From the NCBI GenBank assembly GCA_963769935.1, contig CAVYNY010000003.1:44341-108340 (forward strand): DNA of 64,000 nt, given 5' to 3'. Position numbers and translations under genes: made by a program. Shown in pieces: positions 1 through 64,000 of this stretch. A model generated the notes under the pieces. That model did no database searches, was not told where the DNA came from, and saw only the letters and a program-made list of their open reading frames with translations. The DNA comes from an uncultured delta proteobacterium. GTDB taxonomy: Bacteria; Desulfobacterota; Desulfobacteria; Desulfobacterales; JAFDCJ01. The stretch's first letter is position 1; each line of letters starts with the position of its first letter.

Positions 1-10
1 TATCTCAGGC

Positions 11-889
11 GTGAGACACCTTTACCCGTTTGATGCCCATTACCTGGATATCAACGGCCTCAAGTATCATTATGTTGATGAAGGCCGCGGTGATCCGATC
101 GTGATGGTCCATGGCAATCCGACCTGGTCTTTTTACTTTCGGGAGCTGATAAAAGCCCTGAGCAGCCACGGCCGCACCATTGTGCCGGATCACATCGGCT
201 GCGGCCTGTCGGCCAAGCCCGACACCAGTTCCTATGGTTTTGGACTTAAAAACCGGGTCGATGACCTGGACCGTCTTTTAGATCAGCTGGGTGTAAGAAA
301 GGACATCACCCTCATCCTGCATGACTGGGGAGGCATGATCGGAATGGCCTATGCCGTCAAGCATCCCGAACGGGTTCGCCGACTGGTCGTCATGAATACC
401 TATGCCTTTCTGCCGCCCGTTGAGTATCGTATTCCATGGGCGACCTATTTTATCCGACATGCCGGCCCGCTGGCCTCTCTGGCAGTTTTGGGCTTGAATC
501 TTTTCACCGTCGCGGCGCTGCACCTGAACTCCAGGCAAGGGTTGGCCCGCGATGTCAAAAACGGCCTGACCGCCCCTTATAATTGCTGGAACCATCGCAT
601 CGCCGTACTGCGATTCGTGCAGGACATCCCGCTGAACCGCAAAGATCCGAGTTATCAATTAGCTAAAAGTGTTGACGACAATCTGAAGCTATTTTCGGAT
701 ACGCCGATTCTTGTCTGCTGGGGCGAGCACGATTTTGTCTTTAATCATCAATTTTTAAAGGAATGGCAAAACCGTTTTCCCCAAGCCCGGGTTTATCGCT
801 TTTCGGATGCGGGTCACTATGTACTGGAGGATGTGCCGGAAAAAATTGTACCTCTAGTCCGGGATTTCTTGCAAAAACATCCGCTGTAA
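11..889 (+). CDS. oleB: alpha/beta hydrolase, haloalkane dehalogenase-like; beta-lactone decarboxylase OleB
   Basis: HGNPTWSF, PDHIGCGLS, LHDWGG nucleophile motif and AGHY; directly upstream of oleC/oleD-like genes. The true start may lie left of the window. Confidence 0.85.
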   Translation: MRHLYPFDAHYLDINGLKYHYVDEGRGDPIVMVHGNPTWSFYFRELIKALSSHGRTIVPDHIGCGLSAKPDTSSYGFGLKNRVDDLDRLLDQLGVRKDITLILHDWGGMIGMAYAVKHPERVRRLVVMNTYAFLPPVEYRIPWATYFIRHAGPLASLAVLGLNLFTVAALHLNSRQGLARDVKNGLTAPYNCWNHRIAVLRFVQDIPLNRKDPSYQLAKSVDDNLKLFSDTPILVCWGEHDFVFNHQFLKEWQNRFPQARVYRFSDAGHYVLEDVPEKIVPLVRDFLQKHPL

Positions 890-909
890 ATTAAGGTCCA
901 AGAATTAAT

Positions 910-2583
910 ATGAATGATGTAAAAGCTCATGCCAGCGATGTCGTCAATATTTCAGCGTATCTGACCAGGATGGCCCAAACTGAACCGTATAAGCGCGCCG
1001 TCGTCTGTCCGGCAGGCCGCGATCGGAATCAGCGGGTTGCTTATTCGCATCTGACGTTTGTGCAGCTGGAACATGAAGTGGATCGATTGGCCTACGGATT
1101 GCAGGCTGCCGGCATCAGGCGCAACACTCGAACCGTCTTAATGGTCAAACCCGGCCTCGAATTTTTTGCGCTGATTTTTGCGGTATTTAAAACCGGAGCC
1201 GTGCCCGTGGTTGTGGATCCCGGAATGGGGATTCGACGAATGTTGAGTTGCTACCGGTCCACCCGCCCGCAGGCATTTATCGGCATTCCTTTGGCCCATA
1301 TGGTGCGAACCCTTTATCCTAAATTTTTTCATACCGTAAAGGTCTGGATAACCGTCGGCCGGCGCTGGTTCTGGGGCGGTCTGACGCTGAATCAAATTCG
1401 CCGCAACGCCTGGCAGCCCTTTCCCCCTGCCGAAACCCGCCGCGACGACATGGCGGCGATTCTTTTTACCACCGGCAGTACCGGACCGGCCAAAGGTGCG
1501 GTTTACAATCACGGTACCTTTGATGCCCAGCTGCAGCAAATCAAAACCCATTTAAACATGGCTCCCCATGAAATTGATCTGTCGACCTTCCCTCTTTTTG
1601 CCCTGTTTTACCCGGCCTTAGGCGTCACGGCGGTAATTCCGGACATGGATCCCACGCGGCCGGCCCTGGTAAATCCGGAGCGCATCATCGAGGCCGTCAA
1701 CAATCAAGGCGTCACCAACATGTTTGCCTCACCGGCCCTTTTGAATCGCGTCGGCGCTTACGGAAAGCAAAACGGCGTCAAACTGCCGTCTTTAAAAAGA
1801 GTCATTTCTGCCGGGGCGCCCGTATCGGCCGACAATATAGAGCAATTCCGCGCATTGCTGGGCAAAGCGGCCGAAATTCATACACCGTACGGGGCGACCG
1901 AAGCCGTGCCCATCATATCCATCACAAGCAGCGAAATTCTTTCGGAAACCCGGGATCTCAGCCAAAAGGGATACGGAATCTGTATCGGTCGCCCCATCAA
2001 CGACATCGATATTAGAATCATAAAAATCAGTGATGATCCCATTGAAACCTGGTCGGACGATCTCAGGCTGCCGCAAGGGGAAGTCGGCGAGATCACCGTC
2101 AAAGGTGCCCTGGTCAGCCGAGAGTATTTTGAAGATCCCCGGTCGACGGCCCTGGCCAAGATAAAAGAAAACGGTGAAATCATCCATCGCATGGGAGACC
2201 TTGGCTGGCTGGATGACAAGGGCCGTATCTGGTTTTGCGGGCGCAAGAGCCACCGGGTTGTCACAGAAAGTGAAACGCTTTACACCATTCCCTGCGAAGC
2301 CATATTCAATAATCACCCCCGGGTATTTCGCAGTGCTCTGGTGGGAGTCGGCCCCCGGTTTCTACAGCGACCGGTTATCTGTATTGAGCTGCACAAGGCA
2401 GATGCCGGCCGAAACAAAAAATATTTGAAAGTAGAACTGCTGGAATTGGCGGCAGCTCATCAATTGATCAAAAGCATTCGGACCGTGTTGTTTCACCGGT
2501 CATTTCCGGTAGACATTCGCCACAACTCAAAAATTTTCAGAGAAAAATTAGCTGTCTGGGCACAGCAAAAACTGAAAAAATGA
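910..2583 (+). CDS. oleC: AMP-forming ligase; beta-lactone synthetase OleC
   Basis: ILFTTGSTGPAKG, TPYGATEA, HRMGD, WFCGRKSHRV and C-terminal FPVDIRHNSKIFREKL typical of OleC. Confidence 0.88.
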   Translation: MNDVKAHASDVVNISAYLTRMAQTEPYKRAVVCPAGRDRNQRVAYSHLTFVQLEHEVDRLAYGLQAAGIRRNTRTVLMVKPGLEFFALIFAVFKTGAVPVVVDPGMGIRRMLSCYRSTRPQAFIGIPLAHMVRTLYPKFFHTVKVWITVGRRWFWGGLTLNQIRRNAWQPFPPAETRRDDMAAILFTTGSTGPAKGAVYNHGTFDAQLQQIKTHLNMAPHEIDLSTFPLFALFYPALGVTAVIPDMDPTRPALVNPERIIEAVNNQGVTNMFASPALLNRVGAYGKQNGVKLPSLKRVISAGAPVSADNIEQFRALLGKAAEIHTPYGATEAVPIISITSSEILSETRDLSQKGYGICIGRPINDIDIRIIKISDDPIETWSDDLRLPQGEVGEITVKGALVSREYFEDPRSTALAKIKENGEIIHRMGDLGWLDDKGRIWFCGRKSHRVVTESETLYTIPCEAIFNNHPRVFRSALVGVGPRFLQRPVICIELHKADAGRNKKYLKVELLELAAAHQLIKSIRTVLFHRSFPVDIRHNSKIFREKLAVWAQQKLKK

Positions 2584-3617
2584 ATGCAACACCATTAAAT
2601 AACCACCAATCGGAAAGCGTCCTGGTTACCGGCGGCGGCGGGTTTTTGGGCGGTGCCATTGTCAGGCGTCTGGTAGACCGAGGCGATCAGGTCAGGAGTC
2701 TGGCGCGAAATCTGCATCCTGCGCTTGAGGCCATGGCGGTTGAACAGATTCAGGGCAATATTGCCGATCCGGCAACGGTTGACAACGCCTGCCGGGGCGC
2801 CGAGGTCGTTTTTCATGTTGCGGCCAAGCCTCCTCCCTGGGGAGCATACAACGATTATTATCAAACCAATGTTGTCGGCACCCGCAATGTTATCGATGCC
2901 TGTCTTCACCGGTCGGTTTCAAGGCTGATCTACACCAGTACTCCCAGTGTGATATTCAACGGCGGCCATCTGGAAGGCGTTGACGAATCATTTCCCTATC
3001 CTGCCAGATACAAGGCCTATTACCCTGCGACCAAAGCCATGGCAGAACGTCTCGTTGTCAAAGCCGCCGATCAGGGGCTCAACACCATCGTCCTGAGACC
3101 CCATGAAATTTGGGGACCGGGCGACCCCCATTTCGTGCCGCGTCTGCTGGCCCGAGCCGACAGGTTGAAACAAATCGGAGACGGCAAAAATCTTGTTGAT
3201 ACAACCTACATCGACAACGCAGCGGATGCGCATATCCTGGCTGCTGATAAATTAAAAGACAACCCCCGGTTATCAGGCAAGATTTATTTCATCAGCCAAG
3301 ACGAGCCGATGCCCGCCTGGGACATGATCAACGCGGTCTTAAAGTCAGCCGGATACGGACCGGTCAAAGGCAAAGTGTCGTTCCGGGCGGCCTGGCTCAT
3401 CGGTGCGGTTCTGGAATTCTTCTATAAAACATTTCGCATTTCCGGTGAACCCCAAATGACCCGTTTTCTGGCTGAAGCTGTTGCAACTTCCCACTGGTTT
3501 AACATCAATGCCGCCAAAAAAGATCTCGGATATCAGCCGCAGGTGTCTACCCGGCAGGGATTGGAAAGACTTGCCGAATGGTTGAAAAAAAATACTTCAA
3601 AAGGAGTTTCTGGATGA
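2580..3617 (+). CDS. oleD: 3-beta-HSD-like NAD(P)H oxidoreductase OleD
   Basis: VTGGGGFLG, YTSTPSV, YPATK (YxxxK), LRPHEIWGPGD; 4-nt overlap with oleC. Confidence 0.85.
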   Translation: MNATPLNNHQSESVLVTGGGGFLGGAIVRRLVDRGDQVRSLARNLHPALEAMAVEQIQGNIADPATVDNACRGAEVVFHVAAKPPPWGAYNDYYQTNVVGTRNVIDACLHRSVSRLIYTSTPSVIFNGGHLEGVDESFPYPARYKAYYPATKAMAERLVVKAADQGLNTIVLRPHEIWGPGDPHFVPRLLARADRLKQIGDGKNLVDTTYIDNAADAHILAADKLKDNPRLSGKIYFISQDEPMPAWDMINAVLKSAGYGPVKGKVSFRAAWLIGAVLEFFYKTFRISGEPQMTRFLAEAVATSHWFNINAAKKDLGYQPQVSTRQGLERLAEWLKKNTSKGVSG

Positions 3618-4117
3618 AATTAGAAGATGTTGCTCCGCTGGAAAAATGGATCGATCTTGAAGTGAACATCCACCGGCAGACCGGCTTGGACGTCAATGTA
3701 TTTAATGTTGAGGGGTATCGAATAACCGAATTTAAAAATTGGGCCAATAATCTGTGCCCGGAAATCAAGGCCACCGACAAAGGGCAGAGTTTTATCTGTG
3801 CGCCGGCCCACATGAATATTGCCGCCGCGGCCATGCGCTCCAAAAAACCGGTCATCGAGGAATGTGATGCCGGACTCATTAAGATGGTGGTGCCCATTTT
3901 CGTCAAAGATGTATTCATCGGCGCGGTGGGCGCCTGCGGGTTTTTGCTGGATAAAGGCGAGGTCGACAGCTTCCTGGTTTACAAAATGACGGATATCGAT
4001 GAAGCAAAAGTCGAAAATTTATCTAAAGGAATTCCGGCCATTACTTCCGCCAGAGCGGAATCACTGGGCAAATATATTACGGCGCAGATTGATGAAATCA
4101 TCGGGCAGGTTAAATAG
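3614..4117 (+). CDS. standalone PocR-type ligand-binding domain protein
   Basis: Cys pattern LCPEIK...FIC...ECDAGL..MVVPI; ATG at 3614 overlaps the oleD stop (ATGA), with AAGGAG upstream. Confidence 0.7.
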   Translation: MKLEDVAPLEKWIDLEVNIHRQTGLDVNVFNVEGYRITEFKNWANNLCPEIKATDKGQSFICAPAHMNIAAAAMRSKKPVIEECDAGLIKMVVPIFVKDVFIGAVGACGFLLDKGEVDSFLVYKMTDIDEAKVENLSKGIPAITSARAESLGKYITAQIDEIIGQVK

Positions 4118-4146
4118 GCTCATACCTGAACTCTGAAATTCGTATC

Positions 4147-4344
4147 CTACTGCGCAACCGAATTTTCGGCATATTTGGTGTCGCGCAGATACCGTTTCAG
4201 AATAATATTGCCGAGCAGGGTTCCCTTCTTGTAGCCCTTGACAAACTCAGTGACCACCGCCTTGAGTTTTGGGCTGTCCTTGCGAAAAGCCCAGGCGATC
4301 TCACCGCCGGTTCTCACGGCGATGTTCGGATGAACTAAGATTTG
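4147..4344 (-). pseudogene. internal fragment of an MltF-like lytic transglycosylase/solute-binding protein gene
   Basis: Manual minus-strand translation QILVHPNIAVRTGGEIAWAFRKDSPKLKAVVTEFVKGYKKGTLLGNIILKRYLRDTKYAENSVAQ*; no start codon for this segment; not in the ORF track. Confidence 0.65.
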
Positions 4345-4428
4345 AGAATGTCCACTTAAAATCCAATCAGGTCAGGTAAAGCAGACTTTAACCCTACCCT
4401 GCCGATCCCCTCTCCCTGGCATTTCTAT

Positions 4429-4457
4429 GTAGACCAATTTTATGACTGGCGCGTCTA
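4429..4457 (+). promoter_or_regulatory. putative ECF promoter, motif 1 (GTAGAC-N17-CGTCTA)
   Basis: Upstream of the ECF gene at 4646; same spacing as the copies at 13998 and 20233. Confidence 0.6.
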
Positions 4458-4645
4458 TAAGGTAAAAATCCGAAATTCATGCAAGCGGTCGATTTGGTAA
4501 GATTTTTTAGTTTGAAGGCGGATGGAAATCTGATGGTGGTTAAGTAAACATGGACAATTCAGATGCGGACCGGATATCATGAGTTTCAAATTGATGCAAA
4601 AAGTGTTGCCGCACAATGTACAAACGTGATTTCCAAGCTCCTGAA

Positions 4646-5266
4646 ATGGCTCCATCAGATAAAACCACCACGACCTCTGAAACCTCCGACCAGCTGTTCT
4701 TGCTTGTTGAACAGGCTAAGGCAGGGAACCGCTCGGCCTTCGCCCAGCTGGCCGACCGATTTCATGAAGATATTTATCGCATGGTTTACTACCGCATCAG
4801 ATCCCGTCCCGATGCTGAGGATATTACCCAGGATGTGTTTTTAAAGATATTTCAAAAAATATCCGGCATCAAAGAGACGGCCAAGTTTCGCGGTTGGCTT
4901 TTTAGCATCACGCTGAACCGAATTCGGGATTTTCAGCGCAAAAAACGATTCCGGTCATTATTCAAGGCCGAGGATGAAAGTATAGAGTCGCACGCGCCCG
5001 AACAAAGCGACCAAGATCAGCCTGATGCGCTGGACCATGTTTTAAAAAAGGATTTTTGGCGACAAATCGGTTTGATCCTGAACAAACTGTCAAAAATGGA
5101 AAAAGAAGTCTTTTTGCTGAGGTTTTTTGATCATCTCAGTTTAACTGAAATCGCGGGCGTCTTAAAAAAAAACGAAAGCACGGTCAAAACCCATCTGTAT
5201 CGCGCGCTCGCCAAATTTAAAAGTGAACCCGCAATGCGACGCCTTCTCAATGAGGTTAACAAGTGA
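4646..5266 (+). CDS. ECF RNA polymerase sigma factor (ECF-1)
   Basis: Region 2 DAEDITQDVF...FRGWLFSITLNRIRD; region 4 LSLTEIAGVLKKNESTVKTHLYRA. Start could be 4616. Confidence 0.92.
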   Translation: MAPSDKTTTTSETSDQLFLLVEQAKAGNRSAFAQLADRFHEDIYRMVYYRIRSRPDAEDITQDVFLKIFQKISGIKETAKFRGWLFSITLNRIRDFQRKKRFRSLFKAEDESIESHAPEQSDQDQPDALDHVLKKDFWRQIGLILNKLSKMEKEVFLLRFFDHLSLTEIAGVLKKNESTVKTHLYRALAKFKSEPAMRRLLNEVNK

Positions 5267-5817
5267 ACTCAAATGACAACCACCATTTGGACGAGAATCA
5301 ATTTATTAAAGCGGTAGTGGATGCATCCGACCTGCCGGAGGCCGTGCAGGCGCATTTGTTCACCTGCACTCAATGCCGGAACAGAAGGCAAAACTTTGAG
5401 CGGGAATTGACCAGTTTAGGCCAAATTGCCGGGCTGTCGGTACCGAAACCGCAAAGACGGATCATTTTGCCGGCGCAAAAGTCCACAATCAGATTCTCAA
5501 GTTTCTTGGATTGGCGCAGCGTTATTGTGGCAGCGGCGACGGTTGCCGCTGTATTTATGGTTGTGTGGGGCACCAACATGGCACGCAATTTTTCCGAGCA
5601 CCGAACCGAAAACCTGACAGCGGAAATACGGGATGCCAATCGACCCATGAGCGAAGTCAACTCGCTTGTTGAAAATGCGCTGCCCCCATTTTATTTAGAA
5701 ATCGCAGATGAACCAAAACCAGATTACGATGAAGAGTTTTATCAATTTTTGATTCCGCCTGTTGAAGATAAAACCGTAACCTCTGAGCAAGGGAATCGAG
5801 GAACTTCATTATGCTAA
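5263..5817 (+). CDS. putative membrane-anchored zinc-binding anti-sigma factor
   Basis: HLFTCTQC (HxxxCxxC), one TM helix, overlaps the sigma gene stop. Confidence 0.7.
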   Translation: MNSNDNHHLDENQFIKAVVDASDLPEAVQAHLFTCTQCRNRRQNFERELTSLGQIAGLSVPKPQRRIILPAQKSTIRFSSFLDWRSVIVAAATVAAVFMVVWGTNMARNFSEHRTENLTAEIRDANRPMSEVNSLVENALPPFYLEIADEPKPDYDEEFYQFLIPPVEDKTVTSEQGNRGTSLC

Positions 5818-6218
5818 GAAAGATATTCAGTGTCATCTTGCCGGTCATTTTTCTGGTTGCTCCATTGATTGCCGCGGCTCAGCACGGTCCAAGAGGCAAA
5901 TGGTGGCATAACCCCCAGATTCAAAAGAATTTGAATTTGAACGAAAATGAAATCGGCAAATTGGACCAGCTTTTTGCCAACATCCGCCCCAACCTGATCA
6001 AGCTTAAAACGGATGTCGAGCGCGAGCAATTTGAACTGGATCAACTCCTGAGCAAAAAAAAGGTCGACGATGCTGATGTTAAAAAGCAGTTCCAAAAACT
6101 GGAGCAAGCCCGTAAAAATCTTTCCAACGCACGCCTTGACTTTGTGATCGGCGTTCGCAACATACTCGGTGCCGATCGCTTCCAGCAGCTCAAGTCCAAC
6201 TTTCAGAAGTGGCAGTAG
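5811..6218 (+). CDS. periplasmic Spy/CpxP/heavy-metal-sensor-like helical protein
   Basis: Signal peptide ending AAAQ, then GKWW..P...LNLNENEI and a helical hairpin; third gene of the ECF module. Confidence 0.7.
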   Translation: MLRKIFSVILPVIFLVAPLIAAAQHGPRGKWWHNPQIQKNLNLNENEIGKLDQLFANIRPNLIKLKTDVEREQFELDQLLSKKKVDDADVKKQFQKLEQARKNLSNARLDFVIGVRNILGADRFQQLKSNFQKWQ

Positions 6219-6276
6219 AAAAAATTTTTCGCAACTCGGCCGGTAAGGACTTTTTTCTCCGTGGCACGGCAAAATT

Positions 6277-7026
6277 ATGGATCCGGCAGCAATTCTCGCT
6301 TCACGCGACATCCTGCAAAAAATAGAAACCGTTTGCAGTCGACAGTTCTCTGCTGAAAACGACCGGGATGAGTGTTACATCTTCGTGCTTGACAGCCTCA
6401 AGGCCGACGATTTTAAGCGGCTGCGGGCCTTTAAAGGCAAAAGCAAATTATCCACCTATCTGTATTCTCTGATCAACTCCCTGGTTATTGATTTCAGACG
6501 CAAAAAATACGGCCGCCGGCGTGTCCCGGCCGCCGTGTTAAAACTCGGCAAGTGGGCTGAGGCAGTCTACCGGCTGGTGTGCTGGCAAAAGTTTTCCTTT
6601 GATGACGCCTATGATTTTCTGCGGGTTGACGGCCTGTATGACGGCAACTATGATCAGTTCATACAGGAGATCGAGGCGATCCGGAATGCACCCTGCCGGG
6701 AAAATCCGACTTTTAAATCGATCGATGAACCAGACAGAAATTCGGTCCAGCATATGGAAGCTTCAGGCGCCGATCCGCTGGAGGACCTGATACAAGCGCT
6801 TGACAGGGAAAAAAGAATCACAGCCCTCAGGGTTATTCGCGCAACAACGGAGGCACTGCCGGAGCCCGATCAGATTCTGGTCAGGCTGGTGTTCGGCTCG
6901 GGGCAGCCGCTAAGTGCGGCTGCCAAAATCATCAACCTTTCTGCATCCGCAGCCCGCAAACGGCTGCAGACTCTTTTATTAAAATACAGAGAAAGTTTGC
7001 TGGCCATTGGTATCCGCGAGCCGTAA
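6277..7026 (+). CDS. atypical ECF-like sigma-70 factor (ECF-2)
   Basis: FKGKSKLSTYLYSLINSLVIDFRRK (region 2) and LPEPDQILVRL..GQPLSAAAKIINLSASAARKRL (region 4), with a long insert between them. Confidence 0.75.
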   Translation: MDPAAILASRDILQKIETVCSRQFSAENDRDECYIFVLDSLKADDFKRLRAFKGKSKLSTYLYSLINSLVIDFRRKKYGRRRVPAAVLKLGKWAEAVYRLVCWQKFSFDDAYDFLRVDGLYDGNYDQFIQEIEAIRNAPCRENPTFKSIDEPDRNSVQHMEASGADPLEDLIQALDREKRITALRVIRATTEALPEPDQILVRLVFGSGQPLSAAAKIINLSASAARKRLQTLLLKYRESLLAIGIREP

Positions 7027-7039
7027 AATGTCCGTCTAA
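7012..7039 (+). promoter_or_regulatory. putative ECF promoter, motif 2 (ATCCGC-N11-TGTCCGTCTAA)
   Basis: Spans the ECF-2 stop and precedes the anti-sigma gene; near-identical to 7887-7913. Confidence 0.6.
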
Positions 7040-7095
7040 TTACTCTGCCTGATTATATTTTACTAGGTATGTTTAACAATTGAATAGAGGCAAAA

Positions 7096-7683
7096 ATGGG
7101 AAAATGGATCAATAAAAGCATGGCGCCAGCCGTTTCAGAGCAATCCGCTAATCATCCGGCCATCGAAGATATCGCGCGGCTGGCGGAAGGCAGGGTCGAG
7201 CAAGCTGAACGGGAACAATTCCTGCGCCATCTCAACCGATGCCAAAGATGCTACGAAATCCTGCAGGAAACCCTGATAGACATTGCCTCCGCCAGGCCTT
7301 TGCCAAAGGTTTCCGGTCCCTGGTGGAAATCCAAAATCTTTTATGCCTTGGCTGCCTCAATTTTACTGGTCATTATCATCGGCGGGCGCCTGGTATTTGA
7401 ACACCGCAATCAACATCCCCGGATCATAACCGCCACACTTGATATGGATCAGGAGTTAAAGGACATCCTGCTGGAAGGCGACACCCTGCGGTGGGAGAAG
7501 GGACCGCGGCTAAGCCGGCTGGTGGCTGCTCTGCACAAAAAAGGTCTGCAATTTAATGATCTGAAAGCTGCTATCCTTGCGCAACCCTACTATCAGAAAA
7601 AAAGCCTGTTCGGTCCCGGGGAAGTCCTTCATATTCGCATCGAGAATGGCGTGGCCTATCTGAAGGTTAAAGAAAAAAACTAG
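7096..7683 (+). CDS. zf-HC2 anti-sigma factor-like membrane protein
   Basis: HP..EDIARLAEG...HLNRCQRC, TM segment ALAASILLVIIIG, periplasmic tail. Confidence 0.75.
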   Translation: MGKWINKSMAPAVSEQSANHPAIEDIARLAEGRVEQAEREQFLRHLNRCQRCYEILQETLIDIASARPLPKVSGPWWKSKIFYALAASILLVIIIGGRLVFEHRNQHPRIITATLDMDQELKDILLEGDTLRWEKGPRLSRLVAALHKKGLQFNDLKAAILAQPYYQKKSLFGPGEVLHIRIENGVAYLKVKEKN

Positions 7684-7886
7684 CTTTATGCCCTGCAAAT
7701 ATATTTAAGTAGTCGACGGGAATACTCAATTAGAGTTGCAGCTTTGAACATAAAAAATTCCAAGCCCCAAATAACTGCTTTTTGGAATTTGAAATTTGCG
7801 ATTTAGACCTACCTTGTCCCCTTCCCTCTATTCTCAATCCCTTTCGAAAAAAGACATCCCACTCAAAAAAAAATAATGAATTATTG

Positions 7887-7913
7887 ATCCGCCATTACCA
7901 TCTGTCCGTCTAA
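7887..7913 (+). promoter_or_regulatory. putative ECF promoter, motif 2 (ATCCGC-N10-TGTCCGTCTAA)
   Basis: 55 nt upstream of the 7969 start; shares 11 identical nt plus ATCCGC with 7012-7039. Confidence 0.6.
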
Positions 7914-7968
7914 CAAGTTAAAAAGAAATCCTTCACTTTACCAACACAATGTCAAGAGGAGACCTGTC

Positions 7969-8817
7969 ATGTTAAAAGTGACGTTCAGCAGCTCGGCCCC
8001 GAATCCTCCAATTCGAACATGGCGTTGGGTGTTTCTTGGATTGGCCGTTTTTATTTTTACTGTCCCGGGATTTCCGGCAGCTGCGAAACAACCCCCTACC
8101 ATTCAGCTGTTTCCAACCACGGTGGTGGAAAATATCAAGCACACCGGAGAGGCGGCCAAAGCCATGGAACAGGACCTTCAGAGTGTGATTGACCGCCTGA
8201 ATCAGCAGGAGGAGCTTTACCTGGCGAGCAAGTGCGAAGGGGCCGCAGCCGAACAGGGCTGCAATGAAATCGCCGGACAGCTGAGTCAAACCTATCTGGA
8301 GATGCTGACCTTGATGGAAACCCGCCTGCCGGGGATGGAGGATTCGGTCCGGGCCACGAATACCAGCCTGGAAAGACGGATTCGCACGGAGTTGGGCCGC
8401 AAAACAACTCCCCGTGGTCTGCAAAAACTTGTAGATGGAACGCCGCAGCAATCAACTGAGTCTCCCCGCTACAAGCGAAGGGCGGGAAGACTGAGCGAAA
8501 AGTTCAGACAGTATTACAAACTGGTAGCCATGGCCCCCGGATCGGGCGCGGGTGGATCACTGGCGGCAGTCGCCGCTGAAATTTACCTTGATACCCAGGA
8601 AGTGCAGGAACTTATTGCCCTCACCCGCGATGAAATCAGCCGCGCCAAACTCATGATTGATCTCGATCAGGCATACGGCATCATCACGCCGGAAATGTTT
8701 GAGATGGTCGGCCGGGTGAAAACGATTATATTTGGCGAGACCGGAGAAGCGGAAGGCATACCCAGTCCGCCGGCCGGCAGCGCTAAAGCAGAATATCGCA
8801 GCCCCCTTGAGATGTAA
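7969..8817 (+). CDS. exported alpha-helical/coiled-coil protein of unknown function
   Basis: GAGGAG RBS, signal peptide ending PAAA, Cys pair (SKCEG...QGC), long helical segments. Confidence 0.75.
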   Translation: MLKVTFSSSAPNPPIRTWRWVFLGLAVFIFTVPGFPAAAKQPPTIQLFPTTVVENIKHTGEAAKAMEQDLQSVIDRLNQQEELYLASKCEGAAAEQGCNEIAGQLSQTYLEMLTLMETRLPGMEDSVRATNTSLERRIRTELGRKTTPRGLQKLVDGTPQQSTESPRYKRRAGRLSEKFRQYYKLVAMAPGSGAGGSLAAVAAEIYLDTQEVQELIALTRDEISRAKLMIDLDQAYGIITPEMFEMVGRVKTIIFGETGEAEGIPSPPAGSAKAEYRSPLEM

Positions 8818-8854
8818 CTATGGAGGCGTTCGCCTATAACCGGAGGGTGTTATT

Positions 8855-9427
8855 ATGATTAAGCTACAAAGTAAAATGAATGCCTGGCGTTTCGACCAAA
8901 TTTTTCTGATGTTGATAGTCCTCGCACTTTTTCCGGCGGCCTGCGGGAACCGGCAATATGTTAAACCCGGCTGCACGCTGCCTTCCGGCGTAAATCTTGA
9001 AGAAGCGTTGGCGCACTCAAGAGAAGATCTTGGGCACCTGGAGTGCGAAACCATGTTTGACGGTTACTATATTAGACTCATTGAAGTCGCCAAACGCGAC
9101 CCCGCAATACAAAACAAGCGCAAGTTCAGCGATTTTTTGGAATGGGCCAATGGGGAAGGCATTATCGATAAGATCCAGGCTCGCGACTACTATAATCGCT
9201 ACTTCAATACCACCTTCATGTCTCTGCCGGACGATTTTAATGTTTGCTCATCCTGCGCCGAGAAAACCCAAAAAGATCTCGAATCCCAGCTGGAAGAAGA
9301 ACTCGGCCAGAAAGAAGAAGGGCTGTTGAGAGCGTGCCAGGATAAAAACGCCTATTACCTTGCGGCTGATCAATATAACTCCATCATGCTGCTGCTGGAC
9401 GCCACCTGCACTGCCTGTCGGAACTGA
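8855..9427 (+). CDS. Cys-rich lipoprotein of unknown function
   Basis: GGAGG RBS, lipobox-like FPAAC, further Cys residues including CSSC and CTAC. Confidence 0.7.
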   Translation: MIKLQSKMNAWRFDQIFLMLIVLALFPAACGNRQYVKPGCTLPSGVNLEEALAHSREDLGHLECETMFDGYYIRLIEVAKRDPAIQNKRKFSDFLEWANGEGIIDKIQARDYYNRYFNTTFMSLPDDFNVCSSCAEKTQKDLESQLEEELGQKEEGLLRACQDKNAYYLAADQYNSIMLLLDATCTACRN

Positions 9428-9472
9428 TATGACAAGCGAATGTCAGATAATGCTGAGCATCAGGACTGAATA

Positions 9473-9570
9473 ACACGGACTGAGCAACGAGGACTGAGGA
9501 CAGAGATGGAAAAAATTCGAGCGATGCAAACAGCGATACGTTCAGTCCTCAGCCCTCAGCCCTCATCACT
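9473..9570. repeat. inverted heptamer arms (GGACTGA / TCAGTCC-TCAGCCC)
   Basis: ggactga-type units on the left and complementary tcagtcc/tcagccc units on the right. Confidence 0.6.
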
Positions 9571-9607
9571 TTTTCGAGCAGAAACTAAATTTTAGGGAAT
9601 TCATACG

Positions 9608-10321
9608 ATGGAAAACAGATCTCATTCCGTCACGGTCTTTTCAGCCGGCTTTATCACCGGCGCCCTGGGAGTGCTGGTTATCGGCGCTGCGATGCTTTAC
9701 ATGTTGAACATGTCTGAATTTGTTGCCATATCCGTGTTGAAAATTCCCAGGGTTCAAAGGGTGCTGACGTGGACCTATGAGAATCTCAGACTCTCGATCA
9801 TCCCCTTTTTCTTTACTTCGCTGCTGTATACCGGCTCTCTTCTCCGCTTAAAGCGTTATCTGAAAGATCAGCGCACTCCGGTGGAAAAGATTGCCCAGAG
9901 CGAGCAGCTGGTTGATATCTGGATCAATCTATTCTTCGGGATCGGGGTAATTTGGACGGCCATCGGCATGCGCGGCGCCTTGCTGGACGGAGTCGGTGAC
10001 TTGAATGCCCAATCGGCAGCACAGCTGGGCGCCTTTTCGATCCTGCAACGATTGGTGGACGGCGGAATTTTGCTGGCATTATCCACCACCATCTTCGGTG
10101 CCGTCGGCGGCTATCTGCTGCGCCTGATTAAATCCATGGCGGTGGGTACCCAGGTGAAAGCTTATTACAATCGACTGGCAGAGCAGCAGGCCGACTCAGT
10201 TCATAAAGCCCTGCAATCCATCGACGGGCGGGTCCAGGAATTGGTGGGGATACAGAAAAATTTAAATAACTTGGCGAACACAACCGATGAAGGTAAAGCT
10301 ATCCGTCCGCCGGTTATTTAA
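9608..10321 (+). CDS. MotA/TolQ/ExbB-like proton-channel membrane protein
   Basis: Four hydrophobic segments; LFFGIGVIWTAIGM and GILLALSTTIFG resemble the ExbB/TolQ GLLGTVxGM and ALxTTxxG helices. Confidence 0.65.
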   Translation: MENRSHSVTVFSAGFITGALGVLVIGAAMLYMLNMSEFVAISVLKIPRVQRVLTWTYENLRLSIIPFFFTSLLYTGSLLRLKRYLKDQRTPVEKIAQSEQLVDIWINLFFGIGVIWTAIGMRGALLDGVGDLNAQSAAQLGAFSILQRLVDGGILLALSTTIFGAVGGYLLRLIKSMAVGTQVKAYYNRLAEQQADSVHKALQSIDGRVQELVGIQKNLNNLANTTDEGKAIRPPVI

Positions 10322-10450
10322 AGAAATGCAGGCATCAGGTGTTGAGAAAAAGCAAAAATATCAGAAAGGTTTCAATCCCTGCACACCGCAACGGACAATG
10401 GACAAACGACAGCGGACTTTGAATAATTGGCGCTCAATTTGGAGCAATCG

Positions 10451-11287
10451 ATGCACCCTTTATATCCATCGCCAATATCTCTTATCCGGCCCGAGGCTTC
10501 CTTTTCAAATGAGGTGGAAGTGCTGCAGACGGATGTCATGCGATTTTTTGCGATATTATGTCTGTGCCTGATGGCGATATTTGCTCTGGTCAAAACCCTG
10601 CCCATGGCCCCTTCGACCGGTCCTCCCACGATGGTCGAACCCACGGACCTTAAAGCAGATGTCGAAGCTCTGCAAAAACACATTGCCATGCTCAAAGAGA
10701 GGCTTGGGCAGTTAAGGACCCAAGTTCAGGCCGCCGCCGTCGACGCCGAAAAATCAACGACCGTGGCTGCCGTTGCGGAAAAAAAAATTAAAGATGAAAC
10801 GCAACACCTGGCAGAGATACAGGCAAAACTGAAGCGGGAAAGAGTAAAATTGAATCAACCTCGGTCGGAGAAAAAACCGGCTGAAATATTACCGGCTGAG
10901 CAAAAAAATCCGCCGCCTCAGACCGTCAGGCAAGGATTCAGCTTGCGTTTTGCCTCGGATGCGGCGCTGCAAAAGCTGATCGACAGCGGGAAAGTAAATT
11001 TTTATGCATTAGCCGGGAAAAAAGCCTGGCAATTGCACCTGAGAGACGGACAGCCGGTCTATTCGTCGACCCGATTTCCCAGTCAAATTCATGAAATGCA
11101 GACTCCCACCGTTCCCACTGAGTATACCGGGGCTTTTCACCGGCAGGTAGCGGCGTTCGGCCGCACCACGGTGACCTGGGGGGTGACGCTGCCTTCCCCA
11201 ACTATGTCATCCATTAACCAGCTCATCAAAAGCCGACCCGGGGGTGATCTGATCATCACCGCGGCCGGCGAGGTCGTTATAAAATGA
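10451..11287 (+). CDS. MotB/ExbD-like single-pass protein with periplasmic coiled coil
   Basis: GGAG RBS before ATG 10451; N-terminal TM with an Asp at its start (QTDVMRFFAILCLCLMAIFALV), then a coiled coil and a globular C-terminus; follows the MotA-like gene. Confidence 0.55.
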   Translation: MHPLYPSPISLIRPEASFSNEVEVLQTDVMRFFAILCLCLMAIFALVKTLPMAPSTGPPTMVEPTDLKADVEALQKHIAMLKERLGQLRTQVQAAAVDAEKSTTVAAVAEKKIKDETQHLAEIQAKLKRERVKLNQPRSEKKPAEILPAEQKNPPPQTVRQGFSLRFASDAALQKLIDSGKVNFYALAGKKAWQLHLRDGQPVYSSTRFPSQIHEMQTPTVPTEYTGAFHRQVAAFGRTTVTWGVTLPSPTMSSINQLIKSRPGGDLIITAAGEVVIK

Positions 11288-12882
11288 CAACCACCAACAA
11301 CATCGGGACCGGGATCCGGCCGTACATTTTACTCTTGATTTTTATAGGGTTGTCGGCCTGCAGCGGCCATCAGGTGTACCATGAAGTTGGACTGCCGGCC
11401 GGCGGATCGTCGCTTGATACCTGGCTGGAAGATACCCTTATTCCATACCTGCTCCAGCAACTCAGCCAGCACCCGCGCTTTAAAGGCCAACCCATTTTGT
11501 TGGTCGGCCTGCGCGGCGATGAGGTCCGCTCCCGCGCAGATGACTTGACGGGAGAGATCCGATCAAAAATCGGCGACGCGCTGCTGAAACAACCCGGTCT
11601 CGATCTTGCCTGGCAACCGACCGGCCCGCCACGAGAACACCATCAACGTCTCGCGGATGTCTCCTGTGGCACTTACCGCAAAATCCAATATTACATCGGT
11701 CTGGACTGCGGTTTGACCCGATTGGAGGGCAAGCTTTATGTAAAAGTGCGGGCCTTGAACCTTGCCGAACAAAAATGGGTGACCGGCTTCGGCAAATCAT
11801 GGGAAGGGCGGCCGACCGCAGCCCAGCTGGCGGCTCTGGCGCGCGAACATCCGGATGAATATTTGCGGGGTCGGCGCCAGCTGCCGTTTTCCGAGGAGCA
11901 GCCGGATTTGTTGGCTGCCTATTTGGCCCGCAATCTAAGCTGTGTTTTGCGGCAGGCCGAATCCGATAATCTGGTGGTGCATGTTGCCAAACCATCCGCA
12001 AATTCCCCGGCAGTCTTTAAAACGGCCCTGGAACTTGTGGGAAACTACCTGGCGCGTTTTCGGGAGGTGGAAGTAACCGATGATCCGAACCAGGCCAATA
12101 TCACCCTGGTATGCGAAATCCATGCCATCCATCAAGGCTTGCACCAGATCTGGGTCTCTGCCAGACACCGCCGTGATGAAAAATATCTGCCCGGCGCAGA
12201 GACTGAAGCGTATGTGTTGATTGATGCCCATGAACAGATGCAGGTCGCCGGCGCGCAGAATGCAAGACCTTATGCGCCCCTGCCCTCCGCCGCGCGCCTA
12301 TCGAATTCATCTGAACTAATAGCATCATTTGATCTACTGACGCCGATGAATCAGAATTCATGTTCAACCGGCGCTCCCTGGCAGTCTGGTGTACGGCGGA
12401 TTGACTCCCAGGAACGTATTCCGGGCGGCGGCTGTCTGGCCGTAGAAATGACGCTTTCGGCGGCGGCTTATGTTTTTTTGGTGGGTCAGGATGCCGGTGG
12501 TGAATTAACGCAAATGTTTCCATCTGTCTGCACCGGCCGGCAGGAAAATGATGCCCTGCTCCATCCCGGTCAGCTATTTCAATTTCCATCACTTTCAGAT
12601 CCCAACGCCGGGGTACTGGAACTTACCGGTTCGCCCGGCAGGGAACGGGTTTTTGCAATTGCCATAACAAGCCCGGATCTGGCCGATCGATTTGCCGACC
12701 GGCTGGTGGAAGTCCAGGACCTGTGCCGACCCGGCAAAATATTTGCCGATAACCTAATAGCCGGTAATAGCCGAACCTCTGCCGAAGGTATTTATCAATG
12801 GCAAGACTACTTGATCCGGCTTTCGGCTGATAATCCCGGTTTGGTCCAGTGGCAGGCAATCAGCTTCTGGCACGAGCCGTAG
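11284..12882 (+). CDS. lipoprotein with C-terminal DUF4384-like domain
   Basis: Lipobox GLSAC; alpha/beta N-terminal domains; LAVEMTLSAAAYVFLVGQDAGGELTQMFPS...PGRERVFAIA; overlaps the upstream stop. Confidence 0.65.
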   Translation: MTTTNNIGTGIRPYILLLIFIGLSACSGHQVYHEVGLPAGGSSLDTWLEDTLIPYLLQQLSQHPRFKGQPILLVGLRGDEVRSRADDLTGEIRSKIGDALLKQPGLDLAWQPTGPPREHHQRLADVSCGTYRKIQYYIGLDCGLTRLEGKLYVKVRALNLAEQKWVTGFGKSWEGRPTAAQLAALAREHPDEYLRGRRQLPFSEEQPDLLAAYLARNLSCVLRQAESDNLVVHVAKPSANSPAVFKTALELVGNYLARFREVEVTDDPNQANITLVCEIHAIHQGLHQIWVSARHRRDEKYLPGAETEAYVLIDAHEQMQVAGAQNARPYAPLPSAARLSNSSELIASFDLLTPMNQNSCSTGAPWQSGVRRIDSQERIPGGGCLAVEMTLSAAAYVFLVGQDAGGELTQMFPSVCTGRQENDALLHPGQLFQFPSLSDPNAGVLELTGSPGRERVFAIAITSPDLADRFADRLVEVQDLCRPGKIFADNLIAGNSRTSAEGIYQWQDYLIRLSADNPGLVQWQAISFWHEP

Positions 12883-13084
12883 AGAAAGGACACTAATTGT
12901 ATTTGAATTGAAAATACTCTGCTGCCGATGTCGGAAGGATCCATTTTGACCAAATGGCGCAAGGCAGACGGCGCAGGGTATTTGTGCTCGTCTTAATATG
13001 ATGCCATTAGCTCGGGTAACAGGTAGTCCATGAGGTGCAGTTCACAACCGGTAACCCGAGACACGCACCTCGTAAGCCGAAACA

Positions 13085-13125
13085 CGTAACTCGCAACCCG
13101 TAACTCGCAACCCGTAACTCGCAAC
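13085..13125 (+). repeat. tandem 14-bp (2x7) repeat CGTAACTCGCAACC, about 3 copies, with degenerate copies from about 13045
   Basis: cgtaactcgcaacc cgtaactcgcaacc cgtaactcgcaac, directly abutting ATG 13126. Confidence 0.85.
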
Positions 13126-13949
13126 ATGACTCAACTGCACATTATCACTAAACTAATTATCTGCCTGGCCTTGCTTGGATATGGTCAACAGGCGGCAGGC
13201 GCCCTTAAAGAAGCCGGATCGGATATTGAGGCGCTGTGGCGCCTTTTTCTGGCCAACGATGCGCTGAAATCCCCTGTGATCAGTTTCCCTTATGATCACT
13301 GTTTTAATACGGCCGCCCAAAAATATGATCTACCTTTATCACTTCTTCTGGCCGTGGCGCGCGGTGAATCCGACTTTAATCCCAGAGCCCGGTCGGATCG
13401 CAACTGCCACGGATTGATGCAAATCCAGTGGCCCGGAACAGCCAAACATCTGGGAATCTATCGACTTGCGGCGCTGTATGAGCCGTGCACCAATATTAGC
13501 GCCGGAGCCCGATATCTGAGGGAGCTTATGGACCGCTATGATCAAAATCTGCATCTGGCCCTGGCGGCATACAACTACGGGCCGAATCGCATCCAGCCCA
13601 AAGCCGGACCGGGCCGTATTCCTCAGGGCGCCCAATGGTACAGCGGCTATATTTACCATCACCTGGAATTTGTCACCCAGGGGGGGACGCCGCATCCGGC
13701 GGCGCAGCGGGCAAAGGGTCGGCCTACGGCCGTGAAAAGCGGCTGGCAATCATAACGTTTAACCGGCCATATCGAGCGAGCGCATTTTACCGGCACCTTC
13801 AAGAACAGGCACCTGCGCTGAAACTCGATTGGTATCGTATCGGTTTGGGAAGGTTTCAGGTGGTGATGCGGTTCACGGATAAAAAAGCACTGGAAGCCGG
13901 CCGCAAAAAATTAAGAACTCTGGGAGTGATCGTCAAAGCCAGGAAATGA
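13126..13949 (+). CDS. exported SLT-family lytic transglycosylase, apparently frameshifted at a G7 run (ORFs 13126-13755 and 13635-13949)
   Basis: VARGESDF, GLMQI, GARYL and ALAAYNYG motifs; one extra G in the run at 13680-13686 joins it to a plausible small alpha/beta (SPOR-like) C-terminal domain. Confidence 0.75.
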
Positions 13950-13997
13950 GATGGAATGCCGGACCAATGATGTTGAAAAAATCAGCTAAATTATTTT

Positions 13998-14026
13998 GTA
14001 AACCTTTTTTTAACCTTATACGTCAC
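13998..14026 (+). promoter_or_regulatory. putative ECF promoter, motif 1 (GTAAAC-N17-CGTCAC)
   Basis: Intergenic, upstream of the caspase gene at 14394. Confidence 0.5.
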
Positions 14027-14126
14027 ACTCAATAGAAATTTTTTGTTATATAGTTTCATATGAGCGCCGCGGCTCTGAGAGCGTCATCTGATAGTGGAAG
14101 AAATTCGATGTAGTTTTATAAGTGCC

Positions 14127-14280
14127 CTCACCGCTGAGAGTCACAGAGAGCGCAGAGATTACATTAAAATTTTCTTTCGTCGGCGTTCTCGGCAGGCTCT
14201 GCGGTGAACTATCAGTTTCTTTTTCGATCAGATCGGCCGTTGTTTTGACAATGCGGCTTTGGCGCTGAAACCTGACATCT
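14127..14280 (+). repeat. dispersed composite palindromic repeat, family B
   Basis: Aligns by eye with the reverse complement of 26122-26296. Confidence 0.85.
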
Positions 14281-14393
14281 GTTAACCTAATTTTTGCAAT
14301 TTTAAATTATCAACGTTCTCAACTTCTCCCGAATAGAGTCTTGGAAAATGCAAGGGGCAAAATACCTAAAAAGCAAAAATTAGCGGAGTTCTT

Positions 14394-15818
14394 ATGGCTG
14401 ACAAAAATAAAAAGCTCGGCGGTTTTTGGTCCTATCTTCTCTGGCTGCTGCTGATGTCATTGGTCCTCGTTTCAACCTCCAGGGGTGAAGATCGGGCCCT
14501 GCTGATCGGTGTCGGACGGTATGCGCATTTCGAAGAAAAGCTCAACGGCGTCAGTCTGGATCTCGGCATGATGAAAGAATTATCACAACTGATGGGATTT
14601 AAGGAACATGCAATTAAGGTGCTGGAAAATGAGCAGGCATCTACCGCCGGGGTTAATGAGGCGATTGAAGACTGGTTGATTCGGGGCACCGGACCGCAGG
14701 ACCGGGTCCTGTTTTATTTCAGCGGGCACGGCTCCCAGGTTCCGGATGAAAACAACGATGAAAAGGATCATTTTGATGAAGTGCTGCTGCTCTATGATGT
14801 GACCCTCACGGAAAGGCAAGGCCGGCAGACATTGAACGGTGTTTTGCTCGATGATCAATTCGGCAGCATGCTGGCAAAAATCAAAAGCCGCAACATTCTG
14901 GTCATTCTCGATGCCTGCCACAGCGGCAGCGCAACCAGGAGCATCCGGCTGACCACCCGGTCTATTCCGATACACAACGCTCAGGTGAAATACTTCTATT
15001 ATTCGCCGATGCTGGAGGCAGCCGGCGGCAGCGGCCGGTTCGATGTGATGGAGCCGGATGCTTCACCGGCGGCTGCAGGCCGCTATGTGGCAATTTCGGC
15101 CTGCCGCGACGATGAGATGACGCTTGCCACCGCCCAGGGAAGCATATTCACACTCGGGCTGCGCGAGACCTTGCGTGCGGCGGCCAGGGCCGGAAAAAGC
15201 ATTTCGCCCGCAGAATTACAGCGCCGGACGACCCGATTCATTCAGGAACAAATAGGATCCGAAGGGGCTGCATTTCATCCCCAGATTGCCGGCCAAAAAT
15301 CCCTTCTTGAGCGTCCTTTGGAACTGGTCTCACTTGCCGGAGGAAGCGGCCCGGTGCGTCAAAATCTGGAAGCATTGATGCATAAAAGCCATGAAACCGT
15401 CTGGATCAATTTAAACAAAATCTGTTTTGAACCTGGCGACGTACTTGAAATATCCGTCAGATTATCCGAACCGGGGTATTTGAATGTCGTCAGTGTTCGT
15501 CCGGATGATCAGGCCACGGTGCTGTTTCCAAACCAATATCACCGACAGAATGCCGTTGACCGGGGCGCGTTGACCCTACCCACCCGTCAGATGAACTTTG
15601 AATTGGTGGCCGACGGCCCCCCGGGCACCATTCTGATAACGGCCTTTCTGACCCCTTCACCGGTGGACGGCTACAAAAACGGCTTCAAGACCCCGGAGGA
15701 TGTGATGGCGGGTCTCTCACCCGGTACAACGCGCTCCTTGATGCTGCGCCAAAACCAGGACTGGCTGGCCGCCGGCAGGGTAGCCGTTGAAATGCGGGAA
15801 AAAGGAGGATGCAGGTGA
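14394..15818 (+). CDS. exported caspase-family (C14) peptidase with C-terminal DUF4384-like domain
   Basis: Signal peptide; RALLIGV, FYFSGHG (His), ILDACHSG (Cys); FEPGDVLEISVRLSEPGYLNVV..LFPN. Confidence 0.88.
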   Translation: MADKNKKLGGFWSYLLWLLLMSLVLVSTSRGEDRALLIGVGRYAHFEEKLNGVSLDLGMMKELSQLMGFKEHAIKVLENEQASTAGVNEAIEDWLIRGTGPQDRVLFYFSGHGSQVPDENNDEKDHFDEVLLLYDVTLTERQGRQTLNGVLLDDQFGSMLAKIKSRNILVILDACHSGSATRSIRLTTRSIPIHNAQVKYFYYSPMLEAAGGSGRFDVMEPDASPAAAGRYVAISACRDDEMTLATAQGSIFTLGLRETLRAAARAGKSISPAELQRRTTRFIQEQIGSEGAAFHPQIAGQKSLLERPLELVSLAGGSGPVRQNLEALMHKSHETVWINLNKICFEPGDVLEISVRLSEPGYLNVVSVRPDDQATVLFPNQYHRQNAVDRGALTLPTRQMNFELVADGPPGTILITAFLTPSPVDGYKNGFKTPEDVMAGLSPGTTRSLMLRQNQDWLAAGRVAVEMREKGGCR

Positions 15819-16696
15819 AATATTTTTTCAAGTTTATCGCTGTCTTGTCGCTAATAATTTTTACCTGTATTCCCGTGGCGACCCGTATTTCAGCTGCTAT
15901 GGACTGCCGTCTGGGTGCTGATTACTACTACCAGGCCAAATCCGAAGCCGATCCGCAGCAGGCTATCCTCTGGTTGAAGCGGTCGGCGCAAGTATGCCCC
16001 AATTTCAATGCCTGGTATATGCTCGGGATGATATACACCCGCCAAGGAGAAATTGATCCCGCCATGGCCGCTTTTATGCGGGCCAGGACCCAGGCTGTTT
16101 CCTCCAAAACCGAAGCCCTGGCCCTGGCCCGCCAGGGCGAACTGCTGGCCCGCTCCGGTCAGCTGCCCCGGGCCCAGCAGGCCCTGGAACTGGCTGGACG
16201 GTTTTATCCTGCACCTGCGCCGGCTTGGCTGGAGGCATCTCTTAAGAATACCAGAATTAAACTGCAGCAGTCGCTGATAACAGCAGCCGATATCAAGTAT
16301 GTACTTGAATCCGGCACGCAATTAAGCAAAGACGGCCGATTTGCGGTTCGCCCGGCAGTGAACCTGCCGGTGCACTTTGACTTCGACCGGGCGGATCTGA
16401 ATTCAGCCGGCAGCCGTCAGGTGATGGAACTGGGTGGTGCCCTTTCCCACGCAACATTGAAGCAGTGGTCTTTTCTGCTGGTCGGCCATACCGACAAGCG
16501 CGGATCCATGGCCTACAATCAGACGCTCTCCGAAAGTCGCGCCTCTTCGGTAAGGATAGAATTGGAACACAGCTTTCCTTCGCTCATCGGCAGGCTGCAA
16601 GCCATGGGACGCGGCGAGACCGAATTACTGTACGACGGCGACAGCGAAGAAGATCATATGCTCAATCGCCGCGTGCAGGTGACGCTTTATCATTGA
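15809..16696 (+). CDS. exported TPR + OmpA-family peptidoglycan-binding protein
   Basis: TPR-like AWYMLGMIY..QGEIDPAMAAF; VHFDFD, VGHTDKRG, YNQTLSESRA, NRRV. Confidence 0.88.
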   Translation: MQVKYFFKFIAVLSLIIFTCIPVATRISAAMDCRLGADYYYQAKSEADPQQAILWLKRSAQVCPNFNAWYMLGMIYTRQGEIDPAMAAFMRARTQAVSSKTEALALARQGELLARSGQLPRAQQALELAGRFYPAPAPAWLEASLKNTRIKLQQSLITAADIKYVLESGTQLSKDGRFAVRPAVNLPVHFDFDRADLNSAGSRQVMELGGALSHATLKQWSFLLVGHTDKRGSMAYNQTLSESRASSVRIELEHSFPSLIGRLQAMGRGETELLYDGDSEEDHMLNRRVQVTLYH

Positions 16697-16875
16697 AAAT
16701 TGAAGATTGAAGATTGAAGATTGAAGATTTATGGAGTCGCCTCGCTCCAACTTTCAATTTAAATATTTTCAAAACCAAATCCGTTTGCAGCAAGATGTTT
16801 AATTGATAATGCGATATTTAAAATTTTGGCTAAAATCGATAGGATTCCGCCAATTTTCAATCTTCAATTTTCAAT
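16692..16875. repeat. dispersed repeat family A (ATTGAAG heptamer arms, GTCGCCTCGCTCC core)
   Basis: Tandem attgaag units with inverted ttcaat units at the far end; related to 28751, 52284 and 53613. Confidence 0.85.
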
Positions 16876-16914
16876 AAATTACATTTCACCCTGATTAGGA
16901 ATCTGTTTGTACCA

Positions 16915-19900
16915 ATGATTAGAGGACATAAAAAAATAGCGCTGTTGACGATATTGCTCTGGCTGGCCGGCGGCATTTCCCTGCCTGCCCTTGCTGAAAA
17001 TCATGCCCTGCTGATCGGTATCGGCAAATACCGGCAGCGCACACTGGAGGGGCCGCCCTATGATGTTGCGGCGCTTTCTCGAGTGCTTGCGGCGCAGTAT
17101 GATTTTCAAAAGGAAAATATCCGTACGCTCGTAAATGAAGAAGCCGTCAAGTCCAGAATCCTTTCTGAGATCGAGCGTCTGACGCATCACACCCATCCCG
17201 GAGACCGGGTATTCATTTATTTCAGCGGTCACGGAACCAGCCGCCGGGATGAAGTGCTGGCGCTTCCGCTGCCGTACAGCACCGGTGCGCTGGTGCCGGC
17301 TGATTTTGAGGCTGATCCCGCTCAACCGGTTGAAAAACTGCTGTCGCAGCTGATCATCGGCAGACGCGACCTGCGGCCGGCGCTGGAGCGACTTGATCGG
17401 GACCGACAGGTCCTGATGGTTTTTGATACCTGTTTTTCAGGCAATACCATCCGAGCCATTGGAAATCATAAAACCGCAAATTTAAGCCGCTACCTCCCGC
17501 TGCCGTCAAGAAGTGTCTTCAAAGCGGAGCGGGAAATTGGAAGCTTTGAGGAAAATTTGAATCTGGATGACCCATATCCCTATCAAAATATTTTTTATAT
17601 TTCGGCGGCTTCGGAAAATGAAGTCGCCAAGGATATCCAAAAAGATACCTTGGACTTATATCCGACCATTGACGGCAATCCCCATGGGGTTCTGACGGAC
17701 GCCCTTTTAAGGGTGCTGGCGGGACAAATGCGCGTCGACACCGACAACGACGGCCGGTGGAGCCAGATTGAGCTGTATGCGGCTGTCAAAAAAGAGGTTC
17801 AACGGCGCTTCCAACAATCGCCGCAGGCCTTGCCCAAGGTAGGGACCCGCACCGATCGGCTGTATTCGAGAACCTTTTTTGTGCGTTCGGCAAAAGCGGT
17901 TGCCACAGCAGGCGGGCACCCGGCCGAACCGGCGCCCGGCCGCCAGGGCGCGAATTATCAATCGGGTTATTCTTCTTCCCATGCGCTGGTGGTTGGCATA
18001 AACGAATATCGACACTGGCCGCGGCTCGAATATGCCGCCAATGATGCCAGGGCAATGGCCGCCAGGTTGAAAGCACAGGGCTTTCAGACTTACCTGCTCA
18101 CCGATGAGCAGGCCACGCTGAAAAATATTCTGGCCGGACTGGAAACGATTCGCCGCAGCATTGATGAGAATTCACGGATGATGTTCTATTTTGCCGGGCA
18201 CGGTCAGACCGAGGACCTGCCTGGAGGACGGGAAAGAGGGTATATCGTGCCGGTGGATGCGGATGCCTACAACTGGCAGCGTACGATGCTGCCCATGGAT
18301 CGGTTGAATCAAACTATCAGGCAGTTCAAAGCCAAACATATCCTTATGGCCTTTGACTCCTGTTACTCCGGACTGGGGTTGACTCGCTCGATAAAAGGTC
18401 GTCCCGATCCGGATTCCGCCTACATTCAGAAAATGATGCACTCCCGAAGTATTCAGATACTGACAGCGGGCAGCCGTTCCGAGCAGGCCATTGAAGCTGC
18501 CGGCCACGGACTGTTCACGGACCAACTGCTGGCCGCCCTCGCGGGGGCGGCGGATATTAATTCCGACGGATACATTACGGCGACCGAAATTTATGCCACC
18601 CTGCGTCCGGCCATAACCCAGAAGTCCTATAGCCGCCAGACCCCGCAGTTCGGCTATATCGAGGGCAACGGCGATATTATTTTTCTTAATACTTCCCGCG
18701 AACCAGAACCTGCCGCCGTTGTTGTTGATACTGCAATTAGCGGCATCGACGTATGGGCCGGCACCTCTGAAATCGGTCACCGCCTGCCGGCCGGACGGCA
18801 TCAGTTACCGGCTCTTGCGGGGCAAACAGCTCTGATCGTTAAAAAGGGCGGACGCACCCTTTATCGAAAGAATGTGCTGCTGTCCGCCAACAGGGTGTTT
18901 TCAATCCAGATCGGCGCAACCATTGCGACATCACACCCGCCGGAAGCATTTTCCACGATTACTATTGCCAATCATAGCGTCGACAATTATTCAAATTCGA
19001 TTGCCTATGATCTGGACGGTGACGGCCGGGAGGAGATGGTGACCGCCTCGGATAACCGGCTTTTTGCTTTCAGGTCCGACGGCACCATCATCTGGGAAAA
19101 AAAATTCCATTTCCCGATCACCTTGGATCTGATTGATGACTGGAATTCGCAGCCGGCCATTGGGCTGTCCGCCGTGAATGAGGATACAGTTCACCTGGTG
19201 CTGCTTGACCAGCGGGGAGAGCAAATTTGGCAGCATGTCCGAAAACTTACCCGCTATTACAACGGCAAAACCGACGGCGGGGGAAAGATTGCCGGGCTGG
19301 CGGACGTCGACCGGGACGGCCGCCAGGACGTCGTGGCCTTTGCCACGGCAGAATACACCTTAAAGCCCCGCGGCATCATCGTGTACGACGGTCGTGCCCG
19401 TGAACTGTGGCGCTACACAATCGGACCCGCTCCACAAAGCATCGTTGTCTGGCAAAAAGATTCAGGACGACCCGACATCATCATCGGAACGTACAGCCCG
19501 GGCGACGGAAATCGCGACTTAACCAACAACACCAGCGATATGCAAACCTACATCATCAGTGTCGACGGTTTTGGCAAAGCAAACTGGCAGATCCCGGTCG
19601 GCGGGTTTTACAGCGGGGTTGTCGTGCTGCCGGCCGGTCTGAAGGACCCTGCCCGTCGCTTTCTTTACGCCCATACCTATACGTCATCTCTTTATCGGGA
19701 AGATGTCGGCGCCATATATAAGATCTCACGATCCGGTCAAGTTCTTAATCGCTTTGAGACCCAAAATTCAATTTTAAGTGTGGCGGTTGCTGAAGCTGAC
19801 CAAAATGGACGGGAATATCTGTATGCGGCCGATAACAAGGGCAACCTGTTAAGACTGGATGAGCGCTTGAATCTGCTCCAGAGAAAGCCCTTGACTGCTG

Positions 19901-20223
19901 GACCGGCTGCTTCCCAGGTCAGACTGGTGGGGGTTCATGATTATGACGGCGATGGTTATAAAGACCTATTGCTTTACTCCTTTAATCGCCTGCTGTCCGC
20001 CAAGAATCCTCTGGCAGAAACGGGTCCGAATGACGCCGGGTTCTTCTCCCAGTTAAAGTTTCAGGTCATTTCAAAGGACTTTTCCAGGGTTTTGAAGAGT
20101 GTAACCATTGCCGCAGAATGGGAAAAATGGCGGGGATTTGCCGTCAAGGACCTGGACCGACCGGATACGACGTATTATCCGTTTATGGCACTGAGCGATA
20201 AATTAACGATATTTAACTACTAA
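16915..20223 (+). CDS. exported tandem double-caspase protein with FG-GAP/VCBS-like beta-propeller
   Basis: Signal peptide; domain 1 YFSGHG/FDTCFSG; domain 2 YFAGHG/FDSCYSG; DxDxDG motifs (YDLDGDGREE, ADVDRDGRQD, HDYDGDGYKD). Confidence 0.88.
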   Translation: MIRGHKKIALLTILLWLAGGISLPALAENHALLIGIGKYRQRTLEGPPYDVAALSRVLAAQYDFQKENIRTLVNEEAVKSRILSEIERLTHHTHPGDRVFIYFSGHGTSRRDEVLALPLPYSTGALVPADFEADPAQPVEKLLSQLIIGRRDLRPALERLDRDRQVLMVFDTCFSGNTIRAIGNHKTANLSRYLPLPSRSVFKAEREIGSFEENLNLDDPYPYQNIFYISAASENEVAKDIQKDTLDLYPTIDGNPHGVLTDALLRVLAGQMRVDTDNDGRWSQIELYAAVKKEVQRRFQQSPQALPKVGTRTDRLYSRTFFVRSAKAVATAGGHPAEPAPGRQGANYQSGYSSSHALVVGINEYRHWPRLEYAANDARAMAARLKAQGFQTYLLTDEQATLKNILAGLETIRRSIDENSRMMFYFAGHGQTEDLPGGRERGYIVPVDADAYNWQRTMLPMDRLNQTIRQFKAKHILMAFDSCYSGLGLTRSIKGRPDPDSAYIQKMMHSRSIQILTAGSRSEQAIEAAGHGLFTDQLLAALAGAADINSDGYITATEIYATLRPAITQKSYSRQTPQFGYIEGNGDIIFLNTSREPEPAAVVVDTAISGIDVWAGTSEIGHRLPAGRHQLPALAGQTALIVKKGGRTLYRKNVLLSANRVFSIQIGATIATSHPPEAFSTITIANHSVDNYSNSIAYDLDGDGREEMVTASDNRLFAFRSDGTIIWEKKFHFPITLDLIDDWNSQPAIGLSAVNEDTVHLVLLDQRGEQIWQHVRKLTRYYNGKTDGGGKIAGLADVDRDGRQDVVAFATAEYTLKPRGIIVYDGRARELWRYTIGPAPQSIVVWQKDSGRPDIIIGTYSPGDGNRDLTNNTSDMQTYIISVDGFGKANWQIPVGGFYSGVVVLPAGLKDPARRFLYAHTYTSSLYREDVGAIYKISRSGQVLNRFETQNSILSVAVAEADQNGREYLYAADNKGNLLRLDERLNLLQRKPLTAGPAASQVRLVGVHDYDGDGYKDLLLYSFNRLLSAKNPLAETGPNDAGFFSQLKFQVISKDFSRVLKSVTIAAEWEKWRGFAVKDLDRPDTTYYPFMALSDKLTIFNY

Positions 20224-20232
20224 CAGACGACG

Positions 20233-20261
20233 GTAAACAAAATCGACGCGTCGTGCGTCTA
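20233..20261 (+). promoter_or_regulatory. putative ECF promoter, motif 1 (GTAAAC-N17-CGTCTA)
   Basis: Upstream of the glycine-zipper lipoprotein gene. Confidence 0.6.
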
Positions 20262-20357
20262 TCAGGCTAAAATTCGACAAACCAAAACCTATGGGAACCG
20301 GCACACTGCGGGTGTCCGGCAATCAACCAGCCGCTGCACAGAAAGGAGGACGTCCAG

Positions 20358-20795
20358 GTGAAAACAATATCAAAAGGCATTTTTATTTTAATTGGATTGG
20401 TTATTGTTGCATCATGCGCCGGCCGACAATACGATCGTTACAATACCCAGCGCGGTGCGGCAATCGGCGCCGGCTTTGGCGCACTGACGGGACAGCTTAT
20501 CGGCCGCGATACCAGAAGCACGCTTATCGGTGCCGGTGTCGGGACCCTGGTGGGCGCTATCTTCGGAAACGCAGTTGATCAGGAGCGCCAGATTGCCAGA
20601 GAAGCGGCCGTAACGAATAGAAGAATTGTTTACTACGATCAGCAGGAAGGCCACGCTCTCGAAGCGATCCCCGGCCCCGAGGACCGGCACACAAAATGCC
20701 GCAAAGTAACCAAACGCGAGTGGGACAAGGGGTATCTTGTCAGCGAGCGAGTTGAAGAAATTTGTGAGGGGGAAAAGGTATCACAAATGTATTAA
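20358..20795 (+). CDS. glycine-zipper lipoprotein
   Basis: AGGAGG RBS, lipobox VASC, GAAIGAGFGALTG...GAGVGTLVGAIFG. Confidence 0.85.
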   Translation: MKTISKGIFILIGLVIVASCAGRQYDRYNTQRGAAIGAGFGALTGQLIGRDTRSTLIGAGVGTLVGAIFGNAVDQERQIAREAAVTNRRIVYYDQQEGHALEAIPGPEDRHTKCRKVTKREWDKGYLVSERVEEICEGEKVSQMY

Positions 20796-20906
20796 AAAGA
20801 AGGGATCTTTTATATTCACCGAGCAGCGACTTTCAGCTTGCACCTAATCTCTTTCAGGGAGGATTAGATTAATTTACTTATCGATCCGTCAACCAATCAG
20901 CTTAAT

Positions 20907-22205
20907 CTAATCCGGCAGCAGATCATAAAAGTAGAGCATGGCATCCGACCGGGTGATAATTCCGATAATCCGGCCCTTTTCCACAACCGGCAGCCGGCCG
21001 ATGTCATGCTTCACCATCAGACGGGCAGCCTGCATGGGGCTTTTGCCGGGTTCGATAGCCAGAGCGTCGGGCGTCATAAACGCTTTGACCGGTGCCTTTA
21101 GCTGGGACTCTTTTTTAACCTTGCGAAAATCACGCCTGGAAATCATACCCACCAGTCTTTTATTGTTGACCACCGGCAGTCCGGTACAACCTTTTTCTTT
21201 TAAAATCCGAGCCACTTTTTCCATTGATGTGTCGCCGGTTACGGTAAATACTGGAAACGACATTAAATCGCTGATCTGGACGGAGGCCTGCTGATTGCCC
21301 CTGATCAGCTCTTTTATCCACTTTTCAACTGCAGCGGGATTGACCGATTTCAGCAGCGCGGCCCCGGCATTGGGATGTCCGCCGCCGCCCATGCTGCGCG
21401 TAATGGCGCCCACATCGAAGCCTTCAACTGAACTGCGCCCGATTACCATGCAGCGCTCGCGGACCGCCTCGGAGAATATGCCGAAAGCTGCATCGACATT
21501 GACGATATCCATGTACATGTTGACGACGACCGCCAGGCTGTCCACGTAACCTTCGACGTCGATTTTATTGATGCTGACCGAGTGACCGTTGATTTTGATA
21601 CGCTTGGCGGTCTGCAGCATTTTGAACAAAATATCTTTTTGTTTCTCACCGTAGGCAGGTCGCAAAAAGGTGCTTATGATATTCAAGTCAGCCTTGCGAT
21701 CCAGTAAATATCCGGCTGCGTAAGCATCTTCGGCTCCGGTGGAGGGAAACGTCAGGTTGCCGGTATCTTCATAAATACCTGCCAGCAGCAGCGTAGCCTG
21801 AATGGGCGTCACTACTTTGCCTTCTTTTCTCAGCTGCCGCACCAGAAGGGTAACGGTGGCGCCGGCAGGCTCCTGGCATAGAAAGTCTGCGGAGATATTC
21901 CCCTCGTTGGTGTGATGATCCCATAAAAAGATTTCAAGATCGGTCCGGTCTCTGAGGGTTGCCATGCGATCGAGGCGTTCCCATTTATTGACGTCAACCA
22001 CGATCAGCCGGCTAATTTTGGACGGATTGATGTCATCCAACGTACTAACCTGCAAAAGATCTTTATGAATGGACAAAAAGGCTTTCACGTTGGGGTTTAA
22101 ATTCTTCGGCAGGACCGGGATGGCGGCGGGATAGAGAATGGTTGCGGCGATAACGCTGGCCAGGGCATCAAAGTCGGTGTTTTTGTGAGTGGTTACAATC
22201 TGCAT
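20907..22205 (-). CDS. DHH/DHHA1 phosphoesterase-family protein with CBS pair
   Basis: THKNTDFDA, WDHH, GIYEDTG, GGGGHPNA, two C-terminal CBS domains. Confidence 0.88.
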   Translation of the reverse strand: MQIVTTHKNTDFDALASVIAATILYPAAIPVLPKNLNPNVKAFLSIHKDLLQVSTLDDINPSKISRLIVVDVNKWERLDRMATLRDRTDLEIFLWDHHTNEGNISADFLCQEPAGATVTLLVRQLRKEGKVVTPIQATLLLAGIYEDTGNLTFPSTGAEDAYAAGYLLDRKADLNIISTFLRPAYGEKQKDILFKMLQTAKRIKINGHSVSINKIDVEGYVDSLAVVVNMYMDIVNVDAAFGIFSEAVRERCMVIGRSSVEGFDVGAITRSMGGGGHPNAGAALLKSVNPAAVEKWIKELIRGNQQASVQISDLMSFPVFTVTGDTSMEKVARILKEKGCTGLPVVNNKRLVGMISRRDFRKVKKESQLKAPVKAFMTPDALAIEPGKSPMQAARLMVKHDIGRLPVVEKGRIIGIITRSDAMLYFYDLLPD

Positions 22206-22413
22206 TTAATGAAATTATACCCGACTGGAGGCAAAATGCAAAGAAAAAGGTAGATTGACTCCGGCAATGGTATTATTGATAGACAATGCTTCCGGCAAAC
22301 TAAAACCGATCCTCTGTTGACAGATCCTATAGGTTTGATATTAAAGCCGGAAGAGATAATTTACCATCACCTGCCTGCAAATTAAAACCATTGTTTGCAA
22401 TATTGTGAATCCC

Positions 22414-22968
22414 ATGAATAAAGTCATTTTATCGGTTTTGGGGCATGATCGTCCCGGAATTGTGGCGGCAGTCGCCAATGTTCTATTCGAGCAAAACTGC
22501 AATATTGAAAATGTCAGCCAGACGATCCTGCAAACCGAGTTCGCGGGATCATTCATCGTGACCCTGCCACCGGGTTTGCCTTTGGACAGACTGCGCGACA
22601 TTCTGATTGCAGAACTGGCGCAAATGGAAATGCATGTGCATATCAAGCCGCTGGCCGACCCAGCGGCAGCACCGGCATCAAAAGCGTGCGAACCGTTTGT
22701 CATCACAACCAGAGGTCCGGACCGCAAGGGCCTTGTGGCCGGCATCAGCGCCACTATCGCCCGCTACGGTGTAAATATCACCAACTTACTGGCAGTCTTC
22801 AAAGGTGGCGATGAACCCGGCAATAATATTATGATCTACGAGGTGGAAATCCCCACCGATATCGACCAGAATGCCTTTTACCACGACCTCAGAGAAAAGG
22901 CCGCCGCCCTGGGGCTGGATATCAGTATCCAGCACCGCAATATTTTTGAAAGTATCAATAGAATCTGA
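22414..22968 (+). CDS. tandem ACT-domain protein (GcvR-like)
   Basis: VLGHDRPGIVA and TRGPDRKGLVA ACT motifs. Confidence 0.85.
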   Translation: MNKVILSVLGHDRPGIVAAVANVLFEQNCNIENVSQTILQTEFAGSFIVTLPPGLPLDRLRDILIAELAQMEMHVHIKPLADPAAAPASKACEPFVITTRGPDRKGLVAGISATIARYGVNITNLLAVFKGGDEPGNNIMIYEVEIPTDIDQNAFYHDLREKAAALGLDISIQHRNIFESINRI

Positions 22969-22984
22969 AATAGAAAGGCTTCTC

Positions 22985-24358
22985 ATGCTAACCGACAGAG
23001 AAATCATCTCCACCCTGGAAATGCTAGAAAATGAAAATTTAGATGTCCGCACGGTAACTCTGGGGATCAACCTGTTGGATTGTGCCAGCCAGACTTTGGA
23101 AACTTTAAAAAATAATATAAATATTAGACTTAACCAGCTGGCTAAAAATCTGGTGGTTGTCTGCGATCGCATCGGTCAAAAATATGGCATCCCCGTGGTG
23201 AATAAACGCATTGCTGTCAGCCCGATAGCGGTCGTGGGAGCCGCTCTTTCCTCATCTCAGCTGGTTGAGATTGCCCAAACCCTCAATGCCGCGGCGCAGC
23301 GGGTAAATGTTGATTTCATCGGTGGTTTCTCGGCGCTGGTTCAAAAAGGTATGGCCCGCGGCGACCGTGCCCTTATTGAAGCCATCCCCCACGCCCTGGC
23401 GGCCACTGAGCGGGTGTGTGCGTCCGTTAATGTGGCTTCCACCCGGGCGGGCATCAACATGGATGCGGTCCTGCTCATGGGGAAAACCATCAAGCAGGCA
23501 GCCGAGCTGACCGCCGACCAAGACGGTCTGGCCTGTGCCAAGCTGTGTGTATTTGCCAACATCCCACAGGATATTCCATTTATGGCCGGTGCCTATCTGG
23601 GTATAGGGGAAGGCGATGCGGTCATCAACGTCGGCGTGAGCGGTCCGGGGGTCGTGAAAAAGGCGATTGACCGTGCGCTCGAGGCCGATCCTGATCTAGA
23701 CCTGGGAGAAATATCGGAACTGATAAAGAAAACCGCTTATAAAGTGACGCGCGTGGGCGAATTAATCGGCCGGGAAGTTGCGAACAGCCTGAAGATACCC
23801 TTCGGTGTGGTGGATTTATCACTGGCCCCAACGCCCAATGTCGGCGACAGCGTCGGTGAAATTTTTCAGAGTCTGGGCCTATTGAGCATCGGTGTTCCGG
23901 GAACTACCGCCGCCCTTGCGCTCTTGAACGACGCCGTTAAAAAAGGAGGGGCATTTGCCAGTTCGCGGGTAGGCGGCCTGAGCGGCGCGTTTATCCCGGT
24001 CAGCGAGGATCTCAATATATCCGAAGCGGTCCGCAACGGCCACCTCGGCCTTGACAAGCTGGAGGCCATCACCAGTGTTTGTTCGGTGGGGCTGGATATG
24101 GTAGCCATCCCCGGAGACACATCCGCCGAAAACATCGCCGCCGTCATTGCCGATGAAATGGCCATCGGGGTTATCAATAATAAAACCACCGCGGCCCGGT
24201 TAATACCAGTCCCCGGAAAGGCTGCCGGTGACAATGCTTATTTTGGCGGCCTGCTCGGACAATCCACCATAATGCCCGTCAACAATGGACAAGGGGTCAA
24301 TCGTTTTATCCGTCACGGCGGTTTAATACCCGCGCCGTTGCAGAGCCTGACGAACTGA
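22985..24358 (+). CDS. DUF711/UPF0210 (PFL-like fold) protein
   Basis: ENLDVRTVTLGI, VNKRIAVSPI, NVGVSGPGVV, SVCSVGLDM; usual partner of the ACT protein. Confidence 0.9.
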   Translation: MLTDREIISTLEMLENENLDVRTVTLGINLLDCASQTLETLKNNINIRLNQLAKNLVVVCDRIGQKYGIPVVNKRIAVSPIAVVGAALSSSQLVEIAQTLNAAAQRVNVDFIGGFSALVQKGMARGDRALIEAIPHALAATERVCASVNVASTRAGINMDAVLLMGKTIKQAAELTADQDGLACAKLCVFANIPQDIPFMAGAYLGIGEGDAVINVGVSGPGVVKKAIDRALEADPDLDLGEISELIKKTAYKVTRVGELIGREVANSLKIPFGVVDLSLAPTPNVGDSVGEIFQSLGLLSIGVPGTTAALALLNDAVKKGGAFASSRVGGLSGAFIPVSEDLNISEAVRNGHLGLDKLEAITSVCSVGLDMVAIPGDTSAENIAAVIADEMAIGVINNKTTAARLIPVPGKAAGDNAYFGGLLGQSTIMPVNNGQGVNRFIRHGGLIPAPLQSLTN

Positions 24359-24414
24359 TGCGGCTGTCGAAAATCTCAGATATCCGGTCTGAATCTTAAA
24401 AGCGGTGTTTAAAG

Positions 24415-25215
24415 ATGCGCTTCAATATCAGAGCAAACAGGATCTGGTCTCCGGCCATGGATGTCCTCAAATATTTGCTGCTGGTGACGGCTGTTACCTG
24501 GCTGATGGTCAACAGCACCAGACAACTGGGATATCACTGGCAATGGTACCGGGTGCCGCAGTACCTTTACACCCTAAAAGACGGACATTTTGTCAGCGGG
24601 CCTCTTATCGCGGGTTTGATGGTAACCCTGCGCATTACGGGCGTCAGTCTCATACTGGCATTTAGCTTCGGTCTGGTGACGGCGCTTTTGCGACTTTCCA
24701 ACTCACTGGTAGGCAAAGTGATTTCGCGCGGGTATATAGAAGTCATCCGCAACACGCCGTTGCTGGTCCAGCTGTTTTTTATATATTTTGTATTGTCGCC
24801 GGTTTTTAATATTAATGCGTTTACCTCCGCCGTGCTGGCCTTGAGTCTTTTCGAAGGCGCCTATGCCTCGGAAATATTTCGCGCGGGAATTGTCTCCATC
24901 CATCAGGGGCAATGGGAAGCCGCCTCCAGCATCGGATTGAACACCCGCCAGACCTATCGGTTTATCATTTTACCCCAGGCGATTCGGCGAATCATTCCGC
25001 CGCTGACCAGCCAGGCAGTTTCACTGATAAAGGATTCAGCGCTGGTCAGCACCATTGCCATTTACGATCTAACCATGCGCGGTCAAGCCATCATCGCTGA
25101 AACGTTTCTGGTTTTTGAAATCTGGTTCACGGTGGCCGCGATGTATCTGATCATTACGTTGATCTTGTCCTTGACCGTCTTTTATATGGAAAAGAGATTT
25201 AAAGTGGAACATTAA
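24415..25215 (+). CDS. polar amino-acid ABC transporter permease
   Basis: RNTPLLVQ, AYASEIFRAGI..GQWEAA, LIKDSAL. Confidence 0.92.
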   Translation: MRFNIRANRIWSPAMDVLKYLLLVTAVTWLMVNSTRQLGYHWQWYRVPQYLYTLKDGHFVSGPLIAGLMVTLRITGVSLILAFSFGLVTALLRLSNSLVGKVISRGYIEVIRNTPLLVQLFFIYFVLSPVFNINAFTSAVLALSLFEGAYASEIFRAGIVSIHQGQWEAASSIGLNTRQTYRFIILPQAIRRIIPPLTSQAVSLIKDSALVSTIAIYDLTMRGQAIIAETFLVFEIWFTVAAMYLIITLILSLTVFYMEKRFKVEH

Positions 25216-25258
25216 GAAAACTTGACAAACTATATCAACAAGAACAAAGGAGGTTGGT

Positions 25259-26092
25259 ATGAAAAGCTTCAAAACTGGAATGGCGGCGATTGTCGCGTGG
25301 GCGTTGGTTTTTGGTCCGGCGGGATTTGCAAAGGCTGAAAATGTTCAACAGGAATTAATCGACCAGAGCACGGTGGAACAGGTTATCAAACGGGGAATCC
25401 TCACAGTCGGCATGTCGACATTCGTTCCCTGGGCCATGAAAGATAAAACCGGCAAACTGATCGGTTTTGAGATCGATGTTGCCAACCAGCTGGCCCAAGA
25501 CATGGGGGTGAAGATCGAATTTGTGCCCACCAAATGGGCCGGCATTATCCCGGCGCTTTTGACCGGAAAATTTGATGTGATCATCGGCGGCATGAGTGTT
25601 CGACCGGATCGCAACCTGAAGGTCAACTTCAGCATTCCTTATGACTTCGCCGGTCAATCACTGGTGGCCAATAAGAAGCTGGCGGCGGGCTTTACCAGTC
25701 TCAAAGATTTCGATCGGCCCGATGTGGTGATAGCGGCCAGGCTCGGCGCAACCTCCGCCGATGCGGCCAATAAATTTTTGCCCAAAGCTCAAAAGCGTTT
25801 TTTTGACGACGAAGCCCAGGTCATCCAGGAAGTCCTTAACGGGAGAGCCCATGCAGCAGTGGCTTCCGCGCCCTTACCGGCTTTTCAGGCGCTTAAATAT
25901 CCGGATAAACTCTTTTTGCCCTTTCAAGGAACCTTCACCAAGGAACCCATTGGTTTTGCGGTCAGAAAAGGAGATTTTGATACGCTCAATTATTTTAACA
26001 ACTGGATTCGGGTAACCGAAGCCAAAGGTTGGTTGGCGGAGCGCAAGCACTACTGGTTTGAAACCAATGATTGGGAGGGGATGCTGAAGTAA
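25259..26092 (+). CDS. polar amino-acid ABC substrate-binding protein (family 3)
   Basis: Signal peptide; GFEIDVA, IIPALLTGKFDVII, FAVRKGD. Confidence 0.92.
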   Translation: MKSFKTGMAAIVAWALVFGPAGFAKAENVQQELIDQSTVEQVIKRGILTVGMSTFVPWAMKDKTGKLIGFEIDVANQLAQDMGVKIEFVPTKWAGIIPALLTGKFDVIIGGMSVRPDRNLKVNFSIPYDFAGQSLVANKKLAAGFTSLKDFDRPDVVIAARLGATSADAANKFLPKAQKRFFDDEAQVIQEVLNGRAHAAVASAPLPAFQALKYPDKLFLPFQGTFTKEPIGFAVRKGDFDTLNYFNNWIRVTEAKGWLAERKHYWFETNDWEGMLK

Positions 26093-26121
26093 CAGCAGAA
26101 AGGTGTCGGCAAAAAATGGTT

Positions 26122-26296
26122 TCAGGTTTCAGCCCAGCCGCCGGCCAAAACAACGGCCGGTCTGATCAAAAAAGAAACAGAATAGTTCACCACAGAGCCC
26201 GCAGCCTCCGGCCCATAGGGCCTACGCCCCGGTGGGAGAACGCCGAGGAAGAAAACGTTAATTAATCTCCGCGCTCTCTGCGCTCTCAGCGGTGAG
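26122..26296 (-). repeat. family B repeat copy carrying a 32-bp palindromic insert (26205-26236)
   Basis: Reverse-complement match to 14127-14280 once cctccggcccatagggcctacgccccggtggg is removed. Confidence 0.85.
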
Positions 26297-26431
26297 ACAC
26301 TTCATAAAAATCGCATCGAATTTAAGGATATTTATGTCTTGATTTCACTTATCATACGTAAAACCTGACTCCTGAAACCTGAAACCTCTAACCTAATATA
26401 AATCCGACACCAGAAATCTGAAACTTGAAAG

Positions 26432-27328
26432 TTGGAAAATAGCTTGTTAAGAAGCAAAACAAAACTGACCACCCTGGATTTCATCCTTTCGCTGCTGCTG
26501 CTGCTGGCTATAATTTATATTGTCTATAAAATCAAAATCGGTCTGAGCTACAAATGGGACTGGAGCGCCATCCCCCAGTATTTTTATCGTTACGACCCTG
26601 CGGAAAAAAAGTGGGTGTCGAACATCCTCATGCAGGGATTTCTAACCACCATCCGTCTGAGCTTCTGGGCGACAATCCTGGCGACTTTTGTCGGAACCCT
26701 GATGGGACTTTTTCGGGTGAGTCGAAGCTTGTTCCGCAGGCTGATAGGCGGCACTTATGTCGAATTGATTCGCAACCTGCCGCCTCTGGTGATCATCTTC
26801 ATTTTTTACTTCTTCGTGGGTGACCAGATTCTTCCGGTTTTCGGTATGGAGGAACTCATTCGCAACAGCAGTGAAAGCACCCAGCAGATCGTCACCGTGC
26901 TTTTTGCCAAGCCGTCTCTTTTGACGGCCTTCCTGTCGGCCCTGGTAACCCTTTCCATTTTTGAAGGAGCTTATATTACCGAGATCGTCCGGGCCGGAAT
27001 TCAGTCAATTGAAAAGGGCCAGTGGGAGGCCTGCGCCGCGCTGGGTTTCACGAGATGGCAGCAAATGCGCCATGTCATCCTGCCCCAGGCGGTCCAACGT
27101 ATTTTGCCGCCCCTAGCCGGCCAGTTTATCTCGACAATCAAAGATTCCGCCATCGTCTCCGTCATTTCGATTCAGGAATTGACCTTTCAGGGAATGGAGC
27201 TGATGTCGACCACCTACTTAACATTTGAAATCTGGATCACAATTACCGTCATGTATCTGATCCTGACCTTATCCTGCTCGCTGGCAGTCGAACGCCTTGA
27301 AATCTATATGCGTAAAAATTCGGTGTAA
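26432..27328 (+). CDS. polar amino-acid ABC transporter permease
   Basis: RNLPPLV, AYITEIVRAGI..GQWEA, TIKDSAI. Confidence 0.92.
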   Translation: MENSLLRSKTKLTTLDFILSLLLLLAIIYIVYKIKIGLSYKWDWSAIPQYFYRYDPAEKKWVSNILMQGFLTTIRLSFWATILATFVGTLMGLFRVSRSLFRRLIGGTYVELIRNLPPLVIIFIFYFFVGDQILPVFGMEELIRNSSESTQQIVTVLFAKPSLLTAFLSALVTLSIFEGAYITEIVRAGIQSIEKGQWEACAALGFTRWQQMRHVILPQAVQRILPPLAGQFISTIKDSAIVSVISIQELTFQGMELMSTTYLTFEIWITITVMYLILTLSCSLAVERLEIYMRKNSV

Positions 27329-27336
27329 TGTGGTAT

Positions 27337-27729
27337 CTACTTCACCGATACCACCGGGCATCCGGCCTGCAGAATAACATACTGCGCGGTTGAACCCATC
27401 AAGAGTTTGCCTACTTTTGACCTGCGTTTGACACCGACGATGATTTCATCCGCGTCGTTTTCTTTGGCAAACTCGACGAGGTCTTCTCCCGGAGCCATCC
27501 CTCTGATCAACAGATGGATATTACATTCAATATTGTTTTCATCAAACAGGGATTTAGCCCATTCCAGACCGCGCTCGGCCTGTTCAATGTCCTCGCGTTG
27601 ATCTTCGGTGCCCTTTTCCATGGAGGTGACCACATCCACGGTAGCCCCAAATGTTTCAGCATGGATCTTTGCCAGGTTTAACGCTTCTTTTGCCGCACCC
27701 GTTCCGTCATAGCCGATTAAAATTTTCAT
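27337..27729 (-). CDS. universal stress protein
   Basis: KILIGYDG, IIVG..LLMGSTAQYVI..CPV. Confidence 0.93.
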   Translation of the reverse strand: MKILIGYDGTGAAKEALNLAKIHAETFGATVDVVTSMEKGTEDQREDIEQAERGLEWAKSLFDENNIECNIHLLIRGMAPGEDLVEFAKENDADEIIVGVKRRSKVGKLLMGSTAQYVILQAGCPVVSVK

Positions 27730-28051
27730 GGTGATCTCCCCATTCGTGTTCTTTAAAATTAGAAATGAATTTCAGATAATTCTGTCATTTTCTTGTTACG
27801 GATTCTTATACCACACAGGACGCCAAAGTGCTACTAAATTAGAATGAAATCTTCTTTTCCAATCAAACCGGCCGCTACGGCAGCCAGCCTAAAAATAGGA
27901 TGATAAATTTAAGGGGATACCCGAAAAAACCCATTTATTGTGCTGAAATCATATCCATTACACAACAGAGTGTGTTTTCACGTGAAACCTAATTGAGCCG
28001 TTGAATATGAAATAGCCTGCAGAGCACCATCGCCGGCGAAACTGAAATTCT

Positions 28052-28741
28052 TCAAGTAAAACCTGAAATGACGATGATTGACCGCTGCAAATTAAGAAAC
28101 GGCAGATGGTAGTTCTCCAAAAAAATCCCGGGACCATGACCGGCGGCTGCAGTCCTTTCGCCGCAAAGATAACTCTGCAAATCATTCAGTTCATTTTTAG
28201 GCACCGCCCCCTTTAACGCGATAATGATACCGCCGGGTGCGAGCAAGGGTTTTGCCAGGCAAGTAAAGGTCGGTAAAGCGGATAAGGCGCGGCTGATGAT
28301 AACATCAAATCGGTTGCGGTAATGGGTATCGACGGTGAGGTTTTCCGCCCGCATCTGGAGTGCTTCAATATGCTCCAGTTTGAGGGTCCGAATGACATGC
28401 TTTAAAAAGTTGATCTTCTTGCGGGAAGTATCGATCAGGGTGACGGTTAACCCAGACATGAGAATTTTAAGGGGTATACCAGGAAAACCGCCGCCGGAGC
28501 CGATATCCAGCACGGTTGCATGCGGGGGTATATGATGCGCCGCGGGCAGGGAATCCAAAAAATGCTTGACAGCGACTTCCCCGGGGTCGGTGATAGCCGT
28601 AATATTGAACGTCTTGTTCCAGTGCATCAGTTCCCGGGCGTGTACGGCAAACTGCCGGGTTTGATCGGAATTAAGCTCGATATCTAAGGTACGCGCACCG
28701 TCAACAATCAGGTCCGACCACTCTTTTGAGCCGAATTGCAT
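28052..28741 (-). CDS. rsmG: 16S rRNA m7G527 methyltransferase
   Basis: WNKTFNITAI, KHFLDS, LDIGSGGGFPGIPL, ISRA. Confidence 0.93.
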   Translation of the reverse strand: MQFGSKEWSDLIVDGARTLDIELNSDQTRQFAVHARELMHWNKTFNITAITDPGEVAVKHFLDSLPAAHHIPPHATVLDIGSGGGFPGIPLKILMSGLTVTLIDTSRKKINFLKHVIRTLKLEHIEALQMRAENLTVDTHYRNRFDVIISRALSALPTFTCLAKPLLAPGGIIIALKGAVPKNELNDLQSYLCGERTAAAGHGPGIFLENYHLPFLNLQRSIIVISGFT

Positions 28742-28750
28742 AACAACAAC

Positions 28751-28876
28751 ATTGAATATTTTCGAATGAATATTGAATATTTAAGGTCCGCCACCGGCGA
28801 ATCAATTTAAAAAAAACTTTTAAAAAAATGACGGAGCGCAGCGACTTCCAGAAATATTCAATTTTCAATATTCATT
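28751..28876. repeat. family A repeat
   Basis: attgaatatt arms, gtccgccaccggcg hairpin, ggagcgcagcgacttcc core. Confidence 0.85.
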
Positions 28877-28890
28877 AGCCAATTTATGTA

Positions 28891-31257
28891 CTAGTTAATA
28901 CACACCCGCCGCACTTCCTCCAGATCGGTATGTCCCTGTAGAACTTTTAGAATTCCGTCTTGTTTCAGCGTCAACATGCCTTCCTTCATGGCCTGTTCAA
29001 AGAGCTGTTCGGTATTGGCCTGTTTTTTTATCATCAATTTAATCGGGGGGGTTCCTTCCATTAATTCATGTATACCCATGCGCCCGCGGTATCCGGTACC
29101 GGAACAATTCTCGCAGCCCTCGTGCTCAAATACCGTCATCTCTTGGTTATATTCGATACCGGTGTGGGCAAAATGCCGTTTTCCGTACTCCGCCACAATC
29201 TTTTCAAATTCCTCTTCGGTCAGCGGGTGTTCGGCGCGGCAGTTGCTGCACAGCCTTCGCGTCAGCCGCTGGGCCAATACACCCAGGAAGGCATCTGAAA
29301 AATTGAGCGGATTCAGGCCCATGTCAAGCAGACGGGTAATGGTTTCGGGGGCGCTGTTGGTATGCAAAGTCGAGAATACCAGATGGCCGGTGAGCGATGC
29401 CTCGATACCAATGGAGGCGGTTTCTTCATCGCGCATTTCACCGATCATGATAATATCCGGGTCGGCCCGCAGGAAGGCCCGCATCATCCTGGCAAAATCA
29501 AGTCCGATTTTAGGCCGCACCTCGGTCTGTCTCAGACCGGGCTGGGTGATTTCAATGGGATCTTCGGCCGTCCAGATCTTGACACCGGGCTTGTTGATAT
29601 GGCCTAAGATGGCATGCAGGGAAGTTGTTTTACCGGAACCGGTGGGCCCGACCGCCAGTATCAGTCCGTAGGGTATTTTAATAATTTTTTTCATCACCGT
29701 CAGGTTCCGTTGGATCAGTCCCATTTCATCGATCGCCATGGCGCCGGCCGAGGCCAGAATTCGCATGACCACGTCTTCGAAACCGCCGGCGGTCGGCAAG
29801 GTGGCGACACGCAGTTCGAAGGTCGGCACGCCTTTGCGCCGGAATTTGATCTTGCCGTCCTGGGGCAGGCGCCTTTCGGCGATATCAAGATTGGACATAA
29901 TTTTTATTCTGGAAACAATGCCCCGGACCATGGCATTGGGAACCTTCATGTATTCCTGACAAACACCGTCCATCCGGAAACGGATGGTTGTGGCTTTGCT
30001 GACGGATGAGGGTTCAATATGGATATCGGAAGCATTTTTGCGGTAGGCGGCAATGATACACTGATCCACCAGTTTGACGACCTGGCTGGAGGTCTCATCG
30101 GCTTCATCGACCCTTATTTCTTCATCTTCCTCTTCAAATTCCACATCCGGCAGCATGTCAAAATCATCCAGCGCATCATCCACCGATTGCACATTGGCCG
30201 CGGCCTGTTGGTTCTGATCGAAGAAAAACCGGATGAATTCCTGGATGTCTTCCCGGATGGCGACTGAAAAATTGATTTTGCCCGTCTTCATCAGGGTTTT
30301 GATATTGTCGGTCTTGTTTAAATCTCTGGGATCATCGACCAGAACCTCCACGCCCTCTTTACTCCAGCTCAGGGGTATCCACATTTCATTGAGCAAAAAG
30401 GCTTTTTTGAGATTGCGTAAAAGTTCGACCGGAACGATGGTTGCAGGATCGAAGGCTCTGAAAGGACAGCCGTAAAAAAGGGCAAAGGATTTTCCCAGAG
30501 CATCTTTTTTGACATGGAAATGCTCGAGCAGCACGAACTCCACGCTTTTGTTCATCTTCTTTGACAGCGCAAAAGCCTGTTGCAGCTTGTCGGTTGTAAC
30601 CATATTTTCGCGCAGGAGATAGTCGTACTTTGAACCGGAAGCGAAAGTGGCGGCAATCGAATCCAGCCGTTTTTGGATCTCTTTATCTTTTGGATCCAGC
30701 TGAGCGGCATTCCGATAAAGATCATGGGCCTGATCTCGATAATCTCTTCTTTCCAATTCCTCGCCGAGCAAGAATTTGATGCGGGCCAGGTTCTGAGATT
30801 TTATTTTTTTGCCTTCGATAACCTTTTCAAATTCCTCAACCGCCTTGGCCGGAGAATGTACTTTTAAAAGGCTTTCCGTCATCTTAGGGACTATTTTTTC
30901 AATAGGGTAATCCTCACTGAATAATTTTACATACTCGGCCACGGCCTCTCCGTGAAGGCCCATTTCCTGGAAGGCGGAGGCACTGTCAAGAATTTCGGTG
31001 ACATCTCCCTGACTGGAGAACGTTTTTTTGAACATCGAAATATCTTTGGCCGATACCTCTTTCGTTTTCTTCGTTTCCGTATCGGAGATCTCTTTTTTGA
31101 GCAAATTAATCCGCTTTTGGATTTTATCCTGGGTCTGAGAATCCTGCGGGGAAACAATCGACAGAATGCTCTCATAAATACTCAGCGAATCGCCGTATAA
31201 TCCCATGGATCGGCAAACTTCAGCTTCATTTATTCTGGATTCGATATCGGTTCTCAT
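28891..31257 (-). CDS. PilB/GspE-family secretion ATPase with N-terminal TPR-like extension
   Basis: ASDIHIEP, RRLPQDG, GPTGSGKTT, AEDPIE, LRADPDIIMIGEMRD, GHLVFSTLHTN, tetra-Cys motif. Confidence 0.92.
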   Translation of the reverse strand: MRTDIESRINEAEVCRSMGLYGDSLSIYESILSIVSPQDSQTQDKIQKRINLLKKEISDTETKKTKEVSAKDISMFKKTFSSQGDVTEILDSASAFQEMGLHGEAVAEYVKLFSEDYPIEKIVPKMTESLLKVHSPAKAVEEFEKVIEGKKIKSQNLARIKFLLGEELERRDYRDQAHDLYRNAAQLDPKDKEIQKRLDSIAATFASGSKYDYLLRENMVTTDKLQQAFALSKKMNKSVEFVLLEHFHVKKDALGKSFALFYGCPFRAFDPATIVPVELLRNLKKAFLLNEMWIPLSWSKEGVEVLVDDPRDLNKTDNIKTLMKTGKINFSVAIREDIQEFIRFFFDQNQQAAANVQSVDDALDDFDMLPDVEFEEEDEEIRVDEADETSSQVVKLVDQCIIAAYRKNASDIHIEPSSVSKATTIRFRMDGVCQEYMKVPNAMVRGIVSRIKIMSNLDIAERRLPQDGKIKFRRKGVPTFELRVATLPTAGGFEDVVMRILASAGAMAIDEMGLIQRNLTVMKKIIKIPYGLILAVGPTGSGKTTSLHAILGHINKPGVKIWTAEDPIEITQPGLRQTEVRPKIGLDFARMMRAFLRADPDIIMIGEMRDEETASIGIEASLTGHLVFSTLHTNSAPETITRLLDMGLNPLNFSDAFLGVLAQRLTRRLCSNCRAEHPLTEEEFEKIVAEYGKRHFAHTGIEYNQEMTVFEHEGCENCSGTGYRGRMGIHELMEGTPPIKLMIKKQANTEQLFEQAMKEGMLTLKQDGILKVLQGHTDLEEVRRVCIN

Positions 31258-31319
31258 ATCCTTGCTAAACCTCTTATTCCATCTATCGGCCGCTTAACAG
31301 ATGTCTTTAAATCATTTTA

Positions 31320-31667
31320 TTATTTCTTGAAAAATCTTCGGATCCCCTTCGGTTTTTTGGCAGGCGTCAACGACGGCAACACGATATCGCATTGCAGCCG
31401 AATCATGGCAATTGGAACAAACGGTCCAATTAATAACACCAAATAGCCTATATCATTGCGGCGAATATAAAGACGCCCTTTTTCGAAAATCAGATCCGCT
31501 TCGCGCATGCCGGTCAGCGATTCGATAAACAGACTCCAGTCCCTATTCACGATATCCTCGAGCCCGGCCTGCAGAGAGTTCTTGAATACAAGATCACCGG
31601 CATAAGAGAACAACATCAGACCCCTTACACCTTCCATACTCAAAATATCATCGAACACTTCTTGCAT
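31320..31667 (-). CDS. roadblock/LC7-like small protein
   Basis: ILSMEGVRGLMLFSYAGDLVF pattern and size; Mgl-operon context. Confidence 0.55.
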   Translation of the reverse strand: MQEVFDDILSMEGVRGLMLFSYAGDLVFKNSLQAGLEDIVNRDWSLFIESLTGMREADLIFEKGRLYIRRNDIGYLVLLIGPFVPIAMIRLQCDIVLPSLTPAKKPKGIRRFFKK

Positions 31668-31711
31668 ACCTGTTTTCCAGAAGAAGACTTAAACCGGTAT
31701 TATGTCTTATT

Positions 31712-32722
31712 TCAGATGCTCAATATCTGTAGGAGTTTATCCCGCGGACATTTGGGATTAACCGCGATCACGGTTGTTTTCTCTCCGGGCATTACGATGT
31801 AATCCGTGGCATCGCCTTTATCAATGTAGCCCAGCACCAATTTTCCGATATTTAAATATTCTCCGGTACCGGATAATTGAAAAACACGCCTGTCCCAGGC
31901 GTCGTCTTGATAGATATCCTCCAAACCGCAGGCCGGCCCGACATCTCTCTCGATAATTTCCTTGAGGCTTTTGATAAATGTTCCCGGCTCCGGTTTAAAG
32001 GACGCTGCCTCCTCCCTGACCGATGACGGAGCGGGTTCGCGGACTTCTTCGTCCTTGCGCCTCGCTGCTTCAAGAATCAAGTGCGGCATCTCGCTGTGAA
32101 TTCGTTTCTCTTTCAGCGCGCAGCCGTTTTGAATGGATAGATTGACCTGGTCCCAGGAAAATATTTCATAAGCTGCATTTTCACCCTGCAACTCGTTTAC
32201 CCTCGCATCCAGCAGTTCGCCTTCATGGAAAAAGAGAATACCCTTTTTACCCGTAAATTTGTCATCCAGTCGGATGGTACATGTTTTTTGCTCCATTCCC
32301 ACCAGTTGCAGAAACATCCCCGAGGACACATTATGCAATGTTCCACCTTCGGATTCTTTCCGCAAGGTGGTCATGATTTGCCGGGCCAGATTTTCTATCA
32401 GGAACGGTTTGGCGATGTAGCCGACTGCCCCGCCTTCACGCGCCAGATGCTCCATTTCAGGGGTACTGTATCCGGTGATGATAATGACCGGAATATCCGG
32501 GTAATACTCCATGATATGGGCCAGAAGCTCGAAACCATCCATTCCGGGCATTTTCAAATCCGTGACAACCAGTGAGATGACGCTTTTTTTTAAACTCTCC
32601 ACAGCCTTGAGCCCATCGGAAGCCAGTTGTACCGCAAAGGAATCGCGGTATTTCACAAAGCCTTCTTTCAGAGCAAGCAGCATCTCGTGGTCGTCGTCCA
32701 CCAGCAGAACATTTTTAATCAT
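31712..32722 (-). CDS. response regulator, receiver + DUF4388/PATAN-like domain
   Basis: LLVDDD, TDLKMPGMDG, AKPF; FLQLVGMEQKTCTI..GILFFHEGELLDA. Confidence 0.88.
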   Translation of the reverse strand: MIKNVLLVDDDHEMLLALKEGFVKYRDSFAVQLASDGLKAVESLKKSVISLVVTDLKMPGMDGFELLAHIMEYYPDIPVIIITGYSTPEMEHLAREGGAVGYIAKPFLIENLARQIMTTLRKESEGGTLHNVSSGMFLQLVGMEQKTCTIRLDDKFTGKKGILFFHEGELLDARVNELQGENAAYEIFSWDQVNLSIQNGCALKEKRIHSEMPHLILEAARRKDEEVREPAPSSVREEAASFKPEPGTFIKSLKEIIERDVGPACGLEDIYQDDAWDRRVFQLSGTGEYLNIGKLVLGYIDKGDATDYIVMPGEKTTVIAVNPKCPRDKLLQILSI

Positions 32723-33780
32723 GAGGGGCCCTCTTTTTTCCTGGCCCAGGAGGCCTTTTCAATATCAACGATCCGTACCCCGGCCACATAATCCATGACG
32801 GCATATTTCTTTATGTTGCTAATCTTCTTAGCTATATCATTCATTTTGTTAATCTGGTCATGGATCTTTGCAAGCTTGGGAAATAAGGAATCATCCGAAT
32901 TCTGCTGATCCATAACCTCCCGCAACAGATTGTTAACAATGGTTAGCGGCTGATTCAAACTATGGGCAACACCACCGGCCATTTCAAGGACACCTTGAAA
33001 CTTTTTATCGATATTGTGTTTTTTTTGCTGGGTGACGATTTCGCTGACATCGCGGGCGATGCACTTGATATGGTGGGGACGGCCGTCATCCCTGACCAGG
33101 TAAGCACGCCAATCCAGGTGAAGTTGCTTTGAATTGCTGTCAATGACAGCCAGGATCGTTTCATTGCGGCCGATTTTCAGTATATCTGAAAGGAAAATAA
33201 AAAAAAACTCTCTGTCTTCCGCCAAAAAGAAATCGGATACGGGCTGGCCCAGTATTTTTTCCCTGCTAAAACCCAGCAATTGCGTGCCGGCTCGGTTGAT
33301 ATCTATTAATTCACCCTTCAAATCAATAATAATAACAATATCTTGCATATCATCAGCAATTCCATCCAATTGCGGGATAGGCTTCTCGCTTGCGGTCCGG
33401 CCGGTGATATCCCTCAGGAATCCATCCAAATGAACCACCAACCCATCGTCATCCAGGACAACTTTGGCCGTCACCGCGCATAATATGGGTGTTCCGTCTT
33501 TCATTTTACAGGTAATCGGCAGATCAAAAAGACTTCCACGCTGCAAAATGGAATGAATGAAAATGCCCCTGTCTTTCTTGTTGCGATACAATTCTATAAC
33601 CGGATAATTAATCAGCTCCTCGGCGGAATCAAAGCCGAATGTCCGGGCAAAGGCCTTATTGCAGTAAACCAGTTTGCCTTCAAGCGTGGTGCGATAAATA
33701 GCGGCGGGGATGCCGTCAAAAAATTCAGCAAATCCCCTGCCCGAGATACCGTAGTCACTGATTGATGGAATATTGGTCAT
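32719..33780 (-). CDS. PAS-PAS-HisKA protein without ATPase domain
   Basis: Two PAS domains; H-box-like GGVAHSLNQPLT; ends without N/G boxes. Confidence 0.8.
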   Translation of the reverse strand: MTNIPSISDYGISGRGFAEFFDGIPAAIYRTTLEGKLVYCNKAFARTFGFDSAEELINYPVIELYRNKKDRGIFIHSILQRGSLFDLPITCKMKDGTPILCAVTAKVVLDDDGLVVHLDGFLRDITGRTASEKPIPQLDGIADDMQDIVIIIDLKGELIDINRAGTQLLGFSREKILGQPVSDFFLAEDREFFFIFLSDILKIGRNETILAVIDSNSKQLHLDWRAYLVRDDGRPHHIKCIARDVSEIVTQQKKHNIDKKFQGVLEMAGGVAHSLNQPLTIVNNLLREVMDQQNSDDSLFPKLAKIHDQINKMNDIAKKISNIKKYAVMDYVAGVRIVDIEKASWARKKEGPS

Positions 33781-34766
33781 GCTTCCAATTTAATACTGAA
33801 ATTCTCCAGTTGCTTTGCATATTTTTCAGACCATTTGCGGGAATTTTCCATGAGCTGCGGGATCAGTCCGAGTTCCTGCGACAACTGAGTCACAGAGGTC
33901 AGGACACCGTCGATCAGTTCTTTGTCACCGGCGGCGCCTGTAAAGATGAGCCGACCATCACTGTATTCAAATTCCCCGGCAAAAGGATCCAGAAATGCAT
34001 ATTGGTCTGCATTTTCCACAAACTTCTTCTTTAGTATTTTATTAAAATCGATCTTCAGTTTCTTTTTCTCAGAGACGGTTTTTTCAAATATTTTCAAAAA
34101 ATCCTCCAGCATGGTCAATATATTTTGGGAGGGCCTGGCAAAAGAAGCGCTCCCTTCTTCTTCCATTTTCATTTTTGAGAGAGGTATGCGACAGACATTG
34201 AAAGTGCCGCCTTGTTCCTTGGTTTTCCTGATCAGCGTATCCTGGCTCTTTCTGGTAGGACCGGGTTCACCGTTTTCCCAGGTGAAGGGACCTCCCATGA
34301 TTTTGCCGTTAATAATGAATATCAACCCGCCTTCCCGGCCATTGCCAATGGCGACATCGATATAGCCCGTCAATTTTTCCGAACTCATCTTACGGATGAG
34401 ACCCTCCAGATCGGTAAATTCGGTACTGAGATCTTTGTATATTTTTTCAGCGGCCGGTATGCTTGACCAGAAATAAACTTCATCCAAGGCGATTTTATAG
34501 ACATTGACGATGAAATTATAATTTCTTCCGTCACTTATGATCCGATCAATGGCATCGGCGCCGAACAGTTCAAGATCCTTTTCTTGGTAAAAGGCATTCA
34601 ACAAATCATCCTTGTCGAAAAAAATCACCCCTTCGGCGGCATGGCACTTGAAATAGACGCCGCCCGAGCCTATTTCTCCCTGATAATGCTCCAGCAATTT
34701 TTTTACATCGACATAGTAGATGTTCAGGTTTTCAATTACAGGTTTTTCTCTGGGAATGATCACCAT
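33777..34766 (-). CDS. protein with tandem DUF4388/DUF2226-like domains
   Basis: Repeated LxxxF/YxD..LL..(S/T)G...G.IF..G pattern; similar to 43572-44186. Confidence 0.6.
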   Translation of the reverse strand: MVIIPREKPVIENLNIYYVDVKKLLEHYQGEIGSGGVYFKCHAAEGVIFFDKDDLLNAFYQEKDLELFGADAIDRIISDGRNYNFIVNVYKIALDEVYFWSSIPAAEKIYKDLSTEFTDLEGLIRKMSSEKLTGYIDVAIGNGREGGLIFIINGKIMGGPFTWENGEPGPTRKSQDTLIRKTKEQGGTFNVCRIPLSKMKMEEEGSASFARPSQNILTMLEDFLKIFEKTVSEKKKLKIDFNKILKKKFVENADQYAFLDPFAGEFEYSDGRLIFTGAAGDKELIDGVLTSVTQLSQELGLIPQLMENSRKWSEKYAKQLENFSIKLEA

Positions 34767-34924
34767 TTTTTATTGCCAAACTCCTGAATGCGATTGAGTC
34801 GACCGGATGCCGGTGCGGTTGGGCAAACAATTGCAGCAAACGCAAAGAAAGCGGATAGGAACGAATTTGCCGCATCAGTTTGATCTTGGTCTTAAAATCT
34901 CGGGAAAAATGATGCTTGGGAATT

Positions 34925-36094
34925 TTATCGACGTCGGCGCAGCCGTTCGATGGAAAGTCGAATACTTTCCTGCATTCTGGCGATAGCGTCGGCCAGTTCT
35001 CCAATTTCATCCTTTGATTTTGTTTCAATTTCCATGCCGAGTTCACCCACACTGATACGATCCGCAACCTCGGTCAATGATTTTATTTTACTGGTCAACC
35101 GATGACCATAGGTGAAAACAATCAGTCCGATAAGAAGAAGGGTCGCACCCAAAATGGCAACGGTAATCATCTTCGCTCTATCGGTGAACGCCTTCGCAGC
35201 GGTCTCCATCATTCTTACCGGTCCGGTGAATTCGTCCATATAGGTGGTGGCGGCGATGACAAAGCGCGTTCCGGTAATGGGTGTGCATACCATGAACTTG
35301 TCGCGAAAGGTGCCGTCTTTATTCTTCCAAGTGTAATAACCCTGGGATTTTTTACCCCCCTTAACCCCTGAGAAAACCCGCCAGAAACCTGGAAAATTTG
35401 CACCAAGGGAGGCCTTCAGCGAACTCATATCGATGGCGATTATTTTTGGATCGACATGGGCCCAGGTTCGCCAGACATCGTCGGAACCCGGCAGTTGATA
35501 AAGGGCGGTATATCCGGTCAGTCCCACCTTTTGCACGGCAATGGATTTAAATCCAATGTCCTGGTTGAAATCTTCTTTTTTCAGCTCCGGGTGGCTCAAC
35601 AGGTATAGCTTGCATTCCATGGCCACCGCCGCGGATATGTCGGCAATTTTATCTTCCGCCATACGATTAACAAATTTGGTGCTTTCGCCGGTCAGCAAAT
35701 CCGTTGTGGTTTGAAGCTCACGCAGATAGAGCAAACTCGCACCTGCCATCAGCCCCATGGGGATTAATAGAAACAACAGCAGCATCTTGGTCCGCAGACC
35801 AATTCCCCCTGCTCTGCGCGGGCGCTGGATTGCGCTATCCTCGGCTGCCGGCATTACCGCGGCATCCGACACGGCCGTCGTTGCGCCGTCTTCAATTGAA
35901 GATGTAATCGACTCCAAAGTAGGTCGGGATTCAGGTGCAGGTTGCGGCGCAGCGGGCTCCGAAGCCGAAGGCTCCGGTTTCGACACCATAATGAGATGGG
36001 TACAAGTCCGGCACTTAAAACTGGCGGCCCTGCCTTTTATTTTCGTTGGATCAATGCGATATTTTTTCCCGCACTCTTCGCAGATAACAATCAT
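34925..36094 (-). CDS. zinc-ribbon + Cache-like sensor + HAMP membrane protein
   Basis: CEECGKKY...CRTC, two TMs, VGLTGYT, HAMP KDEIGELADAIARM; ends right after HAMP. Confidence 0.8.
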   Translation of the reverse strand: MIVICEECGKKYRIDPTKIKGRAASFKCRTCTHLIMVSKPEPSASEPAAPQPAPESRPTLESITSSIEDGATTAVSDAAVMPAAEDSAIQRPRRAGGIGLRTKMLLLFLLIPMGLMAGASLLYLRELQTTTDLLTGESTKFVNRMAEDKIADISAAVAMECKLYLLSHPELKKEDFNQDIGFKSIAVQKVGLTGYTALYQLPGSDDVWRTWAHVDPKIIAIDMSSLKASLGANFPGFWRVFSGVKGGKKSQGYYTWKNKDGTFRDKFMVCTPITGTRFVIAATTYMDEFTGPVRMMETAAKAFTDRAKMITVAILGATLLLIGLIVFTYGHRLTSKIKSLTEVADRISVGELGMEIETKSKDEIGELADAIARMQESIRLSIERLRRRR

Positions 36095-36212
36095 TCCGCT
36101 TACTCCTTAATCCTCGATGACGCTGTCAATATGCAGCTGGCTTAACAATACCTTGAATCGTCGGACGCTGGGTACGCGGCAAACCGGGGATTATCATTGC
36201 CGCCCGCATTTG

Positions 36213-36692
36213 CTAGCGAATCGGGTAGCCTTTTTGCAAAATTTTATTGGCCATATTCTCAATAAAGATCGCCTTTTTATCATCGCGTCTGATCTGGGCG
36301 GCAAGTCTGTCAATCAGTTCCGTTACGCGATATCCGGGAAATCGATCCACCTCATACCCCAGGTCATGAATTTCATCTTCAATCAAAACGCCGGCAATCG
36401 GGCCGGTGGCCAACGAGAGTTGAGCGACCAGGTAGCGAAAAAAATCTCCGTCCAGCATAACAATATCTTTTTGCACCCTTTCGATGAGGCCGATCCCCAG
36501 TAGATTGGAAATCAGCTCTCGCAGGGTGCCCAGGTTGATTCCCGATTTTTCGGCTACCTGCCCCAGAGTCGCTTCGCCATTCAATTCCATGTAAACATTC
36601 AGCGTCTGGCGATTCAAAGAAAAATCCCCTAGCCCATTTGCAGCCGTCCGTCTGAATACCATGGAAGATATATCGCCTGAAGATAAATCCAT
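36213..36692 (-). CDS. hypothetical protein, winged-helix-like N-terminus
   Basis: LNGEATLGQVAEKSG...LLGIGLIE; C-terminal LSLATGPIAGVLIED helical domain. Confidence 0.6.
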   Translation of the reverse strand: MDLSSGDISSMVFRRTAANGLGDFSLNRQTLNVYMELNGEATLGQVAEKSGINLGTLRELISNLLGIGLIERVQKDIVMLDGDFFRYLVAQLSLATGPIAGVLIEDEIHDLGYEVDRFPGYRVTELIDRLAAQIRRDDKKAIFIENMANKILQKGYPIR

Positions 36693-36742
36693 AAGATCAC
36701 CCGAATTGGATCATTTTCAGCAAAAAATGACAATGCCTGACA

Positions 36743-37525
36743 TCATTTATGCATCCGTAAATTTTGCATCTCCTCCTTTAAGGCATTAATCTCAGCATGA
36801 ATGTAACGTTTGATTTCCTCAACCGCTTGGGCCAGTGTCTCCACAGCGACAGCCACATTCGATTGTTCATCGGTGAGAATCAACTCTTCTTCGGCGGCAA
36901 CCGCCGTTTGGACGGACGGCTCGGCTTCGACAATGACCGGTTCCGCTTGCTCTTCTTTTACCTCGGTCGCTTCGACAATGACCGGCTCCGCTTGCTCTTC
37001 TTTTACCTCGGTCGCTTCGACAATCGGGGGTTTGGCTGTCTTTTTGGGCTGTCCGGCAGCGGTCTTGCCTTTGGCAATTTGAGTCCGCAATTCCTGGTAT
37101 CGATTCATTTCGGCCCGCAGGATCTTCTTTTTAACATTCTCAGACATGTCCCCGGAAAGCACCACTTTATCAAGACTGGAAAAAACCGAATTAAGGATCT
37201 TAAATGTTTTGGGGTGCGCTTTGGCGCGATTGGTTTTGATGTAGTTGCCCAAAGAGTTCAGGATTTGGAGGAATGTCGATACAATCTTATCGTGTTTGTA
37301 GGTTAGCCGGAGGTCTTTAAGCTGCTGCAGTAATTTATCCAGTAGCTCGTCGGTTATTTCCCAGTCAATGGACAATATTAAATTTTTCAGCTCGGCCAGG
37401 GGATAATGCTCTTTGAGATCCTTATCCTGCGGATCGTTCAGGGGGGCGTCGTTTTCACCAAAAAGATCATCCAGTCGGTTTTCAAGTTCGGAACTCAAGG
37501 TATCAAAATTTTTGGGATCGACCAA
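36743..37525 (-). CDS. hypothetical protein with internal 15-aa duplication
   Basis: Lies in the mgl operon; contains IVEATEVKEEQAEPV twice. Confidence 0.7.
   Translation of the reverse strand: MVDPKNFDTLSSELENRLDDLFGENDAPLNDPQDKDLKEHYPLAELKNLILSIDWEITDELLDKLLQQLKDLRLTYKHDKIVSTFLQILNSLGNYIKTNRAKAHPKTFKILNSVFSSLDKVVLSGDMSENVKKKILRAEMNRYQELRTQIAKGKTAAGQPKKTAKPPIVEATEVKEEQAEPVIVEATEVKEEQAEPVIVEAEPSVQTAVAAEEELILTDEQSNVAVAVETLAQAVEEIKRYIHAEINALKEEMQNLRMHK
36924..37024. repeat. in-frame 45-bp tandem duplication (2 units plus a partial)
   Basis: gcttcgacaatgaccggYtccgcttgctcttcttttacctcggtc x2, one mismatch. Confidence 0.9.
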
Positions 37526-37535
37526 TTGTCTTCTC

Positions 37536-38141
37536 CTATATCAAATCTTTTTTAATCGACGCCACGGTCAGGGAAATAATTCTTTTCAACGTCGCGACCA
37601 CATTGCTCCCCAACACCGCACTGGCCGGAAAAGATGGCGTCTTCAATTGACTGTTCAGGTCTCTTTCAAGGGTTTCCAAGGGCAAAAGCGGGATGCCCTG
37701 CTCCTTTAGATCCATTTTATTGTACTGCATCACAAAGGGAATTTTAAATATGCTTTTTTTATAGGCGGCGAGATTCTCTTGAAGGTTCTTCAGTGAAAGA
37801 ATGTTTTTTTCTCTCCGCACCGCCATGGCATCGGCCACAAAAACAATGCCGTCCACTCCCCGTAAAACCAATCTGCGGGTGGCATTATATTTGACCTGGC
37901 CGGGAACGGTATACAGTTGGATTTTTACGTCATATCCATTGATAATGCCAATATCAAACGGAAGGAAATCGAAAAAGAGCGTTCGATCGCCATGGGTTTT
38001 GACTGTGACCATTTCGGTGTTTATGCGCTTGGCAAATTTTTTATATATGTATTCCAGATTGCTGGTCTTCCCCCCCCTGCCGGGGCCATAATAGACGATC
38101 TTGACCTGGATTTCTTTATTCTTCAGATTTACGAATGCCAT
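37536..38141 (-). CDS. mglA: MglA small GTPase
   Basis: KIVYYGPGRGGKTSNL, RTLFFDFLP, LYTVPGQ, GVDGIVFVAD, QYNKMD. Confidence 0.93.
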   Translation of the reverse strand: MAFVNLKNKEIQVKIVYYGPGRGGKTSNLEYIYKKFAKRINTEMVTVKTHGDRTLFFDFLPFDIGIINGYDVKIQLYTVPGQVKYNATRRLVLRGVDGIVFVADAMAVRREKNILSLKNLQENLAAYKKSIFKIPFVMQYNKMDLKEQGIPLLPLETLERDLNSQLKTPSFPASAVLGSNVVATLKRIISLTVASIKKDLI

Positions 38142-38207
38142 TAGAATGAACCTGATTAACTCATATAACCGGATATCAGTTCCGAACCTGATAAAAGGCT
38201 ATTAAAT

Positions 38208-38612
38208 TTACAGTGACAGAAGCGGTTCTAAAATGACCTTCAACTGTTCGACAGATTCAGATACTTTCAGTCGCAGGAAGCCCAACGATATATCATTACC
38301 GAAAATGGTAATCAGCAAAAATTCAGTGGTGATTTTATTAAAATGGATGTTCTCCTTTTTCCCTTTGTGGAAAAGCAGCGAGAATTCATTTTCACCAATG
38401 ATTTTGGCCATGGCACTCACAGCACCAAAATTGCCGGCTGCCAGAGCCGCCAGCGAGTAGATATCATGCTGCTTTTCGCCGTTGTCCAAATTGGCGATGA
38501 TATTACCGGCCATATCGATCAGGAAAACACATCGCACCCCATTGTCAATGAGATCCTGCTGTAAAATATCTTCAATACTATCGAGCTGTTTTTGACCAAG
38601 CGTATATGACAA
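38208..38612 (-). CDS. mglB: MglB roadblock-domain GAP
   Basis: SLAALAAGNFGA, GENEFSLLFHKG, SLGFLRL; adjacent to mglA. Confidence 0.9.
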   Translation of the reverse strand: MSYTLGQKQLDSIEDILQQDLIDNGVRCVFLIDMAGNIIANLDNGEKQHDIYSLAALAAGNFGAVSAMAKIIGENEFSLLFHKGKKENIHFNKITTEFLLITIFGNDISLGFLRLKVSESVEQLKVILEPLLSL

Positions 38613-38892
38613 TTGCCAGCCTCCCTTAAAAATTTAAAGTTGATAAAAATCCCATATCTTTACTGATTTCGGTTACTTTTAGCATAACTTTAATAATTTT
38701 TCATAATTCGCAGCGGTCAACCGGAGTTGGAGATGTTGGAAAACAGATCACCTGCACGCCTCAGGCCGATCAGACTTGCAGGCAACACCGAATTAAAAAA
38801 GTTTCAACAAAAGGATTTCAAACTGAAAAGGGAAATCACGGCTTATAGTTCTTAAATTACAAAATATATTGTATTTTATCAAGTTAAATCTT

Positions 38893-40782
38893 TTATTTCC
38901 GATCTTCTGGGGCCGGCGGAACCGCCCCGTCAAAATCCATTAGAATCCGCAAATCCGATCCGCTGCTGACCGAAATATTTGCATTCGGAAAACGCTTTTT
39001 AAAAACACGAATCATGGCGGCATTTTCCCTCAGCACCGTTGCACAAAAGCTGCGGTAATGATTTTCTTTGGCAATATTTTCAAGCAATTCAAGAAGATAT
39101 GATGCAATCCCCAAGCCCTGAAAATCCTCGCGAACGACAAAAGCCACTTCGGCCCGGGCGTCGTCCTCCTGGGCATAGGTACCGATAGCCATAATTTCCT
39201 TGTGACCGCCCTTTTGCACGAGCCCGATGATGGACATATTCCTGTGATAATCCACACTTGACCATTGTTTCTGCACAATTTCATGAGAGAAGGTTCTCAT
39301 TTTATAAAAAAACCGCATGTAAATGGTCTTTTCCTGCAGGGAATAGAAAAAATTGCGATAGGCGAATTCATCTGAAGGCAGCAGGGGGCGAAATTCCAAT
39401 GCTTTTCCGTTTTTCAGCTTCAGCGTGGTCTTATAGCCCTCCAAAAAAAGGAGGTCTTCTTTTGACGGCGGCAACTGGTCCGAAAATATATAATGCCGCT
39501 TTTTGGCCACCTCAATGAGCTCTTCGCGAAATTTCGGATGGGCGATCTGCGCCAGTTCCATCACTCTCTGATATATTCCTTTGCCTTTCAATTCCGCTAT
39601 GCCGTATTCAGTAATGACGAAATTGACGTCTCCCCGGGTGGTTGCCACACCGGCGCCTTCACTCAGGTGCGGAACGATTCGGGATACAGTTCCTTTTTGA
39701 GCGGTCGACGGCAGGGCGATAATTGAAAATCCGCCCTTGGACATTGTGCTGCCGCGCAGAAAATCGACCTGATCTCCGATTCCGCTGTAAAAGAGATACC
39801 CCATGGAATCCGAACAGACCTGACCGGTCAGATCGACTTCCAAAGCGGAACTGATGGAAATTAGATTATCATTGCGAGCGATGACTGTCGGATCATTGAC
39901 AAATTCGGATGACCTGAAATAAAAAGCCGGGTTATTGTCCACGTAACGGTATATTTTTTCAGATCCCATACACAGGGAGCTTACCACCCTTCCCGGCAGC
40001 AGAGTTTTCTTTTTGTTGGTGATTACATTTTTCTCAAACAGGGGCAGCATCCCGTCCGTAATCAATTGGGTGTGGAGTCCCAAGTCCTTTTTGCCGTCCA
40101 GGTGCTTGATGATGGCATAAGGAAGTTGGCCGAATCCGATCTGAAGCGTGGACCCGTCATCTACCAATTGCGATACATAATGCCCGATCCGGCGTGATAC
40201 TTCATTGTCCCGAACCTCAGGCAGGGCTTCCACGAGAGGCTCCTCATAAGGGACCAGCCAATCGATTTCATCCACATGCACGAAACTGTCACCCCATGTT
40301 CTGGGCATCTTTGGATTGACCTGGGCGATAACCATGGCCGCGTGCTCAACTGCCGGTCGGGTAATGTCGACTGAAACTCCCAGACTGCAATAACCGAATT
40401 TATCCGGCGGACTGACTTGAACCAGGGCGGCATCGAGCCCGATACGGTGGGTGGCAAACAGCCGGGGAATCTGGGAAAGATAAGCGGGAATGTAATCGAT
40501 TTTACCCTCAAATGCCGCTTTGCGCATGGAGCGACTAATGAAGAACAGCTTGAGTGAAAATCGGCGTGTGAATGATTCATCCGCTACAAATTGAGACAGC
40601 GTGAAGGATAGCATCTGGTAGATCAAAATATCCTGCAGATTTTGGTCCTTGACCATGGCCCGGATAAGATGCTGGGGTTCACCACAGCCCGTGCCGATAA
40701 AGACACGACTGCCCCTCATGATCTTGGAGATTGCTTGATGCTCATCGACGACTTTAGACGAGTAGAGTCGTTGCCAGTCCAT
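38893..40782 (-). CDS. acetyl-CoA hydrolase/transferase-GNAT fusion
   Basis: SLGVSVD, EVDLTGQV, GIGDQVDF, VITEYG; C-terminal AEVAFVVREDFQGLGIA. Confidence 0.9.
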   Translation of the reverse strand: MDWQRLYSSKVVDEHQAISKIMRGSRVFIGTGCGEPQHLIRAMVKDQNLQDILIYQMLSFTLSQFVADESFTRRFSLKLFFISRSMRKAAFEGKIDYIPAYLSQIPRLFATHRIGLDAALVQVSPPDKFGYCSLGVSVDITRPAVEHAAMVIAQVNPKMPRTWGDSFVHVDEIDWLVPYEEPLVEALPEVRDNEVSRRIGHYVSQLVDDGSTLQIGFGQLPYAIIKHLDGKKDLGLHTQLITDGMLPLFEKNVITNKKKTLLPGRVVSSLCMGSEKIYRYVDNNPAFYFRSSEFVNDPTVIARNDNLISISSALEVDLTGQVCSDSMGYLFYSGIGDQVDFLRGSTMSKGGFSIIALPSTAQKGTVSRIVPHLSEGAGVATTRGDVNFVITEYGIAELKGKGIYQRVMELAQIAHPKFREELIEVAKKRHYIFSDQLPPSKEDLLFLEGYKTTLKLKNGKALEFRPLLPSDEFAYRNFFYSLQEKTIYMRFFYKMRTFSHEIVQKQWSSVDYHRNMSIIGLVQKGGHKEIMAIGTYAQEDDARAEVAFVVREDFQGLGIASYLLELLENIAKENHYRSFCATVLRENAAMIRVFKKRFPNANISVSSGSDLRILMDFDGAVPPAPEDRK

Positions 40783-41069
40783 TTCTTTCCTCCTCTTGAG
40801 AATAAACGTCACGGAATTTCTAAAACTTCTTTCATTGGGGTTATATCAAATATTTGATTTTAAATCGAGTTTTTAGTCACCGGCAGGCATCAATCTGTCG
40901 CCCTGCATTACCGCGCGGCGACCGTTAATTACGGTTGACCATTGATGTCGATATTGTTAACCTATTAGGGCAGGGATTACCTTCTTCTGGGTTATAGATC
41001 CGACAAAAAAGGTTTTGGAAAACCCGTTTAAGCCCTAAGTATCCCGGGGTGAAAATCTCAGGTGAGACC

Positions 41070-41834
41070 ATGAAACCGTCCAATTCATCGGGAATCTTCA
41101 AACCCTTTAAGAATTTGAAAGCACTGCTGGAGAGCAAGGCCTTCGAACTGCATCCGGCGCCAGGCAGCGTACGGGGCAGGTCATATGCCGACCGGAGCGA
41201 TCGTCGGCCGGAGCATGTGATATTTAACGAGGCTATGGCCGATGTTAAAAAGATCTCGCGCGCCAATTGTGCGGTTGCGGCCCCCTTACCCAAAGCAACT
41301 CAAGCCGCTGTTGAGGGACCACCCGATGAGACCGTTGCTAAGCTCAAGAGGCTGATAAAATACGGCACCGGTTTCGATGTATCCCTGACGCCGGAGTACC
41401 TTGAGGGGATAGCCAATGGGGTAAACCCTGAAGTCGCCCGCCGGCTCCACCGCGGGGATTTTTCGATACAATCCCACATCGATCTTCACGGTCTGCGTGT
41501 TCAAGAGGCGCATGAGGCCTTTGATGAGTTTCTAAACAAAAGCATTCTGACGGGCAAACGGGCAGTTCTTATCATTCACGGTCGGGGCCTGTCGTCTCCG
41601 GTGAAGCCGATCCTGAAATCAAAAGTATATCTGTGGCTTACCACCAGTCCCTGGCACAAGTGGGTCATCGCATTTACGAGTGCCAGAGTTTGCGACGGCG
41701 GGGCTGGCGCCACTTATGTTCTGCTCAGGCAAAAACCGCTTGCCAAACGGTTAAGAAAAAAAGATCGGAAAGGCAATGAGACAGAAAATCCACCTTTTAA
41801 AGAGAAACAGTTTCCCCGCCCATTCATTCTTTGA
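41070..41834 (+). CDS. Smr/MutS2-domain protein
   Basis: IDLHGL, IIHGRGLSS, DGGAGATYVLL. Confidence 0.9.
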   Translation: MKPSNSSGIFKPFKNLKALLESKAFELHPAPGSVRGRSYADRSDRRPEHVIFNEAMADVKKISRANCAVAAPLPKATQAAVEGPPDETVAKLKRLIKYGTGFDVSLTPEYLEGIANGVNPEVARRLHRGDFSIQSHIDLHGLRVQEAHEAFDEFLNKSILTGKRAVLIIHGRGLSSPVKPILKSKVYLWLTTSPWHKWVIAFTSARVCDGGAGATYVLLRQKPLAKRLRKKDRKGNETENPPFKEKQFPRPFIL

Positions 41835-43119
41835 TCATCTTCTCAGAGGCACAGAGTACTTTCAAGTTCGCGAATTTGAGCGGGCCGCAGAAGAATGGGG
41901 GGCGGCCGGGTGGCTGAATTACATAACACCGGTCAATTTAAAGCGCCATAGTGGGCGGATATTCTGCGGCGGTTACATACATGAAGTTCCTTTCCTATTT
42001 TTTCTCTTTGCGGTTTATACCAATAAAGCCGATGGGATCGGAGCTATCAAGACCGACGGGATTTGCAAAAACCTGGTTTTCAATCAGGGCCGACTGATAC
42101 GTGCTGCCACCACGCTGCAGGCTGAAAGAATCGGTCATCTAATTGTGAAAAAGCATCCATTATCTTCAGCAACCCTGGATAGGATGATTAACGACGCCAA
42201 AAAACAGGGCAAGCGAATCGGGCAGTTCCTGGTGGAGAAAGGATTACTCTCAGAAGATGCTCTGCGGGAATTCTTGATACAGCAGGCCGACCAAATTCTG
42301 GTTGATATTTTCCATTGGCAGAAGGGATATTTCTATTTTTTCGAAAGACCTATTATTGAAGATTTAATTGTAAGCTATGGCCCCCTGAATCTCACCCGCA
42401 TTGCGACTTACAGCGGAATCAGCTTTACTGAATTTCGCCAAAAAATTCCAAATATGAAGACTATTTTTCGCCTTTCCCCCTATGCCGAGATGAACAGGGA
42501 GGAAATCATGCGGAAATTGACTGATAAATTCAAGTTTATTTTTTCATTAATCGACGGAATCCGAAGCATTGAGCAGCTCGCAAGATTCAGCGGCCTCGAC
42601 CCAGCCACAACCTTGGATATACTTTACCGGTTACATACGGATGGAATTATCAGACAGTCCAGAGAAATTATTGAATACGAAGATAAACAATTCAGTGAAA
42701 TATCAAATGTATTGGACACCCTGCTTGAAATCTATGCCTTTATCTCACACATGCTTTTTTTTGAACTCGGTGCAAAAGCAGTAGATGTCATCCAAGAGTC
42801 ACAGCTGCTCTTAACCAGAATGCATAATGGCACATTCGTTGGAGTTCCATTAGAAAAACCGGAGGAAGTAACAAAAGAAATGATTTTAAGAAACATGGCT
42901 CATTATTATCCCGGGCCCGACACGCGCATTCCGTTTATCGAGGCCTTTTGTGCCTTATTTGAGCACATGCAGACGGCAATCGAGAAATATTTAGGAAGAC
43001 AATTGGCCGAACAAGCCACTGGGAAAATCAAAACGGAAATAAAAAACATTGAACGCTATGCCAAAGAGACCTCATTGAGAAGCCATCTGCTCGAAACCTT
43101 TGATAAGATGGTTCAATAA
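41776..43119 (+). CDS. DUF4388-like domain protein
   Basis: LVFNQGRLIRA..ERIGHLIV, KRIGQFLVEKG, IFHWQKGYFYF, LIDGIRSIEQL. Confidence 0.7.
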   Translation: MRQKIHLLKRNSFPAHSFFDHLLRGTEYFQVREFERAAEEWGAAGWLNYITPVNLKRHSGRIFCGGYIHEVPFLFFLFAVYTNKADGIGAIKTDGICKNLVFNQGRLIRAATTLQAERIGHLIVKKHPLSSATLDRMINDAKKQGKRIGQFLVEKGLLSEDALREFLIQQADQILVDIFHWQKGYFYFFERPIIEDLIVSYGPLNLTRIATYSGISFTEFRQKIPNMKTIFRLSPYAEMNREEIMRKLTDKFKFIFSLIDGIRSIEQLARFSGLDPATTLDILYRLHTDGIIRQSREIIEYEDKQFSEISNVLDTLLEIYAFISHMLFFELGAKAVDVIQESQLLLTRMHNGTFVGVPLEKPEEVTKEMILRNMAHYYPGPDTRIPFIEAFCALFEHMQTAIEKYLGRQLAEQATGKIKTEIKNIERYAKETSLRSHLLETFDKMVQ

Positions 43120-43168
43120 ACCGATCGCATGCCTTTCTATTTATTGATGGGTGTTGCCTGGAGGACCT

Positions 43169-43465
43169 ATGCCGAGTATTTCTCTTGATTTGACGTCCAT
43201 TTCCCTTTTTGCCCTGTTAAACTTGGCAGTATATGCCGTCATTATGTTTGTATTCATCAAGGCCAGACGAAAATACAAAGGTGGTGTCGTCGGCAAGTCT
43301 ATCCAATTTCTTATTGCCACAATCGGATTTTTTCTTTTGGCCGATATCGCCTTGTTTCTGATTCCGGTGTCAGGGCTGCAGGTCGGTTATACGATACATG
43401 TCGTCTTAAAAATTTGTGCCTTGACGTGTTTAGCGATCGGCGGATTGAATCTTTTTGCAAGATGA
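43169..43465 (+). CDS. small three-TM membrane protein
   Basis: GGAGG RBS; three hydrophobic helices. Confidence 0.7.
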   Translation: MPSISLDLTSISLFALLNLAVYAVIMFVFIKARRKYKGGVVGKSIQFLIATIGFFLLADIALFLIPVSGLQVGYTIHVVLKICALTCLAIGGLNLFAR

Positions 43466-43571
43466 GCTGACCCGAACAAACCGGCCGCAGCCCAGTGCGG
43501 ATGCCGCTTGCGGGTTTGGAATAAATCGAGTATTCTATGAAGTTAGTTGAAAGGCTGCTCCCCGAAATGCT

Positions 43572-44186
43572 TTATGCGGCGCTGCCCTCCTCGAATGCGT
43601 TATATTGCACACCTGCCCGTTGAGCCCGATTAATAAACGAATCCGAAAACTTAACCTGCGCCGGAGTTTCTTCCTTCAAGTCCACCAGAAGCTCTTCAGT
43701 CATAATCGCCTTTGTTCTGCCGTTTTCAAGAAATATAATGCCGCGTTTATCATCAACCGGGAACCAAACTTCCAGGCATCCCGAAAAGCCTTCATATTGC
43801 AGTTTAATAATAAAATCACCCAGAGGGGAATATTTTGAAGAAAGGTTTTTATGAAGCAATCTTACCGATAGGCCATAAGCTTCCGACAAAAATTTGATAT
43901 TTTGCAGCGGCAACTGGGTAACTTTGATCGTGCCCTTTTTATCCTGTCGGGATCTAGCCAGAATGCTTCTGACGGCTTTTGAGCCGGTATTTCTCTCTTC
44001 TTCAAGTGCGACGACGCCGTTTATGACATCCCCCTGTTGAATAAAAACAGCGCACTGGCTATCAGAAAACTCCAATTGCAGATAGCCGCTGAATTGCTGA
44101 TACTTTAGAAACATCAAAAGTTCATCAATATCTACAAATGAGGTCTTCAAATTAACCCACAGATCATTGCCTTCCAACAACAGCAT
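43572..44186 (-). CDS. tandem DUF4388/DUF2226-like domain protein
   Basis: FSGYLQL..VFIQQG and FSGCLEV..GIIFLENG repeats; purine-rich RBS before ATG 44186. Confidence 0.6.
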   Translation of the reverse strand: MLLLEGNDLWVNLKTSFVDIDELLMFLKYQQFSGYLQLEFSDSQCAVFIQQGDVINGVVALEEERNTGSKAVRSILARSRQDKKGTIKVTQLPLQNIKFLSEAYGLSVRLLHKNLSSKYSPLGDFIIKLQYEGFSGCLEVWFPVDDKRGIIFLENGRTKAIMTEELLVDLKEETPAQVKFSDSFINRAQRAGVQYNAFEEGSAA

Positions 44187-44290
44187 CGGTCTTCTCCCTC
44201 TTGAACAGACTTCCAAAGTTACTATCACGGGGCAAAGTTTAGTGTCAATATAGGGCTGTTGTAATTTATGAAAAAAAAATTAATAACTTA

Positions 44291-44319
44291 TTGACAAACA
44301 TTCAATACAATCTTAGTAT
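44291..44319 (+). promoter_or_regulatory. sigma-70 promoter for fusA
   Basis: TTGACA-N17-TAGTAT. Confidence 0.6.
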
Positions 44320-44350
44320 AACGTCTTTGTAAAATCCGAGTAGAGTGTAT

Positions 44351-44392
44351 AATCCCCCGTTCGGTAGGCCACCCTCGAATGCGGGATTTTTT
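44351..44392 (+). terminator. terminator-like hairpin plus T-run in the fusA leader
   Basis: aatcccccgttcg...cgaatgcgggatt followed by a T-run; imperfect stem. Confidence 0.4.
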
Positions 44393-44472
44393 AATGGGAA
44401 TTTGTACTCTGAAACCTAAGCTATCATGGTGACAAGGCATTAGGCTGAATAAAGTTTAAAGGTAAAATTTCG

Positions 44473-46560
44473 ATGAAAAAAGAAATAGAAAAAGTCAGAA
44501 ATATTGGCATCAGCGCCCACATCGATTCCGGCAAAACAACCCTGACCGAAAGAATTCTTTATTTCACTAAGAGGATCCACGCCATTCATGATGTCAAAGG
44601 AAAAGACGGCGTCGGCGCAACCATGGATTCCATGGAATTGGAAAAGGAACGCGGCATCACGATCGCATCGGCCGCCACCTACTGTGAATGGCTCGGGCAT
44701 GAAATCAACATTATTGACACTCCCGGTCATGTGGATTTTACCATAGAGGTTGAACGCTCGCTGCGGGTACTGGACGGTGCCGTCTTAGTCTTGTGTGCCG
44801 TCGCCGGCGTGCAATCGCAATCCATCACGGTCGACCATCAAATGAAGCGCTATAAAGTGCCTTGCGTCGCATTTATCAATAAATGCGACCGCAGCGGCGC
44901 CAATCCGGACAGGGTCATTGCGCAACTGAAGGAAAAATTGGGCCATAACGCCGTCGCTATGCAGATACCGATTGGCCTTGAGGCTGATTTTAGCGGGGTC
45001 ATCGATCTGATTTCAATGAAAGCCTTGTACTTCGACGGCGAAAACGGTGAAGATGTTCGCCTCGAGCCGATACCGGATCATCTCATGACCCAGGCTCTCC
45101 AAAAACGGGAAGAACTGCTGGACGCCGCCTCCATTTTCTCCGACTCCCTGACGGAAGCTATTCTGGAAGAAACGGAACTGACCGAAAACATGATCCGCGA
45201 CGCGGTGCGGGCCGGCGTGCTTGCCAGGCAGTTGACGCCGGTGTTTATGGGATCTGCTTACAAGAATAAAGGGGTTCAGCCGCTTTTAACCGGCGTCACC
45301 GAACTGCTGCCCTGCCCTGCGGATGTTGAAAATTTTGCCCTAAATATGGAAAAAAATGAGACCCCGGTCCGGCTTTACACCGACAGTCAAAAACCGCTCG
45401 TTGCGCTGGCCTTTAAATTAGAGGATGGACCCTATGGCCAACTCACCTATATTCGCGTTTATCAGGGTGCCCTTGCCAAGGGATCAACGATTGTCAACAT
45501 TCGCACCGGCAAAAAAGTCAAGGTCGGCCGATTGGTTCGCATGCATGCCGACCAGATGGAAGACATTGCCGCAATTCAAGCCGGTTATATTGGCGCTCTG
45601 TTCGGCATAGATTGCGCTTCCGGCGATACCTTCGCCGCCCCGGGCCTTGATCTGACCATGACTTCCATGTATGTGCCGGAACCGGTCATTTCGCTGGCCA
45701 TCACGCCGGACGATCACAAATCCGAGATCAATATGTCCAAGGCCTTGAACCGATTTTCCAAGGAAGATCCGACTTTTAAAGTCTATGTCGACCAGGAAAC
45801 CGGAGAGACTATCATCTCGGGCATGGGGGAACTTCATCTTGAAGTCTATATCGAGCGCATGTTTCGCGAATACAAAGCCCGCGTGATTCCCGGCATGCCG
45901 CGGGTAGCCTATCGGGAAACAATTACGCGCCGGGCAGAGTTTGATTACATTCATAAAAAGCAGACCGGGGGTTCCGGCCAGTTTGGCCGAGTTGCCGGTT
46001 ACATGGAACCGGTCAGCGACCATGATTTCGTCTTTGAAAATAAGGTTGTAGGCGGTTCGATTCCGACCCAGTATATTGCCGCCTGCGAAAAAGGGTTTAA
46101 AGAGAGTATCGTCAAAGGCCCCAAGATGGAATTCCCGGTTACCGGAATTAAAATAACCATTAATGACGGTGCTTCCCATGCCGTGGATTCCTCTGATATG
46201 GCATTTCAGGCAGCGGCCCGGGGTGCTTTTCAGCAGGCCTATCATAAGGCCGGTCCGGTAATTCACGAACCGATCATGAAAGTGGTCGTGGAATCACCTT
46301 CGGAATTCCAGGGGTCAGTAATGGGCTCTTTGAACCAGCGGCGAGGCATTATCGTGGGATCCCAGGATGAGGGGGTATTATGTGTGATCGAGGCTCAGAT
46401 TCCGTTGGCTGAAATGTTCGGCTATTCAACGGTCATAAGATCTCTGACCCAGGGCAAGGCGCAGTTCACCATGGAATTTGCACACTATAAACAAGTGCCG
46501 CAAAGCGTGGCCGAAGAACTTGTCAAAAAGGCTGCTGAAGAAAAGAAAAATGTGGCCTAA
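44473..46560 (+). CDS. fusA: elongation factor G (standalone copy)
   Basis: [37 protein letters not shown]. Confidence 0.97.
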
Positions 46561-46906
46561 CCGAGTTGCAGGGGTCGGGATGTGGGTTTCTGATAAAACT
46601 CTAAGAATTTACTTTAAAGTTACCGTACAAGTTACTAATTTATATTAATTTATGGCAAAATCAACGGGTTTTAAAAATTTGGACTCACAAAATTCAGGAG
46701 AAGCATTTGCCCGACCGGATCGAATAGTCTCAAGCACCGCCGTAATAATCAAATCTGAAACCCAAGATAAGCTTCCGACGGCTCGCAGCCGGATCGATTT
46801 GCCGGCCGCCTTGTTAAAAAGCAGCCCTGCCGATGGACAGACTGCGAGTTCGGATCCAGCTAAAAAGCAGGTTGAAGTTATCCATATCAAAGAGAGGTAT
46901 TTTACC

Positions 46907-47608
46907 ATGCTGAAAAAAGATCTTATATTGAGAAACCCACTGCGGGTGATGGGCCATAAAAGTGATGACATTTTAAGCGCCGGGGAGTTTGGTGCTGTGC
47001 TGGCCCGCGCGGGCGTTGGGAAAACAGCATTTTTGGTTCAACTCTCATTGAACGCTTTGCTCAGAGGTAAAAATGTGCTTCATATCAGTCTGGCAGATCC
47101 GGTCAACAAAGTCAGCCTGTGGTATAAAGAAGTCTTCAACCTCATTGCGGACCAGTACAAGGTGGATCAGATCAACCAGCTCTGGGAATCCGTTTTGCCC
47201 CATCGTTTCATAATGACCTTCCGGGTGGAAGGATTCAGTGTTCCCAAACTGCAGGAGCGATTGGCCGATCTTACCGAACAAAACATCTTCTCGCCCCAGA
47301 TAATTATCGTCGATGGATTCCCGTTTGACGACTCCGTGCACCAATCGTTAAGCGAATTCAAGGATCTGGTCAATAATCAGGGAATGCATGCCTGGTTTAC
47401 CGTCCGCACCCATCGTCATGAAGAACCCGAAGCGGATGGAACTCCGCCATCGTTCGCTCACGTGTCCGATTTGTTTGAGATCGCGATTCAGCTTTTACCG
47501 GTTGGAAAGGAAATTCATGTAAAAGCTCTCAAGGGAGGAGATACTTTTTCAAAGCATCTTGACTTGCGATTGGATCCTGCCACCATGCTCCTGACCAATC
47601 AAGGTTGA
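46907..47608 (+). CDS. RecA/KaiC-like P-loop protein of unknown function
   Basis: ARAGVGKT Walker A, IIIVDG; GAGAGG RBS before ATG 46907. Confidence 0.7.
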   Translation: MLKKDLILRNPLRVMGHKSDDILSAGEFGAVLARAGVGKTAFLVQLSLNALLRGKNVLHISLADPVNKVSLWYKEVFNLIADQYKVDQINQLWESVLPHRFIMTFRVEGFSVPKLQERLADLTEQNIFSPQIIIVDGFPFDDSVHQSLSEFKDLVNNQGMHAWFTVRTHRHEEPEADGTPPSFAHVSDLFEIAIQLLPVGKEIHVKALKGGDTFSKHLDLRLDPATMLLTNQG

Positions 47609-47640
47609 ATTACAATTCCTGCAAGCTTTTAGATTTGATC

Positions 47641-47715
<75 letters not shown>

Positions 47716-47724
47716 ATAAAAAAA

Positions 47725-47799
47725 TGGAGCGGGAAACGGGATTTGAACCCGCGACTTCGACCTTGGCAAGGTCGCACTCTACCACTGAGTTATTCCCGC
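47725..47799 (-). tRNA. tRNA-Gly(GCC)
   Basis: GCGGGAATAACTCAGTGGTAGAGTGCGACCTTGCCAAGGTCG...TTCCCGCTCCA. Confidence 0.97.
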
Positions 47800-47952
47800 T
47801 CAGCTGAAATTTGTCACTTAGCTATTTTAAAATATTTTGTCAATAAAAAATAAACTCCAGTGAAAAATAATTTCGGCTGCGATCCAGGTTGCGCTTTGCG
47901 AATGTTCGCGGGAGTGTTGCTTGGCGGCCGCTCCGACTTCACGCGCCGATTT

Positions 47953-48501
47953 TCATGTCTGAAGCAGCTTTCTGAACTTAAAAAAATAATCGGCACCCGA
48001 CCAGATGGTAAATGCCAATGCGCCCCATAAAAAGAAGTTGCCGATCGCTTGGGAATTGAGTCCAAAAAATGGATAATGGATTAAAAGCGGAATGACGGCG
48101 GCGATCTGAAAGCCGGTTTTGTATTTGCCAAGATTGGAGGCCGATACATCTTCCCCTTTTCCGGCAATAATATTGCGCAATCCGGTAACGGCAATTTCAC
48201 GTCCGATGATGATGCAAACCATCCAGGCCGGCACCCAACTGAGAGCGGCCAACATAATGAAGGCGCTTGATACCAACAGCTTGTCGGCTACCGGATCCAT
48301 CACTTTACCAAGATTTGACACCAGCCCACGGGTTCTGGCAAAATAGCCGTCAAAATAATCGGTAATCGCCGCGACACTGAAAAAAATCGCGGCCAATGCG
48401 GTGCATAACCGATTTGGAAACATCATTAGAATCACAATGATCGGAACGGTAATAACTCTGAAAAGCGTAAGAGTGTTGGGATGACTTAAAATTTTTTCCA
48501 C
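47953..48501 (-). CDS. pgsA: CDP-diacylglycerol--glycerol-3-phosphate phosphatidyltransferase
   Basis: PNTLT, TDYFDGYFAR, GKVMDPVADK; classic pgsA-tRNA-Gly-tRNA-Cys order. Confidence 0.95.
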   Translation of the reverse strand: MEKILSHPNTLTLFRVITVPIIVILMMFPNRLCTALAAIFFSVAAITDYFDGYFARTRGLVSNLGKVMDPVADKLLVSSAFIMLAALSWVPAWMVCIIIGREIAVTGLRNIIAGKGEDVSASNLGKYKTGFQIAAVIPLLIHYPFFGLNSQAIGNFFLWGALAFTIWSGADYFFKFRKLLQT

Positions 48502-48505
48502 CGGA

Positions 48506-48775
48506 CTAATCTTTTTTTTCTGATAAAGCAGCTACATATTTATCTTTGCACTCGACACTGCAAAAGCACAGGTCTTTTCCGCTGACATTCAAATGTACGG
48601 CATTTCTTTTGGGGAAATACGCTTCGCAAAATGGATCTTTTATCATAACATCATCTATCTCTCCGACGGTTTTGCCGGCCACCGGTTTCGACGTTGGTGC
48701 GGCAGGAAACATCCATGCTTTCAACGCGCGGTAAAACACATAGCCGACTACAAATAACAGGATGATTCTGATCAT
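48506..48775 (-). CDS. small membrane-anchored YHS/TRASH-domain protein
   Basis: KDPFCEAY...FCSVEC. Confidence 0.8.
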   Translation of the reverse strand: MIRIILLFVVGYVFYRALKAWMFPAAPTSKPVAGKTVGEIDDVMIKDPFCEAYFPKRNAVHLNVSGKDLCFCSVECKDKYVAALSEKKD

Positions 48776-49269
48776 CTGTATTCAATTATCCTCTGGCCCT
48801 TTTCATCCAAATCCTCCAAGAGGGATTCCATCGTCCGATGAAGAACGGGATGCTTGATGTCAGGATCTATATCACAAATGGGCTTTAACACAAAGCGTCT
48901 TTTGTGCATCCTGGAATGCGGAACCGTCAGCGTCGGCGAATTCATCACGAGATCATCAAATAGGATGATATCCAGATCCAGGATCCTTGGACCGAACCGA
49001 ATGGTATCTTTGGTCCGACCGGCGGCCCGTTCAATCGATTTAAGTATATTCAATAAGCTCAGCGGGTCAAGACCGGTCTCAATTTTTACCACATAGTTCA
49101 CAAACCATTCCTGATCCAGGTAATCAACCGGTTCGGTTCGGTAGATGGGCGATTGATCGACCAGTCGGGTATTGCCGCTGCGAATCAGGGCCGCAATGCC
49201 CCTGCGGCAGTTTTCAACTTTTTGGCCCAGGTTTGACCCGACGGAGATATAGGCAATGTGAGGAACCAT
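48772..49269 (-). CDS. folK: HPPK (6-hydroxymethyl-7,8-dihydropterin pyrophosphokinase)
   Basis: AYISVGSNLG, GPRILDLDII, PHSRMHKRRFVL. Start 49269 or 49290. Confidence 0.93.
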   Translation of the reverse strand: MVPHIAYISVGSNLGQKVENCRRGIAALIRSGNTRLVDQSPIYRTEPVDYLDQEWFVNYVVKIETGLDPLSLLNILKSIERAAGRTKDTIRFGPRILDLDIILFDDLVMNSPTLTVPHSRMHKRRFVLKPICDIDPDIKHPVLHRTMESLLEDLDEKGQRIIEYR

Positions 49270-49373
49270 AATTTTAGGCAGTTTAGGCATTTTGAAATTT
49301 TAGGCATTCCTTTGAGTGGCTTCTCCTCTCAAGAATCGTGCATGATCGCCAATTCACATTGCTTACTGGCAAA

Positions 49374-50201
49374 TCAGAACCTCCAGGCATCTTCCCCGAG
49401 TTGGGCGATATATATGATGCGTGCATCACCTTCCAGGTACACATTATTGAAGACGTTGTCGTTTTTATTAAAATGGATCCTCAATAATTCTCCGCTGCGC
49501 GTCACCAGGTCGATGGGTGAGTTCCATTTGAATTTGCTTGAAGTGACCAGGGCGCTGGCAATCGAACCGGTTCCGCAGGCAAGGGTTTCATCTTCAACTC
49601 CCCGTTCGTATGTTCGGATGGCCAGCTGCCCCGGCGCTTGTCGGCAGATAAAATTAACGTTGGTGCCGGCCGGCGCGAAGGCCTTATGATTTCGTATTTC
49701 GCGACCCAAGTTAAAAACATCGATTTCCGCAACGTCATCTTCCATGATGACCACGTGTGGAACACCGGTATTGATACTGCTCACTGTCAAAGAGCCGTTT
49801 TCAAGGTCGATGCCATAGTCCAAGCGCAAATTCATCGGGTCCGGCATCTTAACCTTGGCCCGGTCCCCCTTGACCTCTCCCGTTATGATCCCGGCATCGG
49901 TTTCGAAAGACAGGCTTTCTTTGGCAATTCCGTTGACAAACGCAAACCGTGCAGTACACCGGGCACCGTTGCCGCACATTTCAGCACGGCTGCCGTCTGA
50001 ATTGTAAAATTGCCAGCGGAAATCGGCTTTATCAGAAGACTCGATCAGGATCAATCCATCCGCTCCCACCGACATTTTACGACGGCAAACGTTGCGGATA
50101 AACTTCGGCAAATCAATATCGTCAATAATTCGGCTCCGATTGTCGATTATGATAAAATCATTGCCGCTGCCACTCATCTTATAAAAGGTAATTGGTTTCA
50201 T
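49374..50201 (-). CDS. dapF: diaminopimelate epimerase
   Basis: KMSGSGNDF, AEMCGNGARC, TYERGVEDETLACGTG. Confidence 0.96.
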   Translation of the reverse strand: MKPITFYKMSGSGNDFIIIDNRSRIIDDIDLPKFIRNVCRRKMSVGADGLILIESSDKADFRWQFYNSDGSRAEMCGNGARCTARFAFVNGIAKESLSFETDAGIITGEVKGDRAKVKMPDPMNLRLDYGIDLENGSLTVSSINTGVPHVVIMEDDVAEIDVFNLGREIRNHKAFAPAGTNVNFICRQAPGQLAIRTYERGVEDETLACGTGSIASALVTSSKFKWNSPIDLVTRSGELLRIHFNKNDNVFNNVYLEGDARIIYIAQLGEDAWRF

Positions 50202-50247
50202 CTTGATATTTCCGTTATTGTTCGTCAATGTTCGCTTCAAACTCATT

Positions 50248-50307
50248 GGTTTCAGGTGTCGGTCCATCCGCCGGCCAAAACAACGGCCGATCTGATCAAA
50301 AAAGAAA
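50248..50307 (-). repeat. partial family B repeat overlapping the lipoprotein gene stop
   Basis: ccgccggccaaaacaacggccgatctgatcaaaaaagaaa, near-identical to the 26.1 kb copy. Confidence 0.85.
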
Positions 50308-50775
50308 TTCTACAAAATTGGAATCTCTGCCGGCGATTCCCTCATTGTTGTAAGCCTTGACCTTGTAAATGTAGCGATAACCGGGTTCTATGGTTTGAAC
50401 AAAGATGATAGGCTGCCCGCCGGTTTGACCGCGACCGCCGCCCCGCACCGGAACGTCACCGATCTTTTTAAAAATTACGGGACAATTGGGACATTCCCTT
50501 TCATTGGCGGGTTGCTTGTATTGATAAATTAAAAAGCCGGTCACCGGAGTTTTGGCTTTTCCAGTTGTTTGGGGAATTGTCCAGCTAAGCTTAATCGTGT
50601 TTTCCGAAATGCCGTAGCTCAAATCACTAACCTTCGGCGGTTTATTTCCGCTGGGAGGTTCCGGAGGTCCCTTCTTGCCGCATCCCAAAACCAGGCCGGC
50701 CGCTGTCAACCAGACAACGACCGCGATAGCACCCGCAGTGGCGAAGTTTAGCTTCGTGAACGGTATATTGATCAA
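50296..50775 (-). CDS. fibronectin-III-like lipoprotein
   Basis: LGCGKKGPP lipobox, IKLSW, CPNCP, YIYKVKAY. Confidence 0.8.
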   Translation of the reverse strand: MINIPFTKLNFATAGAIAVVVWLTAAGLVLGCGKKGPPEPPSGNKPPKVSDLSYGISENTIKLSWTIPQTTGKAKTPVTGFLIYQYKQPANERECPNCPVIFKKIGDVPVRGGGRGQTGGQPIIFVQTIEPGYRYIYKVKAYNNEGIAGRDSNFVEFLF

Positions 50776-50802
50776 GTTCCGGGCTCCTCTGGTCTTGCTG
50801 TC

Positions 50803-52209
50803 CTAAAAATGCGGCAAAACTTTTTTGCTTTCAGCCAAAATTTTTTCGGCCTCGGCAATAGCCCGGCAAACATTCTTGCCGGCTGTACCGCCGTAAGAAG
50901 TTCGCCGCTCGATCATCCGGCGGATTTCCAAGTAGGAAAAAACGTCTTCTTGAATTAAACCGGAGAAAGTTTGCAATTCCTGCAGGGTCAACTCATGCAG
51001 CTCCTTTTTCTTTGAAAGTGCAAAACCGACCGCTTCTCCAACCCGACGATGAGCTTCCCGAAAAGCAACTCCCCGGTTCACCAGATAGTCGGCCAGATCG
51101 GTCGCGTCCAGAAACCCGGTGGAAGCGGCCATTTGCATATTTTCTTTATTGAATTTTATCTGCGGCAGCATCTCGGTGTAAATCTCAACACAGGCGGTCA
51201 AGGTGTCCACCGTTTCAAATAGAGGTGCTTTGTCTTCCTGCATGTCACGGTTATAGGCCAGCGGCAATGACTTCATTATGATCAACAAGGCTGTCAGGTT
51301 GCCGATGACGGCCCCGGTTTTGCCCCTTACCAGCTCAGGGACATCCGGATTTTTCTTTTGGGGCATGATGCTGCTGCCCGTGGCAAATGAATCCGGCAGT
51401 TCAATAAAATTAAATTCCGATGTCGACCACAAGATAAATTCTTCCGACAGGCGGCTGAGATGGATCATGCAGATGCCGGCCGCGGCCAAAAATTCAAGAA
51501 TAAAGTCCCGATCGGATACGGCATCGATGCTGTTGGCCGAAAGGGCCTCAAAGCCGAGAAGTTCAGCCGTATACTTTCGATCAATTGGATAGGCGGTTCC
51601 CGCCAAGGCCGCACAGCCCAGCGGCATCACGTTTATTCGCTGCAGGCCATCCCGGAAGCGCGCGATGTCGCGGGCGAACATTTCGTAATAAGCCATTAAA
51701 TGGTGGGACAAAAGTATCGGCTGGGCCCGCTGCGTATGGGTATAACCCGGCAAAATGGTATCGAGGTGCTGGCGGGCCAAAGCCACAATAACCGCCTGCA
51801 GCCGATGCAACCGGCGGATGATATCGGCGGTCTCGGCCCGCAAATACATCCTGACGTCCAGCGCGACCTGGTCGTTGCGGCTTCTAGCAGTATGGAGTTT
51901 GCGGCCCACCGGTCCCGAGATTTCAACCAGCCTGGATTCGATATGCATATGAATATCTTCCAGGCTGTCATCATATTGAAATTCGTCGTCTGCGATCTCC
52001 TGTCGAATTTTTTCAAGGCCCTCAATGATGGCGGCGGCTTCGGCATCGGTAATGATTGAAGCTCTCGCCAGGGTCTTGCAGTGGGCAACACTGCCCTGGA
52101 TATCATAGGCATAAAGCCGCCGATCCACCTGAATTGAAGAGGTAAAGGCCTCAACGATCCGAGCCGTCTTTTCTGAAAATCGTCCCTGCCATGGTTTTTC
52201 GGGCATCAT
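50803..52209 (-). CDS. argH: argininosuccinate lyase
   Basis: WQGRF, LHTARSRNDQ, GSSIMPQKKNPD. Confidence 0.97.
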   Translation of the reverse strand: MMPEKPWQGRFSEKTARIVEAFTSSIQVDRRLYAYDIQGSVAHCKTLARASIITDAEAAAIIEGLEKIRQEIADDEFQYDDSLEDIHMHIESRLVEISGPVGRKLHTARSRNDQVALDVRMYLRAETADIIRRLHRLQAVIVALARQHLDTILPGYTHTQRAQPILLSHHLMAYYEMFARDIARFRDGLQRINVMPLGCAALAGTAYPIDRKYTAELLGFEALSANSIDAVSDRDFILEFLAAAGICMIHLSRLSEEFILWSTSEFNFIELPDSFATGSSIMPQKKNPDVPELVRGKTGAVIGNLTALLIIMKSLPLAYNRDMQEDKAPLFETVDTLTACVEIYTEMLPQIKFNKENMQMAASTGFLDATDLADYLVNRGVAFREAHRRVGEAVGFALSKKKELHELTLQELQTFSGLIQEDVFSYLEIRRMIERRTSYGGTAGKNVCRAIAEAEKILAESKKVLPHF

Positions 52210-52283
52210 TCTACCGTCGAATTATGTTTTTGTGCGAATTACCCAAATCTACTCTTAGTCCCCCGGACAAGCCCGGATCTAGA

Positions 52284-52386
52284 ATTGAATATTGAAGATT
52301 GCATATTGAATATTTATGGAAGCCGCTTCGCTCCGCCTTTTTAAAAATGGATCCGCCTGTGTCGGACCTTTAATATTCAATTTTCA
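52284..52386. repeat. family A repeat
   Basis: attgaat/attgaag arms and ggaagccgcttcgctcc core; right arm runs into the argD stop. Confidence 0.85.
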
Positions 52387-53592
52387 TGACTGATGCTGCT
52401 CTTCTTCTTGCTTCTGCAGCAACTCGTCCAGGCAATCAATCAGCGCGTCAATTTCTTCTTTTTTGATGATCAGCGGCGGTACAAAACGTAGAATGTTTTC
52501 CTGAATGCAGTTGATAAAAAAACCGCGTTGCATGCATTGCGTGACCAGGGATTCCGCCTTGAATTTAAGACGCATTCCGAGCAGCATGCCGAGACCGCGC
52601 ACATCGACAATTGCCTCGTGGCGATCCTTAAGCCGGAGCAGTTGTTTTCTGAAATATTCTGCACTTTCCCGTCCCTGTGCGATGACCCCGCCTTCCAGAA
52701 GGGTTTTGCAGACCTCGAGCGCCGCCGCGGTAACAAGCGGGGTGCCGCCGAACGTCGAGGCATGCGCACCGGGTCCGAACGCCGAAGCCACTTGTTCTCT
52801 GGCCAGCATTGCCCCGATAGGCAACCCGTTGGCCAGTGCTTTGGCCAGGGTCATGATATCCGGCTCAACGCTGAAATGCTCATAGGCAAAAAGGCGGCCG
52901 GTGCGACCCATTCCGGTTTGAATTTCATCAAATATCAGCAGCGCGCCGCTTTCATCGCAAATCTGTCGAACCGCCTTTAAATAATCGGCATCGGGGCAGC
53001 GCACGCCGCCTTCTCCCTGGACGGGTTCAAGCATCACCGCACAGGTATCCGGTCGGATTTTTGAACGCAGCGCGGCCGCATCGTTAAAGGGTACAAAATC
53101 AAATCCCTCCAGCACGGGGTCGAATCCTTTTTTGATTTTATCCTGACCGGTGGCGGAAAGGGTCGCCATGGTTCTTCCATGAAATGACTGCTCCATGGTA
53201 ATAATTCGAAAACGCTGGTTTTCGCCGCGTTCTTTGTAATATTTGCGGGCCAGCTTGATGGCGGCTTCATTGGCCTCTGCCCCGCTGTTGCAAAAAAACA
53301 CTCTATCCGCGAAACTGTTTGCAATCAGCCAGGACGCCAACTCGACCTGCGGCACGGTATAGTAAAGATTGGATACATGCCACAAGGTTTGCGCCTGTGA
53401 AGCCAACGCTCCGACTGTTGCAGGGTGTGCGTGGCCCAGGTTACAGACGGCGATACCGGCTACAAAATCCGTGTAGCGGCGGCCTTCGATATCGTATAAA
53501 GTGCAACCGCTGCCTTTTGAAAGGACGACCGGAAAACGCTTATAGGTATTTGCGATGACTTTGTCAGCCCGTTCCATGATTTCAGTTGCCAT
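52384..53592 (-). CDS. argD: acetylornithine aminotransferase
   Basis: NSGAEANEAA, FHGRT, DEIQTG, TLAKALANG, STFGG; arg context. Confidence 0.93.
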   Translation of the reverse strand: MATEIMERADKVIANTYKRFPVVLSKGSGCTLYDIEGRRYTDFVAGIAVCNLGHAHPATVGALASQAQTLWHVSNLYYTVPQVELASWLIANSFADRVFFCNSGAEANEAAIKLARKYYKERGENQRFRIITMEQSFHGRTMATLSATGQDKIKKGFDPVLEGFDFVPFNDAAALRSKIRPDTCAVMLEPVQGEGGVRCPDADYLKAVRQICDESGALLIFDEIQTGMGRTGRLFAYEHFSVEPDIMTLAKALANGLPIGAMLAREQVASAFGPGAHASTFGGTPLVTAAALEVCKTLLEGGVIAQGRESAEYFRKQLLRLKDRHEAIVDVRGLGMLLGMRLKFKAESLVTQCMQRGFFINCIQENILRFVPPLIIKKEEIDALIDCLDELLQKQEEEQHQS

Positions 53593-53612
53593 TCATTCAC
53601 CCCCGCTTTAGA

Positions 53613-53745
53613 ATTGAAAAGTGTAGATTGAATATTGAATAATTAATGTCCGCCATCGGCGGGTCGTTTTTAAAGGTTGATTCAAGAAGATGACCGAGCG
53701 CAGCGAGTTCCACAAATATTAAATATTAAATTTTCAATATTCAAT
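53613..53745. repeat. family A repeat
   Basis: Same orientation and core as 28751-28876; abuts the hslU stop. Confidence 0.85.
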
Positions 53746-55119
53746 TTAAAGAATGTACCTGCTCAAATCCTCATCATCCTTGATGTCTTTTAATTTGTCT
53801 TCCACGTAGTTTTTATCGATGGTCATTCGCGTTTCTTTCATGTCCGGTGCGTCGAACAGGATGTCTTCCAGCAAACGCTCCATGAGGGTATGCAGTCTGC
53901 GCGCACCGATATTCTCCGTCTTATTGTTCACCTCTTCCGCTATTCTGGCAATATCCTCAACGGCATCATCTTCGAAGACGACATCAACACCTTCGGTTCG
54001 CAATAAGGCCATATATTGAAGCAGCAGGGCGTTTCTGGGTTCGGTGAGTATCCTGACAAACTCCGCCTGCCCTAAAGATTTCAGCTCGACGCGAATCGGA
54101 AAGCGTCCCTGCATCTCAGGAATGAGATCCGATGGTTTAACCGTGTGAAAGGCCCCAGATGCAATAAAGAGAATATGATCTGTCTTGGTAGGTCCGTATT
54201 TGGTGGTTACCGTGCTGCCTTCAACGATCGGCAAAAGATCCCTTTGCACGCCCTCCCGGGATACATCCGGTCCCTGCGTGCCGTTTTTTCCGGCTATTTT
54301 ATCGATTTCGTCTAGAAAAATGATGCCGGACTGTTCGACTCTGGCGATGGCATCTTTGATGACCTTATCCATATCCACCAGGTCCTGGGCTTCTTCCTGG
54401 GCCAGGATTTCCATTGCTTCCGGCACTTTTAACCGCCGGCGTTTGGTGCCCTTCGGAAACAGGCCGCCGAGCATGTCTTTAAAATTAATTCCCATTTCTT
54501 CCATTCCGACATTTGAGAAAATCTCCACCATCGGCATACTGCGCTCGGAAACGTCAAGATCCACGTAGCGATTGTCGAGTTTGCCCTTCCGCAGCATGCT
54601 GCGCAGCTTTTCCCGGGTTGATGAGGCTTCATCGCTGCCGGTTGCAACCAATTCAAATTGAACGTCTTTGGACTCATCGGCTTTGGCCGCGGCGGGTGTG
54701 CCGGATTTGGGAAGCAGCAGATCAAGCATACGGTCTTCGGCAATCTGCCAGGCTTTGTCCTGCACACTCTCCTGGGCCTGCACTTTGTAATGGTTGACGG
54801 TAAGCTCAACCAGGTCGCGCACCATCGACTCCACATCCCGCCCCACGTACCCGACCTCGGTAAACTTGGAAGCTTCGACTTTGATAAAGGGCGAGTCGGT
54901 CAGCCGGGAAAGCCGGCGTGCAATCTCCGTTTTCCCGACGCCGGTAGGTCCGATTAGAATAATATTTTTTGGGGCGATTTCATCGCGCAGCTCTTCCGGA
55001 ACCTGTTGCCGGCGCCAGCGGTTTCTCAAGGCGACGGCAACCGAACGTTTGGCTTGATTCTGGCCGATAATATACTTATCCAGTTCTTTTACAATCTCTG
55101 ACGGTTTCAGACTGCTCAT
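53746..55119 (-). CDS. hslU: HslUV protease ATPase subunit
   Basis: [37 protein letters not shown]. Confidence 0.97.
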
Positions 55120-55361
55120 TTGGGGTCCTTGTTGATCATGAATCGAGATCCTTATTTTTTATATAAATGGAATTCTGTTAACATCATTGGGTGCTTATGT
55201 GGCTAAGATTTTGGTTTCTGAATACCAAATACTGGCTTACAAAGAATCATCTCCTTAATTTATCCAGCATCAAGAATCCAGTATCCAGCATCTCGCCTGC
55301 TATTGCAATAACGTGCACCGTTGATACTTTTTCAAGCTTATCCGCAGCCGGGTAAAAGGGG

Positions 55362-55895
55362 TCACATCTCCTCAATCGTGACGGAATCATTGGTATATAT
55401 ACAGAACGAGGCCGCAATTTTCATGGCCGCTTCCACGATGCTGCGAGCATCCAGGTCGGCATAATCGATCAACGCCTGAGCCGCCGCCTGAGCCGCAATA
55501 GACCCTGAACCGATAGCAATGATTCCTCTATCGGGTTCTATGACATCACCATTGCCGGAGATTAAATATAGGCTGTCTGCATCCACGGCAATCATAAAGG
55601 CTTCAAGCCGTCTCAGGTATTTGTCCGCACGCCATTCGCGCGCCAATTCAACCGTCGAACGGGTCAGGTTGCCGTTATAGCGCTCGAGTTTTTCTTCCAA
55701 GCGTTCCGACAGGTTCAGGGCATCTGCGGTGGCGCCGGCAAACCCGACAATGATTTTGTTGTTGTAAATGCGTCGCACTTTTTTGGCGAAGTGTTTGACC
55801 ACATGATTGTCCAAGGTGACTTGGCCGTCACCGGCAACCACAACTTGTCCCTTGTGTCTGACAGCCAGGATCGTCGTCCCGTGGAAGTTCATCAT
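55362..55895 (-). CDS. hslV: HslUV protease peptidase subunit
   Basis: HGTTIL, GDGQVT, GFAGATAD, AIGSG. Confidence 0.96.
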   Translation of the reverse strand: MMNFHGTTILAVRHKGQVVVAGDGQVTLDNHVVKHFAKKVRRIYNNKIIVGFAGATADALNLSERLEEKLERYNGNLTRSTVELAREWRADKYLRRLEAFMIAVDADSLYLISGNGDVIEPDRGIIAIGSGSIAAQAAAQALIDYADLDARSIVEAAMKIAASFCIYTNDSVTIEEM

Positions 55896-56085
55896 TTTTA
55901 TTATCCTGTTAATATCAAGCGTAGGAATTAAACTTCAAAATCCGGCCTCGCCGAGTCTAGACGCTCAGATAGTAGGGCTGTTGATCATTGGCCCGCTGCA
56001 GCGCAAGTCACTCTCTTTATAAAATGAACACAGCCAGGCCAAATACCTTAATTCGCCATTCTTCAATCGTCAATCGACATTCCAA

Positions 56086-57021
56086 TCATTTCCTCGGATG
56101 CGCCCGATCATAAGTCTCCATCAACCGATCGATGCTCACATGCGTATACTTTTGCGTTGTGGAGAGACTTTTGTGTCCCAAAAGTTCCTGGACGATTCTT
56201 AAATCGGCACCGGCATCCAGCATGTGTGTCGCAAAGGTGTGCCGCATGGTGTGCGGCGATACGGGTTTAAGCAGGCCGCACCTGTTCACCAGCTTAACTA
56301 AAATACGGGCCACCGATCGGGCGCTGATTCTGCCGTGGTCTTTGTTAAGAAAAAGCGGCCCATTGGCATCGGCGGAGATACCGGATTCTTCCTGCAACCC
56401 TGCCCGGTATGTCTTAACGGCCGCCAGCGCTTTTTGACCGATGGGTACGATCCGTTCCTTGCGGCCCTTCCCAAGAACCCGGATTACCGATCCTTTAAAA
56501 TCCACATCGTAAACGTTCAGCCCCACCAGTTCTGAAACTCTTATGCCGCACGAATATAGCGTCTCAAATATTGCCCGGTTCCTTAAATCCAGAATGCTGT
56601 CGGTTTGAATGGAATCGAGCAGTCGAAACATTTCGTCAACGGGCAAATATTGCGGAATGCTTTTGTCCTGTTTCGGAGTTAAAATAGATTCGGCCGGATT
56701 ATCCGCGATCACACCGCGTTTGACAAGATATTTAAAAAAAGATCGCACCGCGGAGAGTTTGCGTGCGATGGTGGTTTTTTTATTCCCTGTGTGCAACCAA
56801 CCCAGATAGCCTCTTATGGTGAGGTTGTTTACACTATCGATTTCAATTTGATCGATGGTCTGCGGGCGTTGGTTTCCCGGCAATCGACTTCGCGCAAGAT
56901 ATAATAGAAACCCTTCCAGATCATTGCGGTAACCTCGGCAGGTATTATCCGAGTATCCTTTCTCTACCGCTATAGATTCTATGAATCCGCTGATTAAAAC
57001 TTTAATCTGATTTTTTGCCAT
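56086..57021 (-). CDS. xerC: tyrosine recombinase XerC
   Basis: GIRVSEL, GKGRKER, HTMRH, LLGH, KYTH; xerC-hslVU synteny. Confidence 0.9.
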   Translation of the reverse strand: MAKNQIKVLISGFIESIAVEKGYSDNTCRGYRNDLEGFLLYLARSRLPGNQRPQTIDQIEIDSVNNLTIRGYLGWLHTGNKKTTIARKLSAVRSFFKYLVKRGVIADNPAESILTPKQDKSIPQYLPVDEMFRLLDSIQTDSILDLRNRAIFETLYSCGIRVSELVGLNVYDVDFKGSVIRVLGKGRKERIVPIGQKALAAVKTYRAGLQEESGISADANGPLFLNKDHGRISARSVARILVKLVNRCGLLKPVSPHTMRHTFATHMLDAGADLRIVQELLGHKSLSTTQKYTHVSIDRLMETYDRAHPRK

Positions 57022-57063
57022 CCGAACCCAATAACCTTAGAAACCTGATAACCTGTCGACTAA

Positions 57064-57383
57064 GGGTTCACGAAAAAACAAGTACACAATTTTAGGCGTT
57101 GCGGCGCCCGCATGGCAAGGCGCGAAAACGTAGGAATCCGCCGCGGCGGATTCCGAGCTTTCGCAACGCAGCCAAGCGGGATGCCGCGGGCGTATAAAAT
57201 GGGAAGTTATTTTTGAGTGAGCCCTAAGGGTTCACGGAAAAATTAATTCACAGTTTCAGGCGTTGAGGCGCCCTTCCAGCCAGGCGCGAAAACGCAGGAA
57301 TATCTGGATATTCCGAGCTTTCGCAACGCAGCTGGAAGAGATGCATCGGCGTATAAAATGTGAAGTTATTTTTTCGTGAGCCC
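57064..57383. mobile_element. two tandem MITE-like elements (57064-57224 and 57228-57383)
   Basis: Each begins GGGTTCAC and ends GTGAGCCC; TAA before, between and after; long internal palindromes. Confidence 0.75.
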
Positions 57384-57712
57384 TAAGCAGCGGCTTGGCG
57401 TGTTTTTTTCTTCAGCCTGGCGATGCGTCGTTTGTAAATGGTCGCCAATTTCCTGTTATTCGCCTCTAGGGCCGCCAGGCGCTGGGCTTTAAAGCCCTTT
57501 ATCTTCTGCTTTATTTCCCGGACGGAGGCATCTGTTTTTTTGACCGGCTCATCGGTGATACCCTTGACCTCTTTGATGGCGACGATCAATTCTTCCTTTT
57601 TCATGGCGTGTACGCCGGCAATTTCAGGAATATCCTTGGCCATGTCACGCAGATCTTTGACCGTCATTTTCTCCAGCGCTTTTTCCTTGGGTTCAACCTT
57701 TTCAGCACTCAT
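57383..57712 (-). CDS. small Rho-N-terminal-domain protein
   Basis: LEKMTVKDLRDMAK...HAMKKEELI, basic C-terminus. Confidence 0.8.
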   Translation of the reverse strand: MSAEKVEPKEKALEKMTVKDLRDMAKDIPEIAGVHAMKKEELIVAIKEVKGITDEPVKKTDASVREIKQKIKGFKAQRLAALEANNRKLATIYKRRIARLKKKTRQAAA

Positions 57713-58004
57713 ATGATGCAGTCTCTCCTTTTCTCACTCTTGAATGTAAAGCACAAGCGGAGGCTGCCAAGCCCCCGCTTTAACGCTTGAAATAAAACCA
57801 ACCCCTGGTTATCATCGGAATTAAACGGCTTCCGCGGCAATAAATAACTAAAAAATCTTTTTTTATTAACTATTTCTAATATTCCTGTCAATAGTTAAAG
57901 AAAGTGATTAACCCGCTTTTTGAGATTTGCGCCTGAAGAAACCGCACTAAGTCGGGTTGATAATGGGCCGGGCCACCAACGGCCATTCGATTTTAACCAG
58001 TTGC

Positions 58005-58772
58005 CTATTCCTTATCAAATCCCGTCTTGTGCATGGACATAAACGGCCGGAACAGCTCGATGGGGATCGGAAAAATAGTGGTCGAGTTGCTTTCGGTGGC
58101 CATTTCGTTCATGGTTTGGAGATACCTGAGCTGCAGCGCCGTGGGATGCTGCTCGATGATTACCGACGCTTCTGCCAGTTTCGCTGCGGCTTGAAATTCA
58201 CCTTCAGCGTTGATAACTTTGGCCCGTCGCTCTCTTTCAGCCTCGGCCTGCCGCGCCATAGCCCGCTGCATTTCCTGCGGCAGATCGATGTGTTTGAGTT
58301 CAACGGTGGCGACCTTAATACCCCAGGGATCCGTGTGCGTATCAAGGATCTCCTGCAGATGCGCATTAATTTTTTCTCTTTCCGACAAAAGTTCATCGAG
58401 CTCGGCCTGTCCGCAAACGCTGCGCAGGGTCGTCTGAGCCAGCTGCGACATGGCATAGCTATAATTTTCTACATCAATAATTGCCTTAATGGGGTCAATG
58501 ACTCTGAAATATATAACGGCATTCACTTTGACGGAAACATTATCCCGGGTTATGACATCCTGGGGATCCACATCCATTGCCACCAGCCGCAGACTTACCT
58601 TCACCATTTTATCAACAACCGGGATGAGTATAATCAAGCCCGGTCCTTTGGCATTGATTACGCGACCCAGCCTGAAAATTACACCACGTTCATATTCGTT
58701 TAGAATTCGCAGGGCTGCCGAAAGGAAAAAAAGGACAAGCACGACGATGGCAATCGGCGTAAACAGACTCAT
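58005..58772 (-). CDS. SPFH/band-7 (slipin) protein
   Basis: [37 protein letters not shown]. Confidence 0.95.
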
Positions 58773-58910
58773 ATCATCCTCCTTTGGTGGTTTGTTCACA
58801 TACTGACATCAAAAATCCGTTCCGGCATGCCGACTCAGGGGAAAACAGACAGGCCGCAAATAAATGCCGCGAAGCTTGGAATACTGGAATCTAAAAACGG
58901 GCGTCCGGTC

Positions 58911-60203
58911 TCAGGTAATGGATGCTTCATCCGCGGGTTCTACTTCCAAAGTTAAATTTACCACCTTTACTACACGCACTTTGGTATTTTCGTCAAGCGA
59001 TTCCCTGGCCCTGGCGTTCCATAATTCTCCGTGAACAAATACTTTACCTTCAGGTGTCAGGGCTTTTCTCACAATTCCGATCTCCCCCAGCAGGCCTCCC
59101 GAACCGGTAGACGGTTTCGATATTTGCGCACGAAATACCAGGCCTGCAACCGCCACAAAAAACCCGGATATCAGTATGACGGTCGGCAACAAGACATCCC
59201 AGGACAATTTCATGCCCGGTGTGCTGCCTTCAAAAAGCATCATGGAGCCCAGCAGCAGCGATACAATTCCGGCCACGCTTAAAAGCCCGTAGCTGGTGAT
59301 TTTCATCTCCAGGATAAAGAAAATTATGGCCAGCACAATCAACAAAATCCCGGCATAGTTTACCGGAAGCGTTTGCATGGCGAAAAAGGCCAGGATTAAA
59401 GATATACCGCCGATAACTCCCGGGAAGACGGCGCCCGGATGAGACAACTCAAAATAAAGCCCGGCCAATCCGATCATCATCAGAATATAGGCAATGTTGG
59501 GATTGCTGATGGTTTTTAGAATCTTGGTTCGCAGGGTTTCCTGGAGTTCAACTTGCTTGACATCATCGAGCTTAAGCACACCCCTGTCTTTTAATTTACG
59601 ACCGTTGAGTTGCCGAATCAGATCATCTGTGTTTTTCGCGATAAGGTCAATGACATTTTTTTTTAAGGCCTCGGTTTCGGTTACCGAGACGCTCTCGCGA
59701 ATCGCATCTTCCACCCAGTCAGCGTTGCGACCTCGTTTTTCGGCTACGCTTCTGGCCTGCGCGACCATATCGTTGACAATCTTTTCCGACATGGTCCCCT
59801 CAATATCTTGTCCGCCCGCGCCCACCGGATGGGCGGCCCCGATATTGGTCCCGGGTGCCATGGCCGCGACATCCGCCGCCATGGTGATCATCACACCGGC
59901 TGATGCGGCGCGGGCACCGCTTGGCGACACGTATACCACTACCGGCACCCGGCTTGCCAGTATGTTCTGGACGATTATGCGCATCGATTCCGCCAGTCCG
60001 CCGGGCGTATCCAGTTCGATGATAAGGCAGGCGGCCCCATTTTCTTCCGCTTGTTTAATTCCGGATTTTATGAAATCAGCCGTTCCCGGACTGATGACAT
60101 CCGCTACCTGAATGATGTCGACCTCCTTTTGTTCGGCCAGGACAAAATTCGGATCCAGAAATATAAGGAAAATCATTGCCGAAAGAAAAAAATTATTCTT
60201 CAT
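58911..60203 (-). CDS. nfeD: NfeD long form (ClpP-class membrane protease)
   Basis: LDTPGG, ARAASAG, TNIGAAHPV, GKVFVHGELW; adjacent to slipin. Confidence 0.92.
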   Translation of the reverse strand: MKNNFFLSAMIFLIFLDPNFVLAEQKEVDIIQVADVISPGTADFIKSGIKQAEENGAACLIIELDTPGGLAESMRIIVQNILASRVPVVVYVSPSGARAASAGVMITMAADVAAMAPGTNIGAAHPVGAGGQDIEGTMSEKIVNDMVAQARSVAEKRGRNADWVEDAIRESVSVTETEALKKNVIDLIAKNTDDLIRQLNGRKLKDRGVLKLDDVKQVELQETLRTKILKTISNPNIAYILMMIGLAGLYFELSHPGAVFPGVIGGISLILAFFAMQTLPVNYAGILLIVLAIIFFILEMKITSYGLLSVAGIVSLLLGSMMLFEGSTPGMKLSWDVLLPTVILISGFFVAVAGLVFRAQISKPSTGSGGLLGEIGIVRKALTPEGKVFVHGELWNARARESLDENTKVRVVKVVNLTLEVEPADEASIT

Positions 60204-60894
60204 AGCGATATTCCTTCATCAGCATTTTCATATCCTCCCACACATCGCGTTTTTTTTCGGGATTCCGCAAGAGGTAGGCCGGATGGTACGTTGGCAGGAC
60301 TTTAATTCCCTTGTACTCATGGAATCTCCCCCTGAGTTTTGAAATGCTCATCGTTGTTTGAAGCAGTGTCTGAGCGGCAAAGGTACCCAAGGCACAAATG
60401 AAGTCAGGCTGAATGGCGGCAATCTGGCGCTCCAGAAAGGGGAAACAGGTACTGATTTCATCGGACTCGGGATTGCGATTTCCCGGCGGACGGCACTTGA
60501 TGATATTGCATATATACACTTGGCTGCGGGTAAGATTTATGGCTTCGACAATGCGGGTAAGCAGCTGACCGGCGGCACCGACAAAGGGTTTCCCCTGTTG
60601 GTCTTCTTCGAATCCGGGTCCTTCGCCGACAAATACAAGTTTGGCGCCGGGGTTTCCGTCACCAAAGACGATCCGATTTCGTTCCCGGGCCAACCGGCAA
60701 CGCTGACAATCACCGAGATCCGCACGTATCTCGTCCAGCGTTTCAGAAAATAATTCAGGTCCCTGCCCCCACTTTTTAATTTTTTCAAGAGATTCCCGGG
60801 AGCAGTCGAAACCGTGATACCCGGTGGCGGATAGGAAACGTAGGCTGTTGTGGATTTCAGCGATGGCCCTATCGAATGCTTGTTTACCATTCAT
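60193..60894 (-). CDS. uracil-DNA glycosylase, family 4
   Basis: CQRC, VGEGPG, KCRPPGNR, TYHPAYLLRNP. Confidence 0.93.
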   Translation of the reverse strand: MNGKQAFDRAIAEIHNSLRFLSATGYHGFDCSRESLEKIKKWGQGPELFSETLDEIRADLGDCQRCRLARERNRIVFGDGNPGAKLVFVGEGPGFEEDQQGKPFVGAAGQLLTRIVEAINLTRSQVYICNIIKCRPPGNRNPESDEISTCFPFLERQIAAIQPDFICALGTFAAQTLLQTTMSISKLRGRFHEYKGIKVLPTYHPAYLLRNPEKKRDVWEDMKMLMKEYRYEE

Positions 60895-61017
60895 CGGTAA
60901 ATAAAGTTGCGGGTTATGGGAAAGACGGAGTGCAACATCACCATAATTTTCAAAATGTTGGGTATTCTAGCGCACGTCAGGCAATTTGTCGGCTTTTTTC
61001 TGGTTTAATATAAAGAT

Positions 61018-61046
61018 AGAATATCCATTCGAGCGAATTGTGTCAA
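61018..61046 (-). promoter_or_regulatory. sigma-70 promoter upstream of udg-nfeD-slipin
   Basis: TTGACA-N17-TATTCT on the minus strand. Confidence 0.6.
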
Positions 61047-61182
61047 GAACCGGCTGTTTTGAACAGCCGCCGCGAGATGGGACTGATTCGTATGAAGACT
61101 CCAACAAGAGGGCGACTGCGCCCGTTGAGGTTGGCTTCTGCCAACATAAAAGAATAAACCCGGCATTCACAATTACAAATGT

Positions 61183-62271
61183 TCAGGTTTCCGTGTGGTT
61201 AAACGTTTGGAATCCCTCCCTGAGGCATAATTGGTCTTTTTGAGCCTCCTTCAGATCGGCTTCTACCATTTCGGCAACCAGCTCCTTAAAGGATATCCGC
61301 GGTTTCCAGCCCAATTTTTGACGGGCCTTGCTGGCGTCACCCAGCAAATCATCCACTTCGGTGGGTCTGAAATAACGGGAATCGACGGCAATGATAATTT
61401 GGCCGGTTTCTTCGTTAATGCCTTTTTCATCAATGCCCCGGCCCTTCCAACCGACCCTTATGCCGAGCTGTCGGGCGGCTGCTTCAATGAATTCCCGCAC
61501 GGAGTAATGTTCGCCGCTGGCGATGACATAGTCTTCCGGTTCGTCCTGCTGGAGCATCAGCCATTGCATTTTAACATAGTCCCGGGCATGTCCCCAGTCT
61601 CGGCGGGCATCAAGATTGCCGATATAAAGAATGTCCTGCAGGCCGATTTTGATCCGCGCCAAAGCCCGCGTGATTTTGCGGGTTACAAACGTCTCACCTC
61701 GGATGGGAGATTCATGATTAAAGAGGATCCCGTTGCAGGCATAGATGCCGTAAGCCTCCCGATAATTGACCGTTATCCAGTAGGCGTACAGTTTGGCCAC
61801 GGCATAAGGAGAACGGGGATAAAACGCTGTGGTTTCTTTCTGGGGGATTTCCTGCACTTTACCGTAAAGCTCGGATGTCGAAGCCTGGTAAAACCGACAC
61901 GTTTGCTCCAGCTTTAAGATTCTAATAGCCTCGAGAATGCGCAGCGTTCCCAGGGCGTCGGCGTTGGCCGTATATTCAGGAGTTTCGAAAGAAACGTTGA
62001 CATGGCTCTGGGCCGCCAGATTGTAGATTTCATCCGGCTGAACCTCCTGAATGATGCGGATCAGATTGGAAGAATCCGTGAGGTCCCCATAGTGCATAAA
62101 AAAACGCACGGCCTTTTCGTGCGGATCACGGTAAAGATGGTCCACGCGGGCCGTATTAAACGAAGACGCCCGGCGTTTTATACCATGAACCACGTAGTCT
62201 TTTTTCAGCAGATATTCCGCCAGATAAGCGCCGTCCTGACCCGTAATACCCGTGACTAATGCTCGTTTCAT
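61183..62271 (-). CDS. gmd: GDP-mannose 4,6-dehydratase
   Basis: [40 protein letters not shown]. Confidence 0.96.
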
Positions 62272-62290
62272 TGGCAGATCTCCTGATGCT

Positions 62291-63232
62291 TTATTGAATG
62301 CTGCGAAAATATGCGATTGTGCGTTTGAGTCCCTCCTGGAGCTGGATTTTCGGCTCCCATCCCAGTTTTGAGCGCGCCAGATCAATGTTTGGCCGGCGCT
62401 GCAGGGGGTCATCCTCGGGCAGCGGCCGAAAAACAAGTTTTGAGGTTGAACCGGTCAGCTCGATAACCTTCTCGGCAAGCTCCCGAATCGTGAATTCATT
62501 GGGATTGCCGATATTTACCGGTCCGGTAAAATCATCCGGTGCGGTCATCATGCGGATCAACCCATCAATCATGTCATCCACAAAACAAAAGGACCGGCTT
62601 TGGGAACCATCTCCGAATACGGTAATGTCACGGTTGTTGAGCGCCTGAAGGACAAAATTGCTCACGACCCGCCCATCGTTAGGATGCATGCGTGGACCGT
62701 AGGTATTGAAGATACGCACCACACGGATATTTATCTTGTGCTGTCGATGGTAATCGAAAAAAAGTGTTTCGGCGCAGCGTTTGCCCTCGTCATAACAGGA
62801 TCTGATGCCGATACAATTCACATTGCCCCGGTAGTCTTCGGTCTGGGGATGGACCGCCGGATCGCCGTATACTTCCGAGGTCGAGGCTTGCAAAATTCTG
62901 GCATTCAGCCGTTTGGCCAGCCCCAGCATGTTAATGGATCCATGCACATTGACTTTGGTTGTCTGCACCGGATCGTTTTGATAGTGAACCGGTGAAGCCG
63001 GGCAGGCCAGATTAAATATTTCGTCAACTTCAAGATAGAGGGGAAACGTAATATCGTGGCGAATCAGCTCAAAGTAGGGATTTTCCAGAAGGTGTATGAT
63101 ATTCCGCTTTGTTCCAGTGTAAAAATTGTCCGCACAAACAACTTCACAGCCTTCCTTCAACAGGCGCTCACACAGAAAAGAGCCGAGAAACCCGGCTCCG
63201 CCGGTTACCAAAACACGTTTTCGAAGATGCAT
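62291..63232 (-). CDS. UDP-glucuronic acid decarboxylase family SDR
   Basis: [36 protein letters not shown]. Confidence 0.93.
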
Positions 63233-63622
63233 TTTTTTTCCTTGGATAATGATTTTTTATTATAAGGGTTTATTTTTGAAACAGGTTGTTTCAGTGCTGA
63301 ACATGATTCACCAAGGTACCCGACATTTTTCCATTTTCTAAAATATTAATTAAACTTATACCACAAATTAAGCAAAATTGGCAACAACCTTTCGATATAT
63401 CAATAAATATTAGTTTAATCGCCGCAAGAAATTTGACTGTCGTCAGATCCCCCCCGGCCCATTCACAGCGGCCTAAGATCCCCGTGGCCCGGTCAAACAG
63501 CCCACAGGACTCAATCAGTTTCCACAACATATTCTCGCATCTTAAAAATTCGATCGAAAATGATCTTTACATGAGCAGGGGATTCAAGTATAAAAAAGCA
63601 CCCTTGCTGTGATGCATCTAAC

Positions 63623-63660
63623 GCCCTCGTAGCTCAGTGGATAGAGCACCGGATTCCTAA
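63623..63660 (+). pseudogene. 5' half of tRNA-Arg(CCT), ending at the 3' edge of the anticodon loop
   Basis: GCCCTCG TA GCTC AGTGGATA GAGC A CCGGA TTCCTAA; the expected TCCGG and T-arm do not follow. Confidence 0.8.
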
Positions 63661-63925
63661 ACCTAAACCAGCCAATTTCAAAAGCCAATAATTTCAGTTT
63701 ATTTCCTGATTTCATTGGCTTTTTTTGTGCCCATGAATTTGGGAAAAATTAGGTTATTTTAGAAAGAATGAGACACCGCAGGTACAATTTAGGCACAAAT
63801 TTTTATCGCAAAATCCAAAATGTGGATATTGCGAAAGAAAAGATTGTTTGTTGAGCGTGAATTGATATTTTTGTGAACCAGACAAGATCAAAATGGGTTT
63901 TAATTGATTTTGATTTCAATAGGTT

Positions 63926-63953
63926 AAGTCTCATAATCGGCATTATGTAAACT
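63926..63953 (+). other. dif-like XerC/XerD site
   Basis: AAGTCTCATAA TCGGCA TTATGTAAACT, 11-6-11 layout resembling E. coli dif (GGTGCGCATAA TGTATA TTATGTTAAAT). Confidence 0.7.
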
Positions 63954-64000
63954 TTTTAAGGGGGTCTATATAAATAGTGGGGATTTTAAGATTGACCTTC

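Follow-up and report, generated by a model that had tools for sequence, protein, structure and literature searches.

In the 64,000-nucleotide stretch of DNA from an uncultured delta proteobacterium that we analyzed (the window), 15 consecutive genes on the plus strand (4616 to 20795; Table 1) make up a layered locus, in which a conserved core (g06 to g11) is combined with a separate ECF-1/anti-sigma/Spy module and an accessory caspase block of Desulfobacterota. The core is a real conserved gene cluster spread over sediment bacteria, and no description of it as an operon was found in literature searches. We think that there is roughly an even chance that g06 to g11 encode a proton-driven machine, induced by stress, for remodeling of the cell wall and outer membrane, with the exported caspases as an accessory beside it only in Desulfobacterota-type loci. 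The original prediction of a conserved and unnamed envelope machine that includes a lytic transglycosylase and likely runs on the pmf is supported, its homologs co-occurring tightly. Its wider claim of a single 15-gene system is rejected by the loci of relatives, the co-occurrence counts, and the caspase statistics in Woeseiaceae (P = 0.30): the ECF-1 module is inconstant (4 of 10 relatives), and outside Desulfobacterota caspases accompany 0 of 40 loci and ECF-2 accompanies 0 of 41.

Table 1. Genes and predicted regulatory elements of the locus, in window coordinates
Feature	Position	Strand	Basis
Predicted ECF-1 autoregulatory promoter, TGTAGAC-N17-CGTCTA	4428..4457	+	CGTCTA and TGTAGAC-type -35 in 5/5 loci; putative function
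g01, ECF sigma 1, separate accessory module	4616..5266	+	Sigma70_r2/r4_2; adjoins ECF-2 in 4/10 relatives
g02, predicted TM anti-sigma for ECF-1	5263..5817	+	NF052375, E 1.4e-4; TM 86-104
g03, Spy/CpxP-like periplasmic protein	5811..6218	+	PF13801, E 2.7e-9; Spy, E 8e-4
g04, ECF sigma 2, likely core regulator in host lineage	6277..7026	+	TIGR02937 above cutoff; single copy in genome
TGTCCGTCTA, predicted ECF -10 element for g05, directly after ECF-2 stop	7029..7038	+	13/13 loci
g05, anti-sigma: zf-HC2, TM, short periplasmic domain	7096..7683	+	PF13490, E 0.016; TM 81-99
Predicted core-operon promoter, TTGATCC ... TGTCCGTCTA	7884..7912	+	Exact 10-mer in 18/20 Desulfobacterota upstream regions
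g06, core: exported protein, invariant Cys pair, no known family	7969..8817	+	76/76 loci; C89/C98 56/56
g07, core: Cys-rich lipoprotein	8855..9427	+	77/77 loci; lipobox Cys30 52/52
g08, core: divergent MotA/TolQ/ExbB/ZorA-type A subunit (likely)	9608..10321	+	T117, T161; fold and profile matches
g09, core: predicted B subunit	10451..11287 (alternative start 10427)	+	TM with Asp28, variable coiled-coil stalk, unique C-terminal domain; 77/77 loci
g10, core (subtype A): lipoprotein, LpoB-like domain and C-terminal DUF4384 Ig-like domain	11284..12882	+	67/71 loci
g11, core: lytic transglycosylase (SLT) with SPOR-like tail	13126..13949	+	PF01464, E 7e-27; E81; 58/64 loci
g12, accessory: exported caspase-DUF4384	14394..15818	+	PF00656, PF14326; dyad H112/C175
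g13, accessory: exported TPR-OmpA protein	15809..16696	+	Domain matches; 11/13 Desulfobacterota loci
g14, accessory: exported double caspase with FG-GAP repeats	16915..20223	+	Dyads H106/C173, H429/C483
Predicted ECF promoter for g15, GGTAAAC-N17-CGTCTA	20232..20261	+	3/6 loci
g15, glycine-zipper lipoprotein	20358..20795	+	PF13441/PF13488; lipobox

Searches with Pfam and NCBIfam bore out the run of genes and the domains originally named, namely, two ECF sigmas, Spy/Metal_resist, DUF4384, SLT, caspase-DUF4384, TPR-OmpA, a double caspase with FG-GAP, and a glycine zipper; the zf-HC2 match of g05 is weak. Of the 13 non-sigma products, all originally said to have a signal peptide, lipobox, or TM helix, 12 contain a hydrophobic segment above the Kyte-Doolittle cutoff; the SLT lies below that cutoff, although its N terminus looks signal peptide-like by eye. 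The SLT gene is split in the window (13126 to 13755, with the tail in another frame to 13949). Because an extra G after position 13679 is present in a contig of one DNA run (99%+ alike) and in an RNA-library contig and the SLT and its tail are one fused open reading frame (ORF) in relatives, the frameshift is an assembly error, and the real gene encodes an SLT joined to a SPOR-like domain; a real pseudogene is ruled out by the extra G in contigs from two runs. RNA-library contigs of 90 to 97% relatives also cover the locus, and such contigs do not show transcription.

Neighborhood conservation, proposed with the original prediction as its test, was scored in 80 genome loci, with each gene counted only where the flank sufficed and with relatives that are not independent samples. 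The core co-occurs across both Desulfobacterota and Gammaproteobacteria, from all 76 loci for g06 to 58 of 64 for the SLT (Table 1), and the order g06-g07-g08-g09-g10 is kept in all 64 loci holding these five. It is single copy with housekeeping flanks, and it is also found in tubeworm symbionts and sediment sulfate reducers; in Woeseiaceae, g08 is present in 54 of 121 genomes (~45% of those sampled). A distant subtype B keeps g06, g07, g08, g09, and the SLT (HHalign probabilities of 61 for g06, 96 for g07, and 98 for g09). A FastTree phylogeny of 43 rows groups the host clade (support, 99), with deep branches that are not settled; we claim no direction of transfer.

The candidate motor is the pair g08 and g09. 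Among the homologs of g08 (237 aa; AF2 model pLDDT, 90.5), T117, G120, and G164 are each present in 116 of 116 and T161 and G113 in 115 of 116, and the G113-x3-T117-x2-G120 spacing is that of G-x3-T-x2-G in the host genome's own TolQ. Conserved Thr residues in two channel helices are the motif of the A subunits of 5:2 motors. Foldseek ranked ZorA first and TolQ second, but with an E value of 0.14, and in a VIA fold search motors gave the longest alignments: 146 residues at Z = 9.3 for ZorA (PDB code 8vvn), 164 at Z = 8.9 for ExbB, and 146 at Z = 8.0 for TolQ. Helical bundles reach Z scores in this range, syntaxin equaling the best of them, which is below the ~13 advised for such bundles. HHalign returned an E value of 5.5e-4 but a probability of 30% and a register 7 residues off the motif reading. 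The motor model PF01618 matched 2 of 116 homologs (best E = 0.0028) and did not match g08 above its curated cutoff, a PDB profile search of g08 found no motor, and the Atlas motor rows for g08 (0.88 and 0.81) are leads only. Each single test is weak and the fold matches are modest; the reading of g08 as MotA-like draws on motif, fold, and profile evidence. The adjoining g09 (77 of 77 loci) has Asp28 at the start of its TM helix in 62 of 62 cases, in loci chosen by g08 and not by g09; passages of PMC9389320 give a conserved TM Asp as a mark of B subunits. Its stalk varies from 57 to 228 aa and has profile matches to coiled coils, and alignment of its C-terminal domain to ExbD/TolR (probability, 1.5) or of g09 to MotB (at most 0.7) gave no profile match, so that one TM helix and the invariant Asp are what suggest a MotB/ExbD-like protein. 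Neither protein of the MotAB/ExbBD-like pair as first proposed has any Pfam or NCBIfam motor match. The host genome elsewhere encodes TolQRA and two MotAB pairs; therefore, g08/g09 would be an extra motor. To our knowledge, the known roles of 5:2 ion-driven motors are few, namely, flagella, Ton, Tol, gliding/T9SS, and Zorya.

Among the remaining core proteins, g06 is the most conserved (mean column identity, 53%), its Cys pair being invariant, and has no family in Pfam, the PDB profile search, or Atlas (CagL at 0.76 is a lead only), and g07 has six near-invariant Cys residues besides that of its lipobox. PDB profile searches of g06, g07, g09, g10, and c6 gave coiled-coil or no meaningful matches, and g06, g07, and the C-terminal domain of g09 are three new protein families. 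The SLT keeps its catalytic Glu (E81), and its tail aligns with SPOR in HHalign (probability, 82; E = 1.1e-5). In some loci the core is accompanied by c6, a TM-Pro-linker-SPOR-like protein (33 members examined; no copy was found in the host genome or in those of three congeners), whose C-terminal domain aligns with the SLT tail (probability, 96.5; c6 versus SPOR, 26); Pfam SPOR (PF05036) matched neither. In g10 (AF2 pLDDT, 81), residues 205 to 313 align to LpoB (Z = 8.1; rmsd, 3.1; 103 aligned; Foldseek probability, 1.00, E = 2e-3), and the middle domain also aligns to PelC, which is dodecameric (Z = 6.2), and to TraT (Z = 6.0). The first part of the protein (~40 to 190), barely covered by the whole-chain fold search, also looks LpoB-like, and g10 may resemble FlgO/CsgG. 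A wall-cutting enzyme with a SPOR-like tail and an LpoB-like fold recall RlpA and LpoB, but the catalytic domain here is of the SLT family and the operon has no PBP1B partner. At a single locus (L045), PbpC and alpha-2-macroglobulin-like genes adjoin the core.

In the mechanism that we favor, g08 and g09 would assemble into a rotary 5:2 motor driven by ions, its proton path running through Asp28 in g09 and the Thr rings in g08. The coiled-coil stalk of g09, helped by c6 where present, would replace TonB/TolA in carrying force across the periplasm; the exported g06 and the lipoproteins g07 and g10 would receive it. The SLT-SPOR protein may open peptidoglycan locally for assembly of the complex or for turnover of damaged wall. 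Envelope stress would switch expression on, via ECF-2 held by g05 in the host lineage and via an OmpR/PhoB-type regulator in Gammaproteobacteria, with the glycine-zipper lipoprotein co-regulated in both; in Desulfobacterota, the exported caspases and TPR-OmpA protein would add wall-anchored proteolysis dispensable for the core. No phenotype favors repair over secretion, adhesion, or defense.

The same parts might instead serve export or surface assembly, with g10 as a PelC/CsgG/TraT-like outer-membrane ring, the SLT opening the wall, and the motor energizing export or display of g06 or other cargo. The PelC and TraT alignments, the export and high conservation of g06, and the LPP20-like and DUF6844 proteins added in subtype B fit this reading, as does the general association of SLTs with trans-envelope machines. 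Nevertheless, we consider it unlikely: LpoB, which is not a ring protein, is the best match of the g10 domain, g10 is missing from or replaced in subtype B, and the loci have no recurrent gene for a beta-barrel, an ATPase, or a pilin.

Regulation differs between the lineages. ECF-2 is present in 16 of 18 Desulfobacterota loci versus 0 of 41 others; no solved structural relative was found for it or for g05. The ECF-1/anti-sigma/Spy genes are a separate module. ECF-2 was recovered in 10 relatives: 4 have this module next to it, and in 4 others the module's place is taken by an unrelated ECF encoded in the opposite orientation. In the host lineage, the ECF-type element TGTCCGTCTA precedes g05 and g06, the motif upstream of the core having an information content of 18.4 versus 9.7 shuffled; both of the Desulfobacterota regions that miss it upstream of the core are without ECF-2, and a separate tally found it in 13 of 14 loci. 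Genome-wide, the 10-mer is not enriched (6 matches versus 4.3 expected), and no genome-wide ECF-2 regulon was found. The OmpR/PhoB-type direct repeat RTTCAG-N5-RTTCAG occurs at 48 of 52 gammaproteobacterial versus 0 of 19 Desulfobacterota loci, against a background of 0.01 per 250 nt. It also precedes 10 of 10 reverse-strand glycine-zipper-cluster genes, and in 7 cases genes for PepSY, a response regulator, and a kinase come next; outer-membrane stress is linked to glycine-zipper lipoproteins in published abstracts. A glycine-zipper lipoprotein likely belongs to both the ECF and OmpR/PhoB-type regulons. Both motifs, the ECF type in the host lineage and the OmpR/PhoB type in Gammaproteobacteria, are predicted elements that are new here. 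A scan for sigma-70 promoters and terminators gave no excess over shuffles.

Both g12 and g14 are C14 peptidases (PF00656 above cutoff), with the His/Cys dyad kept in all three caspase domains; g14 is divided into two ORFs in several relatives. Caspases flank the core at 14 of 15 Desulfobacterota loci, and TPR-OmpA, too, is absent from gammaproteobacterial loci. Caspase matches are present in 11 of 54 core-positive versus 20 of 67 core-negative Woeseiaceae genomes. Because caspases flank none of the other 40 loci and no caspase match turned up in 43 of the 54 Woeseiaceae genomes with the core, the exported caspases, and with them the originally proposed link of the machine to periplasmic caspases, look like a lineage-specific Desulfobacterota accessory rather than core. 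They also lie, in varied architectures, beside three distant cores (L185, L187, and L195), with none within the sequence stretch at L084, L191, or L199.

Envelope-level defense of a Zorya- or DdvA-like kind, in which the motor senses a phage or predator breach and the caspases act as effectors or cut g05 to release ECF-2, is in our view quite unlikely. ZorA is the closest fold match of g08 (8vvn; 8qyh in Foldseek), the dyads are intact, and 2 of the host's 3 caspase matches lie at the core locus, but g08 has no long ZorA tail, g09 has no OmpA domain, and ZorC/D/E and any PADLOC Zor match for g08/g09 are missing. The core's non-sigma partners are all exported or membrane bound, and besides the caspase distribution, no ECF element precedes g12, g13, or g14 (0 of 13, 0 of 12, and 0 of 13 loci). 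PADLOC, used to check for an already described system, gave no system-level match for 16 locus proteins (ZorB was matched only by g13, through its generic OmpA domain) and only generic AAA, ABC, and radical-SAM matches for 104 flanking proteins, and the core had no match in the plasmids or viral contigs searched; a defense island or mobile element, and with it the suggested defense function, finds no support. A precedent is DdvS/DdvA of Myxococcus xanthus, described in passages of PMC11506125 as an ECF coupled to a periplasmic CHAT domain in phage defense, the DdvA-type anti-sigma being one protein with ZAS, TM, and periplasmic TPR-CHAT regions. Our locus shares the ECF sigma, a zinc-binding TM anti-sigma, caspase-fold domains beyond the inner membrane, and a CGT-type -10, but g05 (195 aa) has no TPR or CHAT match, the caspases are separate C14 genes, the core locus has no CBASS or CRISPR cargo, and its elements do not fit the GTAA-n16-CGT pattern given in part of PMC6061681. 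A split, motor-coupled counterpart of DdvA, and with it a new class of 5:2-motor machine, is an improbable extension: the coiled coil of the B subunit would itself bridge the periplasm, letting the subunit act on a dedicated lipoprotein complex through the SLT-opened wall, and in Desulfobacterota the wall-anchored exported caspases, as site-1 protease, would cut g05 and free ECF-2 to induce the machine in a feedback loop. The core locus offers g05 as a testable substrate hypothesis, and such a counterpart, if true, would define a substrate for bacterial caspases that are exported.

By membership tests, the core is not Tol, Ton, Mot, or Zorya; for Agl, the loci show no recurrent partner family. 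It resembles Tol-Pal in a modest A-subunit fold match and the Thr motifs, the B-subunit TM Asp, and wall and outer-membrane partners (the LpoB-fold lipoprotein in the core and TPR-OmpA in the accessory block), but it is without TolA, the TolB propeller, and Pal, a long coiled coil and a unique C-terminal domain set its B subunit apart, it has a dedicated SLT-SPOR, its distribution is patchy, and the host's TolQRA is separate. The ExbB fold match and c6, with its TM, Pro-rich linker, and terminal domain, recall TonB-ExbB-ExbD, but c6 ends SPOR-like (TonB_C is absent from all 33 members), its TM consensus has no His, and no receptor recurs. Unlike the B subunit of a flagellar stator, which has a plug and an OmpA-like domain, g09 is not alignable to MotB, and FlgI occurs in 32 of 54 core-positive versus 41 of 67 core-negative Woeseiaceae genomes (P = 0.85), so a link to flagella is rejected.

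The core shares the logic of myxobacterial gliding, in which a motor acts together with a TM-Pro-linker transducer, lipoproteins of the outer membrane, and a transglycosylase, and the named hosts of the core are largely sediment lineages; passages of PMC9389320 discuss AglRQS among ion-driven motors. An Agl-Glt-like motor for surface motility or adhesion is nonetheless very unlikely, with no recurrent cytoplasmic, Glt-like, or adhesin partner in the loci, presence independent of FlgI, and stress-type regulation. Least probable of all is that g08/g09 would serve as a passive scaffold in the membrane, on which the SLT and lipoproteins are arranged, as their weak sequence and fold scores might suggest, against which stand two invariant TM Thr residues in motor-type spacing and the invariant TM Asp of the always-adjacent g09. 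The core's motor family slips past the Pfam motor model, and a term search of parts of two evolutionary surveys of motors returned no mention of SPOR or transglycosylase partners. The locus supplies residues to mutate (D28, T117, T161, and E81) and two testable promoter motifs.

Comparison with related loci showed that the locus (genes g01 to g15) is layered rather than uniform. Homologs of g08, its MotA/TolQ/ExbB-like gene, number 2805 at 90% clustering and 221 at 50%, the nearest named ones belonging to Desulfobacterales. Scanning GTDB genomes with a profile yielded 367 confirmed places, and the best 80 of these 367 (22 from Desulfobacterota and 58 others, mostly from Gammaproteobacteria) were taken for comparison. 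With only loci that have enough flank counted, and with profiles built from the same loci, the best 80 of 367 contain the exported protein g06 (76/76), the Cys-rich lipoprotein g07 (77/77), the predicted B subunit g09 (77/77), the lipoprotein g10 (67/71), and the transglycosylase SLT, g11 (58/64), with gene order preserved in 64/64. The neighborhood conservation by which the original prediction was to be judged is thus present, but it applies to this core, g06 to g11, and not to a single 15-gene unit. Caspases occur in 14/15 Desulfobacterota loci versus 0/40 others; the second sigma factor, ECF-2, and its partner g05 occur in 16/18 Desulfobacterota loci and elsewhere in 0/41 and 0/47, respectively; and ECF-1, g02, and g03 are present in 4/10 close relatives (those where ECF-2 was recovered). 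An extra gene, c6, comprising a TM segment, a Pro-rich linker of 66 to 221 aa, and a SPOR-like end, is found in 43/48 non-Desulfobacterota versus 2/15 Desulfobacterota loci; neither the host nor three congeners yielded it. A distant subtype, B, retains g06, g07, g08, g09, and SLT and adds a TM-linker gene, with g10 replaced by another lipoprotein together with DUF6844, TPR, and LPP20-like genes.

In the window, the 15 consecutive plus-strand genes were recovered as predicted. Pfam and NCBIfam likewise recovered most of the domains proposed for them, namely, two ECF sigmas, DUF4384 (g10 and g12), SLT, three caspase domains, TPR-OmpA, FG-GAP, and a glycine zipper, and further identified g03 as Spy-like; anti-sigma signals were weak for g02 and g05, and g06, g07, g08, and g09 had no match in either library, so that the MotA- and MotB-like labels of the last two found no family-level counterpart. 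Catalytic residues are kept in the caspases (His/Cys dyads) and SLT (Glu). The SLT gene looks split in the window, one base being missing at a G run; since contigs of two runs carry the extra G and SLT is a single fused ORF in relatives, the split is an assembly error and a genuine frameshift is ruled out.

Locations of features of the locus, its surroundings, and related loci
Feature	Location	Remark
Locus, g01 to g15	window 4616-20795	
Alpha/beta-hydrolase, AMP-ligase, and dehydrogenase genes, then PocR sensory protein	window 11-4117	upstream of the locus; the first three genes may resemble oleBCD
TGTCCGTCTA	window 7029 and 7903	before g05 and g06
14-bp unit, three copies head to tail	window 13085-13126	immediately 5' of SLT start
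Extra G	after window 13679	
Short intergenic stretches with pileups of many loose-ended contigs	window 14140-14250 and 16690-16735	before g12 and g14; likely dispersed repeat elements
TGTAAAC-N17-CGTCTA	G000:C32:255008 (+)	intergenic, elsewhere in host genome; candidate further ECF target
Split MotB gene of host	L108:570-1335	seemingly over two frames; possibly another assembly error
TM-linker gene	L185, L186, L191, L193, L195 (subtype B)	between g07 and g08
Lipoprotein, DUF6844, TPR, LPP20-like block	L185, L186, L191, L193, L195 (subtype B)	downstream
PbpC-like transpeptidase, 1665-aa protein, DUF4384 gene	L045:1-8109	immediately upstream of core; 1665-aa protein presumably an alpha-2-macroglobulin, by known pairing with PbpC
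ECF-like gene, 671-aa possible anti-sigma, second SLT	L199:3478-7703	upstream of core; labels by eye
Fic-like gene	L186:7318-8559	motif by eye; after g09, between g09 and SLT
Fic-like gene	L196:1821-3062	motif by eye; after g09

For the motor proposed for g08 and g09, the fold and profile scores are weak. The g08 model (pLDDT 90.5) has ZorA and TolQ ranked first by Foldseek (E 0.14), and VIA gave ZorA (Z 9.3), ExbB (8.9), and TolQ (8.0); unrelated helical bundles tie with these motor proteins, but the motor alignments are longer. HHalign against an alignment of 33 MotA/TolQ/ExbB proteins yielded a match spanning the two channel helices (E 5.5e-4, prob 30) in a register 7 residues off the motif-based reading, and PF01618 matched weakly in 2/116 g08 members. 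The residue evidence is stronger than these fold and profile matches: T117 is found in 116/116 and T161 in 115/116 g08 members, and D28 of g09, at the TM start, in 62/62, a conserved TM Asp being described in parts of PMC9389320 as a mark of B subunits. The periplasmic part of g09 is a coiled-coil stalk of 57 to 228 aa followed by a domain unlike that of ExbD or MotB. We judge that g08 and g09 very probably form a motor, in a host that also carries TolQRA and two MotAB pairs.

Among the partner proteins, g10 was modeled (pLDDT 81) with a middle domain that resembles LpoB (Z 8.1, rmsd 3.1, 103 aligned), with further matches to PelC (6.2) and TraT (6.0), and with an Ig-like C terminus. SLT ends in a SPOR-like tail (prob 82), to which the c6 end is homologous (prob 96.5). 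Both g06 and g07 have invariant cysteines and matched no known family in profile searches, nor did g06 in the Atlas. In its probable mode of action, the core resembles the envelope machines driven by 5:2 motors, yet it falls outside Tol, Ton, Mot, and Zorya. No description of the core operon was found in the literature searched (mostly without subscription papers), and neither SPOR nor transglycosylase occurs in the main text, as far as available, of a force-transducer survey (PMC12204202) or a MotAB survey (PMC12505986). The idea of an unnamed system is supported for the core, with the caspases outside it.

The distribution of g08 is patchy: 11/22 congeners, 3/300 sampled Desulfobacterota, 0/400 sampled Pseudomonadota (center genome aside), 9/151 genomes of a tubeworm symbiont's order (center counted), and 54/121 Woeseiaceae, where it is present in one strong copy, a weak match being excluded. 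Neither plasmids nor viral contigs yielded a match, and the core is flanked by varied housekeeping genes (53 proteins). A defensive role, one of the options originally offered, gained nothing from PADLOC, which returned generic matches only for 104 flanking proteins and only generic caspase and OmpA matches for the locus itself. The suggested tie of the complex to caspase proteolysis looks like an accessory of Desulfobacterota: besides being absent from the 40 loci of other lineages, caspases occur in 11/54 core-positive versus 20/67 core-negative Woeseiaceae genomes (p=0.30), and FlgI in 32/54 versus 41/67 (p=0.85), kin not being independent samples and many genomes being incomplete. Core presence in this family thus tracks with neither.

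The caspases are dispensable for the core yet nonrandom in Desulfobacterota. Of the three caspase matches in the host, two fall in this locus, and exported caspases of differing architectures flank the core in L045 (three different ones, downstream), L185, L187, and L195; within the stretches compared, none flank it in L084, L191, and L199. Signal-peptide caspases are known, from sections of PMC3501461, as architectures without settled function. DdvS/DdvA, in the portions of PMC11506125 available, couples an ECF sigma to a periplasmic CHAT domain; g05, unlike DdvA, lacks this domain, so a split version of that arrangement might possibly operate here.

Upstream of g06, motif finding picked up two signals that differ by lineage. 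Exact TGTCCGTCTA occurs in 18/20 host-lineage regions, the two exceptions being loci without ECF-2, and 13/13 loci also carry it ahead of g05. CGTCTA paired with a -35 element, TGTAGAC or GTAAAC (background, 0.026 per region), precedes ECF-1 in 5/5 and g15, the glycine-zipper lipoprotein gene, in 3/6 cases, and the CGTCTA element was not found before SLT (0/14), g12 (0/13), g13 (0/12), or g14 (0/13); a -10 element of the CGT type is a usual feature of ECF promoters (excerpts of PMC6061681). Upstream of g06, RTTCAG-N5-RTTCAG occurs in 48/52 gammaproteobacterial versus 0/19 Desulfobacterota loci. This direct repeat of 11-bp period, presumably an OmpR/PhoB-type box, also lies ahead of each of the 10 reverse-strand genes in a glycine-zipper cluster (Pfam checked for one); after 7 of the 10 genes come PepSY, an OmpR-type regulator, and a kinase. 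Glycine-zipper lipoproteins have been linked, in partial accounts, to outer-membrane stress. A stress-induced envelope role is suggested mainly because two extracytoplasmic regulatory schemes, unrelated to each other, both seem to take in such a lipoprotein.

Follow-up and report, generated by a model that had tools for sequence, protein, structure and literature searches.

A likely autoregulatory promoter of an ECF sigma factor, shared with caspase and glycine-zipper genes, and a putative second control layer in an uncultured delta proteobacterium

The locus lies in a 64-kb window, the whole stretch of DNA analysed, and contains two sigma factor genes, ECF-1 and 'ECF-2', each followed by a probable anti-sigma gene. 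Beyond these are a middle operon, of which four proteins match no Pfam family above its cut-off, a caspase arm and a glycine-zipper lipoprotein gene (Table 1).

Table 1. Genes and predicted regulatory features of the locus (window coordinates).
Feature	Position	Strand	Remarks
Promoter A1, TGTAGAC-N17-CGTCTA	4428..4468	+	predicted start near 4464-4465; upstream of ECF-1
ECF-1 sigma factor (sigma2 + sigma4)	4616..5266	+	most orthologues start at 4646
Probable anti-sigma 1	5263..5817	+	single hydrophobic segment (85-103); weak zf-HC2 match
Metal_resist (Spy/CpxP-like) protein, exported	5811..6218	+	
'ECF-2' sigma-70-family protein	6277..7026	+	sigma2, sigma4 and a helical insert domain (about 60 aa)
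Motif B1, TGTCCGTCTA	7029..7038	+	directly 3' of ECF-2 stop codon, 5' of anti-sigma 2
Probable anti-sigma 2	7096..7683	+	weak zf-HC2 match; single hydrophobic segment (79-103)
Motif B2, TGTCCGTCTA	7903..7912	+	upstream of middle operon
Middle operon	7969..13755	+	four exported/membrane-bound proteins, DUF4384 protein, SLT lytic transglycosylase
Promoter A2, TGTAAAC-N17-CGTCAC	13997..14037	+	predicted start near 14034; upstream of caspase-DUF4384
Repeat element in A2 leader	14100..14280		no strand; 87 blastn matches in genome
Caspase (Peptidase_C14)-DUF4384	14394..15818	+	N-terminal hydrophobic segment; His/Cys motifs intact
TPR-OmpA protein	15809..16696	+	Pfam
Double-caspase FG-GAP protein	16915..20223	+	N-terminal hydrophobic segment; both His/Cys motifs intact
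Promoter A3, GTAAAC-N17-CGTCTA	20233..20272	+	predicted start near 20269; upstream of glycine-zipper gene
Glycine-zipper lipoprotein	20358..20795	+	Pfam

The first-pass annotation described three intergenic, sense-oriented copies of GTARAC-N17-CGTC (motif A) and proposed that ECF-1 drives its own operon and the caspase arm as one regulon. A pattern search of the window confirmed the three sites, at 4429, 13998 and 20233, all on the forward strand, and found no further match. Each is intergenic and in the sense of the next gene, which Pfam assigns as an ECF sigma factor, a caspase-DUF4384 protein and a glycine-zipper lipoprotein, respectively. Shuffled windows (n = 100) contained on average 0.05 matches and at most 1, a circular comparison, as the pattern was derived from the same three sites. 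Genome-wide, 33 matches have a spacer of 17, versus 9-24 at ten other spacers (12 to 22), and 10 of the 33 are intergenic, versus 0-7; the remaining 23, inside called genes, are probably due to chance. A less circular matrix was trained on 28 orthologue sites, none of them from the source genome. At 17 bits or more, it returned nine sites with spacer 17 (eight intergenic) and 0-5 at other spacers (0-2 intergenic). Of all sites in the 8-Mb genome, those of the window rank 3, 6 and 7, within the top eight, and each is intergenic and sense-oriented. Five further sites are found on other contigs, mostly upstream of small exported proteins. The site at 13998 (CGTCA) scored below 16 bits in the first matrix and lies 370 nt from its gene, with the repeat element in the leader. 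Scans of the sequence for sigma-70 promoters and terminators performed no better than shuffles (16 versus 15.5 and 22 versus 22.2). Three metatranscriptomes from one study contain 13-20% of the words; they are assembled contigs of relatives, uninformative on starts and strand. One such contig spans promoter A1.

Wherever upstream DNA is available for an ECF-1 orthologue (28 loci), motif A precedes the gene: 23 sites are exact, one has spacer 16 and four have GTC for GTA, both variants being accepted post hoc, after inspection of the data. For the same 28 loci, shuffles gave a mean of 0.175 and the reverse strand gave 1. The first locus set had 5 of 21 ECF-1 orthologues without a detected motif A, some having little upstream DNA, and the motif was found upstream of none of six distant ECFs. 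It precedes nine of nine caspase-DUF4384 genes (seven exact, one with spacer 16, one GTCAAC) and seven of ten glycine-zipper genes (six exact and one near), site A3 being missing in three of the ten relatives. The exact 17-nt spacer claimed for motif A holds for the window sites and is not invariant in relatives, where 16 also occurs. Outside the searched positions, a T preceding the -35 element and an A/T tract following it are also conserved. Among 126 distinct sites, 102 have a pyrimidine at -1, and A occupies positions +1 to +4 in 92, 106, 100 and 83, respectively. Per megabase, motif A occurs 0.43 times in 41 genomes with ECF-1 and 0.11 times in 109 without (reversed-pattern control, 0.30 and 0.23). 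The strict motif in ECF-1 genomes is only 1.4 times its reversed control, 8 of the 41 have no match, and P values are overstated because the compared genomes are kin and partly incomplete.

Group 4 (ECF) sigma factors are defined by sigma2 and sigma4 domains no more than 50 aa apart, with no sigma3 (PMC7826278). ECF-1 has this architecture: sigma2 spans residues 46-111, sigma4 spans 149-200, and Pfam gives no sigma3 match. Like ECF autoregulatory promoters, motif A is a two-part motif of fixed spacing conserved before the sigma orthologues. In dataset S3 of PMC7776599, a Lys at the position equivalent to RpoE-171 specifies C at -31 (0.98) and an Asp at RpoE-84 specifies CG at -13/-12 (0.62). 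The residues of both ECF-1 and ECF-3 (see below) at these two positions agree with the bases of motif A. The Thr at RpoE-172 disagrees, predicting G at -34 (0.74) where motif A has A (0.16). No motif A site lies upstream of the other ECFs of the genome. As candidate readers, we rejected the ECF on contig C10, which has a site of its own (TGTAAC-N16-CGTT), the sigmas on C28, C13 and C38, which lack a site and have different contact residues, and that on C12, an 85-aa piece. From the sequence evidence, motif A is likely the autoregulatory promoter of ECF-1.

In relatives, ECF-3 stands in the place of ECF-1 behind motif A; it is 33% identical and has different partner genes: a zf-HC2 anti-sigma, with a DUF3106 protein at +2. 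An exact motif A lies upstream of ECF-3 in 16 of 17 loci. ECF-3 forms a separate clade (support 99), and its sister grouping with ECF-1 has a support of 40 in a quick tree from which a C8 fragment of the source genome was excluded; its DNA-contact residues are nearly identical to those of ECF-1. Both occur together in 1 of 17 carrier genomes of the genus, and three genomes with both are found in all (G012, G051 and G512). Among ten relatives with the caspase arm, six have ECF-1 and all four others have ECF-3. In relatives, the unrelated-looking ECF-3 cassette likely fills the role of ECF-1 at these promoters.

ECF-2 falls outside group 4 by its linker, as sigma2 ends near residue 78 and sigma4 begins near 178. 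It passes the sigma70-ECF superfamily cut-off and no other, has no Pfam sigma3 match, and its best profile matches are to FliA, via sigma4. A sigma3 domain between sigma2 and sigma4 would mark a group 3 sigma factor; the middle domain of ECF-2 (60-aa model, pLDDT 90) folds confidently and, in a structural search of limited breadth, matched nothing at E<=0.001. Motif B (TGTCCGTCTA) has the same CGTCTA core as motif A, with four additional fixed bases upstream (TGTC) and no conserved -35. In 59 of 61 loci it separates ECF-2 from the anti-sigma gene, and it also stands upstream of the middle operon; a second count gives motif B in 26 of 28 loci. By comparison, in the source genome it is found at 9 of 6851 genes. 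Of nine distant ECF-2 homologues, five have an exact and one a near copy, and three lack it, as does the Gemmatirosa homologue, which is an orphan. In three of four wide loci, distant homologues adjoin TPR-CHAT genes. Counted over whole genomes, motif B does not exceed its reversed control and in part falls below it, so that its position alone counts as evidence. Judged by that position, motif B likely serves ECF-2, giving the locus two control layers.

These observations are best accommodated by a reading to which we assign a probability of about 80%: TGTARAC-N16/17-CGTCW would be the ECF-1 promoter, ECF-3 would swap in for ECF-1, and ECF-2 would read motif B as a nested second layer. Besides its own operon, ECF-1 would then drive the caspase arm, the glycine-zipper lipoprotein gene and the five promoters on other contigs. 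The membrane anti-sigma may hold ECF-1 until an envelope signal releases it, and transcription from motif A is predicted to begin at the A-run 13 nt past the C of CGTC. ECF-2 would activate its own anti-sigma, a negative feedback, and the middle operon. By sequence, most motif A target genes encode exported proteins. The first-pass proposal is partly supported: motif A acts, by its distribution, like an autoregulatory ECF promoter and is conserved before the caspase and glycine-zipper genes. The idea of one self-contained regulon is not supported: sites occur elsewhere, the middle operon and anti-sigma 2 carry a motif that tracks ECF-2, and four of ten caspase-arm relatives have no detected ECF-1, with another ECF clade behind motif A. 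The one-regulon view is only partly right, as motif B also accompanies the ECF-2 family in genomes in which both ECF-1 and ECF-3 went undetected.

That the three motif A sites are post hoc chance matches has next to no probability left. Most genome-wide matches do lie inside genes, but the sites are kept in place in relatives though the flanks diverge, a matrix from other genomes ranks them at the top, and the conservation counts refute a chance origin. A very improbable alternative is that ECF-2, instead of ECF-1, reads the GTARAC sites upstream of the caspase and glycine-zipper genes. All ten caspase-arm relatives have ECF-2, and six have ECF-1; the Arg at 171 and Asp at 84 of ECF-2 fit C at -31 and CG; and in three metagenome loci motif A is directly upstream of ECF-2, with no ECF-1 cassette seen. 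However, motif A precedes ECF-1 and ECF-3 order-wide, and ECF-2 cannot explain it because close orthologues occur in just 4 of 151 genomes. Moreover, one genome (G008) has three motif A sites and ECF-3 with no ECF-2 match, and ECF-2 has a separate motif travelling with it.

Hardly more probable is a single regulon in which ECF-1 (or ECF-3) also reads motif B, the extra TGTC offsetting a poor -35. The shared CGTCTA, a genomic site at C32:254989 that combines GTAAAC with TGTCCGTCTA, and several motif A sites of the genus with GTC or GTT 5' of CGTC would fit this, but the ECF-1 autoregulatory sites have no preference at the four extra positions. Motif B also stands beside distant ECF-2 homologues, as exact copies, in four genomes that yielded no orthologue of ECF-1 or ECF-3 (G039, G221, G366 and G218, the last 67% complete). 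Somewhat less improbable, though still unlikely, is that motif A alone is a sigma promoter and motif B the site of another regulator or an RNA signal. The lack of a conserved -35 at the distant loci and a gap to the start codon that ranges from about 25 to more than 300 nt point that way. Against it, motif B is sense-oriented and non-palindromic, has the CGTCTA core, shifts with the anti-sigma start upon DNA insertion (L186 and L196) and clusters at ECF-2 loci, four of the eight genome-wide copies in G366 lying within about 15 kb on the ECF-2 contig.

The reading with ECF-1 and ECF-3 at motif A and ECF-2 at motif B can be extended, tentatively and with more doubt than belief, to a two-step envelope cascade: ECF-1 or ECF-3, as interchangeable head on one conserved promoter set, would induce exported caspases, and these would free ECF-2, a non-ECF sigma-70 protein with an extra domain, to drive its own inhibitor rather than itself from an extended -10 alone. 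Cleavage of an anti-sigma by the exported caspases is a guess. In ECF-3-type loci ECF-2 is oriented away from motif A, so a cascade from ECF-1 to ECF-2 does not hold everywhere. If true, the two-step reading would reveal a sigma family whose promoter code is independent of the -35, found across Thermodesulfobacteriota next to caspase or CHAT proteases. Promoters by which ECFs regulate themselves are well known, and motif A by itself adds a member to an ordinary class. It does make an envelope regulon readable for the first time in uncultured Desulfobacterales-like bacteria, exported caspases included. Two clades only 33% identical that seem to substitute for one another at a single locus, promoters unchanged, offer a natural test of the code of sigma specificity. 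ECF-2, whose long linker excludes it from the ECF classification, is accompanied by a 10-base motif without conserved -35 before its inhibitor.

We found no publication on motif A or motif B by title and abstract start, and none of the literature matches listed for TGTCCGTCT is about sigma promoters by title. The TGTARAC -35 was not found among the text-written motifs in the searched part of the ECF re-classification supplement (GTAAAC, GTAGAC, GTAAA and TGTAG: 0). The searched parts of the PMC7776599 supplement have no Desulfobacterales or caspase entry; these ECFs may still be in S1, S2 or S6. As described in PMC6061681 and PMC7776599, AAC...CGT autoregulatory ECF promoters resemble motif A in the two-part motif, the C at -31, the CG at -13/-12, the pyrimidine-purine at the predicted start, and several copies close to the sigma gene with a few at other places. 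Unlike them, two separate clades share one motif here.

Compared by the group descriptions in PMC7826278 (ECF290 by gene context only), ECF111, ECF281s2 and ECF290s1/s2 resemble ECF-1 in having a single-TM anti-sigma at +1 and a heavy-metal-resistance protein at +2. For ECF111 the description allows either a heavy-metal-resistance or an LTXXQ protein at +2, and the ECF-1 locus agrees with it at both positions. The -10 of ECF111 and ECF281, GTCTAA(A), is like that of motif A, but their -35 elements differ: the ECF111 promoter is TTGAACCT / GTCTAAA and that of ECF281 GGAACTT / GTCTAA, both unlike motif A with its TGTARAC. ECF37 shares with the ECF-3 cassette a single-TM anti-sigma at +1 and DUF3106 at +2; its anti-sigma is however DUF3619 or RskA-like, where that of ECF-3 is zf-HC2, and its promoter TGTCAACC / CGTT, versus GTAAAC / CGTC (PMC7826278).

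The DdvS/DdvA system of Myxococcus xanthus, as described in PMC6061681 and PMC11506125, also has several ECF promoters per locus and a caspase-clan protease domain nearby. The DdvS site, GTAA-n16-CGT (PMC6061681), has a shorter spacing than motif A, and CHAT is on the anti-sigma there, whereas here both anti-sigmas are below 200 aa without a CHAT match and the proteases are separate C14 caspases. Among the scanned window proteins, Pfam revealed no CRISPR or CBASS genes. As portrayed in PMC10028731, the CASP-sigma/Csx30/Csx29 system of Desulfonema ishimotonii likewise combines a sigma factor, an inhibitor and a caspase-like protease, with three sigma sites in the locus; that system is CRISPR-linked, whereas the present locus has membrane-protein anti-sigmas and caspases that look exported.

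Motif A, the pattern GTARAC-N17-CGTC, has three matches in the window, all of them intergenic (see table); pattern search and gene calls bear out their count, placement and orientation as given by the first-pass annotation. As the shuffle control on the window is circular, the motif was tested on other data. In the 8 Mb genome, a spacer of 17 gives 33 matches, of which 10 are intergenic by the gene calls made in this analysis, against 9–24 at other spacers. A matrix was trained on 28 sites upstream of ECF-1 orthologues in other genomes only, with the core letters chosen by pattern and the flanks free. Its top sites in the genome are eight, all intergenic and sense-oriented; those in the window rank third, sixth and seventh. 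With an earlier matrix, the CGTCA of A2 kept its score under 16 bits.

Positions of the candidate promoters, genes and repeats (window coordinates unless a contig is named)
Feature	Position	Strand	Remark
A1	4429	+	motif A, before ECF-1
ECF-1	4616-5266		ECF sigma factor
ECF-2	6277-7026		sigma-70-family protein
B1	7029		motif B, two bases past the ECF-2 stop
B2	7903		motif B, before the middle operon
Middle operon	7969-13755
Tandem and inverted repeats	9455-9570, 13060-13125, 16695-16900		short, intergenic
A2	13998	+	motif A, before caspase-DUF4384
Repeat element	14100-14280		in the caspase-operon leader; 87 blastn matches genome-wide
A3	20233	+	motif A, before glycine-zipper lipoprotein
Motif A top site	C20		before small exported His/Tyr/Arg-rich protein
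Motif A top site	C32		before small exported His/Tyr/Arg-rich protein
Motif A top site	C14		before DUF6600 protein
Motif A top site	C31		before Gly/Pro-rich exported protein, then second glycine-zipper lipoprotein
Motif A top site	C18		before multi-haem cytochrome c3-like gene
DUF6600 gene (L250)	C14:1798-3126		apparently shifts frame near its 3' end
Cytochrome c3-like gene (L254)	C18:282406-282900		split over two frames here; intact in relatives
Another ECF	G000:C10:165594-166013		own candidate promoter TGTAAC-N16-CGTT upstream

Twenty-nine loci with ECF-1 orthologues were collected from the order; one lacks upstream DNA, and the 28 scored all carry motif A upstream (23 exactly, one with a spacer of 16 and four with GTC for GTA), compared with 0.175 in shuffles and 1 on the reverse strand. 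In an overlapping set of loci, the site precedes 16 of 21 ECF-1 orthologues and none of six distant ECFs. It also precedes caspase-DUF4384 in all nine relatives with upstream DNA, each time as CGTCA, while upstream of the glycine-zipper gene it is exact in six of ten relatives, near in one and absent in three. In the geometry of PMC7776599, the C of CGTC lies at −13, placing the last C of GTARAC at −31. Under this numbering, a pyrimidine occupies −1 in 102 of 126 distinct sites (every pattern match in the analysed loci, kin included), with A at +1, +2, +3 and +4 in 92, 106, 100 and 83. This pyrimidine and A-run, outside the search pattern, form the signature expected of a start site and mark the predicted start. 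The reading of motif A as an ECF promoter is well supported.

A2 lies 396 nt from its gene, compared with 63–204 nt in eight of nine relatives; the repeat element in the leader may be the cause. At L113 (G020:C25:18675-18733) and the metagenome loci L176, L185, L204, L214 and L218, motif A promoters are arranged back to back, one directed to ECF-1 and the other the opposite way (in G020, to a His-rich exported gene).

Which sigma factor reads motif A can be approached from its distribution and from the contact residues. The strict motif reaches a density of 0.43 per Mb in the 41 ECF-1 genomes and of 0.11 in 109 others without ECF-1, these genomes being kin and not independent; the reversed-pattern control gives 0.30 and 0.23. 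Residues of ECF-1 were numbered as in RpoE via an AlgU alignment. The contact residues are Lys171, Thr172 and Asp84. Dataset S3 of PMC7776599 associates Lys with C at −31 (0.98), Asp with CG at −13/−12 (0.62) and Thr with G at −34 (0.74); motif A fits the first two predictions and misfits the third. No motif A was found upstream of the genome's other ECFs. The closest named relatives of ECF-1 come from delta-proteobacterial and Desulfobacterales assemblies. ECF-2 accompanies the caspase arm of the locus in ten of ten relatives and was therefore checked as a reader of motif A; with close orthologues in only 4 of 151 genomes, it cannot explain the motif across the order.

Among the ten caspase-arm relatives, ECF-1 was found in six and a different sigma factor, ECF-3, in the other four. 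ECF-3 is 33% identical to ECF-1 and forms its own clade in a quick tree (support 99), the two having residues 171, 173 and 84 in common. Exact motif A precedes 16 of 17 ECF-3 loci, with a spacer of 17 in six and 16 in ten. In the three of these four relatives that were read over a long stretch, ECF-3 has the same promoter and adjoins ECF-2, which runs the other way; a His-rich gene precedes ECF-3, and genes for a zf-HC2 anti-sigma and a DUF3106 protein follow it. Of the 23 genomes of the genus, seven have ECF-1 and 11 have ECF-3, the one with both (G012, 8% contamination) being counted in each, and six have neither. Across the 151 genomes of the order, ECF-1 occurs in 42, ECF-3 in 16 and both in one. 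G512 has both as well. The hypergeometric P values, 0.045 and 0.032, overstate the significance, because the genomes are kin and incomplete. The sigma head of the locus thus appears, from sequence comparison, to be swappable between ECF-1 and ECF-3. In L103 (G016:C40), ECF-3 and two middle-operon genes are frameshifted in the assembly.

A second motif, motif B, accompanies ECF-2. DNA alignment places TGTCCGTCTA before the middle operon in ten of ten loci; the whole genome holds six copies, including B1 and B2. Of 93 metagenome loci, 80 were kept: TGTCCGTCTA separates ECF-2 from its anti-sigma in 59 of the 61 showing both genes, the remaining two having GGTCCGTCTA, and 26 of 28 have it ahead of the middle operon, against a background of 9 in 6851 genes. 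Without duplicates, the two sets shrink to 54 and 22 sequences, mostly close kin. At the place between sigma and anti-sigma, nine distant ECF-2 homologues (24–49% identity) have TGTCCGTC in five cases, a near match in one and none in three, two of which apparently have other genes inserted. In L137 and L138, genes resembling toxin-antitoxin pairs separate homologue and anti-sigma, and no motif B was found there. Neither ECF-1 nor ECF-3 was found in the genomes of four exact distant cases, and no conserved −35 region was found at motif B in the distant loci. Three of four wide distant loci contain a TPR-CHAT gene, and two contain extra motif B copies. The sigma2 and sigma4 domains of ECF-2 are about 100 residues apart, beyond the 50-residue limit of the ECF classification (PMC7826278). 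Its region 4 superimposes on that of sigmaE with a Z of 10.1 and an rmsd of 1.5 for 69 residues; the middle domain has a confidently predicted fold, for which the search returned no match at E ≤ 0.001. In L179, L183 and L233, a motif-A-like site (CGTCC) lies directly before ECF-2 and no ECF-1 cassette was seen; it looks like a promoter remaining after cassette loss.

Beyond the locus, motif A is kept in relatives for the cytochrome and His-rich genes. The C18 gene is labelled cytochrome c3-like from its haem-binding motifs. Where a gene lies between promoter and sigma, in ECF-1 and ECF-3 loci, it encodes a small exported basic protein. All 13 scored non-sigma locus proteins contain a hydrophobic segment, N-terminal in 11, and the His and Cys motifs are intact in three of three caspase domains. 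Judged by its predicted products, the motif A set reads as an envelope regulon. The single regulon first proposed for the locus gives way to a wider motif A regulon, with five outside sites, and a nested motif B unit. An exported 164-residue protein has motif A in two other genomes (G013:C697:40351 and G015:C52:84775; L096, L097); none was found upstream of its orthologue here (C10:65294).

We propose that a membrane anti-sigma holds ECF-1 and that, once freed, ECF-1 would transcribe from A1, A2, A3 and the five outside promoters (probability about 0.8). Where the locus is of the ECF-1 type, ECF-2 is probably part of the A1 transcript, its start lying 58 nt past the putative Spy/CpxP-like gene. 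ECF-2 would then likely read B1 and B2 and produce the middle operon as well as its own inhibitor. The ECF-1-to-ECF-2 link is not universal, since ECF-2 faces away from motif A in loci of the ECF-3 type. The idea that the exported caspases cleave an anti-sigma is a doubtful guess modelled on DdvA and Csx29.

Neither motif turned up in literature searches covering titles and the opening of abstracts; datasets S1 and S2 of PMC7776599 may bear on novelty. Promoters of the AAC/CGT class, autoregulation and loci with several promoters close together are well documented (PMC6061681, PMC7776599). In PMC7826278, ECF111, ECF281 and ECF37 are given −35 motifs that differ from that of motif A. As the groups are described there, the gene order around ECF-1 is that of ECF111, ECF281s2 and ECF290, and that around ECF-3 resembles ECF37.

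Follow-up and report, generated by a model that had tools for sequence, protein, structure and literature searches.

Pairs of an ECF sigma factor and a ZAS membrane anti-sigma factor, for example SigW-RsiW and SigL-RslA, work through a zinc-binding anti-sigma mechanism, and in the group 3 sigma factors (FliA/sigma28, SigB, sigma32) region 3.0 reads the extended -10 element. In Escherichia coli, the available text of PMC8595263 describes rseA P3 as a sigmaE-dependent promoter for the anti-sigma gene alone, with sigmaE also driving rpoE P. For phage ECF sigma factors, which have an extended -10 and a weak or absent -35, the accessible part of PMC5333181 proposes a segment just C-terminal of sigma2 as the reader of that extension. 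Other described systems bring together a sigma factor, an anti-sigma factor and caspase-type proteases at one locus with a small local regulon: operons of sigma-70 factors and metacaspases were noted in 2012, without a motif (PMC3501461); in Myxococcus xanthus DdvS, of the DdvS-DdvA pair, is autoregulated and has the motif GTAA-N16-CGT (PMC6061681); and a further system is CASP-sigma/Csx30 (PMC10028731; bioRxiv 10.1101/2022.08.17.504292). The locus described here resembles these systems in both respects, but it differs from DdvS in motif and in autoregulation and from CASP-sigma/Csx30 in having no CRISPR genes, and the available portions of PMC3501461, PMC6061681 and PMC10028731 describe neither the inserted domain nor the box motif reported below. 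PADLOC gave no match for the sigma factor at the center of this study or for its anti-sigma factor.

The window (the whole stretch of 64,000 nt that was analysed) contains, on the plus strand, a canonical ECF sigma gene, ECF-1 (4616-5266; PF04542 at residues 46-111 and PF08281 at 149-200, 37 aa apart), a predicted anti-sigma gene for it (5263-5817; HxxxCxxC, one TM helix, a weak NF052375 match), a gene for a Spy/CpxP-like secreted protein (5811-6218; PF13801, E 2.7e-9) and, after a gap of 58 nt (6219-6276), the gene of a 249-aa sigma-70-family protein (6277-7026). The definition of the ECF Hub, as given in the available text of PMC7826278, sets the distance from sigma2 to sigma4 at no more than 50 aa. 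ECF-1 fits it, with the two domains within 50 aa and no sigma3. The 249-aa protein, which the sequence-only reading had called a second ECF ("ECF-2"), has sigma2 and sigma4 and no Pfam sigma3 (PF04539) at E 0.05, but falls outside the definition by its spacing: sigma2 (Pfam 47-77) and sigma4 (186-231), both below the Pfam cut-off, are separated by about 108 aa. The protein scores 45.3 bits against TIGR02937 (cut-off 42.9), its fold search gave Z 10.2 for sigma4 against sigmaE region 4 and Z 7.4 for sigma2, and its best PDB sequence matches, over sigma4, are FliA and SigF (E 7e-5 and 1e-4). The predicted build runs from sigma2 (about 1-77) through a helical insert (about 78-140) and a linker that is flexible to sigma4 (about 166-246); structure models place a helical domain at about 85-136 between sigma2 and sigma4 (pLDDT 82).

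The coding stretch of the inserted domain (6505-6696, plus strand) starts with a conserved G-R-x-R-x-P. Among 21 diverse sequences the segment right after sigma2.4 is strongly conserved (G79 100%, R80 90%, R82 85%, P84 100%, G91 100%), the exposed sigma4.2 positions 223, 224 and 225 stand at 23-28%, and the mean conservation of insert residues 92-136 is 0.46 vs 0.51 for sigma4.2. Searched alone, the insert had a best Z of 5.0, which is weak, with many winged-helix or HTH matches near Z 4, no sigma3 chain among the matches listed (best 50) and no Foldseek match at E 0.001; as these matches are weak, we put forward contact of the insert with DNA as a proposal. In that proposal the inserted helical domain is the likely reader of a TGTC extension of the -10 element. 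The protein resembles group 3 in its length (about 250 aa) and its three folded parts, but it differs from that group in lacking Pfam sigma3, in having no sigma3 chains among the insert matches listed, and in its ECF-type sigma2 and ZAS anti-sigma factor. It likewise recalls the phage ECF sigma factors of PMC5333181, as far as the accessible part describes them, by the extended -10, the place of its candidate reader and a -35 that can be weak or absent; unlike them it is cellular, comes with an anti-sigma factor and a whole folded insert, and has a lineage-specific -35 at its target promoters.

Searches with the sigma profile returned 33 clusters at E 1e-30 and 1,637 at E 1e-10, a family in which the insert is confirmed for part only (it is kept in an aligned sample of 61 sequences); the Atlas neighbours are mostly from Gemmatimonadota and Acidobacteriota. 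We found no account of the box motif or of the 249-aa sigma family in the openly available literature, where motif logos lie outside text search, and the available text of the ECF-group supplement holds none of GTAAAC, GTAGAC and TGTCCG, its logos again lying outside such a search. Homologues indicate that the genome is that of an uncultured member of Desulfobacterales, and it holds one copy each of the sigma gene and of the genes of the operon. The start of the sigma gene (6240-6279) lacks a clear ribosome site: relatives commonly have GGAAA-N9-GTG-x-x-CGGCAA before the sigma start, several of them with ATA, ATC or ACG at the position of the window's ATG, and in the window the upstream GTG is one base out of frame. 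Such a poor translation start may keep the 249-aa sigma scarce.

Two near-identical boxes had been claimed around this gene, and both are present with the spacing and the position that had been described. The pattern ATCCGC-N9..12-TGTCCGTCTAA matches exactly twice in the window, at 7012-7039 (N11; box 1) and at 7887-7913 (N10; box 2), with ATCC-to-CGTC distances of 17 and 16 nt, and box 1 overlaps the stop codon of the sigma gene (7024-7026). None of 100 shuffled window sequences contained any match, the 7.99-Mb assembly holds no third copy, and a Markov model of the genome puts the chance of two copies of the 11-mer within a given kilobase at about 3e-9. The spacers differ, so the identity of the boxes is limited to 17 fixed letters. 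The 10-mer core is not enriched genome-wide (6 sites seen vs 5.1 expected), so its meaning rests on position and conservation; a genome-wide regulon predicted from the core was dropped on these counts, and three relatives hold 16 further core sites, most of them inside ORFs. Box 1 (plus strand), the predicted promoter of the anti-sigma gene, has its core TGTCCGTCTA at 7029-7038 and a weak -35 within the last codons of the sigma gene. Box 2 (7885-7913 with its -35, plus strand), the predicted promoter of the gene run that starts at 7969, has the -35 TGATCC at 7885-7890, then 12 nt and the core at 7903-7912.

Conservation of the motif beside orthologues of the 249-aa sigma gene had been named as a check, and the outcome favours the boxes. 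We collected 91 loci, 81 of them with distinct sigma sequences and many of them close kin. Of 71 junctions of a sigma gene with its anti-sigma gene (4,407 bases searched), 66 hold the core TGTCCGTCTA without a mismatch, and so do 32 of 34 junctions ahead of the orthologue of the 7969 gene. The exceptions are L020, two variants that differ by one letter, and three loci of another family, which have TGTCCGTAT. Spacer and flank positions vary in alignments in which the core is constant, and it is the core, and not ATCCGC as had been supposed, that forms the conserved part of the motif. ATCCGC was also ruled out as a shared -35, since at box 1 it consists of Ile-Arg codons and is replaced in 12 loci with insertions. 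Among 73 loci the Ile codon is ATT 47 times and ATC 26 times; the Arg codon is CGC in 63 of them, vs 23% elsewhere in the sigma gene, a bias that is at best a weak sign of constraint and is confounded by kinship. Upstream of box 2 the consensus is an A-tract followed by TGAYCC 12 nt before TGTC (G in 32 and A in 27 of 33), and G087 and G033 have TGAYCC in the same register.

The letters upstream of box 1 are the final sigma codons, Gly-Ile-Arg. In most close loci the distance from box 1 to the ribosome site of the anti-sigma gene is constant at 8 nt. In the 12 loci with insertions the box 1 -35 is replaced and the core keeps its place before that ribosome site, and in other loci an insertion stands behind the core, the box being tied to neither the sigma stop nor the ribosome site. 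Since its core is kept where the -35 is replaced, box 1 looks like a promoter that relies on its extended -10. In locus L057 a stretch of short tandem repeats (GGGATTGA-type), about 580 bases long, separates the sigma stop from box 1, and there, too, box 1 precedes the anti-sigma gene.

In G087, G033 and L016 (another family) the module is rearranged, and a variant box, TGTCCGTA, heads each separated piece. An apparent array of the variant box in G087 turned out to be a repeated reverse-transcriptase element: L096, L110 and L115 (G087 C1 2.36-2.43 Mb and elsewhere) contain many near-identical copies with a 447-aa ORF, several in tandem at 1,931-bp spacing, which we take to be group II intron-like. 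The gene of a lolC/E-like ABC permease also has TGTCCGTCTA ahead of it, exact in 3 of 12 genomes that carry the sigma and with one mismatch in 1 of 11 genomes without it (the loci are G000 C30:21525-21534, which is L191, and L189, L190 and L192); this site is possibly a recent regulon member, or possibly a chance match in one subclade.

A wider profile added 31 further loci from other orders and classes of Desulfobacterota (the partial match L172 was left out), whose sigma proteins share 22-48% identity with the 249-aa sigma. The box stands before the anti-sigma gene in 26 of 29 of these loci (3 of 29 junctions lack it), and upstream of the sigma gene, on the opposite strand and ahead of a divergent gene, in 19 of 30. 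On the sigma gene's own strand, a box lies upstream in only 1 of 30. The control means after resampling are 0.4 and 1.5, for box patterns that were picked after inspecting the loci, many of which are kin. The -35 element varies by lineage across these homologues: in the order of G435 a strong -35, GACA(C/A)A, goes with a conserved sigma4.2 helix, and the TGT extension decays in some members. Plasmid searches returned one orphan homologue, on a Gemmatirosa plasmid, and were otherwise blank; this homologue, the sole one examined outside Desulfobacterota, has neither an anti-sigma gene nor a box.

The gene behind the sigma gene encodes a predicted membrane anti-sigma factor (7096-7683, plus strand) with an HxxxCxxC motif (H45, C49 and C52, invariant in 29 sequences) followed by one TM helix (81-99) and an outer domain of about 95 aa. 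Motif, helix and gene position are those of a ZAS (class I) anti-sigma factor, and PF13490 matches only at E 0.016; the protein is predicted to bind and inhibit the 249-aa sigma. With the CGTC-type -10, these features liken the pair to SigW-RsiW and SigL-RslA, from which it differs by the added helical domain and the invariant TGTC extension. In the close set a core-like match lies within 400 nt upstream on the sigma gene's strand in 2 of 81 loci (72 have more than 150 nt of flank upstream of the sigma gene). Since the box stands before the anti-sigma gene, faces away from the sigma gene and is almost never placed to serve it, the sigma factor appears to induce its own inhibitor and not itself, as had been claimed; that it drives the anti-sigma gene and the targets without driving itself is well supported by these arrangements. 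Autoregulation may exist in G033, where the sigma gene lies downstream of a 7969-type operon, and in G071, where a box lies 217 nt upstream of one sigma copy. In G071 (C85, locus L095) two copies of the sigma/anti-sigma pair, identical in the sigma sequence, flank a caspase gene and a pair of small HTH genes.

Across genomes the box follows the 249-aa sigma and not ECF-1. Our main reading, to which we assign a probability of about 0.7, is that the boxes are promoters read by the 249-aa sigma through its insert and the TGTC extension, and that they transcribe the anti-sigma gene and the 7969 operon without self-transcription of the sigma gene. The sigma factor would be made from another source (a housekeeping promoter or, in the window, transcription running on from the ECF-1 operon) and sequestered by the zinc-type anti-sigma factor; an envelope signal would release it, likely through proteolysis of the anti-sigma factor; the free sigma would fire box 2, as a full promoter (TGAYCC-N12-TGTCCGTCTA), and box 1, as a core with a weak -35; and the fresh anti-sigma factor would turn the sigma off again, giving a pulse without a positive loop. 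In this predicted scheme box 1 is like rseA P3 of the sigmaE system: either promoter depends on its sigma factor, lies within the sigma gene or at its end, and serves the anti-sigma gene apart from the sigma gene; unlike the 249-aa sigma with its long interdomain stretch, sigmaE is a two-domain ECF, and it drives itself, whereas at the present loci boxes ahead of the sigma gene on its own strand are no more frequent than by chance.

The sequence-only reading had further proposed that ECF-1 transcribes the 249-aa sigma gene by read-through over the 58-nt gap, as a two-tier switch. As a conserved design, this cascade does not stand: of 57 informative loci, 21 show the tandem layout, and the boxes persist where ECF-1 has no match. 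Of the 81 loci, 24 have too little flank to be informative; the 36 non-tandem loci comprise 13 with a different ECF gene (27-38% identity) transcribed away from the sigma gene, 5 with only an outward promoter and 18 with other genes. The gap in the window contains no terminator-like, sigma-70-like, box or ECF-1-motif site, and the 21 tandem loci have gaps down to 23 and 28 nt and fall on several branches of a quick tree, which speaks for read-through. The 249-aa sigma is present in 6 of 6 ECF-1-bearing relatives from the genus; on the other side, 5 of 11 sigma-bearing genus relatives have no ECF-1 match (E 1e-40; 77-90% completeness) and keep the boxes. Likewise, no ECF-1 match was found at E 1e-15 in G087, G033, G071 and G278, and the boxes persist in G087, G033 and G278 despite this. 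In the single-contig genome G273 the ECF-1 orthologue (76%) lies about 870 kb from the sigma gene, which has no ECF-1 motif in the 700 nt upstream. Four loci without the ECF-1 operon (L006, L007, L053, L055) keep TGTAGAC-N17-CGTCCA 214-402 nt upstream on the sigma gene's strand, as a cascade would suggest, but the retained site may be a remnant, as L010, L063 and L017 keep the -35 with a decayed -10.

One RNA-library contig spans 6044-6456 (from one study, DNA origin being possible), in agreement with read-through; it cannot prove a single transcript, and a further contig maps to DNA ahead of the ECF-1 promoter. The RNA data are four contig sets from that one study with 88% likeness allowed, in which depth cannot rank genes. 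On balance we hold read-through in the form of a two-tier switch to be possible, with the odds against it. It is compatible with the box promoters in the window's lineage, where both can be true together, and there it may feed the 249-aa sigma outside any conserved design. The more surprising point is the predicted three-part sigma factor with its extended -10.

Separate motifs for the two sigma factors, on the other hand, were borne out, as the ECF-1 motif (TGTARAC-N17-CGTCWA) differs from the box. An ECF-1-type promoter on the plus strand, TGTAGAC-N17-CGTCTA (4428-4457), predicts autoregulation of ECF-1 and is kept in G270 and G261 and, at 16-nt spacing, in G263 and G265; a second, TGTAAAC-N17-CGTCAC (13997-14026, plus strand), heads the caspase genes and is found as the CGTCA variant in 7 of 8 genomes examined, window included; and a third, GTAAAC-N17-CGTCTA (20233-20261, plus strand), stands before the gene of a small glycine-rich lipoprotein (about 20358-20795). 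The genome has 6 exact sites of GTARAC-N17-CGTCTA vs 0.3 expected, all intergenic and each facing a gene. Other ECF-1-type promoters (G000 C32:254988, C14:3177, C18:282178 and C31:8658) lie before predicted secreted-protein genes, and in L118 (G270 C25) two ECF-1-type promoters stand back to back with overlapping -35 boxes, the one serving ECF-1 and the other a divergent gene for a His-rich secreted protein. At C32:254988 TGTAAAC is joined with the complete TGTCCGTCTAA core, and both sigma factors may read this site.

Because the -10 core CGTCTA is common to the two motifs and 9 of 46 ECF-1-type sites end in GTCCGTCTA, cross-talk is possible. A stronger form of this idea is that one sigma class reads both motifs, so that ECF-1 or a paralogue fires the boxes through CGTCTA and the 249-aa sigma adds little; the shared -10, the 9 sites and the double site at C32:254988 lend it some support, but we consider it improbable, as GTARAC at 17 nt is absent from both boxes in alignments of the box loci, the boxes follow the 249-aa sigma into genomes without an ECF-1 match and change with the sigma, and 6 of 11 genomes that lack the 249-aa sigma have the TGTARAC motif. 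About as improbable is that the box serves another regulator as its operator, or acts as a leader RNA element, and is no promoter, for which the fixed 8-nt distance of box 1 from the ribosome site in most close loci and the dispensable -35 in 12 loci could be cited, but against which the box is asymmetric and always directed at a gene downstream, is preceded at 16-17 nt by a -35 both in box 2 and in the distant clade, lies 20 to >200 nt from the start codon in other loci, and is accompanied by no other regulator gene in the loci read.

Returning to the reading of the boxes as promoters of the 249-aa sigma, the ECF-1 motif also heads the caspase genes, which makes it more likely that the two sigma factors split one envelope island in parallel: the 249-aa sigma would likely serve 7096 and 7969-13949, and the ECF-1 type 14394-20223, with ECF-1, or a paralogue in other genomes, likely reading TGTARAC-N17-CGTCWA ahead of the caspase genes. 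The genes behind box 2, all on the plus strand, encode a secreted helical protein (7969-8817) and a predicted lipoprotein (8855-9427), neither with a family found, a three-TM protein (9608-10321), a single-TM protein with a coiled coil (10427-11287), a second predicted lipoprotein with a DUF4384 (11284-12882; Pfam) and an SLT lytic transglycosylase (13126-13755) with an overlapping ORF (13635-13949). The SLT parts overlap in different frames in the window and form one frame in G263 and G265, so the gene looks frameshifted, either truly or through an assembly error. Then follow three secreted proteins (14394-20223, plus strand) with His-Cys motifs: a caspase-DUF4384, a TPR-OmpA and a double caspase protein with FG-GAP repeats. 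Long imperfect inverted repeats lie in the intergenic regions at 14143-14400 and 16696-16900; the repeat near 14160-14250 recruits many unrelated RNA-library contigs and is thus likely a dispersed repeat.

The 7969 run had been called a motor operon, for which the homology is weak. The 10427 protein has the one TM helix (37-55) and the Asp of such a partner, D36 adjoining the helix and being invariant in 14 sequences, and we infer a MotB/ExbD-like layout; the 9608 protein is weakly MotA/TolQ/ExbB-like, with PF01618 in 1 of 18 family members (E 0.089), Atlas matches of 0.88 and 0.81 that serve as leads only, and no PDB motor match. The three TM helices of the one protein and the Asp beside the TM helix of the other would together suggest an ion-motor pair. 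For Zorya, neither protein matched ZorA or ZorB at E 0.01, and ZorB models match only the OmpA part of the 15809 protein. The 9608 gene and the 249-aa sigma co-occur in the same 11 of 22 relatives, and the cultured Desulfobacter curvatus DSM 3379 is a carrier of the module. From the lytic transglycosylase, the OmpA protein and the secreted caspases, the role of the module is likely envelope remodelling or surveillance.

Taken together, and at what we would call slightly short of even odds, the 249-aa sigma may represent a subfamily of sigma-70 factors that is widespread, unclassified and intermediate between ECF and group 3, with an ECF-type sigma2, a distinct helical third domain that reads TGTC and a sigma4 whose -35 varies by lineage. 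Its wiring would be limited to negative feedback, and in this genus it would run a periplasmic motor-like and cell-wall module beside secreted caspases. ECF catalogues discard sigma factors whose sigma2 and sigma4 lie more than 50 aa apart, and the promoters that they predict are those ahead of the sigma gene; a family with a longer spacing and a promoter behind the sigma gene or facing away from it would therefore be missed. The box motif would give a direct handle on the regulon of this family, and the new domain a testable example of extended -10 reading. The wiring would be a natural pulse-type circuit without positive feedback, and the locus may offer a route to what islands of secreted caspases do in sulfate-reducing bacteria.
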